This document shows, in pieces, positions 1 to 64,000 of a DNA stretch of 64,000 nucleotides. Position 1 is the first letter of the stretch. The number at the start of each line of letters is the position of its first letter. The stretch is from IMG/VR virus record IMGVR_UViG_3300005826_000294, positions 124,001 to 188,000 of that record. The stretch is one strand, 5' to 3'. The position numbers and the translations under genes were made by a program. The notes below the pieces were generated by a model. That model was not told the DNA's origin, ran no database searches, and saw nothing but the letters and a program-made list of their open reading frames with translations.

Positions 1-875
1 AGTTCATTTGGGACGGATAATGATAAACCCAAAACATTACTTCGTCTTTCACTACGATACTCTGAATTTACAACTGGAGGAACAGTACTATCTAATCTTT
101 CATTTTCTTCTTTATATGTTCCAACAACATATTCTCTTCCATATTCATAAATAACTTGTCTATCTTCAACAAATGCTGGGTTTCTATATATTTTTCCTCC
201 AGTTTGTCCTTTTACTGATTCACCAAGTCCTCCAGATATATATGTAACTTGTTTGCTTGGATCCCAACCAATTTCTTCTAATGATTGCTCAGATTCAAGT
301 CTGGAAAGAAAATCTACAAAACTTTCTTCAACATCTTCTATTTTTACATCACGTCGAATAACACCAGAAGCCTTAATTCCATAAGGAGATATAGTATAAT
401 CTACAGGTGAAGAATGTTTTATGGAACAACGAAAACTATCACTTCCTCCACCAATTATAATTCCTTCTCCAAATTCATTATCTAAAACAATTTCTTCTAA
501 TTTATTACTATTATTTAATCTTATTTGAGATCCTGTTGGACCTTGTAATACAATCTCTCCCTGATCTAATGAAGGAAAACCCTGATCATCAAAATCAACT
601 TCAGAAATAGATGCTAAATCATCACTATAATATGCGTTTGTTGGAAGAATAGCAACAGGGAAATATGTTTTAAAAGCCCCCATAGTTAAAACAATAACAG
701 TTCCAATTTTTATTCCAACAAATATTCCAGAACCACCTTGATTTCCAAATGGATGCGGAATTGGGACTGTTGGCCCTGGATTATCATCATCTAACCATCT
801 CGTATGCATTATACCATCAGCATAATTCACACTTGATACAACAGCTCTTCTTGAAACCGCAGATGAATATCTCAT
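1..875 (-). CDS. Baseplate central spike (gp5/VgrG-like) N-terminal part, truncated by the window edge
   Basis: Not in the ORF track. Open frame from ATG at 875 to the edge (MRYSSAVSRRAVVSSVNYADGIMHTRWLDDDNPGPTVPIPHPFGNQGGSGIFVGIKIGTVIVL...), immediately after the hub stop. The function call rests on position and an OB-fold-like start. Confidence 0.6.
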   Translation of the reverse strand, partial: MRYSSAVSRRAVVSSVNYADGIMHTRWLDDDNPGPTVPIPHPFGNQGGSGIFVGIKIGTVIVLTMGAFKTYFPVAILPTNAYYSDDLASISEVDFDDQGFPSLDQGEIVLQGPTGSQIRLNNSNKLEEIVLDNEFGEGIIIGGGSDSFRCSIKHSSPVDYTISPYGIKASGVIRRDVKIEDVEESFVDFLSRLESEQSLEEIGWDPSKQVTYISGGLGESVKGQTGGKIYRNPAFVEDRQVIYEYGREYVVGTYKEENERLDSTVPPVVNSEYRSERRSNVLGLSLSVPNE

Positions 876-3800
876 TTAACTATTCCTTTTCCAACCACCA
901 ACTGGAGGTTGTCTAAGTCTAATTTCAATAACATTTTTCAATGTAGGATCAATTCCTCTTGTTTTTTGGCTTGCTACTAATCCAGATTTAAGGAAATTCT
1001 TCTCAGAAGTGGATAAATTTTTATATTCTTCTGATTGTCTAATATATGTGGAATCAATATATGCGGCATTAATTTGATAATCACCTATATTTTTATCAGA
1101 AGTGTTAATATTATTTGTATTAACAACATCTCCACGACCATCTGCTCCAACACCTCCAGATGGTTCTCCCGGAGCATAAGGACTATGAAACCAACTTCTT
1201 ATCCGACCTATACGAATATTTTGCTCATCTTTATCTCCACCATAAGCAATAAGATAAATTTTTGAAGATTCGGAAACTCTATTACTGAAATCTCTTTTTG
1301 CTATTGAGGCCGCTCGTTTTAATTCTTCAAAATTTCTATTTCCTCTTTGAGCTCCAAGTAAATCTGTATTATTTTTAGCAAAATCAACTACTCCTATAAT
1401 AGTATCCTCTGGAGGAATATCTCTTCTCATTCTATATGCCGTATGAGTTCTACCTTTTGTAACTAAACCTTTACCAATAACATCTAATGGTGTAGGAATA
1501 TATTCTCCCGGAGAATGACCATATGTTAATTTAAGAGTTGTATTAAAACTACCATTATAATTAAATGAGTGTTGCACGGACTCTACATAATATAACATAT
1601 TTCTATGAGTAATATAAACAACATCTCCAAGTTGATAAAATTCATTTCCTATTAATGTAACAGTTCCAGTTATAGTATTTTTTCTTTGTCTAGAAAGTAA
1701 CATAACAGCATATGGAGCACATTGTAATTCAGCACTCCAAAAAAATGGTTTTTCAAAACTTTTTTCAGTTCTCCAACCATATTGTCTCCATAAATCAAAA
1801 TCTGTTCCAAATGCCGTATATACTGGAATATTTGCTAAACTTCCTTTTTCTCCAACAAGTGGTTCTGTCCCATTAACCGAAACACTCGTCATATTTGGTG
1901 GTTTTTCTGTAAATGTTGCTGATATAATATGTTCATCCTTAATTACAAATCTTTCTCCAGACATATGACCTAAAACATTTTTAGTATCATCTTCAACTAA
2001 TTGATCATATATCATATCTAGTTTCTTAAAATTAGAATCTACAAGTCCTTGATCTGTAAAAGCAACTTTTCCAGAACTCATATCTCCAACTTGAATATTT
2101 TGTTCTAATATTTTATCTAATAAAAGTAATAACTTAGACCTTCTACTTATAATATTAGAAATATTTGATATAATATTAGCAGCATCGGATGAAGGAGTTC
2201 TCTGTCCATTTCTAGAAACTCCAATTTTTGCTTTACTATATTCTGGAATACTTGATAATTTTGTCCCTCTTAATCTAACTAATTTTTCTCTAGCATCATT
2301 ATATAAATCTTCATTACCAATAGTGGTATTACTAGTAAGATCTCCTTCAAAAGTTCGTTTTTGTAGATTTACCTGACTTCTTGCCGTAAAAGCTCCACCT
2401 CTAACTCCCTTACTTAATTGAATATTTTTATTTGCCTGAGAAACCGTTGCTTGAAGAGATTTTCTCTCTTGTGGTGTTTGTGCGAAATTTCGCCCAGCAA
2501 TCTCAGATAATGAATTAAAGTTAGCAATAACAAAAATATCTCTTGTGTTCTCTCCATCACTTAAAAGTTTTTGAGTATCAGCAACTGTTTTATATCCTAA
2601 TAAAGCACCATTTAATACTATTTCTGTTTCAAGTGTAATGATCTCTCTAAGTATAGATTGTTCTCTGCTTAAAAATAGATTTTTCAAAAAATCTGGAAGA
2701 ACATCAATTCCAGAAGATTTCGCCATAGAAAATAAATTATTAAAAACAGATGCTGGAGTTCTATTATATTGAGGAGGACGAAAAACTATATGACCCTGAG
2801 AATTACAAAAAATCTCAAAATTAAGAGTTTCAGCAACCGATTTACATATGCTAAGAACATCCTGCCATGAACTTTTCCAAAGATCAGGAGATTGCTGTTC
2901 TTTAAACTTCAATACAAATGCTTGGATATCATAATCTTTATCATATTCATCGGAAATAATTAAATAGTTACGGTCCCTATTTCGTATAATATCTTCTCGT
3001 CTTCTAAGAGAAGCATGTCTTAACCTATCACCAAATAATTTATAATCTTTCCCATTTCCTAATAAATCAAGAGTAATATCATTTCCAGCGATAAATAATA
3101 CGCTTCCTTTTAGTTTTTCGTCTTTATCTTTTTCATATCCACTAATTTCTTTATCAATTTGATCAATAGATTCATTAAGAGATTCTATTTTAGAATTTAA
3201 AGCTCTTGCTATTCTTTTATCACTTGATTTAGAAATTGCTAAAAATTTATCTTCTAATTCCGCCAATTCTGTTCTAAGTTGTGTTAATCTTGAAGATGAT
3301 CCACTAAGTTGTCTTTGAACTTTTAAACCATCAGCAAAAGTTTTAGGATTAATATCATAAGTTTTAAATGGAGAAAAACCTCCTTGAACAATATTAACTG
3401 ATCTTTGAACATCTAAAAATGTATGAAAGTATTGTTTATAATCATTGTAAGTAGTATCTGCAGAAAAAGAACCAGAATTAAGAGCGGTTTGAACAAATCT
3501 TACGGGATCATATGGATGTCCAGTTACTAATAAACTAATAACATTAGCTGCATCCATATTATCAAATGGAGTGTTTGAGGAATATTGACCAATTTCTCTT
3601 CTTAATTGATTATAACTTACAACAGTCCCATCTTTTGGATCCGTTGTAGCCATGTTATAAGTAGCAGTTATAATTCCAGGTTTCCATCTATAAACCAACC
3701 CAGGGGCATGTTGAAATAAAGTAACAAGGTTTCCACCAGTCTGTTGAATATCTTGAGCTGCATCATTTTCTGTTTTTACCTGAATTCCAATTTTTGCCCC

Positions 3801-5582
3801 AGTATCGAAATATACTTTTGCTTCACCATTAAGAATTTTTTTATTCGCGTCCGACCATTCAGGTTTTCCCTTTGGTAATCCAGTTGCAGGATCAGTACTT
3901 ATATTAAATGGAGTTAAAGGATCATATACTATACCCTGAACCTGTTGTAAAGATGGAGATTGATTAAATCGTGATAAAGAAAGCCATTCCATATTGCTAT
4001 TACAAGAAACAGATAATATAAATTTACCAGAATTAGCATTATATTTATCCGTTACATTATTAACAACTCCACCAAAAACTTGAATTCCTCCCTCCCCACT
4101 TCCCTGTAAAGTTCTTAACACTTTGAAATGTTTAAATTTCATATGCTGACCTTCACGTTCCCATTCTATTCTTAATAAATCATCATCTACTTGTGCTTCA
4201 TTTTGTAATCCAAGAATGTTTCCAGTAGCATTAAGAGATCCGGATATAGTAGCTAAATTAAATTTTTCATTAGGATCTTCTATATTTCCAGTTTCTCCTA
4301 ATCTTCTTGTCCCACCATCTATAAAAATATGAACAGAATCAAGAGGTTGAATAATAGATTTTCCCATATGATAAAGTCTCATTTTTTCTCTAGCATATTT
4401 TATCTGTTCTTTTGACTCTTGAGATTTCACTCCACCAATACCATTAAGAAAATTCTTACGCATAGCAAATTCATAATTTTTTAAATTAGTTAAAACAGAT
4501 TTAAATAAAGTTTCCTCTACACTATTAAGAGTGTGTGGTTCTGGAATATCATCCAAATTGTCTTCTGTAATTTCAAAACCAATAGCATCAATTACAGCAG
4601 AAACTCCATAATTGCTTCCAACACCTACGGAAAATGTAATAGCACTTTTACCATTTGCTTCTCTTTCTTTTTGTAATTGAGCATCAGATGCTTGAGATGT
4701 TGTTAAAGATAATCCAGCCGCACTACTAATAGCATCAACAAATCCAGAAAGAGCAGTATCTCTTAAAGCCATTTCAATATCTTGTTCTGTAACAATTAAT
4801 ATTCTATAAGGATCTTCAATATTAAAAGATGCAGAACCACTTCCATTTATATCAAGATTTGTATTAACATCTGAAATAGCAGTTATTTCAAAAATACCAT
4901 TTCCTGGACCAAGTTCTTCTATAATGGGAAAACTACTATCAACATGATATGTTGTTATATCTGGAGGTTGTCTATCAGCTTGGGCTCTTTGTAACTGCAT
5001 AGCTGAAGTAAAATAATCTATTTGCCCTAATTCTTCGCTGGATGTTGATATTAAAGATGCTAAAATTAAACCAGGACTCATTCCTAATTCTTCTAAACGT
5101 TTAATTTTTGTTAATCTTTCATATAAAGCCATCGCTTCACATTTAGATGCAGTTAATCTTTTAATGGCTCTTAATAACCATTTTTCTGCTGGGTCCATTA
5201 ATGTTGGATCATATAGATGCTGTAATCCTGAAAAAGCTCTTTTTTTAATAATAACACTTGTTTGAGGAGATTGGCTATATGTTTGCCTAACATTCGCTTC
5301 TTCTAATGGAGAAACTTCTCCACCTTGAACGTTTCCTCCAGGAATTGCTTGACGGCCATCTCCAACAAAACTTGGATCAAATTGTTCTTGATTTGACCCT
5401 CCAGTTAATTTATCAATAACATTATTTATATCACTTTGTATAGCCTGAAAGGATGTTTTTCTTCCCCTATCTCTGTTTGGTTGTGGAAAACCTGGAATAC
5501 CAATAGCATCACCAAAATCACCTAAAATATTAAGTGTTTTGTCATCAGATAAACTTGGTTGTGTAGTCAAAATAATAGACAT
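876..5582 (-). CDS. Large baseplate hub protein (gp27/gpD-like)
   Basis: 1568 aa, downstream of the tape measure. C-terminal 'TVTLIGNEFYQLGDVVYI...YYVESVQHSFNYNGSFNTTLKLTYG' is typical of hub proteins. Confidence 0.7.
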   Translation of the reverse strand: MSIILTTQPSLSDDKTLNILGDFGDAIGIPGFPQPNRDRGRKTSFQAIQSDINNVIDKLTGGSNQEQFDPSFVGDGRQAIPGGNVQGGEVSPLEEANVRQTYSQSPQTSVIIKKRAFSGLQHLYDPTLMDPAEKWLLRAIKRLTASKCEAMALYERLTKIKRLEELGMSPGLILASLISTSSEELGQIDYFTSAMQLQRAQADRQPPDITTYHVDSSFPIIEELGPGNGIFEITAISDVNTNLDINGSGSASFNIEDPYRILIVTEQDIEMALRDTALSGFVDAISSAAGLSLTTSQASDAQLQKEREANGKSAITFSVGVGSNYGVSAVIDAIGFEITEDNLDDIPEPHTLNSVEETLFKSVLTNLKNYEFAMRKNFLNGIGGVKSQESKEQIKYAREKMRLYHMGKSIIQPLDSVHIFIDGGTRRLGETGNIEDPNEKFNLATISGSLNATGNILGLQNEAQVDDDLLRIEWEREGQHMKFKHFKVLRTLQGSGEGGIQVFGGVVNNVTDKYNANSGKFILSVSCNSNMEWLSLSRFNQSPSLQQVQGIVYDPLTPFNISTDPATGLPKGKPEWSDANKKILNGEAKVYFDTGAKIGIQVKTENDAAQDIQQTGGNLVTLFQHAPGLVYRWKPGIITATYNMATTDPKDGTVVSYNQLRREIGQYSSNTPFDNMDAANVISLLVTGHPYDPVRFVQTALNSGSFSADTTYNDYKQYFHTFLDVQRSVNIVQGGFSPFKTYDINPKTFADGLKVQRQLSGSSSRLTQLRTELAELEDKFLAISKSSDKRIARALNSKIESLNESIDQIDKEISGYEKDKDEKLKGSVLFIAGNDITLDLLGNGKDYKLFGDRLRHASLRRREDIIRNRDRNYLIISDEYDKDYDIQAFVLKFKEQQSPDLWKSSWQDVLSICKSVAETLNFEIFCNSQGHIVFRPPQYNRTPASVFNNLFSMAKSSGIDVLPDFLKNLFLSREQSILREIITLETEIVLNGALLGYKTVADTQKLLSDGENTRDIFVIANFNSLSEIAGRNFAQTPQERKSLQATVSQANKNIQLSKGVRGGAFTARSQVNLQKRTFEGDLTSNTTIGNEDLYNDAREKLVRLRGTKLSSIPEYSKAKIGVSRNGQRTPSSDAANIISNISNIISRRSKLLLLLDKILEQNIQVGDMSSGKVAFTDQGLVDSNFKKLDMIYDQLVEDDTKNVLGHMSGERFVIKDEHIISATFTEKPPNMTSVSVNGTEPLVGEKGSLANIPVYTAFGTDFDLWRQYGWRTEKSFEKPFFWSAELQCAPYAVMLLSRQRKNTITGTVTLIGNEFYQLGDVVYITHRNMLYYVESVQHSFNYNGSFNTTLKLTYGHSPGEYIPTPLDVIGKGLVTKGRTHTAYRMRRDIPPEDTIIGVVDFAKNNTDLLGAQRGNRNFEELKRAASIAKRDFSNRVSESSKIYLIAYGGDKDEQNIRIGRIRSWFHSPYAPGEPSGGVGADGRGDVVNTNNINTSDKNIGDYQINAAYIDSTYIRQSEEYKNLSTSEKNFLKSGLVASQKTRGIDPTLKNVIEIRLRQPPVGGWKRNS

Positions 5583-6367
5583 TATTCCTTCTCTCCTCCA
5601 AAACTTAATGGAGTGTTTTTAGAATCAGATTTATAATAACTCTTTGGTTTTCCTGAATCTGGATCAAAAATAGCGGCTTCACGTTGCCAAGGCATGATAT
5701 TTGATCTAACTCCTCTTCTATCTAGAACTGTGAATGATAATGTGTAATTATAAACACCAACACCATTATTTACTGATTCTTGAACATCAAAACTATTAAA
5801 ATACCCCTTAAAAACCCATCCTTGAAAATACATTTCTACTGAAACAGCAAGAGATCCTAATGTTGGGAGTGTTGATGGAGATGAATTACCTCCAAGAAGA
5901 CCAGTTATTAAACCACCAGTTACATTACCAGCAAAATCTCCTCCAGATTGTTGTGCTCCCGCTCCTATAAGTCCAGCAATGTTTCCTCCAACAGAAAAAG
6001 CATTTACCCTATCTGCCAACATTTGAGCTACTTGTTGAAATGAATCCTGTTCTGCTCTATAAACCTTTCTAAGAATATTAATACCTTCTATTCCAGATGC
6101 TCCAGTATTTCCTTGTAATCTTATATCTATTAATTCTTCCCCCCAATATTGTATAACATACCCACCTTTTGTTCTTTGTTTTTGAATAATTTTTTTTTCT
6201 GAAATATTCATTTGCTGAGGATTAATATACATATCTACAAAACCCAATCCTGGAACTCTCCAACGAATAAGCTGACGGGATTTCCTTCCTTTTGGTGTTT
6301 GAGGATTATTTGCTATAATATCTGGAAGTTGTAAATTGCCTTCTCTACTATTATATTCACTAGCCAT
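5582..6367 (-). CDS. Tail tube initiator / baseplate-tube junction protein
   Basis: 261 aa between tape measure and hub; 'MYINPQQMNISEKK...RTKGGYVIQYWGEELIDIRLQGNTG' resembles tube-fold initiators. TAATG-coupled on both sides. Confidence 0.55.
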   Translation of the reverse strand: MASEYNSREGNLQLPDIIANNPQTPKGRKSRQLIRWRVPGLGFVDMYINPQQMNISEKKIIQKQRTKGGYVIQYWGEELIDIRLQGNTGASGIEGINILRKVYRAEQDSFQQVAQMLADRVNAFSVGGNIAGLIGAGAQQSGGDFAGNVTGGLITGLLGGNSSPSTLPTLGSLAVSVEMYFQGWVFKGYFNSFDVQESVNNGVGVYNYTLSFTVLDRRGVRSNIMPWQREAAIFDPDSGKPKSYYKSDSKNTPLSFGGEKE

Positions 6368-8610
6368 TATTCTCTCCTATCAGCATTTAAAGCTTGTGGA
6401 AGAACCTCTCCTAGAACTTCCATAATTGTTTTATGAACTTTCTTATCATCAGAATCAACTTTTATTACTATTTCTGATTCTGTTCTAGTAACTAACATAT
6501 TTGGGTTCTCTTGTTTTATAACATTTTCTTCTATATTCCTTGTTGTTTTAATATTCTCCATAACGGCTGGACTTGTATTAATAATATCTCTGTTTGATGA
6601 AGAATTAGCAATTTTTTCTAATGCTACAGAAAGATTTGGATCATTTATACCAGTCATCCCTCTTGGCATCATTGCTAAAGTTTGAGTTTTAGGAAGAAGA
6701 TCTCCAGCTCCTGTGGGAAGTCTCTCATTTGATAATCTATCAACTCCCATAAGTCCTTCAAGTATGTAATTTGCGGAGGTTTTTTCTAATTCTATTGGTC
6801 TTGATCCCATATTAAGTTCATTTTGAAAAGTTCTAGCAGGACCAGAAAATCTTCTAAAATCTGTCCCATATCCTCTAAGACCTTCTTTTGTTGCATCTAT
6901 AGCGGCAGGCATGTTTCCAGCTAATTTTAAAGCCCTTGCAGATCCAAGTTTTAAAGATGGTGTTTCTGTAATAGAAGTTGGTTCTAGACCTCCTCCACGA
7001 ACACCCATTCCAAGTCTATTAAATCCTTTTAAATCACTTTGTATGTTCGATAAAATACTATTACTTTGAGATATTCTTTCTCCCAATGCCCGTTCCATCT
7101 TTTCAATAGAAGTAACAGTATTTGCCTGAACATCAGTTCCACGTTTCATTAAATCATTTAATTGACGACTTCCATCGATACGAGATATTCCTCCTTGTTC
7201 AACTCCCTTTAATGTTTCTAATACTCTATTTTGTTGTTCTGTATTCGTAATACCCGCTAATTTTCCAAGCATTTGTCTTTGAAGAACAAACTGCATTTCA
7301 AGTTGAGGATTATTGGCAGCCTGTTCTAATGTTAGAATTTGTCCACCACCAAATCTCGCAATACTAGAAGTAAGAGATTCTAAATTTTTCTCTAATCCAC
7401 CGGGACTTCGCATAGCTAATTCCATTTTAAGACCACCACCAAGAGCTGTTGCTCCCTGAAACATTCCGCTCATCATCCCAATAAAAGCACGATTTTGAAT
7501 ACTCATATTAGCAATTCCAGTTGTAACTTGATTTACTATATTACCAACTTCATTGGCCGCGACACCTCCAGCAGTTAATGAAGAAGCAAATTGTTTCCAT
7601 ATGTTAGTGGCCAAACTAGCATTACTTCCAAATATCCCCATTGAACTACTGGCTTTCATAATTTGTTCAGAAGCCATAGTAGCAGGCATAAAACCTTCTT
7701 TAATAGCTCCATGCATCTCACCCAACATATTAATCATACTTTCACCACTACGATTTAATTGTGTATATGCTTGTTGTTGTATGTTTGAAGCATTTTCAGT
7801 ACTAAGTCCCCAAGCTTTCATTCCAACTTGAGCTAATTGACTAATAGTTATTTGTTTATCTTGAATATAATTATAATTAACTAAAGCAGCATTAGCGGTT
7901 TTTAAAGCATCAGGTATAAATCTAACTTGATCGTTATATTTTTTTGTTTCTTCAAGTCCAAGTCCAAGAGCCATAGCACTAGCTCTCATTCTTTCTGGAA
8001 ACTTTTCTGCTTCAGCATCTGCTTGACCAATACTTTTCCCAAGAGACATAAAATTAAATCGTGCTAGATTTTGAACTTCCAAATTATCTCTTAAACTTTG
8101 ATTCAGACCAGAAAAAATTCCTGTAGAAAAACCTTTAAAATCTTTCATAGGACTTACCATGTCACGAACCATTGAAAAATGATTTAAGGCCATAAGTCCT
8201 ACATTTTCTTTAAGTCCTTCACCGACAGATCTTAATCCAGGCAGTAAATTGCTCATTAAAGATTTTCCAGTATTTACTATCTTATTGATAAAAATACTCA
8301 TTTCACCACTAGCATCTGAACCTTTTTTCTTAAAATTTTCTAAATCTCCTAGTAAATTTCCAAAAGGAATAGCGTTAATTTTATCTCGTAAATCATTAGA
8401 TGTAGATGCAACTTTCCCTAAAGTTTCTTCAATTTGTTTGAATTTTATAGTATTTTGCTCACCAGCCACAGCCATTTGTTTTAGAGCATCTTTAAGACCA
8501 GAGGCTTTTTGTGTTAGAATATCTAATAAAGATTGTAAGTTTCCAAGATTTTTAACATTAGAAGCCTGTTCTAATAGTTTTGATATTGATTCAAGATCTA
8601 CTTCAGCCAT
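6367..8610 (-). CDS. Tape measure protein
   Basis: 747 aa, Ala/Gly/Met/Gln-rich helical composition, directly downstream of the tail chaperone pair. Confidence 0.75.
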   Translation of the reverse strand: MAEVDLESISKLLEQASNVKNLGNLQSLLDILTQKASGLKDALKQMAVAGEQNTIKFKQIEETLGKVASTSNDLRDKINAIPFGNLLGDLENFKKKGSDASGEMSIFINKIVNTGKSLMSNLLPGLRSVGEGLKENVGLMALNHFSMVRDMVSPMKDFKGFSTGIFSGLNQSLRDNLEVQNLARFNFMSLGKSIGQADAEAEKFPERMRASAMALGLGLEETKKYNDQVRFIPDALKTANAALVNYNYIQDKQITISQLAQVGMKAWGLSTENASNIQQQAYTQLNRSGESMINMLGEMHGAIKEGFMPATMASEQIMKASSSMGIFGSNASLATNIWKQFASSLTAGGVAANEVGNIVNQVTTGIANMSIQNRAFIGMMSGMFQGATALGGGLKMELAMRSPGGLEKNLESLTSSIARFGGGQILTLEQAANNPQLEMQFVLQRQMLGKLAGITNTEQQNRVLETLKGVEQGGISRIDGSRQLNDLMKRGTDVQANTVTSIEKMERALGERISQSNSILSNIQSDLKGFNRLGMGVRGGGLEPTSITETPSLKLGSARALKLAGNMPAAIDATKEGLRGYGTDFRRFSGPARTFQNELNMGSRPIELEKTSANYILEGLMGVDRLSNERLPTGAGDLLPKTQTLAMMPRGMTGINDPNLSVALEKIANSSSNRDIINTSPAVMENIKTTRNIEENVIKQENPNMLVTRTESEIVIKVDSDDKKVHKTIMEVLGEVLPQALNADRRE

Positions 8611-8620
8611 TTAAAAAACC

Positions 8621-8962
8621 TCACTCGAAGGGTGTATATTTTATATCATCAAAATCCATATCAACAATTTGAGAGTATTGGGAAGATTCTCTTTCTTGTT
8701 TAAGCATATCTAATACATCAAGTTCTTTCTTTTCATTAGGTAATCCTCTACCAAACATGTTTTCAACCATATTATTAAAATCTTCATCTGATGTTTCAAA
8801 AGAATTATCTCTTGCGTCTCTAACTTGTTGAACTCCCTCTGGATTTACAAAAATAGCATTATGTTCCGCTATATCTCTTAACATTTCAAATTGTTCTTTT
8901 TTATCCAAAAATATTTGAGTTTGATACCATAGAAGTTGAGCATCATTTAATTTTTCAAACAT
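8621..8962 (-). CDS. Tail assembly chaperone, C-terminal (gpT-like) part, probably expressed as a frameshift fusion
   Basis: The frame is open for 24 more codons upstream, to 9034, where it overlaps the slippery end of the upstream chaperone. Confidence 0.7.
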   Translation of the reverse strand: MFEKLNDAQLLWYQTQIFLDKKEQFEMLRDIAEHNAIFVNPEGVQQVRDARDNSFETSDEDFNNMVENMFGRGLPNEKKELDVLDMLKQERESSQYSQIVDMDFDDIKYTPFE

Positions 8963-9030
8963 AGGATCATCAACATGTTTCTGATAAATCTTACAAAGGT
9001 CCCATCGGAGTCTATGTGATGATCCCTGTG

Positions 9031-9468
9031 CTATTTTTTTACTTGATCTAATCCAAATTGTTTATCACATCGTTCAGCAATATTAGCATATGATTCAAGT
9101 AATTTTGCGATTACGGGTGTTTGAAGAGAGGATATAATATCCGTTTTAATAGAAATTTGATTTCCAGAAGGTTTAGGATGAAGAGATTCAAGAGGTTGTC
9201 CATTAACGGATTCAACAGCAATCGCTAAAAGTTTTATATTAAAATTAAACATAGTTTCTTCATCTAATTCATTTTTTCCAAATTCTTTTGATAGTGATAT
9301 TCTTTCAGTCGCACTAAGAGATCTTATTGAAAACATTATACCACCAATCTCAACTTCTTCTTTAATACATCCAAGTTCTATTAAAGATTGTAAATCAGTC
9401 ATTTCTATTTTAGATTCTTCTTTTGTAGCACCAACAGTACCAAGAATTTTATGATTTAGTTCTATCAT
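9031..9468 (-). CDS. Tail assembly chaperone (gpG-like)
   Basis: 145 aa between tube and tape measure; ends GTA AAA AAA TAG. Confidence 0.75.
   Translation of the reverse strand: MIELNHKILGTVGATKEESKIEMTDLQSLIELGCIKEEVEIGGIMFSIRSLSATERISLSKEFGKNELDEETMFNFNIKLLAIAVESVNGQPLESLHPKPSGNQISIKTDIISSLQTPVIAKLLESYANIAERCDKQFGLDQVKK
9034..9040 (-). other. Programmed -1 ribosomal frameshift site A AAA AAA
   Basis: X XXY YYZ heptamer just before the TAG. The -1 frame reads IAQGSSHRLRWDLCKIYQKHVDDP into MFEKLND at 8962 with no stop. Confidence 0.75.
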
Positions 9469-9557
9469 TTTACATACCTCTCCTATTTACCTAAACGGCA
9501 TTTAAACTTAACAAAAATATGGAAATTTCTTTCTTGATTCATTATATTACCGGCAGG

Positions 9558-9583
9558 AAAAAGACCAAGAAATTATCTCGGTC
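9558..9583 (-). terminator. Rho-independent terminator after tube gene 2
   Basis: Minus strand GACCGAGA-TAATT-TCTTGGTC followed by TTTTT. Confidence 0.7.
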
Positions 9584-9590
9584 AATAATT

Positions 9591-10226
9591 TTATTCTGCA
9601 AATACAGCATTAGTAAGATTAGAAACATCCATAGAGCCTCTATAACCTGCTCCTGGAGTTGCCCCACCAGATCCAGAATCAGTTGCAGTCTCTCTACCAA
9701 AAGTATCAGTTTGAGGCTGAATACCACGAGAGCCACCAATTACTGCTGAGTTCTGTGTGCTTCCAAGATTTGTTCTAATATCTTCAATTAAAATTTGAGC
9801 ATCTTCCTGAATAATGAAATTATCTGCTTGATATTTTGGAGAATATCGTGAAAACCAACAATTTTCAAGAGTATGAACCACAGCTCCATCAGTATCACCA
9901 GCAGTTCGATCAATAATTTGAATATCAAAAGGAATTAATTGAGATTTAATATTAATAAAACCTCTTTTAAAAGCCTCTGTAAGTCTAAGTCGATCAAAAA
10001 CAACTCTTGTAATATTTGCTTCATATTCTGTTGCTTTATTTGGTACAATTTCCAGAATTCCATCAAGACCAACTTCTTTAACTCTCTCAAGTCCTCTGTT
10101 TTGCGTAATGTTAATACTTTGAATAGCACCAACAGCCTCATTATCTACTTTAATAAGTATTTGGGTAGAAAGTCCCGTGCTAATGTTGCTGTTTAAATTT
10201 GATCCTGTAAGTGGATAGGAAACCAT
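9591..10226 (-). CDS. Tail tube protein (paralog 2)
   Basis: 211 aa, after the sheath, followed by a terminator; clearly paralogous to 10964..11566. Confidence 0.75.
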   Translation of the reverse strand: MVSYPLTGSNLNSNISTGLSTQILIKVDNEAVGAIQSINITQNRGLERVKEVGLDGILEIVPNKATEYEANITRVVFDRLRLTEAFKRGFINIKSQLIPFDIQIIDRTAGDTDGAVVHTLENCWFSRYSPKYQADNFIIQEDAQILIEDIRTNLGSTQNSAVIGGSRGIQPQTDTFGRETATDSGSGGATPGAGYRGSMDVSNLTNAVFAE

Positions 10227-10227
10227 A

Positions 10228-10977
10228 TTATTCCTCCATAAATATTTTATATTTTTTTCTCTTCCTATCTAAAAAATTGGCCTCGCAATCTTCATATAAC
10301 CAGTCCATTATTTTTATTACTTGCTTTCCGCCGAATGAAATTCTAAAACAATTTCCATGTTTATGAGAAACTTTCATTCCTCCAGTTAAATTAACATGAT
10401 GTTTTATTTTATTTCTACACCATTCCAATATATATTTGGATCCAGAATATATTTCAAAACTTAAAGGATTTCTACAACATAAACTTCCATCGCCATCAAA
10501 ATATCCTCTAATATAATGTCTATCAAAACGAACCGGCATATTTTCTGGAGGTTGTATAACTAAAGATTTACAAGAACCTATATTAAATTTTCTTTTTAAA
10601 TCATCTCTAATTATATCCGATCTGAACTTAATATAACAAGAATTATTTTTCTTAATTACCTTACTAGAAACTTCCACAAATTCTTTAAATTTTTCTAAAT
10701 GATTGTAGTCTATTAAATGTAAATTTATTGATATTTGATTACCAAAAATACAACCATCTGCTCCTAAAAACCCTGCCCAATAGCAACTATTTTTATTAAA
10801 ACTAGAAAATACATTATCATTTATAGATATTTTCCTTTTAGGACCAGTCTTTCTTCTTTCAATATTATTTTTTTTTAATTTATTAAAAATAGTAGTTTCA
10901 CTATATCCTATTTTATTTCCAATTTCTTTTAAAGTAAGTCCTTTATTATATAATTCAATAATATTATATGTTTTCAA
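10228..10977 (-). CDS. Free-standing LAGLIDADG homing endonuclease with N-terminal HTH
   Basis: Motifs YWAGFLGADG and YIRGYFDGDG. Confidence 0.85.
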   Translation of the reverse strand: MKTYNIIELYNKGLTLKEIGNKIGYSETTIFNKLKKNNIERRKTGPKRKISINDNVFSSFNKNSCYWAGFLGADGCIFGNQISINLHLIDYNHLEKFKEFVEVSSKVIKKNNSCYIKFRSDIIRDDLKRKFNIGSCKSLVIQPPENMPVRFDRHYIRGYFDGDGSLCCRNPLSFEIYSGSKYILEWCRNKIKHHVNLTGGMKVSHKHGNCFRISFGGKQVIKIMDWLYEDCEANFLDRKRKKYKIFMEE

Positions 10978-11566
10978 GAGGATTACCTATATTTAATTTC
11001 TCATATCTTCCTATCCTTCCATTTGTATCTGTTGCTCTTTCTATTGTATCGTGTTCATATCCAATGCCTCTATATCCACCTGTTGCTGCACTGGTACTAT
11101 TTCTTGTAGTGGTTATATATTCGCACCATAATTGAGATGTTTCTAGAACAATAAAATTTTCGGCACGAAATTGAGGGTTATATTGTCTAAACCAACAACT
11201 ATTAAAAACATGAATAATAGCATCTCCAGAATATTTTAATTCTGTTTTATCAATAATATAAATATCAAAAGGAACTCTTTGTGATTGTATATTTATAAAT
11301 CCTCTAGCAAATGATTCTGGAAGTCTCATTCCATCAAAAACAATCCTATCTACACTAAGTTCTATTTTGGTTGCTCCTTTTGGATGTATTTCTACAATTC
11401 CATCTGTTCCAATTTCTTCCCAACGATGAAGTTCTCTGTTTTGGATTATAGCTAATCTTTGAATAGCACCAACAGTAGTGTTATTTACTTTAATAGTAAT
11501 TTGAGTTGATAAACTACTATTAATACGATTTTCTATTAAACTTCCACTAGATGGATAATTTGTCAT
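10964..11566 (-). CDS. Tail tube protein (paralog 1)
   Basis: 200 aa; STQITIKVNNTTVGAIQ...RIVFD...RGFINIQSQRVPFDI aligns with paralog 2. Confidence 0.7.
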   Translation of the reverse strand: MTNYPSSGSLIENRINSSLSTQITIKVNNTTVGAIQRLAIIQNRELHRWEEIGTDGIVEIHPKGATKIELSVDRIVFDGMRLPESFARGFINIQSQRVPFDIYIIDKTELKYSGDAIIHVFNSCWFRQYNPQFRAENFIVLETSQLWCEYITTTRNSTSAATGGYRGIGYEHDTIERATDTNGRIGRYEKLNIGNPLENI

Positions 11567-13046
11567 TATACTCCAAGAACCTATTATATTTTCTATCTAA
11601 ATAAATATTTGAATTTCCGTATAACCAATTTAAAATGTTTATAGTATATTTTCCTTTAAACTCTACACAATATGTATTAGAATTTCTTTTTGTAATTGAT
11701 GGGTTTCCACATTTGATAGATTTTATTTGATTATAAACCCATGTTAAAAAATCTTTAGATCCGGAGCATATAAATAAACGAGGAACTTTATTCCATCCAA
11801 CACTTCCATCGCCATCTACATATCCGCGAATAAAATGTCTAATCATATTTGTAGGTAAATTAGGAGGTTTAAGAATTAATGTTTTATTTCTAACTATATT
11901 AAAATTAATTAATAAACTTTGCACCAAATCTAAAGAATTAAATTGAATAACGCAAGATTTTGTTATTTTTCCAAAAGATTTTCTATCTCTTTGCTTTATT
12001 TCCGCATTGCTATTTAAAAAATCTTTTATTTTAAATAGATGAGTTCTGTCTTTATGTGAAAGTTCTATACTTAAATGATATTTATCAACCCATCCATCTG
12101 CAGATATAAAACCTGCCCAATAACAACTATATTCATTTATATCTATAAAATTATTATTTAAAACTCTTTTTGTAGTTTTCCTGACCCCAAGTTTTTTAAA
12201 TTTTCCAAGTAAAACCCATTTAGAAATATTATATTTTTTAGATAAATCTTCTAAACTATCTCCACCTAAATATTCATTTGAAATTGCTTTATAATCTAAA
12301 TCAATATTCTTATATTCACAATATTTTTTATATTTACGATCAAGTTTTATAGTTGAATCTTTATATAACCAATCAAATATTTTTATAGAATTTTTATTTT
12401 TTACATCAATACGAAAGGATTTTTTTCCATAAATATGATCTTTATTTATTAATCCAAAATACTGAAGTTTGTTAGAAATCCAATAAATTATATCTCTTGA
12501 TCCACTAACAATATTAAAATTACAGGTTCCTCCATAACATCCAATATGCCCATCGCCATCAAAATAACCACGAATATAATGAGATAATAAATTTTCAGGT
12601 ATTTGTGGTGGTTGTAAAGTTAATGATTTTCTGGGGACAATATTAAAATTATTATTTAATGAAAAGAACATCTGCTTTGAACATACTTGAATATAACAAT
12701 CTCTATGACCGATAGATATTTTATTTGTTGTTCCAACACATTCTTTAAATTTTTCTAAATGATTAATATCTTTAATATTTAAATGTAAAGATATTCTATA
12801 ATCACCCTTCCCAACAAAAACATTTCCATCGGCGGCAATAAATCCAGCCCAATAACAACTTTCAGGAGTAAAAGTGTCAAAAAGAGGATAGTTGTATTTA
12901 GAAGAACGAGAAATTAAGATATTATATTTTTTAAGATTATACCATATTGTAGAATATGGTATGTTTTCAATTTTAGATATTTCTAATATGCTATGATTAT
13001 TTGCTAAGTTCCTAAGTCGCTCTTCATCTATACAACTATCTCTCAA
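11547..13046 (-). CDS. Tandem-duplicated LAGLIDADG endonuclease (two HTH plus double-motif units)
   Basis: Four motifs: YWAGFIAADG, YIRGYFDGDG, YWAGFISADG, FIRGYVDGDG. Confidence 0.85.
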   Translation of the reverse strand: MRDSCIDEERLRNLANNHSILEISKIENIPYSTIWYNLKKYNILISRSSKYNYPLFDTFTPESCYWAGFIAADGNVFVGKGDYRISLHLNIKDINHLEKFKECVGTTNKISIGHRDCYIQVCSKQMFFSLNNNFNIVPRKSLTLQPPQIPENLLSHYIRGYFDGDGHIGCYGGTCNFNIVSGSRDIIYWISNKLQYFGLINKDHIYGKKSFRIDVKNKNSIKIFDWLYKDSTIKLDRKYKKYCEYKNIDLDYKAISNEYLGGDSLEDLSKKYNISKWVLLGKFKKLGVRKTTKRVLNNNFIDINEYSCYWAGFISADGWVDKYHLSIELSHKDRTHLFKIKDFLNSNAEIKQRDRKSFGKITKSCVIQFNSLDLVQSLLINFNIVRNKTLILKPPNLPTNMIRHFIRGYVDGDGSVGWNKVPRLFICSGSKDFLTWVYNQIKSIKCGNPSITKRNSNTYCVEFKGKYTINILNWLYGNSNIYLDRKYNRFLEYNDKLSI

Positions 13047-13064
13047 TTTGACTCCAAAAAAATT

Positions 13065-15611
13065 TTAGAACAATCCTACACTTATGTCTATGAAAATCCA
13101 ATTGGCTGGATAGTTAGGCTCTACCTCAACAACAATATTATATTGTCTTGGTTCAACATCATCTCTGGATACTGATAGATTTCTATAATCAGTAATAAGA
13201 CCTTTAGAAACAAAAGCATTTAGTAGTTTTATTGCTTTTTGAGTTAATGATGGAATTAGAGTTTCATCACTAGGTTGCCCAATAAAAGATCTAAAACTAC
13301 GACGCATTGTTCTTGCTAATTGATCACGGATAAAGATAATAGAGATTTCCTCTTCTTCTGGGGCACCGCTTTGAGTAGTAGTTTTACCATGTTGAACTCT
13401 TCCACCACCAGTAACTGGCTGAATAACGGTAATTCCAGCGTCACCAAGTTTATTGAGAACTGTTTGCTTATATACCTTATCATTTAAAATAGTAAAACCT
13501 GTAAGTATCTTAAATGTAAGAGGCATTGCGATATTTGGTTCTCCTGCTAACCAACCGCCCGCGGCTGCAGCAATATAATATCCTGGAATTGTAGTTCGAG
13601 TTCCATTTATAACTCTTATAATTTCATCCGGATAAAAATAAACTACACGAAATGTATCACCAAAATTAGTAGATACTCCATAGTCCGCAAGATCTTCAAT
13701 ATTTCCATCCAAAATCTCTTCTGGATCATCACCTTGAATACCTTCTAAAATACCAATATCTTCAACAGCCGCAAGTTCGGTTCCAATAACATTATCAGTT
13801 GAAAGACCTTGAAGTGCTCCTGTTAATAAAACACGCTCTCTCTTATAATAGGTAGAAGACATACGCTCGCAATGAACTCTAAATGCTTGCTGAATTGCCG
13901 AGAATGTTTGAGTTGGAAGAGGAACAAGAATTTGAACATCTTGTGTTTCCAAAACATCAAGAATACTTGCCCAATTAGCATCATAAAAATCAGCATCATT
14001 TTGATCAATATAACTAACTCTTAAACCTTTCTTCAAAGCAAGTGCTAAATCGGTTGTAAATAGGATTCTCTGTGATTCATTTCCAGGTAATAATAATTGC
14101 CATTTAACATTACTTGCCGAAATAAATGATCCGGAAGTTCTTGTAATTTTAACTGTATTAGGATCTACAACCTCAGAAATAGAGTATCTACCATCATTAA
14201 CTGTTCCTGTATAGAAAATATCAATTTCTTTACTTTGGGTTATAGCTTGTGAAGTAAAAATTGCAGTTTCACTATAAAATGTTGCAGTTGTTCCGACACC
14301 AATAGGAGTAATTGTCGCATCATTAGCACTTTGTTCAATTTGATCATCAGAAACAACTGTATAACTATATGAATAACCACTTTGACCTGGATCCATAAAT
14401 TCCTGCATCAATAGAGTATCTACACCAGTTTGCTCATAAGCAGAAAAGGCGGCTGTAATATCTGGATCATAGAAAGTTATTTTATTAGGAAAAATCTGAT
14501 CTTCTGTTCCATCAGTATTTAGAATAAATAAATTAACTGTTGTATCACCATCTGGTTTTCCAGGATAATCAATAAAGAAAATCAAATCATCAGCATTAGC
14601 ACTTCCAGTTGCCCCTCCAATACCAGTAAGAGAATTATAGGCCGGAAGAACAATATCAGAGGTTCTTCTTGGAAGAGGTGGTTTGGCTTGAACTGCTAAA
14701 ACAGAAGTTGCTCCATTTTCAAAAGCCATTTGAGCACCGAGTGAAAGAGTATTTTCAGTGCTTGGAGTTCCATATGTAGCAAATAATTTTCCAGGATCTG
14801 TAAAAAGCTTAGGATCTTCTACATCATTAGAAGCAATATATCGTGCTTCAAGCTTATCCATACTTTGAAGAACTTTACTATCTACCTCAATAGTAAATTT
14901 ATCACCAACAGCAAAAGGCTGAGCTGGAGATGGGTTGTTATAAATAGCAAACGATAAAACACCATTATCAACAACATTTCCATCACTTATCCAAGTGTAA
15001 GGTTGTCCATATCCATCGGAAAGTTGTCCAGAAACAGAACCTCTTACAATAAATGTAGCAGTTTCTCTAATTGGATTGCCAGAACCATCTTTTAGAACAC
15101 TAGTACATCTTATAGTCCAGGTTTCTGCTGTAGCATTTGTGTCTGATAAAGTTGGAGTTGATAAGTATCCATCCCCAATATTTGTAGAAGCAGTACTATA
15201 TAGTTTTCCACCCTTATCAATAATACTAGCACTCTGCATTTCAATTTTACCAGTAGCAACTTCAAGTTTAGCATCATATTGAGATGAAAAACTTGTTCCA
15301 TCAATAGTTCCTTCTAAAACTCTAAGTGGCGACCCATTTAGAAGAAGTGTAGTTCTATTTGTGACGATAGGATAATTTGCTAAACGAAAAAATCTTCCAT
15401 AACCATCAGAGGTTGCGGTGAAAGTAGGATTGAAACCATCTTCTCCATTTCCTTCTGCTGATTCTATAACTGTTTCTTCTCTTCGGCCTTCTCCAATAAC
15501 ACTAAGAATACGAAGACCCCCTGGTATAGAAAGTGCTCTTTGTAGAGTCCTTATTCTTGAAAATGTATCAGGTTGACTATAACCGACAATTCCTGGAATA
15601 TTTATTCCCAT
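13065..15611 (-). CDS. Contractile tail sheath protein
   Basis: 848 aa; C-terminal 'ISIIFIRDQLARTMRRSF...FIGQP...YNIVVEVEPNYPANWIFIDISV' is a typical sheath terminus; upstream of the tube genes. Confidence 0.85.
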   Translation of the reverse strand: MGINIPGIVGYSQPDTFSRIRTLQRALSIPGGLRILSVIGEGRREETVIESAEGNGEDGFNPTFTATSDGYGRFFRLANYPIVTNRTTLLLNGSPLRVLEGTIDGTSFSSQYDAKLEVATGKIEMQSASIIDKGGKLYSTASTNIGDGYLSTPTLSDTNATAETWTIRCTSVLKDGSGNPIRETATFIVRGSVSGQLSDGYGQPYTWISDGNVVDNGVLSFAIYNNPSPAQPFAVGDKFTIEVDSKVLQSMDKLEARYIASNDVEDPKLFTDPGKLFATYGTPSTENTLSLGAQMAFENGATSVLAVQAKPPLPRRTSDIVLPAYNSLTGIGGATGSANADDLIFFIDYPGKPDGDTTVNLFILNTDGTEDQIFPNKITFYDPDITAAFSAYEQTGVDTLLMQEFMDPGQSGYSYSYTVVSDDQIEQSANDATITPIGVGTTATFYSETAIFTSQAITQSKEIDIFYTGTVNDGRYSISEVVDPNTVKITRTSGSFISASNVKWQLLLPGNESQRILFTTDLALALKKGLRVSYIDQNDADFYDANWASILDVLETQDVQILVPLPTQTFSAIQQAFRVHCERMSSTYYKRERVLLTGALQGLSTDNVIGTELAAVEDIGILEGIQGDDPEEILDGNIEDLADYGVSTNFGDTFRVVYFYPDEIIRVINGTRTTIPGYYIAAAAGGWLAGEPNIAMPLTFKILTGFTILNDKVYKQTVLNKLGDAGITVIQPVTGGGRVQHGKTTTQSGAPEEEEISIIFIRDQLARTMRRSFRSFIGQPSDETLIPSLTQKAIKLLNAFVSKGLITDYRNLSVSRDDVEPRQYNIVVEVEPNYPANWIFIDISVGLF

Positions 15612-15683
15612 TAACCAATCCTCCTAAATTTTTTCTATGATGTATATTTCAATAAAATACAGCACTTAATCGCTATACAATAA

Positions 15684-15699
15684 TATTGATAGTTTTTTT
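15684..15699 (-). promoter_or_regulatory. Putative late promoter AAAAAAACTATCAATA (copy upstream of sheath)
   Basis: 16-mer also found at 42806 (identical) and 56771 (one mismatch), all intergenic and upstream of virion genes. Confidence 0.65.
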
Positions 15700-15778
15700 A
15701 ATTTCCAACATATTGAAATGATAGAGCAATTGTTTTCTATCAATTTTTTAACATATTTTAAACTTTAATAGGGGAAAA

Positions 15779-16861
15779 ATGAAAAGAAAAACAACAGAGG
15801 ACTTTATTAAAGATGCGGAGAAGGTTCATGGTGATAGATATGATTATAATAAAGTAAATTATATAAACTGTAAGACAAAAGTAGAAATTATTTGCTCAAA
15901 ACATGGAGTGTTTAAACAAGCTCCAACTCCTCATATTAAAAATAAACAAGGATGCCCAAGATGTGCTGGTAATAAAAAAAAGACAACAGAAGAATTTGTT
16001 AAAGAAGCTAAAAATACACATAAAAATAAATACAATTATTCTAAAACCAAATATATTAATGTTCATACAAAAGTTAAAATAATTTGTCCAAAACATGGAG
16101 AGTTTTATCAAACCCCAAAAAACCATTTGTCATTACATGGATGCTCAAAATGTGCTGGTAATAAAAAGAAAACAACAGAGGAATTTATTAAAGATGCTAT
16201 AAAAGTTCATGGAAAAAAATATGATTATAGTGATGTAATATATAAGAGAGAAAATAAAAAGGTTAAAATAATTTGCCCAAAACATGGAGAGTTTTATCAA
16301 ATTCCAAACGGACATTTATCAGGAAAAGGATGTTTAAAATGCGGAGTTATAAATAAAAATACAAAAGAGTTTATTAAAGATGCAAAAAAAACTCATGGAG
16401 ATAGATATAATTATAATAAAGTAAATTATATAAATTGTAAAACAAAAGTTATTATTATTTGTTATAAACACGGAGAATTTAAACAATCTCCAAATAATCA
16501 CATTAATGGTAATAATTGTCCTAAATGTAATAAAACAAACATATCAAATATATCTCAAAAATGGTTAGATATGTGTGGCGTTCCATTAAATTGTAGAGAA
16601 ATCATAATTAAATGCGGAAGAAAAAAATATATTGTAGATGGATATATTAAAAAAACCAATACAATATATGAATTCTGGGGAGATTACTGGCACGGAAATC
16701 CAGAAATATTTAATCCAAAAGAAATCAACATAAATCGTAAAAAAACATTTGGAGAACTATATAAAGAAACAATTAATAAAAAGAAAAATCTAAAACTAGC
16801 AGGATACAATATTATAGATATTTGGGAAAACAAATTTAAAAATGAAACCAAAATTGGATGA
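15779..16861 (+). CDS. Endonuclease with repeated CxxH/CxxC zinc modules (DUF723-like) and C-terminal PD-(D/E)XK-like domain
   Basis: About four repeats of 'TTEEFIKDA..VHG..YDY..V.Y.....KV.IICPKHGEF.Q.P..HL...GC.KC'; C-terminus 'YIVDGY...IYEFWGDYWHGNP'. Confidence 0.75.
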   Translation: MKRKTTEDFIKDAEKVHGDRYDYNKVNYINCKTKVEIICSKHGVFKQAPTPHIKNKQGCPRCAGNKKKTTEEFVKEAKNTHKNKYNYSKTKYINVHTKVKIICPKHGEFYQTPKNHLSLHGCSKCAGNKKKTTEEFIKDAIKVHGKKYDYSDVIYKRENKKVKIICPKHGEFYQIPNGHLSGKGCLKCGVINKNTKEFIKDAKKTHGDRYNYNKVNYINCKTKVIIICYKHGEFKQSPNNHINGNNCPKCNKTNISNISQKWLDMCGVPLNCREIIIKCGRKKYIVDGYIKKTNTIYEFWGDYWHGNPEIFNPKEININRKKTFGELYKETINKKKNLKLAGYNIIDIWENKFKNETKIG

Positions 16862-17207
16862 TAATGAAGCTTTTTGCGTAAGATGCTTTAAAATAAAAGA
16901 TAAAAAAAATTTTTATGCCAGAAAAGATAGTGGCCGTCCGCTTAGTTATTGTATGAAATGTCAAAATGAAGTTAAAATATTAAAATTAGAAGAAAAATTA
17001 GAAAGAATTATTGAAGAACGTGGGGGAATATGTAAAGATTGTAAAATATCATATCCAACCCCTATATATGAATTTTACTATGAAAATAAAACATATAATA
17101 TAAGTAAAGCAAAAAACATGTCTATTGAAAGAATTAAAAAAGATCTAAAAGATCATATTATGTTATGTAAAAATTGTAGTGCTATTAGAAAATGGGTAGG
17201 AAGTTAA
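16842..17207 (+). CDS. Small Cys-rich HNH-like protein, possibly degenerate
   Basis: CxxC pairs, 'RGGICKDC', 'LCKNCSAIR'; the expected catalytic His residues are not evident. Confidence 0.45.
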   Translation: MKPKLDDNEAFCVRCFKIKDKKNFYARKDSGRPLSYCMKCQNEVKILKLEEKLERIIEERGGICKDCKISYPTPIYEFYYENKTYNISKAKNMSIERIKKDLKDHIMLCKNCSAIRKWVGS

Positions 17208-17956
17208 GTATCAAGATCAGATTGATCAACAAGAGTTGTATCTGGACTGGCTCCAAATATATTATAATTAAAACAGAAATTTATAGCATGAACTAAGTTT
17301 TCAATTGGTAAAGCCCGTCTCCACTCTGAAAAAGCCTCTACTGTTATACTTTGTAGAAATACATGATCATTTCCCCATTGTTCATTACTTTCATTCCCAA
17401 TACTAACATTTTTTATAAACAATCCGGCTTCATAAAGTTCCTGTCTTGCTTTTCCAATAAGAAAAGATGAAATAATATCAGTCAATTCCTCTCTATCTGG
17501 AATACTTTCTGAGGCAATTACAATCTCAAAACTTTGTTCCCAAGCACCAGCAACAATATGATGTGTTGGAACATTAATATAAGACCTTCCACCATAACCA
17601 TCTAGTACAAGATCTAAACGATATTTTGTAGTTTGATTTTGATTAAAACTCACATGATAAGTTCTTCCAGAAGAATATTTTACGACAACAGCAGGCCAAA
17701 ACCTAATATCATATCTAAATGAATCTCCTATAAATATTCTTGTAGTTCTTTCTTCTTGAATATCTGGAGGCATATCAGTAAGATCTGGTGTTAATGGAAA
17801 TCCAAAAGCATCAGTTCTATATTTGTAGAATGTATCTTGACGGAAATATTCCCTTAATGCGTCTATAAGAAGATTTTTTCCTTGAGAAACAGCAGTTTGC
17901 TGAACAAAACTTGATAATTGAAAAAGATCGCTATAGACACGATGTGAGGCCGACAT
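17204..17956 (-). CDS. Tail terminator / tail completion protein
   Basis: 250 aa upstream of the sheath; position equivalent to T4 gp15. Confidence 0.55.
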   Translation of the reverse strand: MSASHRVYSDLFQLSSFVQQTAVSQGKNLLIDALREYFRQDTFYKYRTDAFGFPLTPDLTDMPPDIQEERTTRIFIGDSFRYDIRFWPAVVVKYSSGRTYHVSFNQNQTTKYRLDLVLDGYGGRSYINVPTHHIVAGAWEQSFEIVIASESIPDREELTDIISSFLIGKARQELYEAGLFIKNVSIGNESNEQWGNDHVFLQSITVEAFSEWRRALPIENLVHAINFCFNYNIFGASPDTTLVDQSDLDT

Positions 17957-18462
17957 TATCCCTCCAATTTGGGTTGAGCAACTCTAATAAGTGTTTGATC
18001 TGGATTTACATTAAACCCAACCGTAGTATTAATCATTTTTTCTAAAAAATATCTCGCCTTATATTTCCCTGAAGGTAGAAAAGACATCCATTCTCCAGCT
18101 CTATTTGTTTTTGTTTGTTTTACGACATCTCCACTTTCATTTACAACTGTTACATTAACTCCTATAAGAGACTTCCCTTCTTTATTTTTAATTTTTCCCA
18201 TTACTTTTGTTGTATTTGTAGCTGACTTCATAGCACCAGCATTCATGGCATTTATTTCAGTAGCATTTGGTTCTGTTCCTAAAATAGATGGTCCTTGCTT
18301 AATAGTTGGTTCAGATTTAAGTGAAGGTTTGGAATTTGGTACAAATCCATTTGCTCTACTTAATAATTCTTTTACATTTTGCTCAACAGTTATAAATCTC
18401 CTATCCAATAACTCTACTTTTTCTAATAAACTCTCAATCATCTCTAACCCTGACTTCGTCAT
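17956..18462 (-). CDS. Protein with C-terminal carboxypeptidase-regulatory-like (transthyretin-like) beta-sandwich
   Basis: 'GKIKNKEGKSLIGVNVTV...QTKTNRAGEW...LPSGKYKA' pattern. Confidence 0.6.
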   Translation of the reverse strand: MTKSGLEMIESLLEKVELLDRRFITVEQNVKELLSRANGFVPNSKPSLKSEPTIKQGPSILGTEPNATEINAMNAGAMKSATNTTKVMGKIKNKEGKSLIGVNVTVVNESGDVVKQTKTNRAGEWMSFLPSGKYKARYFLEKMINTTVGFNVNPDQTLIRVAQPKLEG

Positions 18463-18474
18463 TACTTTCTCCTT

Positions 18475-21400
18475 TTATAAGGTATAATTCACTCTCACTT
18501 GTAAAACATATATTGTACCAACAGTATTTTGTGGTATTAATCTTATCGCATGTACATCTTCATATTGCATTATATTATTTCCAGATGGAATTACAATTTC
18601 TTCTTGGATTCCATTACCTTGGGCATCTGAGGCAGCTCTAATTGGTATTGTTGTTTGTAAACTTCCAAATCCTCTACTTAGATTCCATTCTAATTGAAAA
18701 TCCCCTTTAACTCCTGCAGATATATTATAATAAACTTCAACATTATTGATTGTAGCACCAGCAGGAACTATTTCTGTACTAAAATAAAAATTTAAATTAT
18801 AATAAGTAGCATCATATGTACTACTAGAAACTACCCATCCTCCTCCATAAGTTATCCAACTCGAAAAACTACCACTTATAGCTGAATCTATTACGGCTGC
18901 ACCATTTGGAAGAACTACATTATAAGTTTGTCCCTTATTCATATAATCTACATTTTTAGAACCACCATCTGTAATCATAGGCCCAGAAGAAGAAGTTGCA
19001 GTAAAATCATTATTTGTGATTAAACAATAATATGATACAGACCCAAGTTCTAAAACAGCTTCAGTAGTATATGATACAGTTCCTCTAAATACATTATTAT
19101 TTATTAAAGTATTTAGAGTAGAATTAATATAAAGATGAGTTTTTGTATTACTTTCAGTAGTTATGAAGTTTCCAATCACTTGACTTCGACTTGATTGAAA
19201 ATCGACTACTCTATTAGTTAATGATAATGATGTAGAAATAATATTATTATTGACTAATTTAATATTTATATGAGTTGTATTATGACTCATACTAACTAAT
19301 GTATAATTATCTGATGAAGTGAATGTATTATTAGAAACAACTATATTTGGACAATTAAAGGTTTTTATTGGAGCACAGCAATTTATTATACTATTTTGAG
19401 AAACAATAGTCCCATCACAGTTTTCCATATATATGCCTTGATCTGAAGAGTTTCCATAAAAATCTCTTACTTTATTTCCAACCATACTATCTTCAATATG
19501 ATCACCTCCAGAAGTTCCTCCTCCACCATCAAATACAATTGCTTGCTTCAACCCTATATTTGATCCACTATTTTTTAATATATTATAAGAAAGAATACAA
19601 TCTTGACTAGTATTTGATATTAATATCCCTATTCCAGATGCAGAACTAGAATCCGTTATATTTATAATATTTTTATCTACCAATGTTTTATTAGGATCAA
19701 TTAATTTTATAATTCCATCAGTTGCGGATAAAGAAATATCTGAACTTGTAATTAAATTATTTTTTATTATAGAGTTTTCATCACTATTAAGAATTATTGC
19801 TGATACATATAGTTCATTAAATCCGCAATCAGAAATTATATTATTACTTGTATTTGTTAAAGCTAAAATGCCTGTATTTATATTTGAAAAATAACAACCT
19901 TTAATTTGGCATTCTGTTAAAGTAAGAGCTTCTATCCCTATATTTGTAGAAACCACACTTGTATAAGAAATATTTGAATTTATAATAAATGAATTCTGTA
20001 AAATATTAGTTTTTATAGCCGATCCAGCAGATGTTGGCGATCCAAGATTAATCATACAATTATTCATATATAAATCTACAATTCCAGTTCCAGCAGAAAT
20101 ATACATAAAATAATTATCATTTGTAGAAGTTAATGTGCTTTGAGAATTATTAATATGTATAGTGTCAATACTAGTTGTAGAATAAAACACATAAGCATCG
20201 ACTGAACCAATAGAAGTATCAAAATTAAAAATACAATTATTAATTATTGTATTAGTTAATGAAGTTGAATATACTATTCTTGAAAAACCTGATGAATTTC
20301 TAATATTCTCAAATAAACAATTTTCTAATGTTAAATCTACAATGCTCGTTGTAGAATTTCCAATTATAGCAGATGTGCCCGCAGAACTATCCATTTCAAT
20401 TTTTAAATCTCTAATACAAAGACCTGTAATTGAAGTTCCACTTATTGGAGCAAATAAAGTAGTTCCAGAACCTATAATAAATATATTTGGACGAGTTATT
20501 ATAGAACTACCACTTCTTACATCTCCAAGAATAGTAACTCCATCTGGAACATATAATGGACCATTAGAAAGATTATGAGTAATAGTCCCACGAACTCTCA
20601 CTCTTCTTGAAGTTGTTCCACTATTATAAATATAATAAAATGCTGATTGTAATGAAGAAAAAGATCCATTAATTTCTTCATCATCTGCTACTAAATCTAT
20701 TTTATTATCAATATTATTTACAAATCTTCTCAAATCACGAATATCAGTAACCGTGTTTGAAGAATTAACATCTACTTGAGCTAAAATTACTTTATCCGAA
20801 CTGTTAATTATTTCTAAAACAGATGGTGTGGTAAATCCAGAACCAACCTGATCATCCTTCATAAATTGTAAAATACCATCTCCATCTACAAAAATATTAT
20901 AAGTAGAAATTAAGCCATCTTTTGGAATATCTAAACCAGTAGTACTAACAGAATAAATATTTCCATCTACAAGAACCTGTCCACCTTCAACAATAAGACT
21001 TCCAGATACTTCAAATCCATAAATTACACCATTTCCTCTTAAAAGTGATCTTGGATATGAAATATAATCTCTAGAAAAATCATTTCTTATATCTTTACGT
21101 CCTACTGTTCCAAGCAATCTTCGGTCAGATAAATGTTTAAACCCGTTAGTATCATGAAGAACTTGTCCTACTTGAACATATTTATCTTCAGATGCTCTTT
21201 TATATATTGTAAGGTCTATTGCCTGATCTGTTGTTGTAGTTAAAAATCCATCATTAGCAATTTCTATATCAACATAATCTACATTATTGTAATCATATAT
21301 TCTAAATCTATAACCAATAACATCAGAAGTTGGAAGAATGTATGTAGTTCCCGGATCTGTAACATCAACACTAGAAGCTGGAGATGTTACTGGAGTTCCC

Positions 21401-23355
21401 ATCTTTACAACTTTATCTGAACCAACATTCTGAAAATTTATTCTTTTTGTCCCAACAGGAAAATCTCTCGACATTTCAATAATATTGAACCAGTTTTCTG
21501 GAGAAGCCGTAGAACCACCAGCCCCTATATATTCAACTCGTACTACCCCACGCAACTCCCCGTAATCTTGATCATAACCATCCATAAATAATTCATATAA
21601 TGTATGAATACCAGTATTCGTAGAAACACTAAAAGAATCAGAATAAATTTCAACAGATACATTTGTAGCGGTAGAAAATCCTGAATGACTACCAATGGTT
21701 ATCGAATTCGATGTTGAAGAGTTAAATACATATGTTCCAGCATCTGGATGATTCTTAATTCTAACAACTCCTGTTTGATCAACTCCAAAAGCAGTTAGAT
21801 CTTGATCAATATTTTTAATTAATTTAGAAGTATCTGTAACACCAGAAGCACTAACAATTTTTCGTATTCCATAAAAATTATATCCATCAATATAAAATCT
21901 TCTAGGACCAACACTATAATCAGATTCATTTCCTACGAAGCCTAATGCTTCCCAAGCACTTTCAGATGGCGTAGAAACATCACGAAACTCAACATATCCA
22001 TCTGGTTCATCAAAAGCAATTCCTATTTCTCCCTTATGTGTAAATGCTATGAGAGGATAGTTATAAGTATCACTTTTAAAAATTTTATTTAAAGCAATAG
22101 AAAGACCTTCTGGAGTCCAAATGCTGGGAGTTGAGTTTATAACAGGATATGTTTGAAGTGCTTGATATGCATCTATATCTATTGTTTCTCCTGTTGCCCA
22201 AGCAATTTTGATATATTTACTAGTACTTGTTATTTTTCTTGTGTCTAATCCATTACTAAGTAAATAAGGAGCACTTGGATGGATAAGTTGAAGTAAAGAT
22301 CCTCCAAGATTTCCAGGAATTGTATCATGACGTATTGCTAATTTTAGCATACTGGGTTCTGTAGTTTCTTCAATATTCCTATAAATAGTAGCTGTGGGAC
22401 TTACACCACTTATAGGAATAGCTCTAAAAAAATAAACTATTCCAGTAGAAGCATTTACATTATCGATATTTCTTGTATAAGTCTCTGTTCCAATAACAAT
22501 ATCTATTCTATCTCCTCTTAAAACTTGAGCTAAATCAGAAGGAACCGAGGTAAATGCTACATTTTTATCACCAGCAGATATATTATTAATGGCTGATGAT
22601 GAAATAATAGTTACCCCATGGTTAGTAGAACCATAAAATGTTTTTTGAGTATTTAAAATACCATTACTATGTTGTTCATCTTGATGTATGGTTAAAGTTG
22701 TAACTCCAAGAGCATCGAGTTTTTCAATAGCCGTTTGAACTTCATCAGCATTTATGAATGTATCTGTATCATCAAAAGAAATAGCACTCGCATTATGAGC
22801 ATCAATAGGGTCAGATATATGATCAACAATTCTTGTATCAAGGTCATTAATTATGCCTTGTAAATTATAATTAACATATGTTCCTAAATATCCATCTATA
22901 TCACTTGTGCGATGACGACTAAAAGTTGAAGGATGTGCTACATGTCTTGCGAGATTAGTAATATCTCCCTGAACTACTTTATTAAGAGCATCATGCTCTA
23001 CACGTAAGGCCCCAATTAATTCTCTTAATATTTTTGTAGAATAGTTTAAATCTAATTTTGATTCTGTAATACCAGCATTATTACCAACCATACTATCTGT
23101 AATTGGTAAAGTAACTAAACCAATAGTAGAAAGAGCAGATGCTTTAATAGTTCCATCAACATTTAAAGATTGATTAAGTCTTGAAGCAACATCTGTATTA
23201 GAACCATGTGGGTTTATTCCCAAAGTTTGCTCAATGTTAAAAACTGCACTACGTATACCATTAATGGCGTCTCCGCCTATCTCAACGATATTATCATCTA
23301 TTCTAATTAAAGTTACATCATCGTCAAGTTCATTAGGATATTTGCTATCAACCAT
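18475..23355 (-). CDS. Large virion fibre/spike with right-handed beta-helix (pectin-lyase-like) domain
   Basis: 1626 aa; Asn/Ile/Ser-rich beta-helix repeats in the C-terminal half; N-terminus homologous to 24469..28503. Confidence 0.65.
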   Translation of the reverse strand: MVDSKYPNELDDDVTLIRIDDNIVEIGGDAINGIRSAVFNIEQTLGINPHGSNTDVASRLNQSLNVDGTIKASALSTIGLVTLPITDSMVGNNAGITESKLDLNYSTKILRELIGALRVEHDALNKVVQGDITNLARHVAHPSTFSRHRTSDIDGYLGTYVNYNLQGIINDLDTRIVDHISDPIDAHNASAISFDDTDTFINADEVQTAIEKLDALGVTTLTIHQDEQHSNGILNTQKTFYGSTNHGVTIISSSAINNISAGDKNVAFTSVPSDLAQVLRGDRIDIVIGTETYTRNIDNVNASTGIVYFFRAIPISGVSPTATIYRNIEETTEPSMLKLAIRHDTIPGNLGGSLLQLIHPSAPYLLSNGLDTRKITSTSKYIKIAWATGETIDIDAYQALQTYPVINSTPSIWTPEGLSIALNKIFKSDTYNYPLIAFTHKGEIGIAFDEPDGYVEFRDVSTPSESAWEALGFVGNESDYSVGPRRFYIDGYNFYGIRKIVSASGVTDTSKLIKNIDQDLTAFGVDQTGVVRIKNHPDAGTYVFNSSTSNSITIGSHSGFSTATNVSVEIYSDSFSVSTNTGIHTLYELFMDGYDQDYGELRGVVRVEYIGAGGSTASPENWFNIIEMSRDFPVGTKRINFQNVGSDKVVKMGTPVTSPASSVDVTDPGTTYILPTSDVIGYRFRIYDYNNVDYVDIEIANDGFLTTTTDQAIDLTIYKRASEDKYVQVGQVLHDTNGFKHLSDRRLLGTVGRKDIRNDFSRDYISYPRSLLRGNGVIYGFEVSGSLIVEGGQVLVDGNIYSVSTTGLDIPKDGLISTYNIFVDGDGILQFMKDDQVGSGFTTPSVLEIINSSDKVILAQVDVNSSNTVTDIRDLRRFVNNIDNKIDLVADDEEINGSFSSLQSAFYYIYNSGTTSRRVRVRGTITHNLSNGPLYVPDGVTILGDVRSGSSIITRPNIFIIGSGTTLFAPISGTSITGLCIRDLKIEMDSSAGTSAIIGNSTTSIVDLTLENCLFENIRNSSGFSRIVYSTSLTNTIINNCIFNFDTSIGSVDAYVFYSTTSIDTIHINNSQSTLTSTNDNYFMYISAGTGIVDLYMNNCMINLGSPTSAGSAIKTNILQNSFIINSNISYTSVVSTNIGIEALTLTECQIKGCYFSNINTGILALTNTSNNIISDCGFNELYVSAIILNSDENSIIKNNLITSSDISLSATDGIIKLIDPNKTLVDKNIINITDSSSASGIGILISNTSQDCILSYNILKNSGSNIGLKQAIVFDGGGGTSGGDHIEDSMVGNKVRDFYGNSSDQGIYMENCDGTIVSQNSIINCCAPIKTFNCPNIVVSNNTFTSSDNYTLVSMSHNTTHINIKLVNNNIISTSLSLTNRVVDFQSSRSQVIGNFITTESNTKTHLYINSTLNTLINNNVFRGTVSYTTEAVLELGSVSYYCLITNNDFTATSSSGPMITDGGSKNVDYMNKGQTYNVVLPNGAAVIDSAISGSFSSWITYGGGWVVSSSTYDATYYNLNFYFSTEIVPAGATINNVEVYYNISAGVKGDFQLEWNLSRGFGSLQTTIPIRAASDAQGNGIQEEIVIPSGNNIMQYEDVHAIRLIPQNTVGTIYVLQVRVNYTL

Positions 23356-23373
23356 AAGGTTTCCTCCGGAAAA

Positions 23374-23694
23374 TTATGCTTCTCCATTTTCGTTTTTCTC
23401 TATTTTTGTTTCAGTTATTGTCTCAGATTTTTTATCTGTCTTTTTTCCAACACTTATAATCTCATCTTTTAAAACATGTTTCTGTAAAACATTAGCCCCA
23501 AAATATGCTGAAATAATAAGTGTTATTAAAGAAACGTATTCTACTCCAGAAAGAATAAATAATGGAGTAGGGGCTTTAAAAACCCACGCACTTAAAAGTG
23601 GCGGAATGAAAGTTCCGATAGTAGATATTGAAAGAACTAATAACACAAGAACCCATTTTCTAGAACGAACTTTTTTATCTACATCTTCAACCAT
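23374..23694 (-). CDS. Small two-TM membrane protein, holin-like
   Basis: Two hydrophobic segments (WVLVLLVLSISTIGTFIPPLL; YVSLITLIISAYFGANVL) and a charged C-tail. Confidence 0.45.
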   Translation of the reverse strand: MVEDVDKKVRSRKWVLVLLVLSISTIGTFIPPLLSAWVFKAPTPLFILSGVEYVSLITLIISAYFGANVLQKHVLKDEIISVGKKTDKKSETITETKIEKNENGEA

Positions 23695-24019
23695 CTTTTT
23701 CTCCAGACTTAATTTTTTTCATTAAAGTTTCTTTTAAACTTGCTATATCACCATACGGCATTGAAGGCATGGACCCAAATTGAGGCATCATGTTTTGAGA
23801 TGATAAACTCTTCTGTACTTGAGCTATAGCTTGTTTTCTCATTTCTTCAACCTGATCCATCATCTCTTGTCTTTGATTTTCAATACTTTCTTTTACATAA
23901 GATTTTGTATTAGGAACTTCTTCACCTAATAATTTATATAGTTGTGGTAATCTTTTATTTAAAATAACTGAAACTTTTTCAAAATCCTTAACAATTTCTC
24001 TTAATAATTCCTTATCCAT
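23687..24019 (-). CDS. Hypothetical helical/coiled-coil protein
   Basis: 110 aa ORF in the operon. Confidence 0.55.
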   Translation of the reverse strand: MDKELLREIVKDFEKVSVILNKRLPQLYKLLGEEVPNTKSYVKESIENQRQEMMDQVEEMRKQAIAQVQKSLSSQNMMPQFGSMPSMPYGDIASLKETLMKKIKSGEKDG

Positions 24020-24027
24020 TTCTGCTC

Positions 24028-24459
24028 CTATTCAGCATTATGTAATGCTTCTAAAAGTGATGTATAAAATGAAACAGATTGAGTAAATTTTTCATATTTT
24101 TGTAAATATTTTTCTGCTTCTTTCTCATCGGATTGTAATAAAGAGTTATACATATTTAAAGCATTTTCTGCTAAAATATTAGCTTTTTCCTTATTCATAT
24201 AATAAATTGCTGTATTATTCGGAGTAACAAAATCATTATTCTCATATCCATCAATTATAGTGATTATATCATATCCATCAAATCTATATGATTGATCATT
24301 AATATGTTCATAAATAAATGGAGGAAACTCTCTACCATCTAAAAGTTTTACTGTTTGATTATTTTTAATTTCTTCATTATTTAATTCTGCTACTCCACTA
24401 TCAAATTCTTCTTCTGAAATTTTCGTATACATTTTTTTTATTTGAAACTCTATACTCAT
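24028..24459 (-). CDS. Hypothetical protein (two DGY motifs)
   Basis: 143 aa ORF in the operon. Confidence 0.55.
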   Translation of the reverse strand: MSIEFQIKKMYTKISEEEFDSGVAELNNEEIKNNQTVKLLDGREFPPFIYEHINDQSYRFDGYDIITIIDGYENNDFVTPNNTAIYYMNKEKANILAENALNMYNSLLQSDEKEAEKYLQKYEKFTQSVSFYTSLLEALHNAE

Positions 24460-24468
24460 TTTATCACC

Positions 24469-27400
24469 TTATGAAGCATAACCATTATCATCTCCCAGTC
24501 GTGGTAAAGCACCAAATCCTCCAGGATTTGCCCCGCCCTTCGCAATATTAGCATCAATAACATAATTTGTTGCGGATGTATAATCAATTCCCATTATAGA
24601 ACCACTATTAGAAACTCTATTTCCAACACATAATACTTCTACACTTGACTTCATACTAATAGATGAATCAGCTCCAACACCATAAATTCTGTTTCCAACA
24701 CAAATTCCACGCTCTCCATAATCTAAATTAATACCAATAGTGCTTGAATTTGTGGGACTATTGACGCTATTTCCAACACAAACCCAATCATCAACGTAAG
24801 TTAAATCAATTTGAGAGACACCATTTCCACCACATCTTGTTAAATAATTACCACAAATAGTAATTTCATTAGAATATATAACTATTCCTTGAAAAATAGA
24901 ATCTCGTATCCAATTACCAGAAATTAAACATCCTGCAGAATTTGTATCAATATATAAACCATTAAAAGAAGGAGAAAAAATCCAATTTGAAGATATTAAA
25001 GTACCTCCACTAGTTCCACTTAATATTATTCCACTATAAGATGGGTCATATATATAATTTCCAGTTATATTACAGAATACACTATTATATATTTCTATTC
25101 CAGTAGCTCCAACACTATAAATCATATTTCCTTGAATTAACAAGTTGCTTGCCCCTGAAGCACCTTTTATTCCATAGTTTAAAGATTGTAAAATTGAATT
25201 ACCAGAAATTGTACTGAAATCTCCACTACTAGTTAAATATATAGAAGAATTAGATGAACCTTGAATTATATTATTATTACAAATAACATAACTACCATCA
25301 ATTTCAATTCCATAATAATTAGCATTTTTAATAAAATTTCCTGAAACAATTGACCTACTTCCAATATCTTTTATTCCATGATAACCAGAAGTGCCTGTTT
25401 GATCTGTTATCATAAAATTATTCAAAATTATTGAGTCAGTACTTCCATTCATATGAATTGGAGATTTATTAACAAAAGAATATGTGCCTACAATCAAATT
25501 ATCAGCAATTGTATAAAAAGAACCTGCTCCTATATATATACCATAATCTAAATTAGAACGAGGAGTATCAATTACATTACCACTTATTAATGTTTTTTTA
25601 CTAGAAGTTGAAGTAGAAATTCCATATGAATTCGCTTCTCCTCCATATTGTATAATTACATTATTATTTACATTACAACTATCTCCAACTTCAAAAATAC
25701 CATGACTTGAATTTGATGTTCCTTGCATAATATTATTCGAACATAATACTTGAGAAGTTCCATTAAAATGAAAACCTATTTTTGGACAACCAAACAATAT
25801 ATTTCCAATAGCACTAATTCTTGACCATCCATTAGGAGTATAAAATGCCCCATTAGTACCACTATAAAGATTTGACATTATGTTTCCAGAAATCAAAACA
25901 TTATAATTAGAGAAACTAACAACCGAAAGTTCAATTCCATATCCACCAGCACCATAGTTAGCAATATAATTATTTGATATAATTGAAGAAGAACCGACTC
26001 CAGAAATTCCAGAAGAACCAGAGCCTATAACTGATTGTAACCAGTTATTAGTTATTATAGATCCAGCACAATCAGTAACTTTAATTCCCCAACCCTGACA
26101 ACTTATTAAACGATTATCTGAAATAGTAATTCTATCTCCTGTAGTAGATTGAATTCCAGCAGAATTATAACTATTAATAGTGTTTCCAACAACAATACTA
26201 TCATCACCTATATAATCTATTCCAACAGATGAGTTAGAGTTTCCAAGTAATACATTTCCAGATATTGTAATACCAGAATTATTATTAACTTGAATTCCTG
26301 TTCCAGCAACACCATTAATTGTATTATTTGCTATTACTCCAATTGAAGATGTTGCCATTTCTATTGCTGATGTAGTAGTTGTGATACTTGGATTACCATA
26401 AATTTGATTTCCAATAGCATGACTACAATTTTCGATCGCATAGATTCCAGGTGCTGTTATTTTGTTTCCAACAACCCAAGTTTCGGCTCCACGTCCTTTA
26501 ATAGCAATCATTGTTGATGGTGGAGTTCCAACACTATAATAATTATCAATGAAATTTCCATAAATTGAAATAAAAGCTCCACTTCCTGTTCCAGCTCTAC
26601 AATTTATTCCATAATTAGAAATACCCTTAATTGTATTATCTGAAATTACACATCCATTATCTTGTCCAGAAGCATTATTCCAAATAGCAATTCCATTTAA
26701 CATAACAGTTGTTGAAGATTGAAATCCAAGAATTAAATTACCATCAATTCTACATTGGGTTGGATAAGCAAGAAGTATCCCAGTATTAAATCCACCTTTA
26801 ATAATATTATCTCCAATTGTACAATATTGTGATGCTTTAATTCCAGAATATGAAGTAGCACTAAAAATATCTTGATAAATAATATTTCCAACAATTACAG
26901 AATTCTTTAAAACTTGAGCATATTTATTAGATGTTTGATATTCTATTCCTCCCAATTCTACTTCTACAATATTTTCAGAAAAAACAGAATTAGAAACAGT
27001 TGTTGAACCTCCTGAACTACCTAATCTCAAAAAATAAGGACAAGCAGTAGATCCAGCTTTTGTTAATTTACAATTAGTAATTGATAAATTAATAATATTT
27101 GTACTATTCCCAACAACAGCGAGACATAACTTTGTTCCTGATACTCCAAGATTTGATTCTAAAGTTATGTCTGTTAAAGTAATATTATCTGCTAATACAT
27201 CAAATAACTTATAATCTTGATTTGTTGTAATCTTTCTTCCGCATCCATCAATTTCTATTCCTTCTAAAGTTAATGCTATTTCCATTTCTGAACTAGAAGT
27301 GATAGATATATCACTAGATAATAGGATCTTCATTGGCGGAATTAATTCATTTCCATTATTTATTATTTTAACATATTCAATAGCAGATTTTAATGAAGTA

Positions 27401-28503
27401 AAATCACAACCATATCCATCTTTTCCAGAAATAGGTTTATTACCAACACTTATGTAATTCTTATCATTTACAAAAACTCCGTATCTTCTTATATCTATGC
27501 TTGTCGTCCAAGTAGCACCAGATCTTATTATTTTATGAAGAAGAACTACTGGATTTTCTGGTCGTGTTGGAATTGAAGTGGAAATATTAGCAGAAGCAAC
27601 TCCACTAGATACTTCCATATATACATAAGAAGTAGTACCATCTGGAACTACAACACTTCCACCGCTATATTTTAATATACGACCATTAGCGGAAACAAAA
27701 CCAGAAGAAACATTTGCTGTTCCACCTGATCCTGAAACTGCTAGTCCTTCAACCACAAAAGCATTAAAAGCTTTGTCTCTAAAACTAGCACCTTCATCCA
27801 AAAAGTTACCAGCTTCTATTAATTGACTTTGAACATCTGTACCAGAAAATGTATATCTAGTCCCAGTAGAAGTTGAAAAACCTGTCGTTCCAACTAGTCC
27901 AGAACCTGTTGAATTTCCAAAAGCATCAATAAGATTTAATAAAGATATTAATTGTGCTTTTAAAGTTCCAGAAGATACAGAAAAATTTGTTCCACTAATA
28001 GAAGCACCACTTATTTTTTGTGTTCCAGTGGTTCCACCACCAAGTTGTGATACTATTTCAGTTATTGCGTTCCTAATTAAAGATAATGAAATAGAGGCTC
28101 CGTCAGCAAATGTAGAAGATCCGCTTCCACCATACATTATAGCATCATTAAGAAACTCAAGAATACTGGATACCTGATCTGCTAAAGGACCTGCAACTAA
28201 ACTATAAGGAGGCGTATCTAATGATGTTGGAAGAACCCCAGTCCTTACAGGACTCATAATAACATCATCAAAGTGTCTAGGAGGGTTTCCAAGAACATGG
28301 GCTTCTATATTACTATATGCGTCATTTAATCGTGCGACCACAGTTCCAAATGGACCTTGGGGATTAACACCAAGTGTTCTCTCAATTGCTAGAATAGCAC
28401 TTCTTAAATCATTGTGGTCTCCAGCAACTATCTCTGAACGTTTATCAACAGCGACTCTGATCTCTGCGTAACCATCAACAGAGGTGGGGTATTTTGTAGC
28501 CAT
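24469..28503 (-). CDS. Large virion fibre/spike with extensive right-handed beta-helix repeats
   Basis: ORF track starts at 28512; the SD-preceded ATG at 28503 (MATKYP) is more likely. Many 'I.GN.I' beta-helix rungs. Confidence 0.65.
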   Translation of the reverse strand: MATKYPTSVDGYAEIRVAVDKRSEIVAGDHNDLRSAILAIERTLGVNPQGPFGTVVARLNDAYSNIEAHVLGNPPRHFDDVIMSPVRTGVLPTSLDTPPYSLVAGPLADQVSSILEFLNDAIMYGGSGSSTFADGASISLSLIRNAITEIVSQLGGGTTGTQKISGASISGTNFSVSSGTLKAQLISLLNLIDAFGNSTGSGLVGTTGFSTSTGTRYTFSGTDVQSQLIEAGNFLDEGASFRDKAFNAFVVEGLAVSGSGGTANVSSGFVSANGRILKYSGGSVVVPDGTTSYVYMEVSSGVASANISTSIPTRPENPVVLLHKIIRSGATWTTSIDIRRYGVFVNDKNYISVGNKPISGKDGYGCDFTSLKSAIEYVKIINNGNELIPPMKILLSSDISITSSSEMEIALTLEGIEIDGCGRKITTNQDYKLFDVLADNITLTDITLESNLGVSGTKLCLAVVGNSTNIINLSITNCKLTKAGSTACPYFLRLGSSGGSTTVSNSVFSENIVEVELGGIEYQTSNKYAQVLKNSVIVGNIIYQDIFSATSYSGIKASQYCTIGDNIIKGGFNTGILLAYPTQCRIDGNLILGFQSSTTVMLNGIAIWNNASGQDNGCVISDNTIKGISNYGINCRAGTGSGAFISIYGNFIDNYYSVGTPPSTMIAIKGRGAETWVVGNKITAPGIYAIENCSHAIGNQIYGNPSITTTTSAIEMATSSIGVIANNTINGVAGTGIQVNNNSGITISGNVLLGNSNSSVGIDYIGDDSIVVGNTINSYNSAGIQSTTGDRITISDNRLISCQGWGIKVTDCAGSIITNNWLQSVIGSGSSGISGVGSSSIISNNYIANYGAGGYGIELSVVSFSNYNVLISGNIMSNLYSGTNGAFYTPNGWSRISAIGNILFGCPKIGFHFNGTSQVLCSNNIMQGTSNSSHGIFEVGDSCNVNNNVIIQYGGEANSYGISTSTSSKKTLISGNVIDTPRSNLDYGIYIGAGSFYTIADNLIVGTYSFVNKSPIHMNGSTDSIILNNFMITDQTGTSGYHGIKDIGSRSIVSGNFIKNANYYGIEIDGSYVICNNNIIQGSSNSSIYLTSSGDFSTISGNSILQSLNYGIKGASGASNLLIQGNMIYSVGATGIEIYNSVFCNITGNYIYDPSYSGIILSGTSGGTLISSNWIFSPSFNGLYIDTNSAGCLISGNWIRDSIFQGIVIYSNEITICGNYLTRCGGNGVSQIDLTYVDDWVCVGNSVNSPTNSSTIGINLDYGERGICVGNRIYGVGADSSISMKSSVEVLCVGNRVSNSGSIMGIDYTSATNYVIDANIAKGGANPGGFGALPRLGDDNGYAS

Positions 28504-28504
28504 A

Positions 28505-29386
28505 CTAAACAAACTCTCCTAAATATTTATTTTTTGCTATATTATATTTTCTATCAAGCCTAGTTTTAAAAACTGAATCTTTATATAACCATTCTAAAAT
28601 TCTTTTGGTTTGTATTCTTCCTCCAAATGATATTTCACATATATTTTTATAAGCACATATTTTAGTTTTATTTGAAAAACAATATTTATTAAGGTTTTTA
28701 CTAACCCAACTTAACATTTCTTTTGTTCCCGCAAATCCTATTTTATATTCTGTTTTACAAATATAACCATCGCCATCTAAATATCCTCTTATAAAATTTC
28801 TTATATTACTTTCATTATATAATACTGGAGGTTTTAAGGTTAAAGATTTTTTTTCAGTTATATTGAAATTTTTATATAAATTAGAACAAATTTCTTCAGA
28901 CCCAAACACAACTCCAATTTGATTTTTATATGAATATAACTTATTATTAAAATTTATAGCATTAGCAAATTTATTTATAGCATCTATATCACATTTTTTT
29001 AAAGTAAAACTTAATTTTGTTTTTAATACACAACCATCAGACGCTATAAAACCGCCCCAATATGAATTTTCATTATTAATAAAATTAAAAAAATTATGAT
29101 TAATAAATGGATTTCTCATAATTTCAGACGCTGTTTTTCCAATTCCCAATTTTTTTATTCTATATGAAATAGAACTATAACTTATATCATATTTTTTAGA
29201 AATCTCTTTTACATTCATACCTTTTAAATATTCTTTTTTTATAATATTATCACTCAGATTTAAACGTCTAGTTAAAATTATTCCCTGATATTTTAATTCT
29301 TTTCTTATTTTATACTTACTAATTCCTAATAATTTATGTATTTCAGATATTGTTTTACCAGATTTATATAATTGTATTATATTCAT
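28505..29386 (-). CDS. LAGLIDADG homing endonuclease with N-terminal HTHs
   Basis: YWGGFIASDG and FIRGYLDGDG motifs. Confidence 0.85.
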   Translation of the reverse strand: MNIIQLYKSGKTISEIHKLLGISKYKIRKELKYQGIILTRRLNLSDNIIKKEYLKGMNVKEISKKYDISYSSISYRIKKLGIGKTASEIMRNPFINHNFFNFINNENSYWGGFIASDGCVLKTKLSFTLKKCDIDAINKFANAINFNNKLYSYKNQIGVVFGSEEICSNLYKNFNITEKKSLTLKPPVLYNESNIRNFIRGYLDGDGYICKTEYKIGFAGTKEMLSWVSKNLNKYCFSNKTKICAYKNICEISFGGRIQTKRILEWLYKDSVFKTRLDRKYNIAKNKYLGEFV

Positions 29387-31359
29387 AATGTATGAGTATG
29401 TCCTACAACATTTTGAACAATACCGTTTATTATTATATGATTATGATTTTCTGAAACCAATGTTGCTGTTTTATAACTTAAAATATTTACATTCTCAGGA
29501 ATAACAATCTGATGATTATGAGCAGGAATACCTGGAGCAGAAGATGTTGATGTAACTGCTGAACCAGGTCTCGGGCTTGCATCTCTTAAAATAGGAAATT
29601 GATAAATAATATCCGACACAGGGAAACGCTTCATTCTAAATTTTTGAGCCCCCGTTTGTGTAAAAAAAGCTCTCACCCTTGTTACATCCAAAATCTCATA
29701 TCTAAACTCTTCAGTATTATCTGGATTAAATCTTATTAAAATATCTCTATCTTTTATCGCCGGAAAAGCCATAGTCCAAGCCGAAGGTTCATATGCTGGC
29801 TCTAATCCTCCGCGATCTACAATGTTTGTATCATCTGTTGAAGGATCAACTCTTACAAGAATTCTACGATCTGATCTTCGTGGATTAAAAAATTGAACAT
29901 ATCCCTGCGTAAAACCTACTCCTAAACAAGTAGGACATTTAGCATTTTGATGTTCTCTCCTCTGCATCACACAATGGCACCTAATTCCTGTCCACATTCT
30001 TCTAGCAAGAACAAATGGTTCTCCTGTAGATTCTAATAAAAGTTCTTCTCGTTGAAACATATGAGTACTAACATCTGATTCTTTAACTAAATGTCTATTA
30101 CCATCAGCATCAAATCTAACCTGAGCTCCACCAAAATAACTTTTATTACATTGTCCTTTCATAAAACTACTAGGGGATTTTGCTCTATATGTTCCACAAT
30201 AATCAAGTCTTGGAAAATCTCCAGAAGCATCATTATTATCACCTGGAGTTGTAATATTATCAAATGGTTGTTGTCTTATTCTTAAATAACCATCATGAAA
30301 GGCATATCCATCATATCCATCTCTATACCCATCACTATATCCATCTAATAATACATTTGTTAAAGCATAATTCGGTTTTTGAAATGTAGGAACAGATTGA
30401 ACTTTTTTTGTATTTCCATCTTCTTTTCCACCATATAATCTTATTAATGATCCTAAACTATGATTTTCAGCATATGTTATATCAAAACCACGAGTTGCTA
30501 CAACAAAACCACTAGGAGAATATTGTTTTGAAGAATATCTTATAAGTTCGTCTCCAATAAGCAATATTCCAAAATCTGGAAAACCTGATGTTGATACTGC
30601 TGGAACAAAAAGTGCTTGATCATTAATATAACCATCTAATTGTGTTAATGGATAAGAATATAAATCTACCCCTACTTGATTTCTTCCAGTTATAGTTATA
30701 TGGCTAGGATTAAATTCTGCTACTCTTACTCCAAAGAAATATTGATCACCTGGTCTTAAACCCGCTATTGTTGCTTTATTATCGATAGACATAAAATCTG
30801 GATAACCGTCGAATACTAATTCTCTATCAGTAGAAACATAAATATTATAAAAAATTACATTATTTTCATTATTTGGATATGCTTCCAACCAATCAAGTTG
30901 AACCTCAGTCCCAATTCCTAAGTCTGTTGCTATTTCCAATCCCAAATTAGTTGGAGGAAAAAATGGCTTACTAGGATCACAAGCTCTAGATAATGATGTT
31001 GTAGAAATTTCTGGTGCAGAAGTAGAATACCCTGATGTAAAAAATGAATAATCTAATTCTATTAAATCATCAAGATTATCTTTAACTTCAAGATGTATAT
31101 TTATTTCAGAAGCTCTAGGAAAGAAACTAGGGGCTTTAGGATATATTCCAACAACATTTTTTCCTGTCCCAGACGCAATATTTCCAGAATATCCTCCAAC
31201 AAATGCTCCATTTGATATTACAGAAACACCTAATATGGTTACAGAAAGAGTGTTGATTTGTGCTGGATTAGCACCATCAAGAATAGTAAAACTAATTATG
31301 CTAGTCCTAGAAACACTCGTTTGATTAGAACTTGGAATTAATTGTGTAAATTCCGCCAT
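29383..31359 (-). CDS. Neck / head-closure protein (gp14-like) with added Ig/FN3-like N-terminal domains
   Basis: C-terminal 'RRMWTGIRCHC...CPTCLGVGFTQGY...WTMAFPAIKDRDILIRF...FRYEI..VTR' resembles head-closure proteins; FN3-like 'QLDWLEAYP...YNIY...YFFGVRV'. Confidence 0.6.
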   Translation of the reverse strand: MAEFTQLIPSSNQTSVSRTSIISFTILDGANPAQINTLSVTILGVSVISNGAFVGGYSGNIASGTGKNVVGIYPKAPSFFPRASEINIHLEVKDNLDDLIELDYSFFTSGYSTSAPEISTTSLSRACDPSKPFFPPTNLGLEIATDLGIGTEVQLDWLEAYPNNENNVIFYNIYVSTDRELVFDGYPDFMSIDNKATIAGLRPGDQYFFGVRVAEFNPSHITITGRNQVGVDLYSYPLTQLDGYINDQALFVPAVSTSGFPDFGILLIGDELIRYSSKQYSPSGFVVATRGFDITYAENHSLGSLIRLYGGKEDGNTKKVQSVPTFQKPNYALTNVLLDGYSDGYRDGYDGYAFHDGYLRIRQQPFDNITTPGDNNDASGDFPRLDYCGTYRAKSPSSFMKGQCNKSYFGGAQVRFDADGNRHLVKESDVSTHMFQREELLLESTGEPFVLARRMWTGIRCHCVMQRREHQNAKCPTCLGVGFTQGYVQFFNPRRSDRRILVRVDPSTDDTNIVDRGGLEPAYEPSAWTMAFPAIKDRDILIRFNPDNTEEFRYEILDVTRVRAFFTQTGAQKFRMKRFPVSDIIYQFPILRDASPRPGSAVTSTSSAPGIPAHNHQIVIPENVNILSYKTATLVSENHNHIIINGIVQNVVGHTHTL

Positions 31360-31418
31360 TTATATATACATCCTATTATTTGGTATATTACTCTAAAAAT
31401 ATGAAATTATTAATAGAA

Positions 31419-31907
31419 TCAAATGTCCTTAGTAAGTTCCTGAATATACTCTTTTCTTTTCTTACCTTTAACATCATGATGATCTAAAAGTTGTTCAAGA
31501 TATAATTGGATTTTCTCGGGAGATTCATGATCATCCATATATTCTATTTGAGCCTGAAAGGCTTCTTGTTCATTTTCATCATCCAAATATTTATCTTTAT
31601 CTACTTTTCCTTTTACCATTCCAGCTTCTTGTTGAAAACAATGGGTCAGTTCGTGTATTACGTATCTCATAATATCTTCCCATTTTTCAGATTTTAATAA
31701 ATTTTCGTTTAAAATTATAATACCATTAATAGTTTTTGCTGATACATCTAATGGTTCAAATTTAATTTCAACAGAATCAACAAAGTCTATATCTTTATTA
31801 TATTTTTTACATTTCTCTTTATATGGTTCTTCTTTCTTAACTTCCTTTTTAATTTTTTTTATTAATCCATCATATAGTTTAGAAAGACGAGTCAATGTAA
31901 TCACCAT
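31419..31907 (-). CDS. Zinc metallopeptidase-like protein (HExxH)
   Basis: 'YVIHELTHCFQQ' plus a downstream 'ENEQEAF' third-ligand-type motif. Confidence 0.7.
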   Translation of the reverse strand: MVITLTRLSKLYDGLIKKIKKEVKKEEPYKEKCKKYNKDIDFVDSVEIKFEPLDVSAKTINGIIILNENLLKSEKWEDIMRYVIHELTHCFQQEAGMVKGKVDKDKYLDDENEQEAFQAQIEYMDDHESPEKIQLYLEQLLDHHDVKGKKRKEYIQELTKDI

Positions 31908-32808
31908 ATCCTATTTTTATTAAAAAACTATCAAATCTATTATGTATTTTTCTATATTTATTTTCATTAAAATGGGATTCTAAGTCCTTAATAACAAACG
32001 CAAACCAATTTAATTTCTTAATTTTTCTGCGTTTATATTTATCTCTATAAAAAACTTTATTAAAAACATCTTTTCCAAATATTGGTTTAAAATGTCCAAT
32101 TCCATCCCAACAAATAGCAATCTTTAATTCGGGAATTGTAATATCAATTTCATATGGAGGTATTAAATCATAATCGTGATGAATAATTTCAGCATTTAAT
32201 CTTTTGTTTAATTGATTATAAAATGCTATTTCTCTTTTTGATCCCAATCTCCCCGCTTCTTCCATCGCCTTCATAGATTTTATAGATCTTCTTATTTCAA
32301 TTCTCTTTACTCTTTCATTATATTTTTCGCAAGAAAACTCTTTAAATATTTTTATTATTGATGAAGAGCATAATGAAAATTTTTCTGCTATTTCTTTAAC
32401 AAATAAATTAGTATTAAAATAAGATAAAATCTGCTTTTTGGTCTCTTTGCTTATTGAATTAGGACGATCTTTCATCCTGTTTGATCTATAAATTGAATTA
32501 TTATGAAGATATTTTTTATAAATATTTTTATCTAAACTAACATATTTTTGAATTGTTCTTTTCTTAATATTAAATTTTTTGCTTAATTCCGTTAAACATA
32601 ATCCATTATTTACAGCATCATATATATCATAAATGTTTTTATTATAAACAGAATTATTACTATTAATTACTCTATTCTTAACAACTTTTTCACCAAATAC
32701 TTTAATCCAATAAGATTTAATTGTTCTTGGATCTAAATTATATTCTTTCTGTAATAATGTTAAGGGTTTAGTGGAATATATCTCTAAAAGTAGTTTATTT
32801 ATATCCAT
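31879..32808 (-). CDS. Multi-HTH protein with C-terminal DUF559/Vsr-like endonuclease
   Basis: 'PYEIDITIPELKIAICWDGIGHFKPIFG'; likely start at 32808 (MDINK), ORF track 32841. Confidence 0.7.
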   Translation of the reverse strand: MDINKLLLEIYSTKPLTLLQKEYNLDPRTIKSYWIKVFGEKVVKNRVINSNNSVYNKNIYDIYDAVNNGLCLTELSKKFNIKKRTIQKYVSLDKNIYKKYLHNNSIYRSNRMKDRPNSISKETKKQILSYFNTNLFVKEIAEKFSLCSSSIIKIFKEFSCEKYNERVKRIEIRRSIKSMKAMEEAGRLGSKREIAFYNQLNKRLNAEIIHHDYDLIPPYEIDITIPELKIAICWDGIGHFKPIFGKDVFNKVFYRDKYKRRKIKKLNWFAFVIKDLESHFNENKYRKIHNRFDSFLIKIGYGDYIDSSF

Positions 32809-32977
32809 CCAACTCTTCTTTTTGTAATTCAGCAATAGCAAGTGCTTGGTTTAAATTTGCTATACTTTCTTTCGCCACTTCAATTGCGTGCTGTAATCCT
32901 GCTATTTCTACTTTTACTTGCTTTAATGTAGATGGTTCGTTTATTCCTAAATACGCAATATACTTTTTAACTAACAT
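32795..32977 (-). CDS. Small coiled-coil hypothetical protein
   Basis: 60 aa amphipathic helix between two nuclease genes. Confidence 0.4.
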   Translation of the reverse strand: MLVKKYIAYLGINEPSTLKQVKVEIAGLQHAIEVAKESIANLNQALAIAELQKEELDGYK

Positions 32978-34052
32978 TTTTAATCCTTAAAACATTAAAA
33001 TCCTTATGTAAATTTTCAATTATCTTACTAACTGTTTTATTTACAATATACTTATCAACTTTTGAACAATCATCATCTATAATAATAACTTTCCATCCAA
33101 TTTTACATAATCTTTCTATTTTATCATTATCCCTTTCTTTAACTCTTTTTAATTTATTTTCACCAAAGATAGATTTCCTATGAAATGGTCCATCCCAAAA
33201 AATCGCTATTTTTTTTGATGGAATTGTAATATCTATTTCATATGGTTCGCAAATATCTAAATCATGATGTTTTACATTAAAAGATTGTTTTAATAATTTG
33301 TAGCATAAATTCTCGGGCTCAGATCCAGAAATACCATTTTTTCCACATTTTATTAAAGATTTTCGAAGACCTTCCTTTCTAACCATTATTAGCCTTTCTT
33401 CTCTATCTTCTTTACTAAAATTCTGAGAATAAAATTTTCTTACAGTTGCTTTTGATATATTACATTTAGAAGCAATTTCTTTTAAAGATGTTGAGGTAAA
33501 AAACATAATTCTAAGAGACTTCTTAATTTTCTTATCTATAACAGATAAATTCTTTATCTTTACATCTCTGTTTCTTTTAGAAGTTTTATTTTTACCATAA
33601 AACTCTATCCAATATTTATATGTAGTTTTATTATTACAACCAACCAATTTTGAAACATCTTTAATTGTTAAATCAGAATTAAATAAAGTTTTGATTTTAT
33701 TAATCTTTTCTTGAGATAAAACCCTTTTCCCATAATCTTTTATAGTTTTTGGTTTCCATCCAGCAATTTTTATATTTGGATTTCTTCTTCCATCTTTATA
33801 TTGTTTTGAAGTATCATTACTTCTTATAGTATGTAAAAACTTTTTAAAATCTATATTTCTTTTTAATAATTTTCTAATATAAGCAGGAGAACAAAAAATA
33901 TTATCTTGCTTTGATAATTGTATAACACCTTTATTAGTATTCAATATTAATTTATCTTGTTTTAGTCTAAATTCTTTATGTAATATATCTTTTTTATTCA
34001 TAATATGTCTAGATATATTTGAACTAATAATATTACAAACTGGACACTTCAT
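32967..34052 (-). CDS. Zn-finger plus multi-HTH protein with DUF559/Vsr-like endonuclease
   Basis: N-terminal CPVC...H...H; 'PYEIDITIPSKKIAIFWDGPFHRKSIFG'. Confidence 0.7.
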   Translation of the reverse strand: MKCPVCNIISSNISRHIMNKKDILHKEFRLKQDKLILNTNKGVIQLSKQDNIFCSPAYIRKLLKRNIDFKKFLHTIRSNDTSKQYKDGRRNPNIKIAGWKPKTIKDYGKRVLSQEKINKIKTLFNSDLTIKDVSKLVGCNNKTTYKYWIEFYGKNKTSKRNRDVKIKNLSVIDKKIKKSLRIMFFTSTSLKEIASKCNISKATVRKFYSQNFSKEDREERLIMVRKEGLRKSLIKCGKNGISGSEPENLCYKLLKQSFNVKHHDLDICEPYEIDITIPSKKIAIFWDGPFHRKSIFGENKLKRVKERDNDKIERLCKIGWKVIIIDDDCSKVDKYIVNKTVSKIIENLHKDFNVLRIKNVS

Positions 34053-35401
34053 AGTTCTTTAAGAATATCATTTTCAACCATCATTGCTTTATTTATAATT
34101 GTTTGTTCCGATAGTAATATTGGATTATAAATATTATTTTTATCTCCGCTTTCCCATCTATAAATAATTTTATGTTTTTTTGATATTTTATTTAAACGAT
34201 GTATTGTATGTAATAATAAATCTCCATATTTTTCTTTGGAAACACGATTTATATCGTTTGGAGCATATATAGAAGGATTTCCATGCCAAAAATCCCCTAA
34301 ATATTCATATACTATCCCTTCATATAAAGCATCAACAATATATTTACCTACTCTAATTTCACGATTTTTATTAGGTATTTTCAACTCATTAAGCCATTCA
34401 ATACAAGATATGGATACAGATTTATTATTACACATTGAACAACCAGTTCCATTAACTCGATTTTTAATATTAGCTTCCCATGAATGTCCTTTTTTACACT
34501 TCCACCAAACTTTCTTATGAGATTGAGGCAAATAAAGAGAAGGATCTAAATTTTTATCATAATCCCATTCTTTACATAAATCTGGATAATTAAATAATAA
34601 GTTATATTTACTATGAACAACTTTATTTTCACATATTAAACACTTATTTGTTCTTTTTACAAAAACACGAATTTTTAATTTATAACTATGACCTTTATCA
34701 CACTTCCACCAAACTTTCTTTACAGAACTAGGCAAATAATTTTTAGGAGAATCGTTCTTATCATAATCCCAATGTTTACAAATATCTGGAAAAAGAACAG
34801 ATAAATTATTCTCTTCCGTTGCTTTTTGCCCATCACAATAAGGACATCCATGTCCCGCTATCCGTGTCGCTGTTCGTGCTTTCCAAGTATGATTGTTTTT
34901 ACAAATCCACCATAAATTTTTGTTAGTAAAAGGTCTATGTTTGCTTGGATCAAAGTTATTCTTTTCTTGGTTAAGTTCCTTACACAACTCTGGATATTTA
35001 TATAATAAACTATCCTCTAATAATGTTTTTTTACTATTACAATAAGGACATCCATGGCCATTGGTTCGTGTATTTGGAGAAGCATCCCAGCTGTGTCCTT
35101 TATTACACTTCCACCATGTTTTTTTACATGACCCAGATGTGTATTGATTAGGATCTAATTTATTTTTATCATAATCCCATTCTTCACATAAAATAGGATG
35201 TTTAACTAATAAGTTATTTTCTTTTGATGGTTTTTTGCCAGAACAATAGGGACAACCACTATGTTTAGATTTCCTATTATTTATAGAAGCCTCCCATGAA
35301 TGATTGTTTTTACAAATCCACCACACTCTTTCTGCGGATTTATAGCCTTCTATAGAACCGTTTTTATCAAAATCCCATTCAGTATATAAATCTTTTATCA
35401 T
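34049..35401 (-). CDS. Repeated treble-clef zinc-ribbon (DUF4379-like) protein with PD-(D/E)XK-like nuclease
   Basis: About five repeats of 'EWDY.KN...S.KK.WW.C.KGHSW.A....R..G.GCPYC'; C-terminus 'YIVDAL...VYEYLGDFWHGNP'. Confidence 0.75.
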   Translation of the reverse strand: MIKDLYTEWDFDKNGSIEGYKSAERVWWICKNNHSWEASINNRKSKHSGCPYCSGKKPSKENNLLVKHPILCEEWDYDKNKLDPNQYTSGSCKKTWWKCNKGHSWDASPNTRTNGHGCPYCNSKKTLLEDSLLYKYPELCKELNQEKNNFDPSKHRPFTNKNLWWICKNNHTWKARTATRIAGHGCPYCDGQKATEENNLSVLFPDICKHWDYDKNDSPKNYLPSSVKKVWWKCDKGHSYKLKIRVFVKRTNKCLICENKVVHSKYNLLFNYPDLCKEWDYDKNLDPSLYLPQSHKKVWWKCKKGHSWEANIKNRVNGTGCSMCNNKSVSISCIEWLNELKIPNKNREIRVGKYIVDALYEGIVYEYLGDFWHGNPSIYAPNDINRVSKEKYGDLLLHTIHRLNKISKKHKIIYRWESGDKNNIYNPILLSEQTIINKAMMVENDILKEL

Positions 35402-36519
35402 TTTAATATTATAAACCTTTTTGATGGATTTTGATAAAAATAGTTAATAATATCTATAAATCTATATTCATCTTCGTCTTTTATATTACCATTATCTTCT
35501 ATTACTATATGACACCAATTCTTTTTATATAAATTTCTTTTTCTAATTATATCATTTATAATGGTTTTTCTATATGCCTCTTCACCAAATATTGGAGATC
35601 TATGACATTTCCCATCCCAACAAATTGCGATTTTCTTTGATGGAATACTTATATCTATTTCTAATGGAAATACAACTTCATAATCATGATGTATAACATT
35701 TCTTCTTCCAAATCTATTAGTTAATTTTCTATAAAATTTTCTTTCAGGCTTGGAACCAATAAATCTACAAAGTTTATAGGAAGATGCTGTTTTTCTTTGC
35801 TGAATTTGCTTCATTCTTATTTTTCTTTTTTTTAAATCTTCTTCTTTGAATATTTCGTTCCAAACTCTTTTAATACTTCCAGAAGATGTTTTACATATTT
35901 TACATATTTTTCTAATAGAAAGATCTGACTTAAAATATTTAATAATTTTCTTATAACTATATGGATCTCTATTTTCTATTTTTTGTAAAGAAGAACTCTT
36001 TTTCTGTCGTTGTTTTGAAATTCTTTTTCCTCTATAATGAATATCTTCACTATTAAAGTTATATTTCATTATCCTTGATACTGTATTATATCCACATCCA
36101 ACCTTTTTAGAGATTTCTGTAATTGTTAAATCAGTATAAAAAAGATCTCTAACTTTATTTATGATATTTTCATTAACAATGAAATATCTATTGCCAGTGT
36201 TTGTTAAGTTTTTATTAGGTTTTCTTTTTTTTAATTCATATTGCCGTTTTAAAGATAAAGAATTCATTAATGATTTTCTTTCTTTATATCCTTCAATCAT
36301 ACTCCATTGCTTACATATATAACCAAAACTTATTCTAAATCCATATTTAACACTTAATTTTTTTGATAAATCAACACATGAAATGTTTTTATTAAAATAA
36401 CTAATTATATCTTTATTAATAATATCAACAAAGTATTTATGATCTTTAACCTTAAAAATATGATTGCTTATTCCTTTAATTTGATATAACTTATTACAAA
36501 CTGGACACTTCATCGTCAT
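35398..36519 (-). CDS. Zn-finger plus multi-HTH protein with DUF559/Vsr-like endonuclease
   Basis: MKCPVC start; 'PLEIDISIPSKKIAICWDGKCHRSPIFG'. Confidence 0.7.
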   Translation of the reverse strand: MTMKCPVCNKLYQIKGISNHIFKVKDHKYFVDIINKDIISYFNKNISCVDLSKKLSVKYGFRISFGYICKQWSMIEGYKERKSLMNSLSLKRQYELKKRKPNKNLTNTGNRYFIVNENIINKVRDLFYTDLTITEISKKVGCGYNTVSRIMKYNFNSEDIHYRGKRISKQRQKKSSSLQKIENRDPYSYKKIIKYFKSDLSIRKICKICKTSSGSIKRVWNEIFKEEDLKKRKIRMKQIQQRKTASSYKLCRFIGSKPERKFYRKLTNRFGRRNVIHHDYEVVFPLEIDISIPSKKIAICWDGKCHRSPIFGEEAYRKTIINDIIRKRNLYKKNWCHIVIEDNGNIKDEDEYRFIDIINYFYQNPSKRFIILK

Positions 36520-37404
36520 TTATATTATCCTTCTTTGTCTTAAATGTCGTAACCTCATATAATTTGGGGAAACAGCAAGTACTCGAAATCCGCCGAAACC
36601 TGTTGGTATCGGTTTTATACTGTTTTTAATATACTTTAACATATCTGTATGTCTTTGAACGAAATGACTTAATTCATTATTTAAAGTAGCCGATAATGGG
36701 GGTGGGTTCATGGAGACACCATTATCTGTTAGTGTAAACTCTCTTCCTGCCTCAATTAACATTTGAGCGGCTGTAGCAAGAATAAAAGCACCCTCAACAA
36801 TTATATGAGCAAATCTTTTATATATTACTTCCATATCAAAAGTAAAATCTGTAAAATGAGGTGTTTGATTAAATTCACTTAAACTACATTTAAGAAAATA
36901 TACAAGTTCTTCATCTGTAAAAACAAAACAATCAACAAAGGTTGTATTACCATATGCATCAAGACTTTCAACTTCCAGATTATTCTTTAATCTTGCTTTT
37001 AGGCAAGTTAATAAGCAGTTAATACCTTGAATTTCCTCATCACTAAGAACTATCCTACAAGGATCTCCAATTTTATCTCCAGCGACACCAATATCAGCAT
37101 CTCTTTCAAGGACGATAAAGTTTAATCTCGCTTCCGTTGTAAAGCCATTTAGTGTTGCTCTCCAATGATCAACCCAAATACCTGTGGAGGAATTTTGTGG
37201 AACCATGAATGTTGTTCTATATCTACCAGAATCAATACGAGAAACATAAGCAGAAGAAAGGGAACGGACTACATTTCCTTGACTATCTATAATTTCAACT
37301 TCTGGAGATGAATCAGCATCGGCAACTTGACCTGTTGCATCTCTTAAATCTATTTCTAACACAACGGTCTGTCCTTTTATAACTTGCCTACAAGTTGTAA
37401 CCAT
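36520..37404 (-). CDS. Neck / head-tail adaptor protein (gp13-like) with N-terminal Ig-like domain
   Basis: 294 aa; helical C-terminal half 'FTDEELVYFL...SEFNQTP...EAGREFTLTDNGVS'; position in the neck cluster. Confidence 0.6.
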   Translation of the reverse strand: MVTTCRQVIKGQTVVLEIDLRDATGQVADADSSPEVEIIDSQGNVVRSLSSAYVSRIDSGRYRTTFMVPQNSSTGIWVDHWRATLNGFTTEARLNFIVLERDADIGVAGDKIGDPCRIVLSDEEIQGINCLLTCLKARLKNNLEVESLDAYGNTTFVDCFVFTDEELVYFLKCSLSEFNQTPHFTDFTFDMEVIYKRFAHIIVEGAFILATAAQMLIEAGREFTLTDNGVSMNPPPLSATLNNELSHFVQRHTDMLKYIKNSIKPIPTGFGGFRVLAVSPNYMRLRHLRQRRII

Positions 37405-38317
37405 TGTTCCTCCTAAAATGCTCTATATATAATAAAAACTCCTTTCTATCAAACTTATCACTTTTAGACATATTATCCTTTGCTTTCAACCATTGATGAT
37501 TTTCTGGAGCAAAGGCAGCCTTTATGTGTATTGGATCATTAAAATCAAATGCTGAGAGTGGGAAAATATGATCAATATGATATTCATCTATATTTTCTGG
37601 AAATGGTTTTAAATGATCAATAATATCATTATATTTTATACTTTTATTCTTTATATTTCCAAATCTTGCTCTTAATTTAGTTTTAATTCTATAATTATTA
37701 TCATTTTTATATCTTTCTTTTCTATAACAATTTCTACATATTGTTCCGTTTTCTGTTTTCTTATATCCTTCTTTTATTTCACCACATTTACATTTATGTT
37801 TTGGAGCTTCATAACATTTTTCGCACAAATTATTTTTCTTTATTCCTATATTTCCGCATTTACATAAAATAGTTTTTCTTTTATATTGTTTTCCATAACA
37901 TTTTGAACATAATTTATTTGCTTCGATTGGTTTTATTTCTCCACATTTACATTTATATTTTGGAGCTTCATAACATTTTACACAAATAGGAAAACCATCT
38001 ATATATGAATAAATTGGCATATGTTTAAAGCATTTAGAACATTCAATTATTTTTCCTTTATAACAAGAACGACATATCGGCCCTTCTTTTACTGCTATTT
38101 CTTTATTCTTTTTACATATACAACATATTTGTTTAGGAGACTTATAACATTTATTACATTTAGTTTTTGTAATCATTTTAGAGTAATTACCGCAATTAGG
38201 ACATGTTTTTTTAATCCTACTATAACATTTTACACAAAAACCTTTTGCTTTATGTGGTTTTATATCACCACAGGATTTACATTTAATCACAGGCAATTTC
38301 AATTCTTGGAAAACCAT
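37388..38317 (-). CDS. CxxC-repeat protein with C-terminal HNH endonuclease
   Basis: Many CxxC pairs; 'YHIDHIFPLSAFDF...PENHQWLKAKDNMSK'. Confidence 0.75.
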   Translation of the reverse strand: MVFQELKLPVIKCKSCGDIKPHKAKGFCVKCYSRIKKTCPNCGNYSKMITKTKCNKCYKSPKQICCICKKNKEIAVKEGPICRSCYKGKIIECSKCFKHMPIYSYIDGFPICVKCYEAPKYKCKCGEIKPIEANKLCSKCYGKQYKRKTILCKCGNIGIKKNNLCEKCYEAPKHKCKCGEIKEGYKKTENGTICRNCYRKERYKNDNNYRIKTKLRARFGNIKNKSIKYNDIIDHLKPFPENIDEYHIDHIFPLSAFDFNDPIHIKAAFAPENHQWLKAKDNMSKSDKFDRKEFLLYIEHFRRNNGYNL

Positions 38318-38606
38318 AAGGTCTTTCTACAACAAATTCAGCAATATTTTCTATTGTATCGTTCCCATATTCTCCCTGCATTATTGCTGTATAATTTCCT
38401 ATAATACTAAAAGATGTTTCCAACATATATGTGCCCTTTTTAAGTCTAAACATAGGGCGAGGATAACCAACAAGGTCAGTCCCATTAGGTTGAACAACTC
38501 TTTCAATTCTTGGATTTGCTATCTCTACAGGCACTCCATTTACTACAACTTCCCACGCTATTCTTGCGATATTGGGAGTTGGTTGAAAAGGTCCAATTCC
38601 AGGCAT
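38283..38606 (-). CDS. Small Ig-like virion protein (putative)
   Basis: 107 aa, beta-rich, TAATG-coupled. Confidence 0.5.
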   Translation of the reverse strand: MPGIGPFQPTPNIARIAWEVVVNGVPVEIANPRIERVVQPNGTDLVGYPRPMFRLKKGTYMLETSFSIIGNYTAIMQGEYGNDTIENIAEFVVERPYGFPRIEIACD

Positions 38607-38884
38607 TATACTGGTGTCCTCCTATATGTTATAAAAAGTGGGCAACCGACTTCTGGAGGAAAAGGATCATCATCTATAAATGTAAATTCTAATGCTCCTG
38701 TCTCAAAAAAATCATTATTCTTTGTATATGAAACTCCATTATAAATCACTATCAATGAATCAGGAATATATTCTTGAGTTGTATTAAATATAAGTTTATA
38801 TCCGTCAATTTGATCAGTTATGTCCTCTTCAACATGTAAGTGATCTGGAGCAACTGTTCCATCAAATAAAGAAGAAATCGGCAT
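38606..38884 (-). CDS. Small beta-sandwich virion protein (putative)
   Basis: 92 aa; 'LIVIYNGV...DF.E' domain related to the C-termini of 39282..41444 and 42306..42725. Confidence 0.5.
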   Translation of the reverse strand: MPISSLFDGTVAPDHLHVEEDITDQIDGYKLIFNTTQEYIPDSLIVIYNGVSYTKNNDFFETGALEFTFIDDDPFPPEVGCPLFITYRRTPV

Positions 38885-39204
38885 TAAGCCTCCTTAGCTG
38901 TCTTTTTCTTTTTAGTTTTTGGTTTTTCATCAACGATCAAAGGAGCTTCCATCTTTTCTTCTTCTACTACTTCTTCCTCAACTTTTTCTTCTTCTTCTCC
39001 ATTTTCTTGTAATACTGCTTGTTCTCGTAAAGCATTCATTCTACCAACTATAACCTTAATCATTTGTTCAGCACATTGAGCATATCCTGTATAAAATGCT
39101 TTTTGATCTAAAGCTTTATCTCTCACAGGTTCTAGTTGTAATTGCAGTTCTTGTAATCCATCAGCCATATTTCTCATTACTGTTACTTTTTCTTTATCTA
39201 CCAT
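38884..39204 (-). CDS. Hypothetical coiled-coil protein with acidic/basic tail
   Basis: 106 aa ORF in the operon. Confidence 0.55.
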   Translation of the reverse strand: MVDKEKVTVMRNMADGLQELQLQLEPVRDKALDQKAFYTGYAQCAEQMIKVIVGRMNALREQAVLQENGEEEEKVEEEVVEEEKMEAPLIVDEKPKTKKKKTAKEA

Positions 39205-39224
39205 TTCTTTAAACCCCTTTAACG

Positions 39225-39257
39225 AAAAAAAGGGACGGCGACTTCTGCCGCCGCCCC
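39225..39257 (-). terminator. Strong rho-independent terminator
   Basis: Minus strand GGGGCGGCGGC-AGAA-GTCGCCGTCCC followed by T7. Confidence 0.85.
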
Positions 39258-39281
39258 GATAGGCATTAACCTAAAATATTA

Positions 39282-41444
39282 TTAAGTCATGTCTACAATT
39301 TGAACAATTGCGTTCTTTCTTAAGTTTCCACTAAATAATAAATTATTTAATGTTCCTGTCTGTCGGGCAACGTCATTTGCTACAGCACCTACAGTAGCTT
39401 TTGATGTTGGATCGTTATAGAGAAGTTGTCCATTTCTATAAATGAAAATATTATCTCTAAACTGGATATCAGTATATGTACTTAAATCTATTGCTGTCCC
39501 CTGATCAGCTGTACGAGAACTATCAAGAGTATCCGCAATAGATTCAGCCAAAGTAACCTCATAAACAGCCCTTTCAGGATTTAGAGTTACTGCACTTAAA
39601 GCATCATCAATTCCCTCTAATACACCAATAAGACTATTTACATCACCAACTGGAGTAATATTATCAAATATAGGCATTACATAATAAGCATCAATCCATC
39701 TATGAGTTGTATCACCCATTTGATAAGAATCATCACAACATGGAGTAAGATCACTACAAACTTCTGCTACTGTTAAACAACCAGTGATCTCAAGATTTTC
39801 AATTGTAGTGTCAGTGAAAATCAAATTATCAGCAGTTAAATTAACAAAATAACCATCATTAAATCTATGAGTTGAGTCTCCAATATCATAAGCATCATCG
39901 CAACAAGGAATGATATCGCTACAAATTCCACCATTGAAAACAACACATCCATCAAAAGTTGTAAGTCCTGTAACGTTAAGGTCATCTCCAATACTTACAT
40001 CTCCTGTGGTTGTAACATTGGTTGTGTTAACGTCAGTTGCATTAACGGTTGTAGCATTAACAGTTGTTACATCTATTGTTACAGCATCTAAGTTTGTAAA
40101 ATAACCATCATTAAATCTATGAGTTGAATCTCCAATATCATAAGCATCATCGCAACAAGGAATGATATCGCTACAAATTCCACCATTGAAAACAACACAT
40201 CCATCAAAAGTTGTTGTTCCATTTATATCTATATCATTAGTAACATTAAGATCAGTTGTATTTATAATTGTTGTGTTGATTGTAGTTGTATTAACTGTAG
40301 TAGAATCAAGATTTACAAAATATCCATCCTGCCATCTTTGAGTTTCACTACCAATATCATAAGCATCATCACAACAAGGTAAAATATCACTACAAACCAC
40401 ACCATCAAAATTAATACAATCTTCACTTCCAGTGCCTAAGAAAATATCGCCATCAAGTAAAATGTCTTCACTGGATAATGTAAGTTTTCCATCTCCATCT
40501 AAACATAATGATGCTTGATAGGCGTTTGATCCATCACCAGAATTAAGAACTACACAGGCATCTAGATCATCTGTATTTCCTTCATCACCAACATGAACAA
40601 CCGGATTTTGTTTTACACCATCTTCATAAATAACAAATTGAAATCTATCTCCATTAACACTATCTGTAATCATACATAGATAGCCATCAATTAGAGCTGT
40701 TCCATCGCCACCAGATAGAACTAAACAAGCATCTTCATCAGTTGCGGCATCAGCATCATTATTAACCTGCCAAGAATCACTTGGTGTCCCTGTTAGATTA
40801 GTAGTGCTATTAAATATATTTTCTAATGCTTCTTGAACATCATCACCAACTACAACACCACTATCATCTACACCAATCTTGCTAGCACCAGAATCTCCAA
40901 TTTCTGTTGAAGAAAGATCACCATAAGCGTCACCCGCACCGATATAAGCAATTGCTCTATCTGGTACAACATCTGATCCAGCAGTAAAAGATGAAGATAA
41001 TCCCCAATATCCATCAAAAACCCAACCAGTACGATTATATCCATCAGTATCTCGCTCTGAAAGACCTGTCCATGAACTTAATGATTCTGTACCACTAACA
41101 TTAAGTGTAGTAATTGGATCAGTTACTAACATTTGTTCTGTATTTATATATGTGGTTGTTCCATTAACAGTGAAATCACCCTGGACAATCGCATTTGCTT
41201 TCATTTCTACATTACCAGTAAAAGTAACCTGACCATCACCTGTCTGATTAATTTCACCATCATCTGCATGAATCTCTAATCTGGTAGCACCCCCGTTGGC
41301 GCGATCTTGAAAAATTAACCCTGTTAAATATCCATCTTCTAAGTCGCCACCCGAATATCCGTCAATCGTTAATTGCGCAAATTCATAACTACCATTAGAA
41401 TCTAATTGATCTGGACGGAGAACTGAACGTTGTGCCATCATCAT
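39282..41444 (-). CDS. Acidic Cys-rich virion appendage (whisker/decoration-like) protein
   Basis: 720 aa; four 'SD..PCCDD.Y..G....R..D.Y' repeats; followed by a strong terminator; upstream of the neck genes like T4 wac. Confidence 0.55.
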   Translation of the reverse strand: MMMAQRSVLRPDQLDSNGSYEFAQLTIDGYSGGDLEDGYLTGLIFQDRANGGATRLEIHADDGEINQTGDGQVTFTGNVEMKANAIVQGDFTVNGTTTYINTEQMLVTDPITTLNVSGTESLSSWTGLSERDTDGYNRTGWVFDGYWGLSSSFTAGSDVVPDRAIAYIGAGDAYGDLSSTEIGDSGASKIGVDDSGVVVGDDVQEALENIFNSTTNLTGTPSDSWQVNNDADAATDEDACLVLSGGDGTALIDGYLCMITDSVNGDRFQFVIYEDGVKQNPVVHVGDEGNTDDLDACVVLNSGDGSNAYQASLCLDGDGKLTLSSEDILLDGDIFLGTGSEDCINFDGVVCSDILPCCDDAYDIGSETQRWQDGYFVNLDSTTVNTTTINTTIINTTDLNVTNDIDINGTTTFDGCVVFNGGICSDIIPCCDDAYDIGDSTHRFNDGYFTNLDAVTIDVTTVNATTVNATDVNTTNVTTTGDVSIGDDLNVTGLTTFDGCVVFNGGICSDIIPCCDDAYDIGDSTHRFNDGYFVNLTADNLIFTDTTIENLEITGCLTVAEVCSDLTPCCDDSYQMGDTTHRWIDAYYVMPIFDNITPVGDVNSLIGVLEGIDDALSAVTLNPERAVYEVTLAESIADTLDSSRTADQGTAIDLSTYTDIQFRDNIFIYRNGQLLYNDPTSKATVGAVANDVARQTGTLNNLLFSGNLRKNAIVQIVDMT
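39846..40214. repeat. 117-bp direct repeat (39846-39962 and 40098-40214), one synonymous mismatch
   Basis: Read directly from the sequence; encodes TTFDGCVVFNGGICSDIIPCCDDAYDIGDSTHRFNDGYF twice. Confidence 0.9.
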
Positions 41445-41467
41445 TGTACATATGCCTCCAAAATTAA

Positions 41468-42082
41468 CTATTTTTTATCTTTCATATATAACATAAACTT
41501 ATCAAACTCTTGTTTATTATACTTCCCGCCTTTTCTACAATTCTCATTTTTCTTCAACCATCTATGATTTTCTGGAGAAAAAGCAATTTTTATATGAGAT
41601 AAATTATTAAAATTAAAAGCAACCAAAGGAAATATATGATCAATATGATATTCTTTACGATCTCCTGGACAATTCCCTAAATGCTCAAAAATTTGTTGAT
41701 AATTAATTCCATATTCTCTTGATGTCTTCACCTTTCCTTTTTTGCTATATCTTTTAAACGCATTACATAATCTTTTTCTTAGAGTATCAATTACAGAATA
41801 TCTTTCTTTTTTTCTACATGAACTACAAATTGGATTACCATTATTCCTAACAAATACAAATCTTAAATTATTACATATAGAACATATTTCTTCATTTTTA
41901 TATTGTTTGTTATAACACTTTTGGCACATCACTCCATTTTTTATTGAATGAGTTTCTTTTATTTTACCACAAGTTTCACATTTTCTATTTTTTGGAGGAT
42001 GTTGTTTATTATAACAAGCTTTACATAAAATATTCTTTTTATTATATATTGTTTTTATTTTAAAGCACAAAGAACATTTCAT
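41468..42082 (-). CDS. CxxC-repeat protein with C-terminal HNH endonuclease
   Basis: 'YHIDHIFPLVAFNF...PENHRWLKKNENCRK'; paralog of 37388..38317 and 61895..62590. Confidence 0.75.
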   Translation of the reverse strand: MKCSLCFKIKTIYNKKNILCKACYNKQHPPKNRKCETCGKIKETHSIKNGVMCQKCYNKQYKNEEICSICNNLRFVFVRNNGNPICSSCRKKERYSVIDTLRKRLCNAFKRYSKKGKVKTSREYGINYQQIFEHLGNCPGDRKEYHIDHIFPLVAFNFNNLSHIKIAFSPENHRWLKKNENCRKGGKYNKQEFDKFMLYMKDKK

Positions 42083-42309
42083 GAATTTTTGCTATAAATT
42101 ATCTTTTTTAACGAACGCATTTCATCATCATATTTACGCATATCGCTATTTATAAACTCTATTGCCAACATTTCAGCTTTATTTCCAGGATCTTCAAACA
42201 CAAAGTTAAATTTATCCCCACGGCCACACTCAATTAGACGAAGTCCCTGTAATTTGAGATATGCTGCTAACGCAATATCGCTAGTTGTATATGTCTCATT
42301 TTTAGTCAT
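42079..42309 (-). CDS. Small DUF5659-like protein
   Basis: 'ETYTTSDIALAAYLKLQGLRL...KFNFVFED'; likely start at 42309 (ATGA overlap), ORF track 42354. Confidence 0.5.
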   Translation of the reverse strand: MTKNETYTTSDIALAAYLKLQGLRLIECGRGDKFNFVFEDPGNKAEMLAIEFINSDMRKYDDEMRSLKKIIYSKNS

Positions 42310-42725
42310 AGTGTAATCACCTGTATAGTATCGCCCTTTAAAAGTTGCATACAAAACCGAATGTGACCGGTTGTACTTCCCGGATATACATCTGCCGGGT
42401 CATCTGGGTCTACAGGGAGTTGGTTTCCATTAAACAATAATTGTCCGTTTCTATAAATAGCTACGCGTTCTACAAATAATGCCGTATCATAAGTCAATCC
42501 ACCAGGAATAGCGAAATCTTGATAGGCTGGAAATTTACTCGTAAGTCTTATCCTCCCTATAGGAGCGTCATTGCTCAAGAGACGATCACATAATCCTACT
42601 GCGAGCTTTTCGCAGGTCACATTGTGATCTTTTATTTTCTCTGTAATTACAGAGTCCGTAGCTAGATCTACGCTTTCTATAGATCGATCTAGTACCTGGG
42701 ACCCTCTTACGAGAGATCTTGGCAT
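42306..42725 (-). CDS. Small virion appendage protein, paralog of the termini of 39282..41444
   Basis: N-terminal MPRSLVRGSQVLD and C-terminal 'IYRNGQLL...L.KG..IQ.I' shared with the 720-aa protein. Confidence 0.55.
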   Translation of the reverse strand: MPRSLVRGSQVLDRSIESVDLATDSVITEKIKDHNVTCEKLAVGLCDRLLSNDAPIGRIRLTSKFPAYQDFAIPGGLTYDTALFVERVAIYRNGQLLFNGNQLPVDPDDPADVYPGSTTGHIRFCMQLLKGDTIQVITL

Positions 42726-42805
42726 TAACTTAACTCCTCTTTAACAAAAACTAATTAACATAACTGCCCTAAGGCACGACTTTATAATCTACATACATAT
42801 GAGAT

Positions 42806-42821
42806 TATTGATAGTTTTTTT
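42806..42821 (-). promoter_or_regulatory. Putative late promoter AAAAAAACTATCAATA
   Basis: Identical to 15684..15699; intergenic, about 80 nt upstream of the ATG at 42725. Confidence 0.65.
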
Positions 42822-42825
42822 ATAA

Positions 42826-44415
42826 TTATGAACTAAGAGATACATCAAGTACGTAATCTTCAGTATTAAAAGTAAATCCACTCTTCACTCCAGCATCCAA
42901 AACACCAATTTGACTTAACATAATATTTTCTACTATATCAATTACTTGCTCAATAGTAATTGATCCGGTTCCTTGGATCTCTGATATACATGTATTTCTT
43001 ACAATTTCTTCACCAATTTGAGTAAATAATGCTCCACTCACTTGTTCTTGTCTCATTAAAGGCATCTTTTTTCCGCTCTTTAAAGTTGCTATAGCAAGGG
43101 GTTTTTCATTATCATAAATATGAGAAATTATTTTTTCAGTTATTTTTTCTTCTATAAGTTTATTTAATAATGGTGGTATTTCTCCACGAACAAATTCTAC
43201 ATTTAATATTTCTAAAGCAGCCTCTCTTGAAGGTCTTGAAATCTCTAAAATAGCATCTCCTAATCTTCCAGGTCTCATTAATGCTGGGTCAATTAATTCT
43301 GGCCTATTTGTTGCTCCAATAAAAATAACATCTTGATTAGTATCAACTCCTTGAAGTTCTGTAAGAAGTGTTGGAACAATAGTTTTTTCTGGAGAATATG
43401 TAGCAGTATCTTTTCTTTTTCCTGCAATACTTTCAATTTCATCCCAAAAAATAATAGATGTAAATCCAGTAGTTTCTGCCATTTTTCTTGCTTCATCAAA
43501 AAGTTTTCTTATAGAGGCTTCTGTATTTCCTGCCCATTTTGATAATAACTCCGGACCATTAATAAGAAAAAACCCTCTTTCATCGCTGGATCCTTTTATC
43601 TCAGCATTCTTTTCTCTTAATTTTAACATCTCATTAAATATTGCTTTAGCAATCATGGTTTTTCCACATCCTGGAGAACCATGAAGCAAGGCCGCTCTTA
43701 AAGGTTTTAATCCATATTTTTTAAACTTATCTTTATAAACAGTTGGGAATATTAATCTTTCTTGTAAATATTTCTTTTCTTCTTCTAAACCTTTTACATC
43801 TTCAAATGTTATGTTAGGAACCTCTGATAAAGAAAACATACTTTTTTCTCTTGTTCCAAGAACTTCAAGAACTATTTGAGATTCTAAATCATAACGGATT
43901 TCATCACCTTCTTTACAGAAAACCCAATCTGCTACTTTTAGAATTAGTTCATGTCCGCCATCATCTATAACTATTCTACTATCATCTAATACTCTTTGAA
44001 CTCTTGATAAACGACCATCATATATCTCATGATCCCGAATTCCAGCAAGCACGCGATCTGGTCCATGACCCATTACAAAAACTTCTGTTCCTGTTTTTAA
44101 TTTATTTACATCTACATCTGGAGAAATAATAATTTCTTCTTTTATTGGTCCCAATTGAACCAAAGCCCTTCTATTAGGAAGGGCTTTTACACATCTAACT
44201 CGTTGTCCAGACTTATCTTGTAAAACCTTAATTCTTTCACGAAGACTTTCTAATTCTCTTTTATATACATTAGCATTTTCAGCCTCTTCCATATAATACC
44301 ATAATACATCAATAAGATGAGACATTTCATTAGGAGTTAAGGCTTTTGATAATTCGTATTTTCCACCTCGTATGAAACATTCTCCAACTAATTTTTTTAC
44401 TTCAAATCTATCCAT
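42826..44415 (-). CDS. ARC/Mpa-like (proteasomal-type) AAA+ ATPase
   Basis: N-terminal coiled coil, two OB-like segments, Walker A GSPGCGKT, 'INGPELLSKWAG', Walker B IIFWDEIE, 'IVPTLLTELQGV', SRH 'GATNRPELIDPALMRPGRL'. Confidence 0.8.
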   Translation of the reverse strand: MDRFEVKKLVGECFIRGGKYELSKALTPNEMSHLIDVLWYYMEEAENANVYKRELESLRERIKVLQDKSGQRVRCVKALPNRRALVQLGPIKEEIIISPDVDVNKLKTGTEVFVMGHGPDRVLAGIRDHEIYDGRLSRVQRVLDDSRIVIDDGGHELILKVADWVFCKEGDEIRYDLESQIVLEVLGTREKSMFSLSEVPNITFEDVKGLEEEKKYLQERLIFPTVYKDKFKKYGLKPLRAALLHGSPGCGKTMIAKAIFNEMLKLREKNAEIKGSSDERGFFLINGPELLSKWAGNTEASIRKLFDEARKMAETTGFTSIIFWDEIESIAGKRKDTATYSPEKTIVPTLLTELQGVDTNQDVIFIGATNRPELIDPALMRPGRLGDAILEISRPSREAALEILNVEFVRGEIPPLLNKLIEEKITEKIISHIYDNEKPLAIATLKSGKKMPLMRQEQVSGALFTQIGEEIVRNTCISEIQGTGSITIEQVIDIVENIMLSQIGVLDAGVKSGFTFNTEDYVLDVSLSS

Positions 44416-44425
44416 TTACTTTCCC

Positions 44426-45094
44426 TTATAATTCTATTAATTCTATATTCCCATCATCACCAATAATAACATAAGCTCTATGATGAGAATCAACCCAATC
44501 TCCTGTGTTATAATACATTGTATCATATATTTTTCTACAACAAGGCCTATGGGTATGTCCAGCTATAATAATATTTGCCTGACTTTCAAGTCTTACTAAT
44601 TTATTTTCTTGTTTTTGTAATAAAAATTTTTGTACTATCCATGTTTTATGTAAAGCATGTTGTAGATCTATGCCTGTTAATTCATAGATCAATCGATTAA
44701 ATCTAATAATAAAACGACTAAATTTAGGATATTTCATTACTGTTGAGTCTGTTTGATGTCCGTGATAAATCCTTATTATTTTATTATCAATTCTTAATAA
44801 AATATCTTTTTTAAATGAGATCTTTGGTAATATATCTTGTAATCCATAAACAAACCAGTCATGATTTCCATTTATATATATTATGTTTTTAAATTTCTGT
44901 ATTACTGATAAAAATGATCTATGTCTTTCATCAAAATTTAGATTTTTAGCAAAATCAAATATATCTCCATTTAATACTAAAGTACAATCTTTATTCGAGA
45001 AATTTTCCAATAAAGATAATAAACTCGGCAAATTTCTATTTGCTTGACGATCTCCTATATGAGTATCACTAAGGACCAACCACAATTTTTTCAA
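44426..45094 (-). CDS. Calcineurin-like metallophosphoesterase (LpxH-like)
   Basis: SDTHIG, NGDIFD, GNHD, HGH, GHTH, NTGDW motifs. Confidence 0.85.
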   Translation of the reverse strand: MKKLWLVLSDTHIGDRQANRNLPSLLSLLENFSNKDCTLVLNGDIFDFAKNLNFDERHRSFLSVIQKFKNIIYINGNHDWFVYGLQDILPKISFKKDILLRIDNKIIRIYHGHQTDSTVMKYPKFSRFIIRFNRLIYELTGIDLQHALHKTWIVQKFLLQKQENKLVRLESQANIIIAGHTHRPCCRKIYDTMYYNTGDWVDSHHRAYVIIGDDGNIELIEL

Positions 45095-45566
45095 ACTCCT
45101 TATTATTTAAACAATAATCATACAAATCTTCTGGAGTTGTAGATTCAGGTTCCATATTTGTTTTCAAACCTGATTTATTTAATAATATTGTAACTGCTTC
45201 CGAACAATGTAATTTTTTTGAATCTCTAAAAGGATTTCTATACCATTTCCCAAACCATCTTCTAGCACCTAATCCAAAAGCAGACCAAAAATCATATGTT
45301 CCTCCTAACCATTTTGCTATATATTTTAGACCCTCAGATAAGTCTTTATTACATTTAAATTCATCTACCAATTTATTCTTTTTAATCCATTTAGATTTTG
45401 GTGTTAATTTATATCCCCAAAAAGTTGCTTCAATTACAAATATGTCTTGTAAAACCTCTGAATAATATGTAGCAAAAGCATGACTAACTCTTCCTTTTGT
45501 AAACCATCTTATCAACTTTCCCATTATCCCCGAGCTTGAAGAAAATCCTATAGTAATCATAAGCAC
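45069..45566 (-). CDS. Permuted papain-like (NlpC/P60, YiiX/YaeF-like) enzyme
   Basis: His before Cys: 'SHAF...VIEAT...G..YDF...LHCSEAV'. Confidence 0.75.
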   Translation of the reverse strand: MLMITIGFSSSSGIMGKLIRWFTKGRVSHAFATYYSEVLQDIFVIEATFWGYKLTPKSKWIKKNKLVDEFKCNKDLSEGLKYIAKWLGGTYDFWSAFGLGARRWFGKWYRNPFRDSKKLHCSEAVTILLNKSGLKTNMEPESTTPEDLYDYCLNNKEFEKIVVGP

Positions 45567-45583
45567 CTCCTATTGACGGCACT

Positions 45584-46684
45584 TTAACTATCATCATAAC
45601 TCAAACAATAAAAAGTTGCTGTTGCTAACGAACCTCCTAACTCAACATCATGTTGTAATTTAACTAAAATTTCCATACCATAATTTCCAAATATCTCTGT
45701 AACTGCTTGATAGTTCCAAGGATATGTGATTACATCAACATCAAGATCTCTCCAAGTTGGAGTTTGACATGTTGTAGCAGGAATTGGGGGTTTAGAACCA
45801 TTAGCCTCATTAATATAATCTATTTGTGATTTATAAATAGTTGGATTCCCAAGAGGAATTTTTGTACCACTTGGATATGGAGTTGGTGTGTATTGTGGAG
45901 CAAAAACATCAACTAATCCATATGGTTGAAATGTAACAGAATCTTTAATTGAAATATTGCTACTAAATTGAACCTCAGTAGATACAATTTTTAACTTTTT
46001 TCCACTTTGTGGTCTTAAAATCCAATCAGATCCATTTACTTCATATGTATCTACAGTGATAGTCTCAGATTCAGATAATGGAGTTAAAAATGTAACTCTA
46101 GAATTACGATAATCTACTATAAAATCCCCTCCATATCCATCATGAGGGTCTTGTTCTGTTTTCTCTACATCATCAACATAAACTTTTAATCTAGGGACAT
46201 AACCTTCTTCTGTTGTAATAAAATCTTCATCACTATATTTTCCATGATAATTATCAATCCAACATTTTCCAGTTGGACTATCATAATTGGTGTGATCACC
46301 AGAATCAACTAAAGTCTGTCCAGATACTTTTATAGATTTAAAATACCAAGTAGTTTTATCAGTCCAATTTGGTGTAATCGCTGTATATCTCGATCCTTCA
46401 GTGCTTTCAACAGATACACGAAGAACATTATCTTTTGTTACTTTTTCTAATGAATTTACTTCTTCTATAGGAACTCCATCATGTCCATTAAGTGTAAATC
46501 CAAGAAGAGATTCATCTCCAACATCTAATTCATCTTTCATAAAAACACTAATAGTATCTCCAATAACATTTATATGACTTAATGCTATTTTTATTTCACT
46601 ATCGCGAATCTCTTCAGTCAATTTTTCAATATCTACAGCTTCATTTAAAGTATCTGATGCTACAGAGTATGTATATTCTGCCAT
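45584..46684 (-). CDS. Putative virion structural protein
   Basis: 366 aa, acidic and beta-rich, within the fibre cluster. Confidence 0.5.
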   Translation of the reverse strand: MAEYTYSVASDTLNEAVDIEKLTEEIRDSEIKIALSHINVIGDTISVFMKDELDVGDESLLGFTLNGHDGVPIEEVNSLEKVTKDNVLRVSVESTEGSRYTAITPNWTDKTTWYFKSIKVSGQTLVDSGDHTNYDSPTGKCWIDNYHGKYSDEDFITTEEGYVPRLKVYVDDVEKTEQDPHDGYGGDFIVDYRNSRVTFLTPLSESETITVDTYEVNGSDWILRPQSGKKLKIVSTEVQFSSNISIKDSVTFQPYGLVDVFAPQYTPTPYPSGTKIPLGNPTIYKSQIDYINEANGSKPPIPATTCQTPTWRDLDVDVITYPWNYQAVTEIFGNYGMEILVKLQHDVELGGSLATATFYCLSYDDS

Positions 46685-47268
46685 TATATTCTCCTTACAG
46701 AAACTTTACTATCTTTAATTGATATTTCTTTACCATTTTTTGTTGTTGATGCTTGAAATTTTATACAATGATAACCAGATTCCCATTCTATATTTAAAAA
46801 ACTACACTGGGTAATCCAACTCTCACTGTCTAATGATTCAAGAACATATAAGTCTTCATTATCTATATTAACTCTTAAAGAAATTAATCCTTTTTTATTT
46901 TTTCTTTTAACATTTGTGGTCCAATCTATACGATAATTACCAGAACAAAAAGGACTATTTGGGTTTATAGATATAATTGTCATTGGCTCTGTAGAAGATG
47001 TATTTATCTCTTGTTCTTGTGTTCCTTCTAATTCATTTATTAAAGTATTATTTTCTATTCCAAAATCTACAATATCTTTTTCTTCCTGATTCATTTCAAT
47101 TATATTATATCCATCATATCCATCATACCCATCAATTTTCCAATATTTTGAAGGAATGTCTTCTACATTAGATAAATCAGGATTAATTATCCAATCTTCT
47201 GTTGAATAGTCAGGAGTATTAACTGATAATAAGTATTCTTTTGTAGTCTTATTTAAAACATTCGCCAT
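46684..47268 (-). CDS. Putative virion protein with DGYDGYDGY
   Basis: 194 aa; 'SVNTPDY...WIINPDLS.V..IP.KYWKI' N-terminal module. Confidence 0.5.
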   Translation of the reverse strand: MANVLNKTTKEYLLSVNTPDYSTEDWIINPDLSNVEDIPSKYWKIDGYDGYDGYNIIEMNQEEKDIVDFGIENNTLINELEGTQEQEINTSSTEPMTIISINPNSPFCSGNYRIDWTTNVKRKNKKGLISLRVNIDNEDLYVLESLDSESWITQCSFLNIEWESGYHCIKFQASTTKNGKEISIKDSKVSVRRI

Positions 47269-47270
47269 AA

Positions 47271-47909
47271 CTATCTCCTACGAGGTCTTAAAGCCGCATC
47301 ATATACATAACTAGGAGCACCAGATGCTGAAGAAAAATTAATCTGACTTTGTCCCATATTTTTTACCACCCCTGTTCCAGAAATTGTAGAACCATTTGCT
47401 CCACCAAAAAGAGTCAAACGAGTAGTCATTCCATATACAATTGAATCACTTCCACGAGAATTATAAATTGTTAATGCTTCGGACGCATTTAATTTTCTTG
47501 TATATAATCTAATATCATATAAACTTCCATTAAAATAATTAGTTGTTCCATATCTACTAAATAAAGCCGCAAGACCACTTTGAGGAGTATTAACAGATGT
47601 ATTTGTATTTATTAATGCTCCATTAACATACATCTCTGCCGTATTATTAAAATCATTCCATGTACATACAAAATGATATAATACTCCAATTGAAAGAGTA
47701 TAATTTAACCCACTGCCTTCATTACCAAAATCATTATAAAACGTTGTTCCATCTATTCTGCCTTCAAAATCGTTTCCAGTTCCAAAAAAACGCTGAACAC
47801 CAGTTAAAGAATTAGCACGAATCCAAAAACTAATAGATCCTATTATACCAGGAGAAAATGATGATACACTTTGTGCTCCATAGCCAGTTCCAGGTGCTGA
47901 AAGTCCCAT
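47271..47909 (-). CDS. LamG / concanavalin-A-like lectin domain protein
   Basis: 'SISFWIR...LYHFVCTWN...MYVNG...YFNGSLYDIRLYTRKL'; start at 47909 (TAATG overlap) preferred over 47945. Confidence 0.75.
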   Translation of the reverse strand: MGLSAPGTGYGAQSVSSFSPGIIGSISFWIRANSLTGVQRFFGTGNDFEGRIDGTTFYNDFGNEGSGLNYTLSIGVLYHFVCTWNDFNNTAEMYVNGALINTNTSVNTPQSGLAALFSRYGTTNYFNGSLYDIRLYTRKLNASEALTIYNSRGSDSIVYGMTTRLTLFGGANGSTISGTGVVKNMGQSQINFSSASGAPSYVYDAALRPRRR

Positions 47910-50900
47910 TAGCTCCATCCTATCGTTATAGAATGTAATAACCAATCACCAGGTAAAGTATCAGTTGGAACATTACGACATAACTCAAAAAGATATGTAA
48001 CTCCAACTGTTAATCCTAATGTGCTTATAGCTATTGTTTGAGAATCCTTTTGATAATACACATTGTTAGGCATAGATAAGTTTGTTAATAATGTTGGAGA
48101 TCCCCATGCAGGTATAACAGCATTGTCAGGAATTGCTCTTTTATATAAGTTTAATCCAACATTTGCTGTTGTGGCTGCCGTGGCTCTACGACTAAGAAAT
48201 CCTAAAATAATGTTTGTAGCCCCTGTTGGAACACGAATTGTAAATCCTACACCTTCTACTGTTGTATCATCAAATGCTCTTACTGACAATGCTGTGTTAT
48301 TAGCATCTGGAATAAGAGGTGCTAGTGAATTAACTGCCCAGTCTGAACTTACAGGAGATTCTAATTGATCAGCTTGAAATATCTTATGAGGAACAATAGA
48401 ACTTCCACCACTAACCGCCGCCCATGATGGATTTGAACCAACACCATTTGTTTTTAAATAATAACCAGATGTTCCATAACCTAAACGAACCCAGTTTGTT
48501 CCATTATGATATAAAATATCCCCTTGAACAGGATTTCCAGCAGCCTGTACTGATCTTACTGTTGTTGAGTTTCCATTATTTATATTAGTAGTGTGACCAG
48601 TAACCAAATTGTCTGCTAAATAACAATTATTTGTATTTGCACCAGAAGCAATTCTTATTCCATCCCCAGTGTTATTTAAAATTCTATTACTAGCAATAAG
48701 AATATTAGTACTATTAGCATCTGCTGTTACATAAATACCATGACTACCATTACCATGAATATGGTTATTAGAAATTAAACTATTTGTATCTACAGTACAT
48801 TCAATTCCACTTCCACCATTGCTTGCTATGTGACATGAAGTAACTAAACTATCTTCTCCAGTCCATATTCCTTCTCCAACATTGTTTTCAATAGTACACA
48901 TAGAAATTACATCTTCTTCTCCATCTGTATCAATGCCTACTCCACCATTGTTACTTGAAACACAACTAGAAATTATTGTTGAGTTAGAACCTATTGCGGT
49001 TTCTATACCCTCAGCATCATTATAGTTTAAAACACAATGAGAAATAAGTGTAGATACTGCTCCACTTTGAACTAAAATACCATTTGATCCATTATTACAG
49101 GCATTGGTAGATGAAATGGCAACAGTATTACAACCAGATCCAACTACAATACCATTTCCAACATTACCAGATACAAGTCCTGAAAAAGATACTGATCTAC
49201 AATTACTATATGTAATTCCTACTCCACATTGAACAACTCCAATATCAGAAAAAGCCGCTGATCCGGAATCTTCAACTACTACACCAACATTACAACCTTG
49301 TATTTCCATTCTACGAAAAATACAACTAATTGCTCCTCTTACTAATAATGCATTTCCTGTTGCTCCACTTAAAGTTATATTATCTATATTAGCAGAAGTA
49401 ACCGCTGAGGTTCCAAGCATTGCTTGTCCAGATATTGTTAAACCTTCATAAGTTCCAGCAACAGTTAAATGAGTATTATCTGTAATACTAGCAATTTGAT
49501 AAAATGTTCCTCCAATAGCAATGAAATCTCCTGGAGATAAATTTGTAAAAGTCGTTCCACTACCTACTACAGCAGATGTTCCAGATGTTATAGATATAGT
49601 CCCAGATTCTTCTGTTGTACCTCCATTTCCATCAATAGTAACACTATATCCATTAGATAAATCTATAATACAATCATCTTCTCCTAATAGAAGACCTCCA
49701 TCTGGAACCACTATATTTGCTGTCTCAACATATGTTCCTGTTCTTACAAAAACAGATTTAGCTCCAGATGTAAAAGCAGCTGAAGGAAGTGTGTAATCTC
49801 CACCAGAAGGGGCAACAATAGCATCATATAAAGTTTGACCTCCACCAGGGCCCGCTGGGCCCGTAGCTCCAGATGCTTCTGCATCACGGATTACTAAACC
49901 ACAAGCATTAGCCGTAGTTATAAAATCTTTATCGTTAAATTCCGTTGCTTGAATTTTTATTTTATCGCCATCATTTAATTCGGCTAAAATTGTTGCAGAT
50001 CCACCACCAGATAAATCATTTTTAGATACTCCTGATCTAATACGACTTCCGCCTATTTCATTATATCCACCACCTGTATCTAATACTAAACGAGCAAGAG
50101 CATGTCCATCATTCCCACCAGTTACTTCAAAACTCATATAATATGTAATTTCATACCAACCATCAGTATTTATTTCTACAACGGCAGAATCTGTTGTATG
50201 TGTAAATGCGGAATCTTCACGGACTTCAGTATCAAGAGTTATATCAACCCAACTTGGACTATCAGGAATATCAATTCCACCAGCAGCATCATAAGCAAAA
50301 AATAAAGCTCTACTACTTCCAGATCCTCCTGGAGGCTCTGCCCATGTCCCATCTGCTCTAAGATAATTAATAATTCCACCACCAAGTTTTGGTAGAAGAC
50401 CATGATAAGATGTTGTTGAATTTAAATCTGTATTATCATCAGGAGAAGCTAAATCATCTAATTTAATAGCATCATCTCCTCCTGACTGATGAGTAGATGC
50501 GTGTAATGGAAGAGAACCTGGTATAGAAGCACATTGCCATCTAGAAGATGTTGTTGTATAAGACAGAGCAACTCCACTTCCTGATTTTATAATCAAATCT
50601 GAATCATTTGGTAATGCTAATCTTTGAGTACTAGTAGATCCCAGATCTTCATGTTTTAGAGTTAGATCATAATCAGATAAATTTGTAACCCACATAAATT
50701 TCCCATGATCAACTTGTGAAAACCCAGTGACTTCAAAATTTTGATTTGCCGAATGAAATTGAGCCATTCCATAATCTTCAATATCAACATTATCATAAGA
50801 GGTTGTAGATCCGACGTTTATTCCATATGGACTTTGGGCGATACTTCTAATATTGGCAGCAGTATCAGTTTGAATAGGATCGCCCATAGTAGCAATACGT

Positions 50901-51985
50901 CCATCATCGCTAATAATAAAACTACTATTTTGTAAGATTTTACCTGTTGTCCCATCCCATCGAGCGGCGGCATTATCTGTAGAACTACCCGGTCCCGAAA
51001 TATCTCCAGATCCTGATCCTGATACAACATATTCAATATTTCCAGAACCAGAATTATATGCTAAAATATATCCATCAGCAATTCCTGAATCATCAACATT
51101 AACTCCCATAATTTGATAAGCATCTTGTCTATCAGCTAAAACCCCATTAAGCCCAGCAACATTTATTTCATCATCTCCACCATTTTGATGCCTTGGAGCA
51201 TGTAATAGAAAATCAGAATTAAGATTAGTTATTTCGCTTTGTAGATAAGCATCTTGAGAAATTGAATCAGAATTAAGATTAGTTAATTCACTCTGTAAAT
51301 AAGCATCTTGACTTATAGAATCAAAGTTTAAATTAGTTATTTCGCTTTGTAGATAAGCATCTTGAGAAATTGAATCAGAATTAAGATTAGTTAATTCACT
51401 CTGTAAATAAGCATCTTGACTTATAGAATCAGAGTTTAAATTGGTTATTTCACTCTGTAGATAAGCATCGGCAGAAATATAATCAATATAAATACTTGAA
51501 ATTTCACCTTGTAAATAGGCATCTTGACTTATAGAATCAGAGTTTAAATTAGTTAATTCACTCTGTAAATAAGCATCTTGATTTATAGAATCAGAGTTTA
51601 AATTAGTTAATTCACTCTGTAAATAAGCATCTTGATTTGTTATAGTTTGAAATATATCAGGTAAATCATATCCATCAACCAAATTAACATTAATTATATT
51701 ATAGCCCTCAAGATCCAAATTACCATTAATTGTAGTATTATTAATAACAATTTCAGAATCGGCCGCTTCTTGTGGAGTATTAGATGGATCTGTTTCAACA
51801 AAAACCCATCCTAAAGTTTCCATATAATTATCTAAATCATCTTTTGAAGTTGATGGTGCTGTAACATCCCAAACAACTAAAGAAGCAATATAACCAGAAG
51901 AAATAGAGGAAGCATCAGCAGGTGGAACTTGGTTTTTAACCTTATTAATATCTACACCAGAAAATTTATATCTATAAACAGGCAT
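47909..51985 (-). CDS. Long tail/head fibre with coiled-coil repeats and beta-helix domain
   Basis: 1358 aa; 17-aa repeats, HxxxHxxGGDD motifs, right-handed beta-helix in the C-terminal half. Confidence 0.7.
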   Translation of the reverse strand: MPVYRYKFSGVDINKVKNQVPPADASSISSGYIASLVVWDVTAPSTSKDDLDNYMETLGWVFVETDPSNTPQEAADSEIVINNTTINGNLDLEGYNIINVNLVDGYDLPDIFQTITNQDAYLQSELTNLNSDSINQDAYLQSELTNLNSDSISQDAYLQGEISSIYIDYISADAYLQSEITNLNSDSISQDAYLQSELTNLNSDSISQDAYLQSEITNLNFDSISQDAYLQSELTNLNSDSISQDAYLQSEITNLNSDFLLHAPRHQNGGDDEINVAGLNGVLADRQDAYQIMGVNVDDSGIADGYILAYNSGSGNIEYVVSGSGSGDISGPGSSTDNAAARWDGTTGKILQNSSFIISDDGRIATMGDPIQTDTAANIRSIAQSPYGINVGSTTSYDNVDIEDYGMAQFHSANQNFEVTGFSQVDHGKFMWVTNLSDYDLTLKHEDLGSTSTQRLALPNDSDLIIKSGSGVALSYTTTSSRWQCASIPGSLPLHASTHQSGGDDAIKLDDLASPDDNTDLNSTTSYHGLLPKLGGGIINYLRADGTWAEPPGGSGSSRALFFAYDAAGGIDIPDSPSWVDITLDTEVREDSAFTHTTDSAVVEINTDGWYEITYYMSFEVTGGNDGHALARLVLDTGGGYNEIGGSRIRSGVSKNDLSGGGSATILAELNDGDKIKIQATEFNDKDFITTANACGLVIRDAEASGATGPAGPGGGQTLYDAIVAPSGGDYTLPSAAFTSGAKSVFVRTGTYVETANIVVPDGGLLLGEDDCIIDLSNGYSVTIDGNGGTTEESGTISITSGTSAVVGSGTTFTNLSPGDFIAIGGTFYQIASITDNTHLTVAGTYEGLTISGQAMLGTSAVTSANIDNITLSGATGNALLVRGAISCIFRRMEIQGCNVGVVVEDSGSAAFSDIGVVQCGVGITYSNCRSVSFSGLVSGNVGNGIVVGSGCNTVAISSTNACNNGSNGILVQSGAVSTLISHCVLNYNDAEGIETAIGSNSTIISSCVSSNNGGVGIDTDGEEDVISMCTIENNVGEGIWTGEDSLVTSCHIASNGGSGIECTVDTNSLISNNHIHGNGSHGIYVTADANSTNILIASNRILNNTGDGIRIASGANTNNCYLADNLVTGHTTNINNGNSTTVRSVQAAGNPVQGDILYHNGTNWVRLGYGTSGYYLKTNGVGSNPSWAAVSGGSSIVPHKIFQADQLESPVSSDWAVNSLAPLIPDANNTALSVRAFDDTTVEGVGFTIRVPTGATNIILGFLSRRATAATTANVGLNLYKRAIPDNAVIPAWGSPTLLTNLSMPNNVYYQKDSQTIAISTLGLTVGVTYLFELCRNVPTDTLPGDWLLHSITIGWS
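51212..51637 (-). repeat. Eight in-frame 51-bp (17-aa) repeats QDAYLQSE(L/I)TNLNSDSI(S/N)
   Basis: Visible in the translation and at DNA level; one unit is degenerate. Confidence 0.9.
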
Positions 51986-52725
51986 TATGATGCTACCTCC
52001 AAACTAGCAACTATATTATCAGGACTACTGGAAATTGAAGAAGATTTATTTACTCTTATTGCTATAAGATCACCAGCAGATACATTTGCCGAATTTACTA
52101 AATCTGAACCATCTTGAGCAGTATTAGACATGGCAACTACTAATGAAGAACCAGATCCATTAACCAATACTGTATAAGTGATTGTGGCAGAACCAGATCC
52201 AGCGGAATTATGACGAACTCTAAGATTTTTAAGAACTCCAGAATATGGAATTCTCATTGAAGCAACAGTTGTCTCAGCAACAGAATCATCATATCCTGGA
52301 GTTAAATATCTAACTGTTGTTGAAGTAGCAATATCATCATCTCCCCATATTAAAATAGCATGAACAAGATCTCCTACCTGAACACTTTTCTTATTATAAC
52401 CATCAGCACTATCCTCTATAACTACTAAATCAGAAAATACTGGATCGGTTTTTCCACTAATACCACTGATTTCATTAGCAACATTATCATGAATCGCATC
52501 ATTATCAATGCTGGTTCCAGAGTTTGTTATTTCAACCCAAGTTGGAGTGGTTTCTGTTAAAACCCACCAGGTAAGAGTATCTATTTCTTTTGCTATTTTC
52601 CCAATATCAGTAGATGTAAAACCAGATGCTCCAGTTCGTGCCGAAGAATCTGCATATTCATATGCGTGTGAAATATGTATTCCATCTGTTATATCTTGCT
52701 GACTATGTTTAGGATGACAAGTCAT
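51985..52725 (-). CDS. Putative fibre/virion protein
   Basis: 246 aa, Ser/Thr-rich with beta-sandwich C-terminus, TAATG-coupled to the fibre gene. Confidence 0.5.
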   Translation of the reverse strand: MTCHPKHSQQDITDGIHISHAYEYADSSARTGASGFTSTDIGKIAKEIDTLTWWVLTETTPTWVEITNSGTSIDNDAIHDNVANEISGISGKTDPVFSDLVVIEDSADGYNKKSVQVGDLVHAILIWGDDDIATSTTVRYLTPGYDDSVAETTVASMRIPYSGVLKNLRVRHNSAGSGSATITYTVLVNGSGSSLVVAMSNTAQDGSDLVNSANVSAGDLIAIRVNKSSSISSSPDNIVASLEVAS

Positions 52726-52728
52726 AAT

Positions 52729-53376
52729 TTACCCCACAATCAATAGTATTCCATTATCATTTATTAGCCAACCGCATTCTCCAGTTAAAGGTAATGATGG
52801 TGTTAAATCTCCATCAACAGAATATAGTATCTGCCCACAACATGTTGGAGGTGTTATTGATATTTTAAGTTGTTCATTGCTTCCTTCGTTTTCAACACTA
52901 ATATCAATGCCATATCCCTCAATAATTTTATTTTCTAAATAACCTGCAGAAGTATCATTTGAAGATACTTTTACTAATTCATCTCCACCAGTGCTTCCAC
53001 CACCACCAGTTGTATTTATCCATATAGCAGATCCTGCTGTATTATCTATTAAAACATATTCATAACCATCTGTTGTATCAATCCACCTTAATCCAACATC
53101 ATATCCATCATTTATATCTTCATTGATTGTTGGAGAAATAGAAGAAATTACATATAACGAATCATCTCCGCTTCCAAGGTGTGTATTTATATGAAGATCT
53201 GGTGGTAATGTATCTGGATGTCTTAAATTAAAAACGCCATACGCATCCTTAGCATAGAAATAACCATCACTATATCGCATTTCACGTATAGATCCAGGTA
53301 ATCCATAACCATCTTCAAGAAATTTAATTCCATCAGCTTGGTTAATTCCAGCAAATTCATCTGGAGTGCGAGGCAT
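52729..53376 (-). CDS. Putative fibre/virion protein (four DGY)
   Basis: 'PT...D...GYDVG.RWI.T....Y...DNT.G.A.W' module typical of phage fibres. Confidence 0.55.
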   Translation of the reverse strand: MPRTPDEFAGINQADGIKFLEDGYGLPGSIREMRYSDGYFYAKDAYGVFNLRHPDTLPPDLHINTHLGSGDDSLYVISSISPTINEDINDGYDVGLRWIDTTDGYEYVLIDNTAGSAIWINTTGGGGSTGGDELVKVSSNDTSAGYLENKIIEGYGIDISVENEGSNEQLKISITPPTCCGQILYSVDGDLTPSLPLTGECGWLINDNGILLIVG

Positions 53377-53385
53377 TAAAACTCC

Positions 53386-53643
53386 TTATTTTTTTATGAA
53401 TCCATACGTATTTGGATCAAAAACCCAATCCTCTTCATCAGGCATCCCTCTATTCTTAGCTAATGCTCTTAAATGATTCATAAATTCGTTTTCTAATGAA
53501 CTTAATCTTTCTAATAGAGTTTGTTCAGTTCTTAAAGCCTGACGCCTAACAGAACCTATGGCGGCCATAGAATCTTTAATATCTTGCTGATACTTTTGAA
53601 CAGCCTGCTTTTCTTCAATAGTTAAAACCATATTCTCTTCCAT
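53386..53643 (-). CDS. Small coiled-coil protein (possible fibre chaperone)
   Basis: 85 aa helical, upstream of the fibre genes. Confidence 0.45.
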   Translation of the reverse strand: MEENMVLTIEEKQAVQKYQQDIKDSMAAIGSVRRQALRTEQTLLERLSSLENEFMNHLRALAKNRGMPDEEDWVFDPNTYGFIKK

Positions 53644-53646
53644 TAC

Positions 53647-53955
53647 TTACTCCTTATCTTTTCCTATCGTTAATACAAGAGGATTATGTTTAATCCTCCA
53701 AAACTCTTTAGGGATTGGAGGGTTCTCCCCTTTTCTAAACCACATTAATTTTTGCCCATCTGTAGTATGATATAAACCAATAATAATAAGATCTCCAGAA
53801 TGTACACAGCCATGACAGTTTGGACACAATATTGCTAGGTTATTGTCAGAATTAGTACTTCTTTCATCAGATCTTGGAATGATATGATGTCTATGTAAAA
53901 TAGCTTTCTTTTGAAGCCCACAAATCTCACAATTTACCTTTGGTCTTAACGCCAT
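53647..53955 (-). CDS. Small HNH endonuclease
   Basis: 'CEICG...HRHHIIP...NNLAILCPNCHGCVH'. Confidence 0.85.
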   Translation of the reverse strand: MALRPKVNCEICGLQKKAILHRHHIIPRSDERSTNSDNNLAILCPNCHGCVHSGDLIIIGLYHTTDGQKLMWFRKGENPPIPKEFWRIKHNPLVLTIGKDKE

Positions 53956-54389
53956 TATTCTTCCTTATCTGATGCTATAATTGGTATATCAGAATCTACA
54001 TCTATTGATTTACTTTCTATATCAAGTTGTTTTAGATATTCTTCATCTTCATTCATAACCAAATCTTTTACCTCTTCATCAATATCACCTACTTCTATTA
54101 CTATAGATGATTTTCTTCTTTGCGGAAAAGTAATTGCTGATGGATCAGCCATCTCTTTTAGAGGTAATTCTGGTTCTTTAATACGATTAACTTTCATTAA
54201 ACATCTTCCAAGATATTTTGATATAGAACCATTTTCTTCAGAACTTAATATATCTTTAACGGTTACGCGACTTTTCTTAGCAAGCAAATTTCTAGCCTTA
54301 CCTGCAGGGATTTTAACCCGAAGGTCGCCAAGATTAATGTCGCGTCCCGTTATATTTTTTAGGATATATTCAGATCCAATATTTTTCAT
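53955..54389 (-). CDS. Hypothetical protein
   Basis: 144 aa, TAATG-coupled on both sides. Confidence 0.55.
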   Translation of the reverse strand: MKNIGSEYILKNITGRDINLGDLRVKIPAGKARNLLAKKSRVTVKDILSSEENGSISKYLGRCLMKVNRIKEPELPLKEMADPSAITFPQRRKSSIVIEVGDIDEEVKDLVMNEDEEYLKQLDIESKSIDVDSDIPIIASDKEE

Positions 54390-54631
54390 TACTCCTCATT
54401 CATGGGTTCTTCTAACACTACAACATTCTCTGCCTGAGGGCCAGTGTTATTTGTCCCAAGAGTAAAAGAAACCTTTTGTCCAGCGGTTAAGGTCTTAAAA
54501 GCACCAGGCTCCGCTACAATATTAGTATAATGGACAAATAAATCCTTTCCTCCATCTTCAGGCTTACAAAACCCAAAACCTAAATTGTTATTAAACCATA
54601 TCACTTCACCCTTCATTACTTGATCTGTCAT
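54389..54631 (-). CDS. csp: Cold-shock domain RNA chaperone
   Basis: 'GEVIWFN...GFGF...DLFVHYTNI...FKTL..GQKVSF...GPQAENV' with RNP1 and RNP2. Confidence 0.92.
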   Translation of the reverse strand: MTDQVMKGEVIWFNNNLGFGFCKPEDGGKDLFVHYTNIVAEPGAFKTLTAGQKVSFTLGTNNTGPQAENVVVLEEPMNEE

Positions 54632-55721
54632 TTTTCATTTTCTCCTTTACTTCTTTACTAATGCGGGTTCGTCCCGCATCAACTTCACAAATAGTACTTA
54701 CATTTACACCATACTTTTCCGCAACTTCATAAAAAGTATATTCCTTTAAATCATTAATAATATTCTCTACATCATTTCTAGATAATCTGTTTTTATCTAA
54801 ATGATTCATATTATTTTGCTTTAAAACATTTGAAACAAAAACTATAGAAACATCATTTTCTTTAGCAATATCTTTCTTTTTTCTGCCTTTTATTCTTTCA
54901 TTAATAATATTTTCTCTAATTAAATTATAATCTTTTTGTTCTATCCATTCAACATTTAATTTATTTATTTTTACAAGATTTTTTACAAGTTCATATTTTC
55001 TATCCAATATTGTGAAATCATAAGCATTTTTGAATAACCATTTAATTGTATTTGTATATTTATTTTTTCCTTGAATTTGAAGTTTAAAAGACCCAGTATC
55101 ATATAATATAGTGGTTTGAGTATTAATAGTTCCAAAGTTATTCAAACAATTCTTAATCCATTGTAACACTTCTTTTGTTCCTCTAGCAGTCATATTATTA
55201 TATTTTGGAGAATAAGATCCATCTCCATCTATATAACCTCTAATAAAGGATCTAATATTTTCTTCTTTAGAAATATTTGGTGGAATAAGAGTTTTAGCTT
55301 TCCTTGGAGTTATATTAAAATTTTTTAATAAATCTTCAACTATATAATCATTTATTATATGAACTGATGCTGTTTCTCTTGTTTTTCTTTCATTAATAGT
55401 TCCATTAAAACATAGCACAGAACAAAGTTTTTGTAAATGTTTAATATCTTTTTTATGTATTTCTAATGATAAATTATTATAATGAACACATCCATCAGCG
55501 GCTAAAAATCCTGCCCAATAAGAATTAATATTATTAGGTTGCTGAAAAAATCTTTTATTTAGAGTAAATCTTCTTTTATCTCCAATATTGTAGTGTAAGT
55601 TATAAACTCTATTTCTTATAGTAGATCTTGAAACATTCATAGTTTCAGCGATTTTTCTTTCAGAAATTCCCTTTCTATATAAATAATTTATTTTTTCTAC
55701 ATCTACAGATATTTTTTTCAT
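54606..55721 (-). CDS. LAGLIDADG homing endonuclease with flanking HTHs
   Basis: YWAGFLAADG and FIRGYIDGDG. Confidence 0.85.
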   Translation of the reverse strand: MKKISVDVEKINYLYRKGISERKIAETMNVSRSTIRNRVYNLHYNIGDKRRFTLNKRFFQQPNNINSYWAGFLAADGCVHYNNLSLEIHKKDIKHLQKLCSVLCFNGTINERKTRETASVHIINDYIVEDLLKNFNITPRKAKTLIPPNISKEENIRSFIRGYIDGDGSYSPKYNNMTARGTKEVLQWIKNCLNNFGTINTQTTILYDTGSFKLQIQGKNKYTNTIKWLFKNAYDFTILDRKYELVKNLVKINKLNVEWIEQKDYNLIRENIINERIKGRKKKDIAKENDVSIVFVSNVLKQNNMNHLDKNRLSRNDVENIINDLKEYTFYEVAEKYGVNVSTICEVDAGRTRISKEVKEKMKNDRSSNEG

Positions 55722-55930
55722 TTATTTTCAAAATGACAATATTGAATATCAAAACAAATATGATCACATTGATCTTTATATGTAATTGTTCCGTACTTAA
55801 TAACTTCATTTATATTTTTATGATTTAGAATATGAAAATCTCTTATTACTACCATTTTTCCTTTTGGAGCTTTAATTATAGGGAGACCAGATATTTTAAG
55901 AGTTCTTCCTTTAGATTGAACATATACCAT
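55718..55930 (-). CDS. Hypothetical protein
   Basis: 70 aa ORF filling the operon. Confidence 0.4.
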   Translation of the reverse strand: MVYVQSKGRTLKISGLPIIKAPKGKMVVIRDFHILNHKNINEVIKYGTITYKDQCDHICFDIQYCHFENK

Positions 55931-55932
55931 TC

Positions 55933-56157
55933 TTACTCTCCTTTGGTAAATTCTTTATTAATTGTTAAATCACTATGAATATCTAATAAAGCCTGTACTT
56001 GTAATATTGCCGCCTTAGACATATCTTCTTTTTCACTATCCGGAGCGAGAGCAATTGCTCTATCCCATTTATCAAAAAGATTTTGTAAATCTCTATCTGC
56101 TCCTATTCTTTTAGCATAATCCAACAATCCTTGTCGGACTTGTTTCTCAGTCTTCAT
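55933..56157 (-). CDS. Hypothetical helical protein
   Basis: 74 aa with an SD. Confidence 0.5.
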   Translation of the reverse strand: MKTEKQVRQGLLDYAKRIGADRDLQNLFDKWDRAIALAPDSEKEDMSKAAILQVQALLDIHSDLTINKEFTKGE

Positions 56158-56167
56158 TTATTACTCC

Positions 56168-56458
56168 TTAATAACCAGGCCAGAAATAATCATCATCAAA
56201 ATTTTTTCTTTTTACATGGGGACATGAATCCTCATATATTCCCCAAAGACGGGAAATTTCATTATCTTGTAAATCATTATTCATATATAAGGAATCTTCA
56301 ACAGTCATGAAAGCAGCGACAACATTTTTTAACCAGTTCTCCTGCTCGGGGGTAGGTTCTTCCGTGCTTCCATATTTCACTTGTTCTAATGTTCCTCGGG
56401 ACATTATATGTCCACCAGTATTATATGTTATTCCATCTGAGCGTTTTATGAAACTCAT
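56168..56458 (-). CDS. Hypothetical protein
   Basis: 96 aa, TAATG-coupled. Confidence 0.5.
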   Translation of the reverse strand: MSFIKRSDGITYNTGGHIMSRGTLEQVKYGSTEEPTPEQENWLKNVVAAFMTVEDSLYMNNDLQDNEISRLWGIYEDSCPHVKRKNFDDDYFWPGY

Positions 56459-56736
56459 TATTTTGCCCAGGCTTCAACTCGCACCGTGCTAGCTCCTCCA
56501 ACATAACGGAACCACACCTTTGATTCTACTCTATTATCAAATACTAATCCTGCAGAAGCATCACTTGGATTTAAATTTCCATGAACAATGTCCCCATCAA
56601 ATGAATACTCAACAATATTTGCTCCTGTATTTAAAAAAGAAAATCCTTGTGATAAGAATTCAAAATTTACTTGAGGGGCGGATGGAAAAACCGCTACATC
56701 TACAGTTACTTCATCAAAATAATTCCATTTAGACAT
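56458..56736 (-). CDS. Small beta-sandwich protein, possible capsid decoration
   Basis: 92 aa, first gene after the putative late promoter. Confidence 0.45.
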   Translation of the reverse strand: MSKWNYFDEVTVDVAVFPSAPQVNFEFLSQGFSFLNTGANIVEYSFDGDIVHGNLNPSDASAGLVFDNRVESKVWFRYVGGASTVRVEAWAK

Positions 56737-56770
56737 ATCAAAGCTCCATTAATCTATAATAATGATCCTA

Positions 56771-56786
56771 TATTGATAGATTTTTT
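56771..56786 (-). promoter_or_regulatory. Putative late promoter AAAAAATCTATCAATA
   Basis: 15/16 match to the other two copies; intergenic. Confidence 0.6.
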
Positions 56787-56804
56787 CTTTAATTTTTATT
56801 AATT

Positions 56805-57671
56805 CTATGGTGTTGTTACGTTTATTGTAGCCCCAGAGGCTCCTATATTACCACTGGCAAGATAATTTAAAAACATATTAATTGTTCCATTTGATCCATT
56901 ATATGCTGTGTTCGAAGCACCAACATCAATAGTACTTATATTAAGATTTATAAAACCTGCTCCTCCTGCCCCATGCCAAACTCCAATTAAACCTGTTAAT
57001 GTTCCCAACTGGACAATATGATCTACTCTTCCAACAACACTAGAAGTTCCATAATTTCCAACACCAACAGCATTATTTGCTTGTAAATATAAATCTCCTA
57101 CTTTAACGTGCATGTGCCCACCAGCAATAACATCACATCCAACACCAACACGTTCAGTGAAAATAGAATTTACATTAGCTAAAATTACTGCTGGGGCTAC
57201 TACAGCACCAGTATCAAAATTAAATACTCCAACACCTACTGTTCCAGTCTGTACAATTTTATCAGCATATAACCAATTTGTCCCGCCATTTCCTGTTAAA
57301 GCTTTATAAACTGCTGTTTTTTGAGCAGAAATAATAGAATGAAATGTAACAGATGAATTATCTCCAGTAAATTCTACTACTCCATTATAATAACCTCCAC
57401 CACTATCTTGAATTGTAGCACTTGGAGCATATACACTACGATTTTCAGGAACAATAATACTTTCATTATAAATTCCCGAATCTAAACAAACTACTACAAT
57501 ACCAGCACTAGAAGCAGATAAAGCCGCTCCAAATGTAAGAAATGCTTTTTCAATAGTTTTCCCATCATTAGAATCGCTTCCATGCTTTCCAACCCATAAT
57601 ATATTTTGATTATCTATTAAAGGAGCAAATGAACTGCTTATACTCCCAGAAATTCCTAAAAAACTGCTCAT
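56805..57671 (-). CDS. Pectin-lyase-like beta-helix protein
   Basis: 'WVGKHGSDSNDGKTIEKAFLT...A...GIYNESI' start motif of beta-helix enzymes. Confidence 0.6.
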   Translation of the reverse strand: MSSFLGISGSISSSFAPLIDNQNILWVGKHGSDSNDGKTIEKAFLTFGAALSASSAGIVVVCLDSGIYNESIIVPENRSVYAPSATIQDSGGGYYNGVVEFTGDNSSVTFHSIISAQKTAVYKALTGNGGTNWLYADKIVQTGTVGVGVFNFDTGAVVAPAVILANVNSIFTERVGVGCDVIAGGHMHVKVGDLYLQANNAVGVGNYGTSSVVGRVDHIVQLGTLTGLIGVWHGAGGAGFINLNISTIDVGASNTAYNGSNGTINMFLNYLASGNIGASGATINVTTP

Positions 57672-57680
57672 CTTATCCTC

Positions 57681-58043
57681 CTATTTATAGACATCAGCAT
57701 AACCTTCTTTTAATAAGTGGTCATTAAGTAATATCTCTTCTCCATCTATAGTAAAATACAAATCAATTAACCATCTTCCATATTTATCAGGTTTATAAGT
57801 AATTGCTCGTAAATATTGAGATTTATTAAGACATTCTTCTACATACGCTTTAGCTTTTAAGCCGGCTTCTTTTTCTATTCCACGCACTTCTGGCGTATTT
57901 ATTCTTGCTAAACGAAAATTCATTTCAGTAGATATAGTCTGTAAAATATGAAAACCTATATCTATATCTTTATATAGTCTTAGACGAACAGTATCGCCAT
58001 CTACCACTCTTACAAGTTCTGCTCTATAGTTATATTCAGTCAT
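57681..58043 (-). CDS. Thermonuclease (SNase-like)
   Basis: 'RVVDGDT', 'RLARINTPE', 'DKYGRWL', 'LLKEGYA'. Confidence 0.88.
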   Translation of the reverse strand: MTEYNYRAELVRVVDGDTVRLRLYKDIDIGFHILQTISTEMNFRLARINTPEVRGIEKEAGLKAKAYVEECLNKSQYLRAITYKPDKYGRWLIDLYFTIDGEEILLNDHLLKEGYADVYK

Positions 58044-58116
58044 AATTAAACTCCATATTATATTTAATAATATTAATATATAGATACACTACTCCTATGA
58101 TAAAAATAATTTTTAA

Positions 58117-59139
58117 TTATTGTTTTGTGAATATATAGACGGGTTCTAATTTGGAGGTTCCTGCGGTTTTATTTAGATGACTACGAATGGTCTTCAGGTG
58201 GATGGTCTCTTTATAAACAAATTTATCATTTGCCATTTCAAACATTTTAGGAAAATTAATTACATTTAATGCGAAATACTTATTCGGCTTTAACATTCTA
58301 TAAACATTATCTAATGTATTTTTCCAATATATATTATAAAAATAATCTTCTCCTTTATTATATGCTTGTGAATCATCTGAACTATAAACTTCCTGATTAA
58401 AATATGGAGGAGAAGACATAGCAAAATCTATTGTATTTTCTCCTAGAAATGTATTTTCCGAAACTCCATTTATTAGTTTATAATTTTTAAAATTAAAATG
58501 TTTAGCCATAGCTTCAAGTTCAAAAGAAGTCAAAGGATCTACCCCAACATATTGTCTATTACAGGACATTGCTCCTAATAATCTTCCTCCAAATCCCATA
58601 CTATAATCATATACAATATCATTTTTTTTAGAATATCTTTCATATAAAAATTTAGCAATTGTAGGCTTAAACATACTTATCATAGGGATTTTTCTTGCTG
58701 ATCTAAATCCTTGGACTATCTGTCTAAAACTAATTTGAAATGCTTCAATATCATTCTCATGTTTTTTCTTATACCAATCTATACCAAGTCTATTTTGAAT
58801 TACACTTTTTAAAACATTATCATCTTGGAATAACTCTATAATATTTTTCTTTTTAGGTTCAGTTGATCCAAAAAATGATTTACAAAAATACTTACATATA
58901 AAAGTCCCAACACTACTATTATTAAATAAAACATCTTCTTCTACATTACATTTAAAATCAACAAGTCTCTTCCATTCACTATCTACCTTTTTTATATCAT
59001 CTGGATACATAAATCCTATGTTTCTAAAATATTGGAAAATAGGTTCTATTAATTCTATTCTTTCTTCTTTACTTAATGATTCAACATACTTTTTTGTTAA
59101 TTTATTTTCATTAATTGTAATTACGTCATTAAAATTCAT
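58117..59139 (-). CDS. Amino (N4-C/N6-A) DNA methyltransferase
   Basis: Motif I 'YDYSMGFGGRLLG' followed by motif IV 'SSPPYF'. Confidence 0.85.
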   Translation of the reverse strand: MNFNDVITINENKLTKKYVESLSKEERIELIEPIFQYFRNIGFMYPDDIKKVDSEWKRLVDFKCNVEEDVLFNNSSVGTFICKYFCKSFFGSTEPKKKNIIELFQDDNVLKSVIQNRLGIDWYKKKHENDIEAFQISFRQIVQGFRSARKIPMISMFKPTIAKFLYERYSKKNDIVYDYSMGFGGRLLGAMSCNRQYVGVDPLTSFELEAMAKHFNFKNYKLINGVSENTFLGENTIDFAMSSPPYFNQEVYSSDDSQAYNKGEDYFYNIYWKNTLDNVYRMLKPNKYFALNVINFPKMFEMANDKFVYKETIHLKTIRSHLNKTAGTSKLEPVYIFTKQ

Positions 59140-59900
59140 TTTACCTTCCCTGAATATTCTATATGATTATTTAACCCTGGAAATTTTTCTTTATATCTCA
59201 ACAAACTCTTATTTGATGAAAATCCAAGCATTACATATTCTATATTAAGATTATTTGCCTTTTCATATAAAGAAAAATCTATTAATTCCGATAGAATTGG
59301 GTTTTTCTTATATAAAGCTTTTCCAACAATATATGAACTATATCTTCCTCTATTAGATAATGTTCCAAGAGCTACTAACTCATTACCATTATAACAAAAA
59401 GAATTAATACATTCATTATGAAAATTATTCATATAAAAATATAGATTTTTTCCACTATTATCTCTAAAATATTTATCAGAATAATTCTCTCTCCATTGTT
59501 CTATAAATATCTTTACATCATTAATATCTCTATAATAATCTAACACTTCTATATCTAATTTGTCAATTCTATTTAATCTATTTCTTAAACCACGATATTT
59601 TTTACCAGAAGGATATAATGTTTTCGATAAATCCAAAAATCCTGAATCTCCTTTTGACTTTAAAACCTTAAAAGCATTTTTTAAAACTACAACATCATCA
59701 AAAGAGAAATAATGAAAATTAAATGGAACATACTCTTTTAACCATATAATATCACTATTCTTTAATTCATCAAAAATTACAATATTTCTTCTTTTACCTA
59801 CCATCCAAGTAGCATATCGGTCATATTCGCAAATATCTCTTGCCATCTTTCCTAATAAGCATTTCCAAGAATACTTATCAATATAACTAATCTTCATCAT
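59136..59900 (-). CDS. Stand-alone DUF2156 / LPG_synthase_C-like GNAT (aminoacyl-tRNA-dependent transferase fold)
   Basis: 'GKKYRGLRNRLNR', 'NG.LVA', 'GKA', 'YVMLG...SLLRYKEKF' match my recollection of the family pattern; no membrane domain. Confidence 0.65.
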   Translation of the reverse strand: MMKISYIDKYSWKCLLGKMARDICEYDRYATWMVGKRRNIVIFDELKNSDIIWLKEYVPFNFHYFSFDDVVVLKNAFKVLKSKGDSGFLDLSKTLYPSGKKYRGLRNRLNRIDKLDIEVLDYYRDINDVKIFIEQWRENYSDKYFRDNSGKNLYFYMNNFHNECINSFCYNGNELVALGTLSNRGRYSSYIVGKALYKKNPILSELIDFSLYEKANNLNIEYVMLGFSSNKSLLRYKEKFPGLNNHIEYSGKVK

Positions 59901-61195
59901 ATTCCTCTATCATTTGTTTTATAAAATTTTCTACATTATCTTTATATGAAATAATTTTATAGTTAATATTATTCTTTTTATAATACTCTATTTTTTCATT
60001 TTCTCCACTATCATATGGATGTTTTCTATTATTCTTCATTCCATCAATTTCTAACCATATTTCCTTTCCATTCTTTAATTCAATAAAAAAATCGCAGGTC
60101 CATTGCCTGCTCTCACAAACCAAACTCTCATATTTATATCTTTTTATATGTTTTGATTTAAATAAAATATCTCCAGCGGTTTTTTCAATTGAAGATAAAT
60201 AAATATTACCATCATCTCCTTTAAAATATCCCCTTCCATGAAATTGATTAATTGTATTATATTTTGGGTCAATTTTTTTCATTATATCTTCCCACGCAAT
60301 ATAATTAAATTTTTTCTTTATTATATAACAACTATATGGAAACTTATCTTTTGAAGCATTTCTTATGCTCCAATATTCTAAACATTTAATATCATTATTA
60401 TTTTCTTTATACCATTTAATAAGAGAATTTATTATATTTTGTCGAGATATGTTTGAAATAATTCCAGCTTCTAATAGTGCCTTGGACCAAGAACCAAAAA
60501 TCTTTTTAAATGTAGGACTACAATACCTTATATTTGATAATTCATAATATTCTTTTTGAGTAGGGATTCTACCAAGTTTTTTATAAACTTGTTTTAAATC
60601 ATCAATAATTTCTTTTTTTGTTTTATTTCTCACTTGATTTGGTTTAAACCCAGCAACTAAAAGAGATTTTGATAAAGAACCAAATGCTCTCTTATAAGCA
60701 TTAATACTATATTTACTACCATTCTTTAAACTTAAATCTTCTTTCTTTGGAGTTCTACCTAATTTCTCGTACATTTCTTTAAGATTTTTTATTAATTTAT
60801 TATTAGATATTTTATAACAAGCATTCCCTACATTTTCTTTAAAAACCTCTTTCATCCATTTATTCCAACTTTGTATTCTTATATAAGAAGAAGTTGAATA
60901 ATTTCCATATTTATTATATTCTTTTTTACTGGGAGGTTTGTTAATAATACTATAAACTCTTTTTAAATCATCAATTAAACTTTCCTTTGATATTTTTAAA
61001 GAATTTGTTCTTTTTATAAAATCCTACTTTATTACACCATTCCGACCATAACATTCTATCTGTATAAGGATCAGAAGAATATTTACCATATCTAATATAT
61101 TCTTCTTTTGTGGGAATTTTTCCGAGTTTATTTACAACATATCTTAAATTTTCCAATAATTCTTCATAACTTAACTTTTTCATTTCTTTCCCCAA
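59887..61195 (-). pseudogene. Homing-endonuclease-associated-repeat protein with PD-(D/E)XK-like nuclease, split by a +1 frameshift at 61018-61021
   Basis: ORFs 60971..61195 and 59887..60855 join into one repeat series if one T of GGA TTT T is skipped. Confidence 0.65.
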
Positions 61196-61923
61196 CGATG
61201 TTCATATCCAATAACAGGACAATCTCCAATCCAATCCAAAAAATCTAAATTATCAAATACCAAGATATAATAATCTCCACTCCTTTTCTTTACATTTACC
61301 TTAAAACCTAAATTTTTAAGCATAATACATAATTTATTATTATCTTCAAAAGAAAACCCACAAGTCGAAATCTTAACTTTATTCTCAAAATATCCGTCCC
61401 CCAAATACCAATGTAAAGCCGTTTCTTTTGTTAAATTAAACTCTGGAACTATTTTGGTTCCATTAATATACCATTTATTATATATTTCGGTCCAAGATAT
61501 ATTTGATGTTGTTCTCGTCCTAAATTGCTTTTTTCCTCCATTTCTCTCTTTTAGGATAAAACATTTAACAGGAATATCTAATTTATTATATAAATATCTT
61601 CCATAATGAAAATTTGCCGTGGAATGAGAAAAACAAGCATTACTTTTATATTGTCCAGATAAATATAAACAACCATCTCCTAATAATTCTCCATTTATAA
61701 TCTCAATACATCTTTTAGAAATTATAATAGGTTTATCCTGAGGACGACCAGATATTTTTCCTACATCTATTCCAGCACAATTAATAGCATTTCTCCAACT
61801 ACCAAAATGTCTTTTATATGTTGATGAAGAGGGTCCATTCAATTTATCAATATAACTTTGAGATATATTATCTAACGAAAAAGATCTTAAATAATTAATC
61901 AATTCTTCTTTTGTATATTTCAT
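61180..61923 (-). CDS. HE-associated repeat plus LAGLIDADG_2-type endonuclease
   Basis: 'GELLGDGCL' and 'HWYLGDGYF' motifs. Confidence 0.8.
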   Translation of the reverse strand: MKYTKEELINYLRSFSLDNISQSYIDKLNGPSSSTYKRHFGSWRNAINCAGIDVGKISGRPQDKPIIISKRCIEIINGELLGDGCLYLSGQYKSNACFSHSTANFHYGRYLYNKLDIPVKCFILKERNGGKKQFRTRTTSNISWTEIYNKWYINGTKIVPEFNLTKETALHWYLGDGYFENKVKISTCGFSFEDNNKLCIMLKNLGFKVNVKKRSGDYYILVFDNLDFLDWIGDCPVIGYEHRWGKK

Positions 61924-62590
61924 TTAAATACTCTAAAAATTTCCTTTTATTATATGTAGCGTTTTTCTTAAAATTATCTTCTTTTTTTAACCATTGATGG
62001 TTTTTTGGATTAAAAGCCGCTTTAATATGATATACATTATTAAAATCAAAAGCGGATAAAGGAAAAATATGATCTATATTATAATTCTCAATATCCTTAG
62101 GAAAAGGTTTTAAATATTCAATAATAGCATAATAATCTATTCCATACTCATCCGATTTTGTTTTTCCATTAGAATATGTTTTAAAAGCATAATATAACCT
62201 TTGTCTTAGTTTTAATATAATAGAAAATATAGGATCATCTTTCCTTTTTTTCTTATTATAACAATTCCTACACATCTTTTTAGAACATATATTTCTATAT
62301 TTGCCACAAATATAACAATATCCTTTATTATTATAACAATTTTTACATATCTGGGTTTTTCTTATATGTATCTCTTTTTCATTACCACAAATAGAACATA
62401 TCTTTTTCTTATATGTATATGTTCTTTTATAACAAACATCACATAATTTACTTGTATGAAGTTCCTTTATTTTTCCACATTCTATACATTCTTTTTTTTT
62501 TCTCTTATATTGTTTATTATAACATTTTTTACATAACATAGGGGATTTTTTTACAATCTTTTGGCCCCCGCAAACGGAACATTTTTTCAT
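61895..62590 (-). CDS. CxxC-repeat protein with C-terminal HNH endonuclease
   Basis: 'YNIDHIFPLSAFDF...PKNHQWLKKEDNFKK'. Confidence 0.75.
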   Translation of the reverse strand: MKKCSVCGGQKIVKKSPMLCKKCYNKQYKRKKKECIECGKIKELHTSKLCDVCYKRTYTYKKKICSICGNEKEIHIRKTQICKNCYNNKGYCYICGKYRNICSKKMCRNCYNKKKRKDDPIFSIILKLRQRLYYAFKTYSNGKTKSDEYGIDYYAIIEYLKPFPKDIENYNIDHIFPLSAFDFNNVYHIKAAFNPKNHQWLKKEDNFKKNATYNKRKFLEYLNEIYKRRID

Positions 62591-62612
62591 GAAAGCACCT
62601 TTCAGGTTAGAG

Positions 62613-62637
62613 TCGTCGCGACGAAAATTGTCGACAA
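62613..62637. promoter_or_regulatory. Two adjacent perfect palindromes TCGTCGCGACGA and TTGTCGACAA
   Basis: Read directly; CpG-rich island in an AT-rich intergenic gap. Function unknown. Confidence 0.4.
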
Positions 62638-62658
62638 AAAAATGAATAAAAATTCTAA

Positions 62659-63591
62659 CTATTCAAAATTATTCAAATTTTTTATTATTGTGTCTCTAAT
62701 GTTCGTATCTCTATAAGATATTATAATATAATTGAACTTATTATCATTATAATACTTTATTTTTTCATTATTATCATATGGGTATTTTCTGCTATTTTTC
62801 ATTCCATCTACTTCAATCCAAATCCCATCTGTATAAAAATCACAAGTCCAAGACCTATTATTACAAACTCGCTTTTCATATTCGTAATTTTTTATTAATC
62901 CTTTATTCTTTAAATCAAATAAAATATCTCCCGTTTTCTTTTCTATGGAAGATAAATATTTATTGCCATCATTACCCTTATGAATATGTCTTCCATAGAA
63001 AATATCTTTGGTTTTATAATTTTTATCAATTTTCTTCATAATATCTTCCCATAAAATATTATCAAATTTCTTTTTTATAGTATTACAACTATAAGGAAAC
63101 TTACCATTTTCTTTTGCCTTCCTTATACTCCAATACTCTAAACATCTAATATTATTATTTTCTCTATACCATTTTTTTAGAGCATTTATAATATCCTGTT
63201 TATCTATATTTTTGGCATTTATGACAGGAATTTCAGCCTCTAACAGTAGTTTAGTCCAAGACCCAAATATTTTTTTAATTGTTAAAGAAGTATATCTAAT
63301 ATTAGAATATGTAAAATATTCTTCCTGAGATGGAGTTTTACCTATTTTATTATATACATTTATTAAATCATCAATAATATTTTTTTTAGATTTATTTCTC
63401 ACCTGATTTGGCTTCATACCAGATGATAAAAGAGCAATCTCTAATGATCCAAATGCTCTTTTATAAGCATTAATACTATACTTACTACCATTCTTTAAAC
63501 TTAAATCTTCTTTCTTTGGTGTCCTTCCTAAACTATATTTTAAACTAATTAAATTATTAATTAAATCATCATCACTTATTTTATTAGACAC
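62659..63591 (-). CDS. HE-associated-repeat protein with PD-(D/E)XK-like nuclease
   Basis: Paralog of 59887..60855 ('WTCDF...IW.E.DGMKN'). Confidence 0.75.
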   Translation of the reverse strand: MSNKISDDDLINNLISLKYSLGRTPKKEDLSLKNGSKYSINAYKRAFGSLEIALLSSGMKPNQVRNKSKKNIIDDLINVYNKIGKTPSQEEYFTYSNIRYTSLTIKKIFGSWTKLLLEAEIPVINAKNIDKQDIINALKKWYRENNNIRCLEYWSIRKAKENGKFPYSCNTIKKKFDNILWEDIMKKIDKNYKTKDIFYGRHIHKGNDGNKYLSSIEKKTGDILFDLKNKGLIKNYEYEKRVCNNRSWTCDFYTDGIWIEVDGMKNSRKYPYDNNEKIKYYNDNKFNYIIISYRDTNIRDTIIKNLNNFE

Positions 63592-63605
63592 TTTTTCTCC
63601 AAATA

Positions 63606-63633
63606 AAAAAGACCCGATTTCTCGGGTCTTTTT
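63606..63633 (-). terminator. Rho-independent (bidirectional-type) terminator after the capsid gene
   Basis: AAAAAGACCCGA-tttc-TCGGGTCTTTTT perfect inverted repeat. Confidence 0.85.
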
Positions 63634-63655
63634 AAATATTACTTATTTGGTTTTA

Positions 63656-64000
63656 TTAGCCTACGGCTACAGACTTACGACCAACAGCAACACCTCTTGG
63701 GTTAACAACACCAATTCCTATGATTTCCGATACAACCCATCCAAGCTTTAACTGTTTAGGTTCATCGGCTGGTAGTACCTCGATGTCCTGACGGACAGGC
63801 ATTACACCTACGAACTCTGGATCGGCAGCACCAAAAATAGTTCCAGGTGGAACAATCTTGGAAACGATGATATCCGCACCCCAGATATGAGCATATAGCC
63901 CGGTCTGAAGAACTTCTCTCATTGTTACTGGATCTACCTCACCACCAGTAGCGCCCTGACCACCACCAGTAGCCCAATTTAGAATATCATTAAACTCAAT
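63656..64000 (-). CDS. Major capsid protein, C-terminal part (HK97-type), truncated by the window edge
   Basis: Frame open from the edge (IEFNDILNWATGGGQGATGGEVDPVTMREVLQTG...HIWGADIIVSKIVPPG...GWVVSEIIGIGVVNPRGV); followed by a strong terminator. Confidence 0.75.
   Translation of the reverse strand: MEFNDILNWATGGGQGATGGEVDPVTMREVLQTGLYAHIWGADIIVSKIVPPGTIFGAADPEFVGVMPVRQDIEVLPADEPKQLKLGWVVSEIIGIGVVNPRGVAVGRKSVAVG

What the first reader, a model, noticed from the sequence alone, without database searches (positions are those of the whole stretch)
13065..53376. A virion-wide Asp-Gly-Tyr (DGY/DAY) tag: candidate undescribed phage protein-modification or docking system
Seen: hand count of 40 DGY in 14 virion-cluster proteins (about 8,100 aa): sheath 3, tail terminator 1, 1626-aa fibre 4, 143-aa 2, 1347-aa fibre 2, neck 7, 60-aa 1, 92-aa 1, 720-aa appendage 8, 366-aa 1, 194-aa 3, 1358-aa fibre 2, 246-aa 1, 215-aa 4. 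There are about 19 further DAY. A rough composition estimate gives about 2-3 DGY expected by chance. There are none in the hub, spike fragment, tape measure, tube initiator, both tubes or the chaperones (over 3,500 aa). Codons vary (GAT/GAC; GGA/GGT/GGG/GGC; TAT/TAC), so selection is on the peptide and not on a DNA site. The host proteins are otherwise unrelated folds. Inference: DGY is a recognition sequence on outward-facing virion parts, for example for Tyr O-glycosylation, sulfation or phosphorylation, cross-linking, cleavage, or binding of a decoration protein, perhaps shielding the particle from host defences. Possible writers or readers in this window are the HExxH peptidase, the permuted papain enzyme, the metallophosphoesterase, the DUF2156 GNAT and the ARC-like ATPase; the enzyme may also lie outside the window.
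Basis: partly seen in the sequence, partly recalled or inferred. Interest (0 to 1): 0.92.

Follow-up and report, generated by a model that had tools for sequence, protein, structure and literature searches.

The report
Asp-Gly-Tyr tag on phage tail proteins
The outer tail proteins of a large group of uncultured giant phages carry about ten times more Asp-Gly-Tyr tripeptides than chance predicts, and a conserved sugar-transferase gene always sits just after the fibre genes, so the tripeptide is most likely a new attachment signal for sugars on the virus particle.

Summary
The window has 43 DGY against 4.3 expected (z 19.5). It is the most enriched of all 8,000 tripeptides, and DAY comes third. 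The signal acts on the peptide: codon use at the sites matches the genome's, and the DNA motif never occurs out of frame.

The enrichment is specific to DGY. Every permutation and every one-residue neighbour stays near 1x. It marks a clade: 72 related loci hold 923 DGY against 67 expected, while three unrelated myophage tail modules show none.

Sites are conserved far above background, yet they also turn over. Carriers are the sheath's outer domains, the protein next to the sheath gene, fibres and baseplate periphery. The tube, tape measure and hub have none in any relative.

None of the writers proposed inside the window gained support. About 29 kb beyond the window's left edge, directly after the fibre genes on the same strand, lies a glycosylation cluster. 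Its GT4 domain follows the fibre gene in 49 of 52 loci.

Best reading (0.45): D-[G/A]-Y is an acceptor signal for phage-encoded, cytoplasmic glycosylation, probably on Tyr. The modification itself is untested.

The parts
13065..15611 (-). Tail sheath, 848 aa; DGY at aa 69, 147, 199
   Evidence: PHROG and Pfam sheath hits on aa 674-845. The AF2 model has pLDDT 86.5 and Foldseek top hits are the phage 812, T4 and P1 sheaths. All three DGY lie in coil or turn. In the 60-sequence family alignment, DGY occupies 23 columns, 22 of them at reference positions 58-493, outside the conserved C-terminal core.
17204..17956 (-).
   Evidence: The DGY is kept at the same alignment position in all relatives compared, at 33-76% identity, where background tripeptide conservation is 5-54%. 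It is also kept in L029, L031, L039 and L120.
18475..23355 (-). 1626-aa fibre with beta-helix region; DGY at aa 154, 452, 490, 592; DAY at 395, 1053
   Evidence: Three of the four DGY are shared with homologues that are 36-37% identical.
24028..24459 (-). 143-aa protein; DGY at aa 61, 70
24469..28512 (-). 1347-aa beta-helix tail spike or fibre; DGY at aa 13, 365; DAY at 64
   Evidence: Pfam Beta_helix 9e-31. Both DGY are shared with the L015 homologue at 27% identity.
29383..31359 (-).
   Evidence: The array is conserved in L005 (64% identity), L029 and L041.
38606..38884 (-). 92-aa protein; DGY at aa 27
39282..41444 (-). 720-aa protein with four repeated modules of about 84 aa; DGY at aa 28, 37, 134, 144, 253, 373, 446, 530; DAY at 172, 360, 433, 517, 585. 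Thirteen of its 24 Tyr are in D[GA]Y.
   Evidence: The L015 homologue (46% identity) has 7 DGY, 4 at shared positions.
45584..46684 (-). 366-aa protein; DGY at aa 182
46684..47268 (-). 194-aa protein; tandem DGYDGYDGY at aa 46-54
47909..51985 (-). 1358-aa beta-helix fibre; DGY at aa 104, 304; nine DAY in 18-aa tandem repeats (aa 119-262) and one more at 288
51985..52725 (-). 246-aa protein; DGY at aa 108
52729..53376 (-). 215-aa protein; DGY at aa 22, 37, 90, 103; DAY at 44
   Evidence: Fourteen homologues were found. The sites are largely conserved, with swaps among DGY, DAY, DEY, DQY and DSY at the same columns.
36520..37404 (-). 294-aa conserved protein; DAY at aa 149, which aligns with a DGY in the L015 homologue
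876..13046 (-). DGY-free inner-tail block: 1568-aa hub-like protein, 261 aa, 747-aa tape-measure-like protein, two chaperone-like ORFs and two tube paralogues, with homing endonucleases between them
   Evidence: Zero DGY in 3,722 aa here, and zero in the homologous proteins of every relative examined. The tube is assigned by Pfam Phi812_tail_tube. The other roles rest on gene order and weak PHROG hits.
32795..32977 (-). 60-aa ORF with a C-terminal DGY, inside the homing-endonuclease island; probably incidental
   Evidence: The L041 homologue lacks the DGY.
28505..29386 (-). LAGLIDADG homing endonuclease; its DGY is part of the family's 'DGDGY' catalytic motif and is unrelated to the tail signal

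Best explanation
D-[G>A]-Y is a short recognition signal (sequon) displayed on loops of the outward-facing tail proteins of a large clade of uncultured jumbo phages. It is read in the cytoplasm by a phage-encoded GT4-family glycosyltransferase. This is the conserved N-terminal domain of a 745-aa double glycosyltransferase, encoded directly after the fibre genes. The enzyme most likely attaches a sugar to the Tyr hydroxyl. Variable downstream transferases then extend the glycan with sugars made by the phage's own pathway (dTDP-3-amino-3,6-dideoxyhexose plus methylation).

The result would be a glycan coat on sheath, fibres and baseplate periphery. Its function would be shielding from proteases or defences, solubility, or adhesion.

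Shown: the enrichment, its specificity, its conservation, its restriction to certain proteins, its loop location in the sheath, and the synteny with the glycosyltransferase. Inferred: that the glycosyltransferase acts on these proteins, that DGY is its signal, and that Tyr is the acceptor.
For: 1. A trans-acting, clade-specific reader is needed.
- The enrichment is 10-14x and sharply specific. In pooled relatives DGY is 69 against 9.5 expected, while DGF is 1.2x, DGW 1.7x, NGY 0.8x, EGY 0.4x, DSY 0.9x and DAY 1.8x.
- It occurs in many unrelated proteins with no shared flanking sequence.
- It is absent from three unrelated myophage tail modules and from non-clade loci.

2. Selection.
- Exact DGY conservation is 77%, 65% and 60% in pairs at >=60%, 40-60% and <40% identity. 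For DG[^Y] it is 40%, 19% and 32%, and for all tripeptides 39%, 16% and 7%.
- New sites still arise. DGY occupies 23 different columns in the sheath family.

3. Tandem arrays resemble multi-site acceptor regions. Examples are DGYDGYDGY, five DGY within 20 residues, and clusters in L118.

4. Location. Sheath DGY lie in coil or turn segments of the non-core domains. The inner tail proteins have none.

5. Candidate writer.
- After the fibre genes, on the same strand, lie a double GT4, two GT2, a GT47, a SAM methyltransferase, FdtA, a DegT aminotransferase, a 4,6-dehydratase and a nucleotidyltransferase.
- Both GT4 domains keep the EX7E motif. The N-terminal domain is the more conserved half, and it is the only part kept in distant relatives.
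- In 49 of 52 unique loci with at least 5 kb of downstream sequence (fibre identity 29-78%), this domain starts 6-4,544 bp after the fibre gene, median 753 bp.
- The fibre blocks hold 923 DGY against 66.8 expected. The glycosyltransferase and everything downstream hold 14 against 20.2.
- A distant GT4 in a non-tail context has 0 DGY nearby.
- About 100 homologue clusters exist, some carrying inteins, which is typical of conserved core genes.

6. No flippase or oligosaccharyltransferase Pfam domain appears in the cluster. This fits direct cytoplasmic transfer.

7. Tyr O-glycosylation and the FdtA pathway are both known from bacterial S-layer glycoproteins (PMC2943079).
Against: - No chemical evidence of any modification exists.
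- The glycosyltransferase and the DGY enrichment are both clade-wide. Their co-occurrence is therefore not phylogenetically independent, and no lineage was found that lost one and not the other.
- Phage glycosyltransferase clusters can instead modify DNA or host surface glycans.
- No GT4 enzyme is known to me that glycosylates Tyr.
- Three loci, including the source phage, lack the glycosyltransferase within the 10-kb flank. In the source it lies 11 kb further on.
- DGY is mildly over-represented in phage proteins in general, about 1.5-1.9x in non-clade loci. Part of the signal may therefore be structural.
Confidence: 0.45

Rival explanations
1. DGY is a structural or ligand-binding micro-motif with no covalent modification. 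It would be a beta-strand, Asp-Gly turn, Tyr element that stabilises beta-rich tail proteins, or that binds a metal or a host carbohydrate. It would have spread in this clade by descent and convergent selection. The neighbouring glycosyltransferase cluster would serve another purpose.
For: Hydrophobic residues are over-represented at positions -2 and -1: 57% and 48%, against 35% background. Many sites follow a strand in the sheath model. A Kelch-type propeller in an unrelated phage (L076) shows that DGY can be a purely structural repeat element. DGY is mildly enriched in phage proteins generally. Positional conservation is also what a structural residue would show.
Against: A generic turn motif should also tolerate NGY, DGF, DGW or DGI, yet none is enriched. 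It should appear in other phages' tails, and it does not. Tandem arrays in low-complexity stretches are not fold elements. The enrichment spans sheath, FN3, beta-helix and other unrelated folds. Clade specificity still calls for a clade-specific partner.
Confidence: 0.25
2. DGY is the signal for a different trans-acting factor. This could be another Tyr modification (phosphorylation, sulfation, cross-linking). It could be a covalent or non-covalent docking site for a decoration protein, for instance a SpyTag-like 'hydrophobic-D-A-Y' strand captured by a CnaB-like domain. It could also be a recognition site for an assembly chaperone such as the AAA+ ATPase in the virion block.
For: The virion block encodes a 168-aa protein with CarboxypepD_reg and weak SpaA/SdrD_B (CnaB-type) hits, with no DGY. 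It also encodes an AAA+ ATPase with a proteasomal-ATPase OB domain, a metallophosphoesterase and a crotonase/ClpP-like ORF. D-[GA]-Y preceded by hydrophobic residues resembles the reactive strand of CnaB2 (my own knowledge, not tested).
Against: None of these genes shows the deep, tight synteny with DGY-rich genes that the glycosyltransferase shows. The AAA+ gene is not at the homologous place in L015. Most DGY sites lie inside folded domains and could not donate a strand. No kinase or sulfotransferase was seen in the 128 kb examined.
Confidence: 0.15
3. The signal is an artefact or a DNA-level feature: a chance excess, repeat inflation, compositional bias, or a nucleotide motif such as a methylation or nuclease site.
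For: Some counts come from tandem repeats: 7 DGY in two arrays, and 9 DAY in one 18-aa repeat.
Against: The z-score is 19.5-23.6 against within-protein shuffles, and no shuffle exceeded 14. The enrichment persists in relatives with GC from 31% to 58%. Codon choice follows genomic usage, and the DNA motif occurs 43 times in frame and never out of frame or on the other strand. Without the arrays there are still more than 30 independent sites.
Confidence: 0.02

Closest known systems
Virion glycosylation in mycobacteriophages (Freeman et al. 2023, as summarised in PMC12619734)
   Same: Phage-encoded glycosyltransferases are proposed to decorate structural proteins made in the cytoplasm. A shielding role is plausible.
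   Different: In those phages the glycans sit at the C-termini of capsid and tail-tube subunits. Here the candidate sites are internal tripeptides on sheath, fibres and baseplate periphery, and the tube has none. The proposed acceptor is Tyr within a defined D-[G/A]-Y signal. The glycosyltransferases show no close homology: the best hits in deposited phages are Streptomyces phage enzymes at 22-26% identity.
Tyrosine O-glycosylation of bacterial S-layer proteins (Paenibacillus alvei, Thermoanaerobacter; PMC2943079)
   Same: Tyr-linked glycans occur on self-assembling surface proteins. The same nucleotide-sugar chemistry is used (FdtA isomerase with a DegT-type aminotransferase for 3-amino-3,6-dideoxyhexoses).
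   Different: S-layer glycans are built on a lipid carrier and transferred en bloc outside the membrane by an O-oligosaccharyltransferase. No sequence consensus is known for them. Here no flippase or oligosaccharyltransferase domain was seen, the substrates are cytoplasmic, and a sharp three-residue signal exists.
Staphylococcal SdgA/SdgB and streptococcal GtfA: GT4 enzymes that glycosylate proteins directly in the cytoplasm
   Same: They share the GT4 GT-B fold with the EX7E motif. The acceptor hydroxyl residue lies next to Asp in repeated short motifs (Ser-Asp repeats). Multi-site arrays are modified.
   Different: Only weak sub-threshold similarity was found: SdgA 66.6 bits against a cut-off of 800, and that hit lies in the C-terminal domain. 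Their acceptor is Ser, not Tyr. They are bacterial adhesin systems, not phage systems.
Bacterial sequons with an obligatory acidic residue (PglB D/E-X-N-X-S/T; Bacteroidota D-S/T-hydrophobic)
   Same: A short linear signal has Asp one or two positions before the modified residue (my own knowledge).
   Different: Those are periplasmic, lipid-linked systems acting on Asn or Ser/Thr. DGY is a different motif and, if modified, it is modified in the cytoplasm.
Virus-encoded fibre and capsid glycosylation in giant eukaryotic viruses (mimivirus fibrils, chlorovirus major capsid protein)
   Same: The virus carries its own nucleotide-sugar pathway, including DegT-type aminotransferases, plus glycosyltransferases, and glycosylates its own external structures at non-canonical sites (my own knowledge).
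   Different: Those are eukaryotic viruses with unrelated structural proteins. No DGY-type signal has been described for them.

Membership tests
Phage virion protein glycosylation system | The phage encodes glycosyltransferases | tested here: met
   The source contig encodes a double GT4 (Pfam Glycos_transf_1 4.6e-47, two stretches), two GT2 and a GT47, starting about 28 kb left of the window.
Phage virion protein glycosylation system | The glycosyltransferase genes are linked to structural genes | tested here: met
   The genes are on the same strand, directly after the fibre genes. In 49 of 52 loci the glycosyltransferase starts within 4.5 kb of the fibre gene.
Phage virion protein glycosylation system | A glycan is covalently attached to virion proteins | not testable with these tools
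   This needs mass spectrometry or glycan staining of virions or recombinant proteins.
Phage virion protein glycosylation system | Acceptor sites are accessible on the assembled protein | tested here: inconclusive
   Sheath DGY lie in coil or turn segments of non-core domains in a model with pLDDT 86.5. Side-chain accessibility could not be computed, and the other proteins were not modelled.
S-layer-type tyrosine O-glycosylation | Lipid-linked assembly with en bloc transfer by a membrane O-oligosaccharyltransferase | tested here: not met
   No oligosaccharyltransferase, flippase or ABC-transporter Pfam domain is present among the 13 cluster ORFs. Three ORFs have no hit at all, so this is not absolute.
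S-layer-type tyrosine O-glycosylation | dTDP-3-amino-3,6-dideoxyhexose pathway (RmlA, RmlB, FdtA, aminotransferase) | tested here: met
   NTP_transferase 1.2e-48, 4,6-dehydratase or epimerase 1e-54, FdtA, and DegT with PseC-like 1e-37.
SdgA/SdgB or GtfA protein O-glycosyltransferases (GT4) | Score above the NCBIfam family cut-off | tested here: not met
   SdgA scores 66.6 bits against 800, SdgB 41 against 800, and GtfA 38 against 575. The similarity is generic GT4 only.
SdgA/SdgB or GtfA protein O-glycosyltransferases (GT4) | Retaining GT-B enzyme with an intact EX7E motif | tested here: met
   EGxxxPxxE is present in both domains of all seven homologues checked.
Structural repeat motif within one homologous domain family (Kelch or Asp-box type) | The motif recurs inside homologous repeats that share flanking sequence | tested here: not met
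   There is no consensus beyond DGY apart from a hydrophobic bias at -2 and -1. The carriers include sheath, FN3, beta-helix and orphan folds. The L076 Kelch protein shows what a true case looks like.
DNA-level motif (restriction, methylation or nuclease site) | Occurrence is independent of reading frame and strand, with a fixed nucleotide sequence | tested here: not met
   All 43 occurrences are in frame 0. There are eight codon combinations, at genomic codon frequencies.
SpyTag/CnaB-type isopeptide docking | A partner CnaB-type domain with a reactive Lys and a catalytic Glu, and a tag on an accessible terminal strand | not tested
   There is only a weak lead. The 168-aa ORF 17956-18462 hits CarboxypepD_reg at 4e-8 and SpaA and SdrD_B at about 2e-3. 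Most DGY sites are internal.

The most novel reading that the evidence does not exclude
A phage-encoded, cytoplasmic tyrosine O-glycosylation system uses a three-residue sequon, D-[G/A]-Y. It coats the contractile sheath, fibres and baseplate periphery of a large and widespread clade of uncultured jumbo phages with a phage-made glycan containing a methylated or aminated 6-deoxyhexose. This would be the first defined sequon for phage virion glycosylation and the first sequence-defined Tyr glycosylation signal in prokaryotic systems.
Probability: 0.4. Interest if true: 0.9.

Novelty: new variant of a known kind. Interest (0 to 1): 0.8.

Why it matters
If D-[G/A]-Y is a glycosylation signal, it gives a sequence rule for predicting modified sites on phage particles. 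It also offers a compact tag-and-enzyme pair for site-specific Tyr glycoengineering. And it would explain how a major group of environmental jumbo phages dresses its tail, with consequences for adsorption, stability and evasion of host or predator recognition.

Even if the mechanism is different, the finding stands. A three-residue motif is under strong purifying and recurrent positive selection across more than ten unrelated tail proteins and more than 70 phage genomes. This phenomenon appears undescribed: three literature searches on the motif or on virion modification found nothing relevant. The question can be tested directly with recombinant proteins, although the phages are uncultured.

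Tried and rejected
- Nucleotide motif: rejected.
- Compositional or repeat artefact: rejected by within-protein shuffles and by relatives with GC from 31% to 58%.
- General property of myophage tails: rejected with phage G, Tunturi_5 and vB_EalM-132.
- Extended consensus around DGY: none was found.
- D-G-[S/T] as a wider hydroxyl sequon: DGT is about 2x in carriers and non-carriers alike, so it is not specific.
- In-window writers:
  - The HExxH ORF has only a sub-threshold SprT hit.
  - No papain or DUF2156 hit appeared in the ORFs scanned.
  - The metallophosphoesterase, AAA+ and crotonase-like ORFs have no specific link to DGY.
  - The conserved opposite-strand ORF 16842-17207 is a truncated HNH endonuclease.
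- Sequence search of PDB with the 720-aa, 658-aa and 250-aa proteins and with the N-terminus of the 1347-aa fibre: nothing useful.
- First AF2 run of the sheath with 9 sequences failed (pLDDT 48.5). A 60-sequence alignment built from a whole-library HMM search fixed it.
- Literature: no paper mentions a DGY motif in phages. The 'moraphage' paper (PMC12619734) could not be tied to this clade.
- Close relatives among deposited phages: none by DNA, by sheath or by glycosyltransferase.
- Natural negative control, meaning a clade member without the glycosyltransferase: none was found, because the gene is nearly universal. L120, whose sheath has no DGY, is only a 4-kb contig and its neighbouring 259-aa protein still keeps its DGY.
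- One look-up of an 88-aa ORF was not on record.
- Capsid genes were not located in the 128 kb examined.

Full report
**What the window is.** The window is part of a jumbo phage contig with about 31% GC. It appears as IMGVR_UViG_3300005826_000294 (301,683 bp) and as JGI Ga0074477_1264118 (312,596 bp). Window position 1 corresponds to about contig position 124,004. Nearly all genes are on the minus strand. No deposited phage is close. There was no DNA match, and the sheath is 24-29% identical to those of Bacillus phage G and others over its C-terminal part only.

**Check of the observation.**
Three further DGY lie in homing endonucleases, giving 43 in 64 ORFs (20,718 aa).
- Within-protein shuffles expect 4.26 +/- 1.99, with a maximum of 10 in 300 shuffles. 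The z-score is 19.5, and DGY is the most enriched of all tripeptides.
- DAY (19 against 2.5) ranks third, partly through repeats.
- The five permutations of D, G and Y are at chance. So are DGF, DGW, DGH, NGY, EGY and DSY.
- Codon use at the sites equals genomic codon use. The degenerate DNA motif GAYGGNTAY occurs 43 times on the two strands, always in frame 0 of an ORF. The signal therefore acts on the peptide.
- The block 876-13046 (hub-like, tape-measure-like, chaperone-like and tube proteins) has no DGY in 3,722 aa.
- I extended the sequence to 128 kb of the same contig (41,121 aa). There DGY is 68 against 7.6 expected (z 23.6) and DAY is 31 against 4.9 (z 12.5). These are the top two tripeptides.

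**It is a property of a clade, not of phage tails in general.**
- Relatives fetched through the sheath and other proteins have sheath identity from 83% down to 40% and GC from 31% to 58%. They show the same 7-14-fold excess.
- In ten pooled relatives (57,589 aa), DGY is 69 against 9.5 expected (z 22). Every one-residue neighbour stays between 0.4x and 1.9x.
- Three unrelated myophage tail modules give 3 against 1.9, 3 against 1.8, and 0.
- Among 79 loci fetched through a shared homing-endonuclease family, all strongly enriched ones turned out to be clade members carrying the same tail module. The single exception was a Kelch-type propeller, where DGY is part of each blade. That is a useful picture of a purely structural case.
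- A profile search of 1.84 billion protein representatives found the excess in more distant sheaths as well: 115 proteins with 49 DGY against 9.2 expected.

**Which proteins carry it.**
- Carriers are:
  - the sheath;
  - the 250-aa protein next to the sheath gene;
  - the 1626-, 1347- and 1358-aa fibres;
  - the 658-aa FN3 protein;
  - the 720-aa protein;
  - several small proteins.
- Left of the window, the carriers are the Baseplate_J protein and the 2303-, 948-, 582- and 670-aa proteins.
- Non-carriers, in every relative examined, are the tubes, the tape-measure-like protein, the 261-aa protein, the 1568-aa hub-like protein, the gp25-like sheath initiator, and the 751- and 554-aa baseplate proteins.
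- Homing endonucleases, the glycosylation enzymes and the genes right of the window are at or below expectation.
- Apart from the sheath, tube, sheath initiator and Baseplate_J, these roles rest on gene order and weak HMM hits.

**Selection on the sites.**
- Exact conservation of a window DGY in a homologue is 77%, 65% and 60% for pairs at >=60%, 40-60% and <40% identity.
- The matching figures for DG[^Y] are 40%, 19% and 32%. For [^D]GY they are 34%, 17% and 30%. For all tripeptides they are 39%, 16% and 7%.
- The site in the 250-aa protein is kept in all relatives compared.
- Sites also turn over. DGY alternates with DAY, DEY and EGY at the same columns and arises de novo, for example from DAT, RET or DGS. 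In a 60-sequence sheath alignment DGY occupies 23 different columns.
- There is no consensus beyond the tripeptide, except that hydrophobic residues are favoured at -2 and -1.
- Several proteins carry tandem arrays. Examples are DGYDGYDGY, five DGY within 20 residues conserved at 52-64% identity, and dense clusters in a distant relative.

**Structure.**
- The first sheath model, built from 9 sequences, was unusable.
- With 60 sequences the model reached mean pLDDT 86.5 and pTM 0.76. It matches the solved sheaths of phages 812, T4, P1 and others.
- The three DGY (aa 69-71, 147-149, 199-201) all lie in coil or turn segments next to strands.
- Across the family, 22 of 23 DGY columns fall at reference positions 58-493. 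These lie outside the C-terminal core that is shared with all sheaths.
- In T4 gp18 the additional domains form the outer surface of the tail. That is established knowledge, so the outward location here is an inference. Side-chain accessibility could not be computed.

**Candidate writers.**
- Those named inside the window found no support:
  - ORF 31419-31907 has only a sub-threshold SprT-like hit.
  - No papain-like or DUF2156 hit was obtained.
  - The AAA+ ATPase with a proteasomal-ATPase OB domain, the metallophosphoesterase and a crotonase/ClpP-like ORF are real, but nothing links them to DGY.
- Walking along the contig revealed a 12-kb glycosylation cluster on the same strand. It lies directly after the last fibre genes and one homing endonuclease, starting about 28 kb left of the window. 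It encodes:
  - a 745-aa protein with two GT4 (Glycos_transf_1) domains;
  - two GT2 enzymes and a GT47;
  - a SAM methyltransferase;
  - FdtA and a DegT-family aminotransferase;
  - an NDP-sugar 4,6-dehydratase and a nucleotidyltransferase.
- This amounts to a complete route to a dTDP-3-amino-3,6-dideoxyhexose plus the enzymes to assemble a glycan. No flippase or oligosaccharyltransferase domain was seen.
- Both GT4 domains keep the EX7E motif. The N-terminal domain is the better conserved: 58-65% against 47-60%. It is the only part retained, as a 413-433-aa protein, in a distant subgroup.
- About 100 homologue clusters exist, many on contigs of 180-460 kb, and some carry inteins.

**Synteny test.**
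- An alignment of the 948-aa fibre retrieved 77 loci, 72 of them unique, at 29-78% identity.
- Every one shows the excess. In total the fibre blocks hold 923 DGY against 66.8 expected in 307,864 aa.
- The glycosyltransferase and everything after it hold 14 against 20.2 expected in 135,183 aa.
- In 49 of the 52 loci that extend at least 5 kb past the fibre gene, a homologue of the GT4 N-domain starts 6-4,544 bp downstream, median 753 bp.
- One of the three exceptions is the source phage itself. There five extra fibre genes and a homing endonuclease push the gene 11 kb away.
- A GT4 at 33% identity in a non-tail context has no DGY around it.

**Interpretation.**
- The sharp specificity demands Asp, not Asn or Glu. 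It demands Gly, with Ala tolerated, and Tyr rather than Phe or Trp.
- Add to this the clade restriction, the spread over unrelated folds, the tandem arrays and the loop location. Together they argue for recognition by a clade-specific trans-acting factor that needs the Tyr hydroxyl and the Asp carboxylate.
- The only conserved candidate found is the GT4 enzyme welded to the fibre operon. I therefore favour a D-[G/A]-Y sequon for direct cytoplasmic glycosylation of the outer tail, probably on Tyr (confidence 0.45).
- The weak points are three. No modification has been shown. The enzyme and the motif co-occur throughout one clade, so the association is not phylogenetically independent. And phage glycosyltransferase clusters can serve DNA or host-surface modification.
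- The main rival is an unmodified structural or ligand-binding micro-motif (0.25). Next comes another modification or a docking or chaperone signal (0.15). Artefact or a DNA motif is excluded (0.02).

**Comparison with what is known.**
- Virion glycosylation is known in mycobacteriophages, at the C-termini of capsid and tail-tube subunits (summarised in PMC12619734).
- Tyr O-glycans and the FdtA pathway are known from S-layer glycoproteins. Those are transferred en bloc outside the cell and have no sequence consensus (PMC2943079).
- GT4 enzymes that act directly on proteins next to Asp, such as SdgA and SdgB, are the nearest mechanistic analogue. The phage enzyme is far below their family thresholds.
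- A three-residue Tyr-centred signal spread over a phage tail has not been described. Three literature searches on the motif or on virion modification found nothing relevant.
- I rate this a new variant of a known kind (phage virion glycosylation), with interest 0.8.

Noticed in passing
window 10228-10977, 11547-13046, 15779-17207, 28505-29386, 31879-36519, 54606-55721, 59887-63591: The homing-endonuclease load is very heavy. LAGLIDADG ORFs sit between the two tube paralogues and after the sheath gene, one of them a tandem double. A DUF723/DUF4379 endonuclease abuts an HNH ORF that is truncated to 121 aa, against 163-168 aa in relatives. A low-GC island (0.235-0.27) holds HTH and zinc-ribbon ORFs. 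HNH_repeat ORFs lie at the right end.
   Followed up: partly
relatives of L110:10001-12235 (proteins P0017, P0022, P0028 and others): In about 15 homologue clusters the conserved double glycosyltransferase carries an intein. These proteins are 1145-1210 aa long and hit Intein_splicing plus LAGLIDADG_3. This suggests the gene is a conserved core gene of the clade.
   Followed up: no
window 42826-45566: An AAA+ ATPase with a proteasomal-ATPase OB domain (PF16450), a metallophosphoesterase and a crotonase/ClpP-like ORF (phrog_1128) lie together inside the virion gene block. They may form an ATP-dependent unfoldase or protease module. In L015 the phosphoesterase is at the homologous place, but the ATPase is not.
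   Followed up: partly
window 47909-51985 (aa 119-262): The 1358-aa fibre contains eight or nine tandem 18-aa repeats, each beginning with DAY ('DAYLQSE.TNLNSDSISQ').
   Followed up: no
window 39282-41444: The 720-aa protein contains four modules of about 84 aa with a Cys-rich signature: PCC, then D-[A/S]-Y, then HR[F/W], then [D/N]-x-Y. The tripeptides PCC and HRW are themselves among the most enriched in the window.
   Followed up: no
window 29383-29500 (C-terminus of the 658-aa protein): There are runs of His-x-His type (HNH, NHNH, HTHT), as in the metal-binding tips of trimeric phage fibres.
   Followed up: no
window 58117-59139: The N6/N4 DNA methylase ORF (340 aa) aligns with only part of the roughly 540-aa homologues in relatives (L015 1-1632, L065 7226-8845). 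The gene may be split or truncated by neighbouring mobile ORFs.
   Followed up: no
L118:14499-16058 and the matching JGI 3300071358 contig: In the distant subgroup a tubulin/TubZ-like gene and a UvsW-like helicase follow the small glycosyltransferase and acetyltransferase cluster.
   Followed up: no
pooled relatives (L003-L023): The tripeptides NCW (12 against 0.3 expected) and CWF (10 against 0.3) are strongly enriched. They probably belong to a repeated domain, which I did not identify.
   Followed up: no
L108:5295-9353 (right of the window): A 1353-aa protein has a domain resembling a head-maturation protease (phrog_18299) and no DGY. A neighbouring 1054-aa protein has an endolysin-like domain and one DGY.
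   Followed up: no

What the first reader, a model, noticed from the sequence alone, without database searches (positions are those of the whole stretch)
30286..30345. Five DGY in 20 residues in a linker of the neck protein (DGYSDGYRDGYDGYAFHDGY)
Seen: a dense cluster between the FN3-like region and the head-closure domain, with mixed Gly codons (GGA, GGG, GGT), so it is not a simple microsatellite. Inference: a multivalent acceptor or docking patch at the neck.
Basis: partly seen in the sequence, partly recalled or inferred. Interest (0 to 1): 0.65.

Follow-up and report, generated by a model that had tools for sequence, protein, structure and literature searches.

The report
Conserved Asp-Gly-Tyr loop in phage neck protein
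The five Asp-Gly-Tyr triplets are real and form one of the most conserved parts of a neck (head-closure) protein of an uncultured giant estuary phage; they are the densest case of a triplet that this whole phage group over-uses in its particle proteins, and its function is still untested.

Summary
Window 30286-30345 (minus strand) encodes DGYSDGYRDGYDGYAFHDGY, residues 339-358 of a 658-aa protein (29383-31359, minus). None of 20,000 shuffles gave more than 2 DGY in a 20-residue window.

The domain reading holds. Residues about 425-591 fold like phage neck stopper (head-closure) proteins. They carry the four-cysteine zinc loop of phage 812 gp97 and match Bacillus phage G gp175 by profile (E 7e-12). 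An Ig-like domain and an FN3-like domain lie upstream.

The segment is not a loose linker. The core DGYGxDGYRDGYDGY is 92-99% conserved in 84 homologues, despite synonymous codon changes. Only its far half gains and loses about 14 residues, repeatedly. AlphaFold cannot place it in a monomer. It is missing from phage G gp175, and more distant relatives have one DGY there.

New here: DGY is 6.5-fold enriched across this proteome, only in the coding frame. It is enriched in related genomes too, but not in phages G or 812.

Best guess (confidence 0.4): an exposed acidic, tyrosine-rich loop that becomes ordered on assembly and docks the outer arm onto another virion surface. Ligand or calcium binding and tyrosine modification remain open.

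The parts
29383..31359 (-). Gene for the 658-aa neck stopper (head-closure) protein with outer decoration domains (P0001)
   Evidence: ORF and translation. 113 homologues from metagenomes. Fold and profile matches to neck stoppers.
31030..31359 (-). Residues 1-110: N-terminal Ig-like (CopC-like) beta-sandwich
   Evidence: pLDDT about 90. VIA Z 10.1 to CopC 6nfq and to other Ig-like domains over residues 1-110.
30349..30978 (-). Residues 128-337: FN3-like domain with a beta-domain inserted at about 220-311
   Evidence: Pfam fn3 E 0.0053, below the cut-off. PDB profile hit to the ephrin receptor FN3, E 0.0066. VIA Z 9-10.5 to many FN3 domains, with alignments ending at residues 324-334.
30286..30345 (-). 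Residues 339-358: the DGY cluster (five DGY), a loop between strands 333-337 and 357-361
   Evidence: Sequence. Conservation 92-99% in the core. pLDDT under 50 for residues 338-355, and about 50-53 in the half-protein model. Length classes of 27 and 41 residues, 2-8 copies.
30076..30285 (-). Residues 359-428: arm between the DGY loop and the stopper barrel, with conserved Cys388 and Cys404
   Evidence: Mixed pLDDT of 48-82, two short helices and a hairpin. Cysteine conservation. This arm is absent from phage G gp175.
29587..30075 (-). Residues 429-591: stopper (head-closure) helix plus beta-barrel core
   Evidence: VIA Z 10.2 to 8q01_S (phage 812 neck), 10.0 to 9jlf_C, 9.4 to 8hdr_A; the top 24 rows are all phage neck stoppers. 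Foldseek hits 8qkh_A, 8q01_S and 8qgr, the 812 stopper. BFVD best hit is phage G gp175, E 1e-10. hhalign to gp175: probability 97.5, E 7e-12.
29926..29979 (-). Residues 461-478: four-cysteine loop CxC-x11-CxxC, a predicted zinc site
   Evidence: C461, C475 and C478 are invariant and C463 is over 90% conserved. The loop aligns with the CPC...CxxC loop of 812 gp97, hhalign E 1.1e-4; that loop binds zinc in the crystal structure (PMC12886913). Inteins in 14 homologues split P477|C478.
29386..29574 (-). Residues 596-658: C-terminal beta-rich domain with three HxH motifs
   Evidence: H614/616, H639/641 and H654/656 are at least 90% conserved. pLDDT about 88-93. No fold match was obtained for this part.

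Best explanation
The gene encodes the neck stopper (head-closure) protein of an uncultured jumbo myophage, enlarged by an N-terminal Ig-like domain, an FN3-like domain and a C-terminal His-rich domain. The DGY cluster follows the last FN3 strand and leads into the arm that precedes the stopper barrel. It is a conserved loop that is probably surface-exposed, built from Asp-Gly turns each followed by a tyrosine. Its net charge is about -4, with five tyrosines per chain. If the ring is a hexamer like other stoppers, that gives about 30 tyrosines per neck. Inferred mechanism: the loop is floppy in the free subunit. In the assembled neck it becomes ordered by sticking to a complementary, probably basic or aromatic, surface of another virion component: a neighbouring subunit, the adaptor or capsid floor, or a neck-attached fibre. 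In this way it fixes the outer FN3 arm to the ring. Shown: protein identity, position of the loop, conservation, indel pattern and lineage distribution. Inferred: exposure, ordering on assembly, and the docking role.
For: Identity rests on fold and profile matches to neck stoppers and on the shared four-cysteine loop.

Conservation: core columns are 92-99% conserved against a protein mean of 66%. The 20-residue window ranks 14th of 639, behind only the windows over residues about 430-463 at the start of the stopper domain. Synonymous codon differences between homologues point to selection on the protein.

AlphaFold2 with 66 sequences gives pLDDT under 50 for residues 338-355, while the flanking strands 333-337 and 357-361 are modelled. 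High conservation with low monomer confidence is typical of interface segments.

The far half switches between 27- and 41-residue forms at least 6 times on the family tree, as exposed loops do, while the core stays fixed.

The cluster is an add-on. Phage G gp175 joins FN3 directly to the stopper helix. The roughly 530-aa clade keeps a single DGY at this site.

Chemistry: the only DGYDGY string in the paper library is an engineered mussel-inspired anionic peptide that coacervates with a Lys/Tyr-rich cationic partner (PMC12648293). This is an analogy only.
Against: No partner is identified. The self-association job gave no answer. No Lys/Arg- and Tyr-rich counterpart patch stands out in the proteome. 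The same triplet is enriched in many other particle proteins of the clade. That fits a general property (turn motif, ligand binding or a modification site) better than one specific neck contact. I had no model coordinates, so exposure and strand pairing are inferred from secondary structure and indel pattern only.
Confidence: 0.4

Rival explanations
1. Outward-facing ligand-binding patch. The DGY loops on the neck arm, and on fibre-like and Ig-like particle proteins, would bind host-surface or environmental glycans weakly and multivalently. Tyrosine would stack on sugars and aspartate would hydrogen-bond to them.
For: DGY is enriched 6.5-fold across the proteome, at protein level only, in 36 of 297 genes, mostly large particle-type proteins. 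Tandem DGYDGY sits between predicted strands of repeated domains in other proteins. In the roughly 530-aa clade a conserved DGYDGY lies in a different loop of the same protein, so the motif looks portable. It sits next to Ig-like and FN3 domains, which are usually external decorations.
Against: No carbohydrate-binding family was detected. There is no structure and no ligand. A neck position is far from the host-contact end of the tail.
Confidence: 0.17
2. Intrinsic structural element only: a stack of Asp-Gly beta-turns with a tyrosine ladder. It would act as a rigid spacer between the FN3 domain and the stopper, with no binding role.
For: Outside the neck protein, the residue before DGY is hydrophobic in 58% of 93 cases against a 35% background, as expected for strand-turn-strand. 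The spacing of the core is fixed. The 41-residue form looks like a hairpin, with a DGYDGY on each side of a GGPGA-type turn.
Against: AlphaFold2 does not fold it despite a 66-sequence alignment. A self-contained mini-fold is usually modelled confidently.
Confidence: 0.15
3. Cation (calcium or magnesium) binding loop. The five or six aspartates and glycine carbonyls would hold ions that stiffen the neck arm.
For: A dense run of Asp-Gly, near-invariant aspartates, and net negative charge.
Against: No match to any known calcium-binding repeat family (RTX, thrombospondin type 3, EF-hand, dockerin) at E up to 1. No PDB sequence analogue other than chance hits. The invariant tyrosines are not explained.
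Confidence: 0.1
4. Modification acceptor. The tyrosines (or aspartates) of DGY units would be modified by a phage- or host-encoded enzyme, for example O-glycosylation of tyrosine.
For: The genome encodes an NDP-sugar pathway (nucleotidyltransferase, 4,6-dehydratase, DegT aminotransferase), a GT47-like and several GT2 transferases, and a methyltransferase at 83.9-93.4 kb. Relatives also carry GT2 genes. The motif is shared by many particle proteins, as a sequon would be.
Against: Nothing links these enzymes to proteins; they could equally act on DNA or host glycans. No protein kinase or tyrosinase was found, and the sulfotransferase signal is only faint; the tyrosinase search matched none of the 14 control genomes either, so it says nothing. 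The relative with a weaker DGY enrichment and the relative whose neighbourhood shows none also have GT2 genes. The precise spacing of the core is more than a sequon needs.
Confidence: 0.08
5. Passive flexible linker of biased composition, produced by replication slippage.
For: Low pLDDT. Three identical GATGGATAT units, weak 9- and 12-base periodicity and length variation.
Against: Core conservation of 92-99% across homologues 46-78% identical, with synonymous changes. Linkers drift; this segment does not.
Confidence: 0.04

Closest known systems
Staphylococcus phage 812 stopper protein gp97 (PDB 8qgr, 8q01, 8qkh; PMC12886913)
   Same: Beta-barrel stopper core (VIA Z 10.2, 143 residues aligned; Foldseek E 2e-5). 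The four-cysteine loop has the same CxC-x11-CxxC spacing (hhalign E 1.1e-4). Both carry an extra outer beta-sandwich domain.
   Different: gp97 is 292 aa and has no DGY cluster, no N-terminal Ig-like or FN3 arm and no C-terminal HxH domain. Sequence identity is about 13-18%.
Bacillus phage G gp175 (uncharacterised; cultured jumbo phage, similar G+C)
   Same: FN3-like domain fused N-terminally to a stopper core with a four-cysteine loop (hhalign probability 97.5, E 7e-12; BFVD Foldseek E 1e-10). The gene lies three genes upstream of the tail sheath gene, and that sheath is also the window sheath's best database match.
   Different: 283 aa. FN3 runs straight into the stopper helix. It has no DGY cluster (one DDGY in an FN3 loop), no arm, no Ig-like domain and no HxH tail. 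The phage G tail module shows no DGY enrichment (1.4x).
T4 gp14 and other neck or head-completion proteins (9mkb, 9lu4; phiKZ neck 9xps_B; SPP1 gp16-type stoppers)
   Same: Same core fold class (Z 7.8-8.1, Foldseek probability 0.96-1.0).
   Different: No sequence similarity detected and no DGY segment. Their decorations differ.
Engineered mussel-foot-protein-5-inspired anionic peptide GG23 (PMC12648293)
   Same: Nearly the same make-up and local strings (GY-D-GY-S-D-GY...DGYDGY). Tyr, Gly and Asp act as stickers and spacers that bind a cationic Lys/Tyr peptide.
   Different: It is synthetic, not homologous, and its tyrosines are converted to Dopa. It is a chemical analogy only.
Long Tyr/Asp/Gly-rich antibody loop (PG9 heavy-chain CDR3, e.g. 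3u2s)
   Same: It is the only PDB sequence resembling the segment. From my own knowledge, it forms a protruding acidic tyrosine-rich beta-hairpin used for binding.
   Different: E 0.23, a chance match of composition and not homology.

Membership tests
Phage neck stopper / head-closure protein (SPP1 gp16-type, 812 gp97-type) | Beta-barrel core fold preceded by a helix | tested here: met
   The top 24 VIA rows are all neck stoppers, Z 10.2-6.5; tube, Hcp and Dit folds score 5.8 or less. Foldseek gives the same picture. BFVD hits are annotated neck or head-closure proteins.
Phage neck stopper / head-closure protein (SPP1 gp16-type, 812 gp97-type) | Four-cysteine zinc loop of the 812 gp97 type (CxC...CxxC) at the same place in the fold | tested here: met
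   hhalign E 1.1e-4 to gp97 over the loop. The cysteines are invariant or over 90% conserved. Metal binding itself is not testable here.
Phage neck stopper / head-closure protein (SPP1 gp16-type, 812 gp97-type) | Forms a hexameric ring between adaptor and tail terminator | tested here: inconclusive
   The three-copy job on residues 326-600 returned 'no answer', score 0.00, with the partner poorly folded and no alignment used.
Phage neck stopper / head-closure protein (SPP1 gp16-type, 812 gp97-type) | Gene lies in the head-tail joining and tail module | tested here: inconclusive
   It lies about 14 kb upstream of the tail sheath gene on the same strand, with beta-helix proteins and homing endonucleases between them. 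The order stopper then beta-helix protein is kept in L002 and L003. In phage G the homologue is three genes before the sheath. Adaptor and terminator genes were not identified.
Fibronectin type III domain | Pfam fn3 profile over the gathering score, or the fold | tested here: inconclusive
   The Pfam score is 17.4 bits against a cut-off of 25. The fold matches many FN3 domains at Z 9-10.5. So it is FN3-like by fold but not by the curated sequence threshold.
Known calcium-binding repeats (RTX, thrombospondin type 3, EF-hand, dockerin) | Match to the family profile or its consensus spacing | tested here: not met
   The Pfam scan at E up to 1 lists only fn3. PDB sequence searches of the segment give only chance hits.
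Collagen-like Gly-X-Y repeat | Gly at every third position over a long run | tested here: not met
   In the family consensus DGYGxDGYRDGYDGY, glycines fall at positions 2, 4, 7, 11 and 14, so the period is irregular.
Microsatellite / slippage-generated coding repeat | Near-identical DNA units, with copy number varying between close relatives | tested here: not met
   Only 2-3 weak copies of period 9 or 12. Codons are mixed, and other codons are used in L002. The four core units are fixed across 84 homologues; only the far half varies.
Intrinsically disordered inter-domain linker | Low predicted order together with low sequence constraint | tested here: not met
   Low pLDDT is met, but sequence constraint is very high.

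The most novel reading that the evidence does not exclude
DGY (and tandem DGYDGY) is a portable functional unit shared by the particle proteins of a whole clade of uncultured jumbo phages. It could be a sequon for a phage-encoded modification, such as tyrosine O-glycosylation by the phage's own sugar and glycosyltransferase genes. It could instead be a common 'sticker' through which different particle proteins, or particle and host surface, adhere. On either reading the neck cluster is the densest, multivalent site.
Probability: 0.12. Interest if true: 0.85.

Novelty: new variant of a known kind. Interest (0 to 1): 0.5.

Why it matters
Neck stopper proteins are usually small, about 100-290 aa, and are studied for genome gating. 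Here a 650-aa version carries three extra domains and a highly conserved Asp-Gly-Tyr loop with no solved or described counterpart.

The same triplet is over-used 4-23 fold in the neighbourhoods of most related phages examined, and not in the composition-matched phages G or 812. That points to a lineage-wide rule of particle construction, adhesion or modification that nobody has described.

If the loop proves to be a docking or modification site, it would give a handle on how giant phages attach accessory structures to the neck. It would also provide a simple sequence marker for particle proteins in this uncultured group.

The four-cysteine zinc loop, reported as confined to Herelleviridae, is also shown here to be wider spread. 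In this family it is a recurrent intein insertion site.

Tried and rejected
- tblastn of the protein against 50,697 GenBank phage records: no match.
- First IMG/VR scan with the single protein: nothing. The scan with the alignment then found 53 loci.
- Pfam and PHROGs on the protein give only weak fn3 and 'virion structural protein' hits.
- PHROGs and Pfam on about 35 neighbouring ORFs did not identify adaptor, terminator, portal or capsid genes.
- PDB sequence searches with the profile and with the DGY segment alone gave only chance matches: an antibody CDR3 at E 0.23, a CIRBP low-complexity region at E 2.8 and a fungal effector at E 3.
- Complex prediction with three copies of residues 326-600 gave no answer. 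This is evidence neither for nor against binding.
- Searches of the genome for a protein kinase and a tyrosinase found nothing, and a sulfotransferase signal was only faint (20 positions, E 0.006). The tyrosinase search matched no control genome either, so it says nothing.
- A scan for a basic, tyrosine-rich counterpart patch found only Lys-rich stretches in non-structural-looking ORFs.
- GT2 genes are present in DGY-rich relatives, in the relative with weaker enrichment and in the one with none, so their presence does not discriminate.
- The genome search could not reach the records behind L002 and L003.
- A DNA-level cause of the DGY excess was rejected: 101 in-frame occurrences against 3 in other frames, 2 intergenic and 0 antisense.
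- The large representative protein search was not run, because the word search and family scans settled the family.
Full report
**1. Observation**

The finding lies on the minus strand. Window 29383-31359 (minus) is a 658-aa ORF, P0001. The reverse complement of 30286-30345 encodes DGYSDGYRDGYDGYAFHDGY, residues 339-358.

The protein holds 7 DGY, where its composition predicts 0.16. In 20,000 shuffles no 20-residue window held more than 2. Tandem Repeats Finder reports only weak 9- and 12-base periods of 2-3 copies.

A 197-base contig from an estuary RNA-seq library covers 30273-30469 without a single difference. The sequence is therefore reproducible. An RNA library does not by itself prove transcription.

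**2. Where it comes from**

The window is bases 124001-188000 of a 301,683-base IMG/VR virus record, estimated 75% complete. The record has 29.9% G+C, and 289 of its 297 ORFs lie on one strand.

It encodes a tail sheath whose best, and distant, database match is the sheath of Bacillus phage G. It also encodes three giant beta-helix proteins and many homing endonucleases. It is an uncultured jumbo myophage. P0001 has no match in 50,697 GenBank phage records.

**3. What the protein is**

P0001 has 113 homologues in metagenomes, some on contigs of up to 460 kb, and 53 loci in IMG/VR.

AlphaFold2 with a 66-sequence alignment gives a mean pLDDT of 82. The C-terminal half alone gives pTM 0.80.

- **Stopper core.** Residues about 425-591 match phage neck stopper (head-closure) proteins. 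VIA gives Z 10.2 to the phage 812 neck chain 8q01_S, and the top 24 rows are all neck stoppers. Tube, Hcp and Dit folds score 5.8 or less. Foldseek finds 8qkh, 8q01 and 8qgr, the last titled 'Stopper protein of phage 812'. In BFVD the best hit is phage G gp175, followed by proteins annotated neck or head closure.
- **Profile evidence.** By profile comparison gp175 is a true homologue: probability 97.5, E 7e-12.
- **Four-cysteine loop.** The loop C461-x-C463-x11-C475-x-x-C478 aligns with the zinc-binding CPC...CxxC loop of 812 gp97, E 1.1e-4 (PMC12886913).
- **Upstream domains.** An Ig-like domain covers residues 1-110. An FN3-like domain covers 128-337, with a beta-domain inserted at about 220-311.
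- **Downstream domain.** A 63-residue domain carries three near-invariant HxH motifs.

**4. Anatomy of the DGY segment**

The segment lies between the predicted strands 333-337 and 357-361. The first is the end of the FN3-like fold; FN3 alignments stop at residues 324-334. The second is the first strand of the arm that leads to the stopper helix at residue 430. Topologically it is an inter-domain connector.

It does not behave like a linker. In 84 full-length homologues that are 46-78% identical overall, the core DGYGxDGYRDGYDGY and the last DGY are 92-99% conserved per column. The protein mean is 66%. The window ranks 14th of 639 and is beaten only by the windows over residues about 430-463 at the start of the stopper domain. 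The window protein differs from the consensus only by lacking one Gly after the first DGY. Codons differ between homologues while the residues stay the same.

Between the fourth and last DGY the length varies. There is a 27-residue class (37 of 84) and a 41-residue class (15 of 84), with 2-8 DGY and a mode of 5. On a tree built without these columns the long form changes state at least 6 times. The far half is therefore evolutionarily labile, as exposed loops are.

AlphaFold gives pLDDT under 50 for residues 338-355.

**5. Origin**

Phage G gp175 runs from FN3 directly into the stopper helix and has no cluster. The roughly 530-aa clade, at 33-37% identity, keeps one DGY at this site. That DGY corresponds to the last one of the window protein. 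The same clade has a conserved His-x-x-DGYDGY in a different loop, near residue 300 of P0001. Another clade has about three DGY at the site. The most distant clade has none, or only a GY. The cluster is therefore a lineage-specific expansion around an older single DGY.

**6. An unexpected wider pattern**

- **Enrichment in this genome.** DGY is the second most enriched tripeptide of the whole proteome: 101 observed against 15.6 expected, or 6.5-fold.
- **It is a protein-level signal.** The coding 9-mer occurs 101 times in frame, 3 times in other frames, twice between genes and never antisense.
- **Where it sits.** It is concentrated in 36 of 297 genes, mostly large particle-type proteins. Tandem DGYDGY(DGY) occurs in window 46684-47268. 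It also occurs three times, in repeated domains, in a 1125-aa protein at 28541-31918 of the record.
- **Relatives.** The window as a whole shows a 9.8-fold excess. The 20-kb neighbourhoods of most IMG/VR relatives show 4-23 fold. In the most distant clade, whose neck proteins have 0-2 DGY, four neighbourhoods show only 0.8-1.9 fold and the others 3.7-5 fold.
- **Whole records.** Coding-strand counts agree: 101-130 against 12-44 for the reversed-pattern control, and 40 against 21-27 in a record of the distant clade.
- **Controls.** Composition-matched controls show no excess: 1.4-fold in the phage G tail module and 0.4-fold in phage 812.
- **Local context.** Outside the neck protein the residue before DGY is hydrophobic in 58% of cases against a 35% background, which fits strand-turn-strand.

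**7. Mechanism**

*Shown:* the identity of the protein; the position, conservation, indel pattern and lineage distribution of the cluster; and the absence of any known calcium-repeat, collagen or microsatellite signature.

*Inferred:* the loop is exposed, is unstructured in the free subunit, and becomes ordered in the assembled neck by sticking to another surface. That would fix the outer arm to the ring.

The chemistry is plausible. The only literature string containing DGYDGY is an engineered mussel-inspired anionic Tyr/Gly/Asp peptide that coacervates with a Lys/Tyr-rich partner (PMC12648293). The only PDB look-alike is a chance match, at E 0.23, to a long antibody CDR3 loop rich in Tyr, Asp and Gly.

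I give this docking reading a confidence of 0.4.

The clade-wide spread of the motif keeps other readings alive:
- **Outward ligand binding (0.17).**
- **A purely structural stack of turns (0.15).**
- **Cation binding (0.10).**
- **A modification acceptor (0.08).** The genome carries an NDP-sugar pathway and several glycosyltransferases. Relatives with strong, weak and no DGY enrichment all carry GT2 genes, and nothing ties these enzymes to proteins.
- **A passive slippage linker (0.04).** This is largely refuted by the conservation.

**8. Comparison and novelty**

The protein is a member of the stopper (head-closure) family by fold, by profile and by the zinc loop. It is a new, much enlarged variant. 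The DGY loop itself has no described counterpart. I rate it 'new variant of a known kind', with interest 0.5.

**9. Limits**

- I had no model coordinates, so strand pairing and exposure are inferred.
- The complex job gave no answer.
- Adaptor, terminator, portal and capsid genes were not identified.
- No alternative genetic code was used.
- The large representative protein search was not needed.

Noticed in passing
window 29926-29934 (minus; codons P477-C478), compared with homologues P0008, P0010, P0022, P0025, P0029, P0036, P0039, P0043, P0046, P0057, P0081, P0088 and P0109: Fourteen homologues carry an intein of about 430 aa with a LAGLIDADG endonuclease. It is inserted inside the CxxC of the stopper's four-cysteine loop, so the fourth cysteine is the +1 residue of the C-extein. 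The window's own gene has no intein.
   Followed up: yes
window 29926-29979 (minus); L005:12197-13075; L008:7575-8426: The four-cysteine zinc loop, which PMC12886913 describes as conserved only in Herelleviridae stoppers, is also present at the same place in this uncultured jumbo-phage family and in Bacillus phage G gp175 (there as CxxC...CxxC).
   Followed up: yes
window 29386-29574 (minus), residues 596-658: The C-terminal beta-rich domain has three near-invariant HxH motifs (six histidines per chain) and is confidently modelled. It is present in the roughly 530-aa clade too, but absent from P0110-P0113 and from phage G gp175. It may be a metal site of the kind seen in phage fibre tips; this is untested.
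   Followed up: partly
whole record G000; in the window: 46684-47268, 39282-41444, 52729-53376, 24028-24459 and 18475-23355 (all minus): DGY is enriched 6.5-fold across the proteome, at protein level only. Tandem DGYDGYDGY occurs in a 194-aa protein, and there are 8 DGY in a 720-aa protein. The bias is shared by most related jumbo-phage records but not by phages G or 812.
   Followed up: yes
loci L018-L060 (homologues of about 530 aa), aligned to P0001 residues about 300-303: In this clade a conserved His-x-x-DGYDGY sits in a different loop of the same protein, and the cluster site keeps only one DGY. The motif seems to have been placed independently in different loops.
   Followed up: partly
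window 28505-29386, 31879-36519, 11547-13046, 54606-55721 and 61180-61923 (all minus): The window has an unusually dense set of homing-endonuclease-like ORFs (LAGLIDADG, HNH, and helix-turn-helix plus nuclease). One lies directly after the neck gene with a 4-base overlap, and four lie in a row just upstream. The relative L002 lacks these at the same places.
   Followed up: partly
window 24469-28512, 18475-23355 and 47909-51985 (all minus): There are three giant right-handed beta-helix proteins of 1347, 1626 and 1358 aa. The first follows the neck gene in the window, in L002 and (as a 1315-aa protein without a Pfam hit) in L003, so it could be a neck-attached appendage. This is untested.
   Followed up: partly
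G000:C1:83891-93358 (L006:8891-18358), plus GT2 genes near 62.5 and 76.4 kb; outside the window: There is a cluster for making and transferring a modified sugar: nucleotidyltransferase, NDP-sugar 4,6-dehydratase, DegT aminotransferase, a GT47-like and GT2 transferases, and a methyltransferase. The target (particle proteins, DNA or host glycans) is unknown.
   Followed up: partly
window 29516-31103: Six short contigs from two estuary metatranscriptome libraries match the neck gene at 99-100% identity. This suggests an estuarine habitat and possibly transcription, but DNA carry-over cannot be excluded.
   Followed up: partly
whole record G000: 289 of 297 ORFs lie on one strand, and IMG/VR labels the 301.7-kb record a provirus within a 312.6-kb contig. 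I did not examine the contig ends.
   Followed up: no

Follow-up and report, generated by a model that had tools for sequence, protein, structure and literature searches.

A jumbo-phage AAA+ ATPase of ARC/Mpa architecture lacks the GQYL tail and is encoded in a tail/fibre module

Introduction

ARC/Mpa is the ATPase of the Pup-proteasome in Actinomycetota and in a small number of other phyla; in Mycobacterium tuberculosis it is a machine relevant to virulence. Some AAA+ ATPases may also aid the assembly of contractile particles and viruses, as with Afp15/Pvc15 in eCIS, ClpV in T6SS and MoxR in Acidianus two-tailed virus. Jumbo phages encode BCS1-, ClpX- and ClpA-like AAA+ genes, and the AAA+ list in a review of these phages contains only MoxR, BCS1, ClpA and ClpX (PMC7824862). 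Our literature search found no paper on a phage ARC/Mpa-type ATPase. Here, we describe such a gene (its product is P0001) in a 64,000-nucleotide window of an estuarine jumbo phage, positions 124,001 to 188,000 of IMG/VR virus record IMGVR_UViG_3300005826_000294, which is 301,683 bp long, has a GC content of 29.9% and carries AT-codon tRNAs. The ARC/Mpa references were the profile TIGR03689, PDB structures 5KWA, 5KZF, 7PX9 and 7LJF, and N-domain structures 3M9B, 3FP9 and 2WFW.

Results

Profiles, folds and trees place the ATPase with ARC/Mpa

The gene occupies 42826..44415 on the minus strand, a single frame that encodes 529 aa from an ATG start. The original prediction had identified this gene, leaving out its strand, and the motifs it quoted are all found in the translation (NGPELLSK at residues 286-293, VPTLLTELQGV at 347-357, DPALMRPGRL at 376-385 and SGA at 460-462), as is the C-terminus DYVLDVSLSS. 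Its description of the gene as phage-encoded was borne out by the virus record in which the gene sits, and its placement in a virion morphogenesis region by the tail sheath, tail-spike/fibre proteins and tail lysin encoded on the same strand. Contigs from an estuary RNA library were 100% identical across the ATPase gene, although DNA carry-over could account for them.

Among NCBIfam models, P0001 scored highest on TIGR03689 (pup_AAA; 254.5 bits, E = 1.9e-75, residues 52-497 on model positions 28-477 of 512), compared with 165.7 bits for CDC48 and 154.7 bits for PAN. The same ranking was obtained with the AAA core alone (202 bits for ARC vs 168 for CDC48 and 143 for PAN). Judged by these scores, the similarity to ARC is far beyond chance. 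The equivalog cut-off of TIGR03689 is 504.75 bits; P0001 and its homologue in phage record G001 (260.4 bits) fall below it, whereas 23 actinobacterial ARCs scored 597-853 bits. At half the equivalog cut-off, P0001 is by its profile score not an ARC orthologue. Foldseek returned Mpa for all of its best 30 matches, and overall identity to Mpa is ~26-28%. The nearest cellular AAA cores among the matches listed belong to genuine GQYL-bearing ARCs of Acidimicrobiia (43-46% identity). Likewise among the matches listed, all five of the nearest cellular ARC genomes encode PafA/Dop, which adjoins ARC where this was checked.

In our trees, ~45 metagenomic homologues formed a clade sister to all sampled cellular ARC (UFBoot 100), and the ARC superclade was supported at 96 (quick LG+C20, SH-aLRT), 99.7/100 (LG+F+G4) and 0.99 (FastTree). 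PAN fell outside the group of ARC and CDC48-D2, and D2 was the nearest non-ARC group within a limited reference set that left out Rpt, Cpa, Vps4 and Afp15/Pvc15. One unpublished genome, G012 (locus L112), lies outside all alignments and trees and was counted only in the 23/41 tally of ARC scoring. P0001 groups with ARC, has a single classical-clade AAA module and carries the ARC insertions. These results demonstrate that it is a phage-lineage member of the ARC/Mpa architecture.

The AAA motor is conserved and the C-terminus is tail-less

The AAA alpha/beta core (residues 196-395; 43231..43830, minus strand; PF00004, E = 1.7e-33) contains Walker A (G246-T253), pore loop 1 (K293-W294-A295-G296), Walker B (D325-E326), a pore loop 2 region (342-351), sensor-1 (N370) and the Arg fingers (R381/R384). 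The catalytic residues are among the invariant columns in all 32 aligned sequences, which comprise 31 family members and the outlier P0048. Two ARC-type insertions in the core (~262-281 and ~314-318) are matched in length in Mpa and missing in CDC48; accordingly, residues 168-330 align to Mpa 215-376 with zero net gap, while p97 is 20 residues shorter. The Walker A P-loop G-S-P-G-C-G-K-T (residues 246-253; 43657..43680, minus strand) carries an intein (PF14528/PF05204) at the equivalent site in five homologues (P0008, P0016, P0025, P0032 and P0038, the last on a 461-kb contig), with BLAST breakpoints at residue 253. Both the invariant catalytic residues and the P-loop inteins speak for an active motor.

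The remainder of the protein (42829..43230, minus strand) forms the AAA lid with a beta-grasp-like element, modelled by AF2 as a hairpin (441-453), a helix (488-511) and a strand (522-526). The lid hairpin and terminal strand correspond to the C-terminal beta-grasp of ARC/Mpa, although pLDDT is low in the terminal strand and throughout the last ~20 residues. The VIA alignment extends as far as Mpa 587-595, and the C-terminal 125 residues alone matched no NCBIfam model. The beta-grasp has been described as unique to Mpa homologues, and its hairpin in Mpa contacts the 20S alpha-ring (PMC9599533). The family ends in a conserved D-Y-V-[IL]-D-V-S-L-[NS]-x with no GQYL/HbYX. A GQYL/HbYX ending or penultimate Tyr was found in 0/32 aligned sequences, compared with GQYL in 20/20 sampled actinobacterial ARCs. 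The absence of the GQYL tail that had been read from P0001 (which ends ...DVSLSS) therefore extends to the other 31 aligned sequences.

The N-terminal region has predicted helices and two OB domains

Residues 1-66 (44218..44415, minus strand) are predicted by AF2 to form a helical cap (3-25) and a long helix (28-66). The cap (residues 1-27) is conserved within the family and, by alignment and AF2, specific to it, as Mpa has no equivalent. The long helix is a putative coiled-coil arm: it carries a conserved a/d heptad (L55, L58, I62 and L65) just ahead of the first OB domain, and E54, L58 and I62 are near-invariant in the family alignment. A two-copy complex prediction of residues 1-192 gave a median of 0.35 against a mark of 0.42, with controls at 0.00.

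OB domain 1 (residues 71-126; 44038..44205, minus strand) has five strands in both AF2 models and aligns with Mpa OB1 and with the OB of the PAN/Rpt N-domain; PF17758 is present on the ESM Atlas clusters for it. OB domain 2 follows at residues 135-186 (43858..44013, minus strand). The tandem OB region proposed originally is thus present in the full AF2 model, the ESM Atlas features and the Atlas ESMFold model, and it lies between the N-terminal helix and the AAA module as in ARC/Mpa. A profile of the N-terminal family region gave nothing significant against PDB sequences (ARC 2wfw, E = 0.4; Rpt6, E = 0.14), and the OB assignment therefore rests on folds and TIGR03689. With residues 1-195 alone, ARC was the sole NCBIfam family matched (E = 8.5e-6).

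The gene has a fixed place among tail and fibre genes

The gene order of metallophosphoesterase, ATPase, fibre-like proteins and then tail genes is conserved, and it is kept in four other loci at 41-65% identity. The metallophosphoesterase (222 aa; 44426..45094, minus strand; PF12850/PF00149), whose catalytic motifs are all invariant, lies upstream of the ATPase in every examined locus. It is adjacent in 3/4 loci with the gene called; among the other loci, it is adjacent in L003 and L005, separated by one gene in L006 and present in L002. The 10-nt spacer in front of the ATPase ATG contains a ribosome site of the GGGAAAG type. Further upstream, a 165-aa ClpP/crotonase-fold-like protein (45069..45566, minus strand; phrog_1128, E = 3e-13) is also encoded in L002 and L003 and is replaced by a patatin in L005 and L006, making it accessory rather than universal.

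Downstream, a 139-aa fibre-like virion protein (42306..42725, minus strand) is found in 4/4 other loci at 41-76% identity. It shares an N-terminal 'MPRS' and a C-terminal 'NGQLL' module with a fibrous protein of 720 aa (39282..41444, minus strand) that is conserved in all loci, where its orthologues have ~530 aa. This 530/720-aa protein had no PHROG, Pfam or PDB match; we considered it as an intein host and rejected this, as the additional length consists of internal repeats. Between these two genes lies a small DUF5659 protein (42079..42354, minus strand; PF18903, E = 1.1e-8) with 56-76% identity across all loci in a multiple alignment. Its translation probably begins at a conserved ATG at 42309, overlapping the stop of the 139-aa gene. 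We also rejected DUF5659 as a Pup-like tag, since the domain is compact and conserved, lacks a disordered tail and does not end in GGQ/GGE. For a 294-aa neighbour, a profile search of the PDB gave no match and the Atlas gives only 'hypothetical protein, Uroviricota'.

Directly 3' of the ATPase stop and 91 nt before the next gene lies a conserved intergenic motif, TAAAAAAACTATCAATA (42806..42822, minus strand), within which CTATCAATA is invariant in 5/5 loci. The identical 17-mer also occurs 83 nt upstream of the tail sheath, and in G001 there are 7 copies, all on the coding strand, compared with 0 in the control. The motif is likely a phage promoter or operator, and its position suggests that the fibre genes downstream of the ATPase begin their own transcription unit. 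A scan for sigma-70 promoters and terminators found no excess over shuffled background.

No proteasome partner was found in the records, and host clues are weak

The two phage records, G000 and G001, are 75% and 84% complete. The original prediction had proposed searching the rest of the genome for Pup, PafA and 20S genes, and this search found none in the incomplete record G000. By Pfam model, the incomplete G000 has no PF00227, PF03136, PF05639 or PF00574, and the incomplete G001 has no PF00227, PF05639 or PF00574. The genomic link with Pup, PafA/Dop and 20S that accompanies ARC was thus not found in these records at 75% and 84% completeness. The part of the genome that these records lack could still hold a protease or tag gene, and a host protease could likewise be used.

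The ATPase had also been thought to hint at the host lineage. This was not supported: as the sister of every cellular ARC sampled, the phage clade lies outside them and so carries no hint of the host. Signature peptides of the family identified no prophage copy in 185,579 species genomes, and the tail sheath gave only weak matches, to Bacillus phage G and an Eggerthella phage. A GC content of 29.9% is unlike Actinomycetota or Nitrospirota.

Discussion

We favour, with moderate confidence, the view that the phage ATPase is a stand-alone, proteasome-independent homohexameric unfoldase or remodeller of virion proteins; hexamer formation, unfolding activity and a morphogenetic client are all properties that we infer. 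The original prediction had included a proteasome-independent unfoldase or assembly chaperone among its options, and this is the best-supported reading, given that P0001 has no GQYL and that its partner genes are not in the records. With no GQYL/HbYX tail and no Pup, Pup ligase, 20S/HslV or ClpP in these records, the ATPase most likely acts without a proteasome. Its place in the tail/fibre module is fixed throughout a clade of phages of 300-460 kb, which suggests that its clients are phage virion proteins, although position in a structural module is circumstantial support for a structural client. By analogy with Mpa, the N-terminal helical arms would capture the client and the double OB ring would form the entry pore. 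The single AAA ring, in which the K-W-A-G pore loop, Walker A/B, sensor-1 and Arg fingers are conserved, would then thread the polypeptide using ATP. Such a motor may help to assemble fibres or tails, remove assembly factors or load proteins into the particle.

The ATPase might instead be one half of a degradation machine, feeding a compartmental peptidase that belongs to the host (ClpP, HslV, 20S or Anbu) or has gone unrecognised in the phage, through docking that does without GQYL, for example by way of the beta-grasp hairpin that it retains and its conserved D-Y-V-I-D-V-S-L-N tail. We consider this unlikely. In its favour, P0001 keeps the hairpin with which Mpa contacts the 20S alpha-ring (PMC9599533), the strong conservation of the C-terminal tail suggests a partner, a ClpP/crotonase-fold-like protein is encoded two genes upstream here, as it is in L002 and L003, and the phage records are incomplete. 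However, PF00227 and PF00574 were found in neither record, the swap of the crotonase-like gene for patatin in L005 and L006 means that it is no obligate partner, and the protein has no penultimate Tyr or HbYX. Moreover, classical-clade AAA proteins are not known to have the IGF/LGF loops for ClpP docking. Another reading, which we find similarly improbable, is a host-directed effector that dismantles or inactivates defence or regulator proteins of the host, its position in a structural block being incidental or reflecting late expression or packaging. The N-terminal cap that Mpa lacks could recognise a novel client, several neighbours are accessory enzymes (metallophosphoesterase, patatin and crotonase-like) rather than core structural proteins, and AAA+ chaperones of several kinds, whose roles are uncertain, occur in jumbo phages (PMC7824862). 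Against this, the place of the gene between tail and fibre genes is strictly conserved down to 41% identity. Takeover or anti-defence genes seldom show such constancy and are typically early and variable.

The original prediction had further raised a dominant-negative or hijacking subunit of the host Pup-proteasome. Such a subunit would join the host Mpa/ARC ring or compete with it, and thereby block or redirect the proteasome. The overall architecture is Mpa-like, and mixed rings would be defective for want of a docking tail, yet identity to Mpa is only ~26-28% overall and the phage proteins branch as a deep sister clade, not as a recent capture from a host. In addition, the N-terminal region is too diverged for recognition by sequence, making Pup binding unlikely, and no Pup was found in the phage. 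Both the 29.9% GC and the AT-codon tRNAs are inconsistent with the phyla known to have a Pup-proteasome, and we regard hijacking as very improbable. Least credible of all, to the point of being negligible, is a generic Cdc48/FtsH/Vps4-like phage AAA protein with superficial ARC resemblance. Raw phmmer lists are headed by CDC48/p97 entries, but they owe this rank to the summing of two AAA domains: a single CDC48 domain reaches ~140 bits at best, whereas Mpa reaches 179 bits over one stretch. With only the AAA core as query ARC stays ahead, tandem OB domains and a beta-grasp are present, the tree separates P0001 from CDC48 D1 and D2, PAN and FtsH, and the best viral protein in BFVD matches at 9e-17 compared with 8e-33 for Mpa. 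Core scores, the tree (clustering with ARC, UFBoot 100) and the OB comparison thus refute the generic assignment, and the ARC/Mpa type named in the original prediction stands.

Within the favoured reading of a stand-alone unfoldase, we tentatively raise a more specific possibility, which we ourselves doubt. A clade of estuarine and sediment jumbo phages may have kept, or acquired long ago, an ARC-type motor that was never proteasome-dependent, and may use it as a dedicated unfoldase for virion assembly or cargo loading. It would then be a phage counterpart of the idea put forward for eCIS Afp15/Pvc15, built on a proteasomal-ATPase scaffold. If this is true, the sister position bears on the origin of the bacterial proteasomal ATPase, which could have gained its docking tail and its coupling to Pup later. 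A well-conserved virus-borne sister clade with the full motor but neither tail nor partners would show that the ARC scaffold can function and be selected for outside proteasomal degradation, and would add to phage biology a type of AAA+ factor, new to it, that is integrated into tail/fibre modules. The family would also offer a natural 'tail-less' comparator for the roles of the coiled coil, double OB ring and beta-grasp. Family proteins bear the JGI label 'proteasome-associated ATPase', which misleads by wrongly implying a proteasome; this automatic annotation is corrected here.

Among known systems, Afp15/Pvc15, ClpV, MoxR and the BCS1/ClpX/ClpA-like proteins resemble the phage ATPase by functional analogy only, as AAA+ motors in or beside a contractile-tail module that are thought to aid assembly or cargo loading. 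They belong to other AAA+ clades with other N-domains, none is known to have the ARC tandem OB, and the best matches of P0001 in PDB, PHROG and NCBIfam included no Afp15/Pvc15. PAN/Rpt differ from P0001 in having a single OB, an HbYX tail, no beta-grasp and no ARC insertions; P0001 has two OB domains and no HbYX, and scored 154.7/151.4 bits on TIGR01242 against >500. The closest likeness in Cdc48/VAT/p97 is archaeal D2, 40-45% identical to the P0001 AAA core among the matches listed. Unlike P0001, these proteins have two AAA modules and a double-psi-barrel N-domain in place of a putative coiled coil and OB, and they lack the 15-aa and 5-aa insertions. P0001 has one AAA module, scored 165.7 bits on TIGR01243 (cut-off 802.65) and lies apart from D1 and D2 in the tree. 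With respect to ARC/Mpa, P0001 differs in having no GQYL tail and no linked Pup, PafA/Dop or 20S genes, in its additional conserved N-terminal helical cap and an N-region unrecognisable by sequence, in an additional Gly in the RPGRLGD motif, and in being a low-GC jumbo-phage gene of a tail/fibre module in a separate sister clade. Even so, ARC/Mpa is its best match by profile, fold and tree, and the two have in common the order of N-terminal helix, tandem OB, one classical AAA and a lid with beta-grasp, the same two AAA insertions and a fully conserved set of motor motifs.

Sequence and predicted structure of the phage ATPase

The ATPase gene is a single ORF with an ATG start (42826-44415, minus strand), and its 529-aa product, P0001, contains every motif quoted in the original prediction. 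Pfam detected a single AAA module (residues 243-387, E 1.7e-33) along with a proteasomal OB_C match below threshold (138-186, 20.5 bits). The top NCBIfam family was TIGR03689 pup_AAA (ARC/Mpa) at 254.5 bits, ahead of CDC48 (165.7) and PAN (154.7); this match spans residues 52-497 (model positions 28-477 of 512) and, at 254 bits, falls short of the equivalog cut-off of 505 bits. Scored alone, the AAA core (196-408) favoured ARC (202.3 versus 168.0 for CDC48 and 142.9 for PAN), residues 1-195 matched ARC as their sole family (E 8.5e-6, 52-190 against model 28-167), and residues 405-529 had zero NCBIfam matches. CDC48/p97 proteins top raw phmmer lists because two AAA domains are summed; in a single-domain comparison, the best CDC48/p97 domain reached ~140 bits versus 179 bits for Mpa over one stretch (94-494). 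P0001 carries two AAA insertions that both CDC48 D1 and D2 lack: one of ~15 aa follows the Walker A helix, and one of ~5 aa precedes Walker B. Mpa is length-matched across these insertions (P0001 168-330, 163 aa, versus Mpa 215-376, 162 aa), whereas the corresponding stretch of p97 D2 has 20 residues fewer.

The AF2 model, for which 32 sequences were aligned (31 phage-family members and the outlier P0048), has a mean pLDDT of 79 and predicts a helical cap (residues 3-25), a long helix that forms a putative coiled-coil arm (28-66), two beta domains of five strands each (71-126 and 135-186), an AAA alpha/beta core and a lid in which a beta-hairpin (441-453) is followed by a long helix (488-511) and a terminal strand (522-526), the terminal residues being of low confidence. 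In a Foldseek search of the PDB, each of the 30 best hits was M. tuberculosis Mpa (E 7.8e-33 to 2.5e-27), with Rpt subunits next (1e-23 to 1e-20). An ESM Atlas feature search with residues 1-195 retrieved bacterial clusters with PF17758 and PF16450 (scores 0.94 and 0.93), and residues 63-195 of the Atlas ESMFold model align to ARC families in 10/10 rows; this route is independent of AF2 and Foldseek, and its predictions agree with theirs. PMC9599533 describes the beta-grasp domain as unique to Mpa homologues, and the modelled hairpin-in-lid and terminal strand of P0001 correspond to that domain.

Phage relatives form a sister clade of cellular ARC

A word search recovered full-length relatives in ~45 clusters (44-78% identity, 503-547 aa); every one is metagenomic, and some come from contigs 77-461 kb long. 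Beyond them, scores dropped sharply to P0048 (39% identity) and then CDC48s. One further IMG/VR relative (41% identity) lies on G001, a 340-kb phage contig that is 84% complete. No BFVD viral protein matched the model as Mpa does (best 9e-17, giant-virus AAA proteins), a deposited-phage collection yielded AAA-only matches, and family signature peptides had zero matches across 185,579 species genomes. In a general AAA-pattern scan, the five closest cellular AAA cores among the matches listed came from Acidimicrobiia (43-46% identity) and belong to genuine ARCs (574-595 aa, GQYL end); next among those matches were ARC-like proteins of Nitrospirota and Poribacteria, along with CDC48s of archaea. 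Genomes of the closest listed cellular relatives all encode PafA/Dop, which adjoins ARC where checked.

We placed these proteins in a tree of the AAA module (75 rows x 303 columns) with 20 actinobacterial ARCs (14 added to six), two PANs and four FtsH proteins as a limited outgroup. Within the ARC sample, 23 of 41 genomes match TIGR03689 (597-853 bits), a count that includes one genome, G012, left out of the tree. Three analyses were concordant (support is given as LG+C20 SH-aLRT / LG+F+G4 SH-aLRT-UFBoot / FastTree). The phage family is monophyletic (96 / 96-99 / 0.97), groups with P0048 (99 / 98.4-100 / 0.98), and in that grouping is the sister group of every cellular ARC sampled (97 / 98.2-100 / 0.99). 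The ARC superclade that unites phage and cellular proteins (96 / 99.7-100 / 0.99) excludes CDC48 D2, CDC48 D1, PAN and FtsH. When analyzed with ARC, PAN and Cdc48, as originally proposed, and with FtsH, P0001 thus falls inside the ARC superclade. Its sister position therefore makes it ARC-type yet nested in no host phylum, and the phage clade is an old, separate lineage. The suggestion that the ATPase hints at host lineage was not supported, as the clade lies outside sampled cellular ARC.

The motor is conserved and the docking tail is missing

Invariant in 32/32 aligned sequences are Walker A G246/G249/G251/K252, pore-loop W294 and G296, Walker B D325-E326, the pore-loop-2 stretch E343-K344-T345...P348-T349, sensor-1 N370, Arg fingers R381/R384 and SGA-motif G461. 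The results show a complete ARC-type motor whose catalytic and pore residues are conserved. In five homologues (P0008, P0016, P0025, P0032 and P0038; 838-923 aa), the P-loop is interrupted by a LAGLIDADG/Hom_end intein (G-K^T253, between K252 and T253; equivalent to window 43657-43680), a site typical of essential ATPases.

The absence of a GQYL tail was borne out across the family: the penultimate Tyr of the GQYL/HbYX tail is found in 0/32 aligned sequences, and GQYL in 20/20 actinobacterial ARCs. The phage family has its own conserved C-terminus (D-Y-V-[IL]-D-V-S-L-[NS]-x). Two further additions are a conserved helical cap at the N-terminus and one additional Gly within RPGRLGD. Proteasome/HslV (PF00227), Pup (PF05639) and ClpP (PF00574) were found in neither the source record (G000, 75% complete) nor G001 (84% complete), and Pup ligase (PF03136) was not found in G000, the record searched for it; the proposed check of G000 for Pup, PafA and 20S genes thus came back empty.

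Cellular ARC-like proteins from Nitrospirota (L034, L041, L046, L063, L079) and Poribacteria (L068), of 541-643 aa, also end without GQYL (e.g., ...EERLINQII), and PafA/Dop is encoded in both genomes tested from this set (G010, with L034, and G011, with L068). The phage clade is thus not alone in having lost or replaced the docking tail.

The ATPase gene resides in a tail/fibre module

The source record, an IMG/VR virus (301,683 bp, labelled 'provirus', completeness 75% by CheckV) of which the window covers bases 124001-188000, has a GC content of 29.9%, no terminal repeat and nine tRNAs for AT-rich codons, clustered outside the window (G000:C1:4636-13695). Eight of the nine are Lys-TTT x4, Met, Ile-TAT, Asp and Leu-TAA; the ninth is an ARAGORN call with the four-base anticodon 'gaaa' at 12512-12587. 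The minus strand carries nearly all window genes. In the direction of transcription, a 1358-aa beta-helix fibre, a ConA-like lectin protein, two hypothetical proteins, a 165-aa ClpP/crotonase-fold-like protein (45069-45566, minus strand) and a metallophosphoesterase (44426-45094, minus strand) precede the ATPase, the last directly upstream. Beyond a ~100-nt spacer follow a 139-aa fibre-like protein, DUF5659, a 204-aa zinc-ribbon ORF (window locus only), a 720-aa fibrous protein (39282-41444, minus strand), three small proteins, a 294-aa protein, a run of homing endonucleases, 162-aa and 658-aa proteins, a 1347-aa tail spike, a 1626-aa protein, the tail sheath and a tail protein with a lysin domain. 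Four other loci, in which the ATPase is only 41-65% identical, retain the core of this order (metallophosphoesterase, ATPase, 139 aa, DUF5659, ~530 aa, three small, 294 aa, 162 aa, 658 aa and beta-helix fibre). Conserved core and fibre-type neighbours thus identify a myovirus tail/fibre block in which the ATPase position is fixed, confirming its placement inside a virion morphogenesis region.

The metallophosphoesterase retains all catalytic motifs, invariant across loci and with LpxH-like spacing (DTH...GDIFD...GNHD...HGH...GHTHRP), and in locus L003 its gene overlaps the ATPase gene by 11 nt. In two loci, the 165-aa gene is replaced by a patatin-like phospholipase (L005:6423-7310 and L006:5731-6681); it is therefore no obligate ATPase partner, and this exchange suggests that the position preceding the metallophosphoesterase serves as a cassette for interchangeable accessory enzymes next to the fibre genes. 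The 139-aa and 530/720-aa proteins have N- and C-terminal modules in common and fibre-typical repeats. The fibrous protein measures 720 aa in the window, and four orthologues have ~530 aa; the additional ~190 aa consist of internal repeat copies with a 'C-x-D-x-Y-x-x-G-D-x-T-H-R-W/F-x-D-G-Y-F' type motif, and we rejected an intein in favor of repeat expansion. DUF5659 was considered as a Pup-like tag and rejected as a compact domain. Homing-endonuclease-like ORFs (phrog_4645, HNH, LAGLIDADG-type) are dense in the window (28505-29386, 31879-38317, 41468-42082, 11547-13046, 54606-55721), and ORFs of 309, 373, 450, 361, 320 and 204 aa, missing from syntenic loci, interrupt the otherwise conserved structural module.

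An AT-rich conserved motif, TAAAAAAACTATCAATA (core CTATCAATA), occurs in the spacer that directly follows the ATPase in 5/5 loci (the window locus, L002, L003, L005 and L006). Window copies are on the minus strand (42806-42822, 15684-15700, 56771-56782), and the motif also occurs 83 nt upstream of the tail-sheath gene. G001 has seven copies, 7/7 on the coding strand (reversed-pattern control, 0) and intergenic in at least five of the six examined (L119-L124). The motif is probably a clade-specific promoter or operator, perhaps a late one, that serves abundant structural genes.

The ATPase gene occurs in a single public run, an estuary metatranscriptome whose sample may have been the source of the assembled phage contig: eight contigs fall on window 41000-46700 with zero differences, three of them inside the ATPase. 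These contigs place the phage in an estuary and are compatible with transcription of the module, a hint rather than proof given possible DNA carry-over.

Proposed function

We consider it highly probable that the ATPase is an ARC-type, proteasome-independent motor. Virion-morphogenesis components are tentative candidates for its clients, and the combined reading, such a motor acting on a morphogenetic client, is one that we moderately favor. As established for Mpa and PAN, in part by PMC8755798 and PMC9599533, proteins of this type are hexamers whose paired N-terminal helices recruit the client, with an OB ring as entrance and an AAA ring that translocates and unfolds. The phage ATPase would likewise form a hexamer, recruit a client through paired N-terminal helices, admit it through the OB ring, and translocate and unfold it in the AAA ring. 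It would work as an unfoldase or remodeller on its own, with phage virion components as possible clients, in fibre or tail assembly, assembly-factor removal or protein loading into the particle.

That the ATPase is instead the unfoldase half of a degradation machine, paired with an unseen or host peptidase, seems unlikely: neither PF00227 nor PF00574 occurs in the two records (75% and 84% complete), and the nearby crotonase-like gene is swapped for patatin in two loci. We hold a host-directed takeover unfoldase to be just as unlikely. The original prediction also raised a dominant-negative or hijacking subunit of the host Pup-proteasome, which we regard as very improbable for a separate lineage nested in no host phylum. 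Least credible, to the point of being nearly dismissed, is a generic AAA protein. Sequence and structure results speak against both missing OB domains and grouping with generic Cdc48/FtsH: AF2 predicts two tandem beta domains and the Atlas search recovers OB families, while ARC is the best match by profile and fold and CDC48 and FtsH stay outside its superclade.

The proteasome-independent ARC-type motor thus preferred has a fold and family that are already known, and the JGI pipeline auto-labels relatives 'proteasome-associated ATPase'. We found no description of a phage ARC sister clade in the literature searched, including a jumbo-phage comparative review (PMC7824862). New relative to known ARCs are a coherent virus-borne sister clade, the combination of tail-less and Pup-less in one ARC-type clade, and the embedding of an ARC-type ATPase in a tail/fibre module that is conserved among phages of 300-460 kb.
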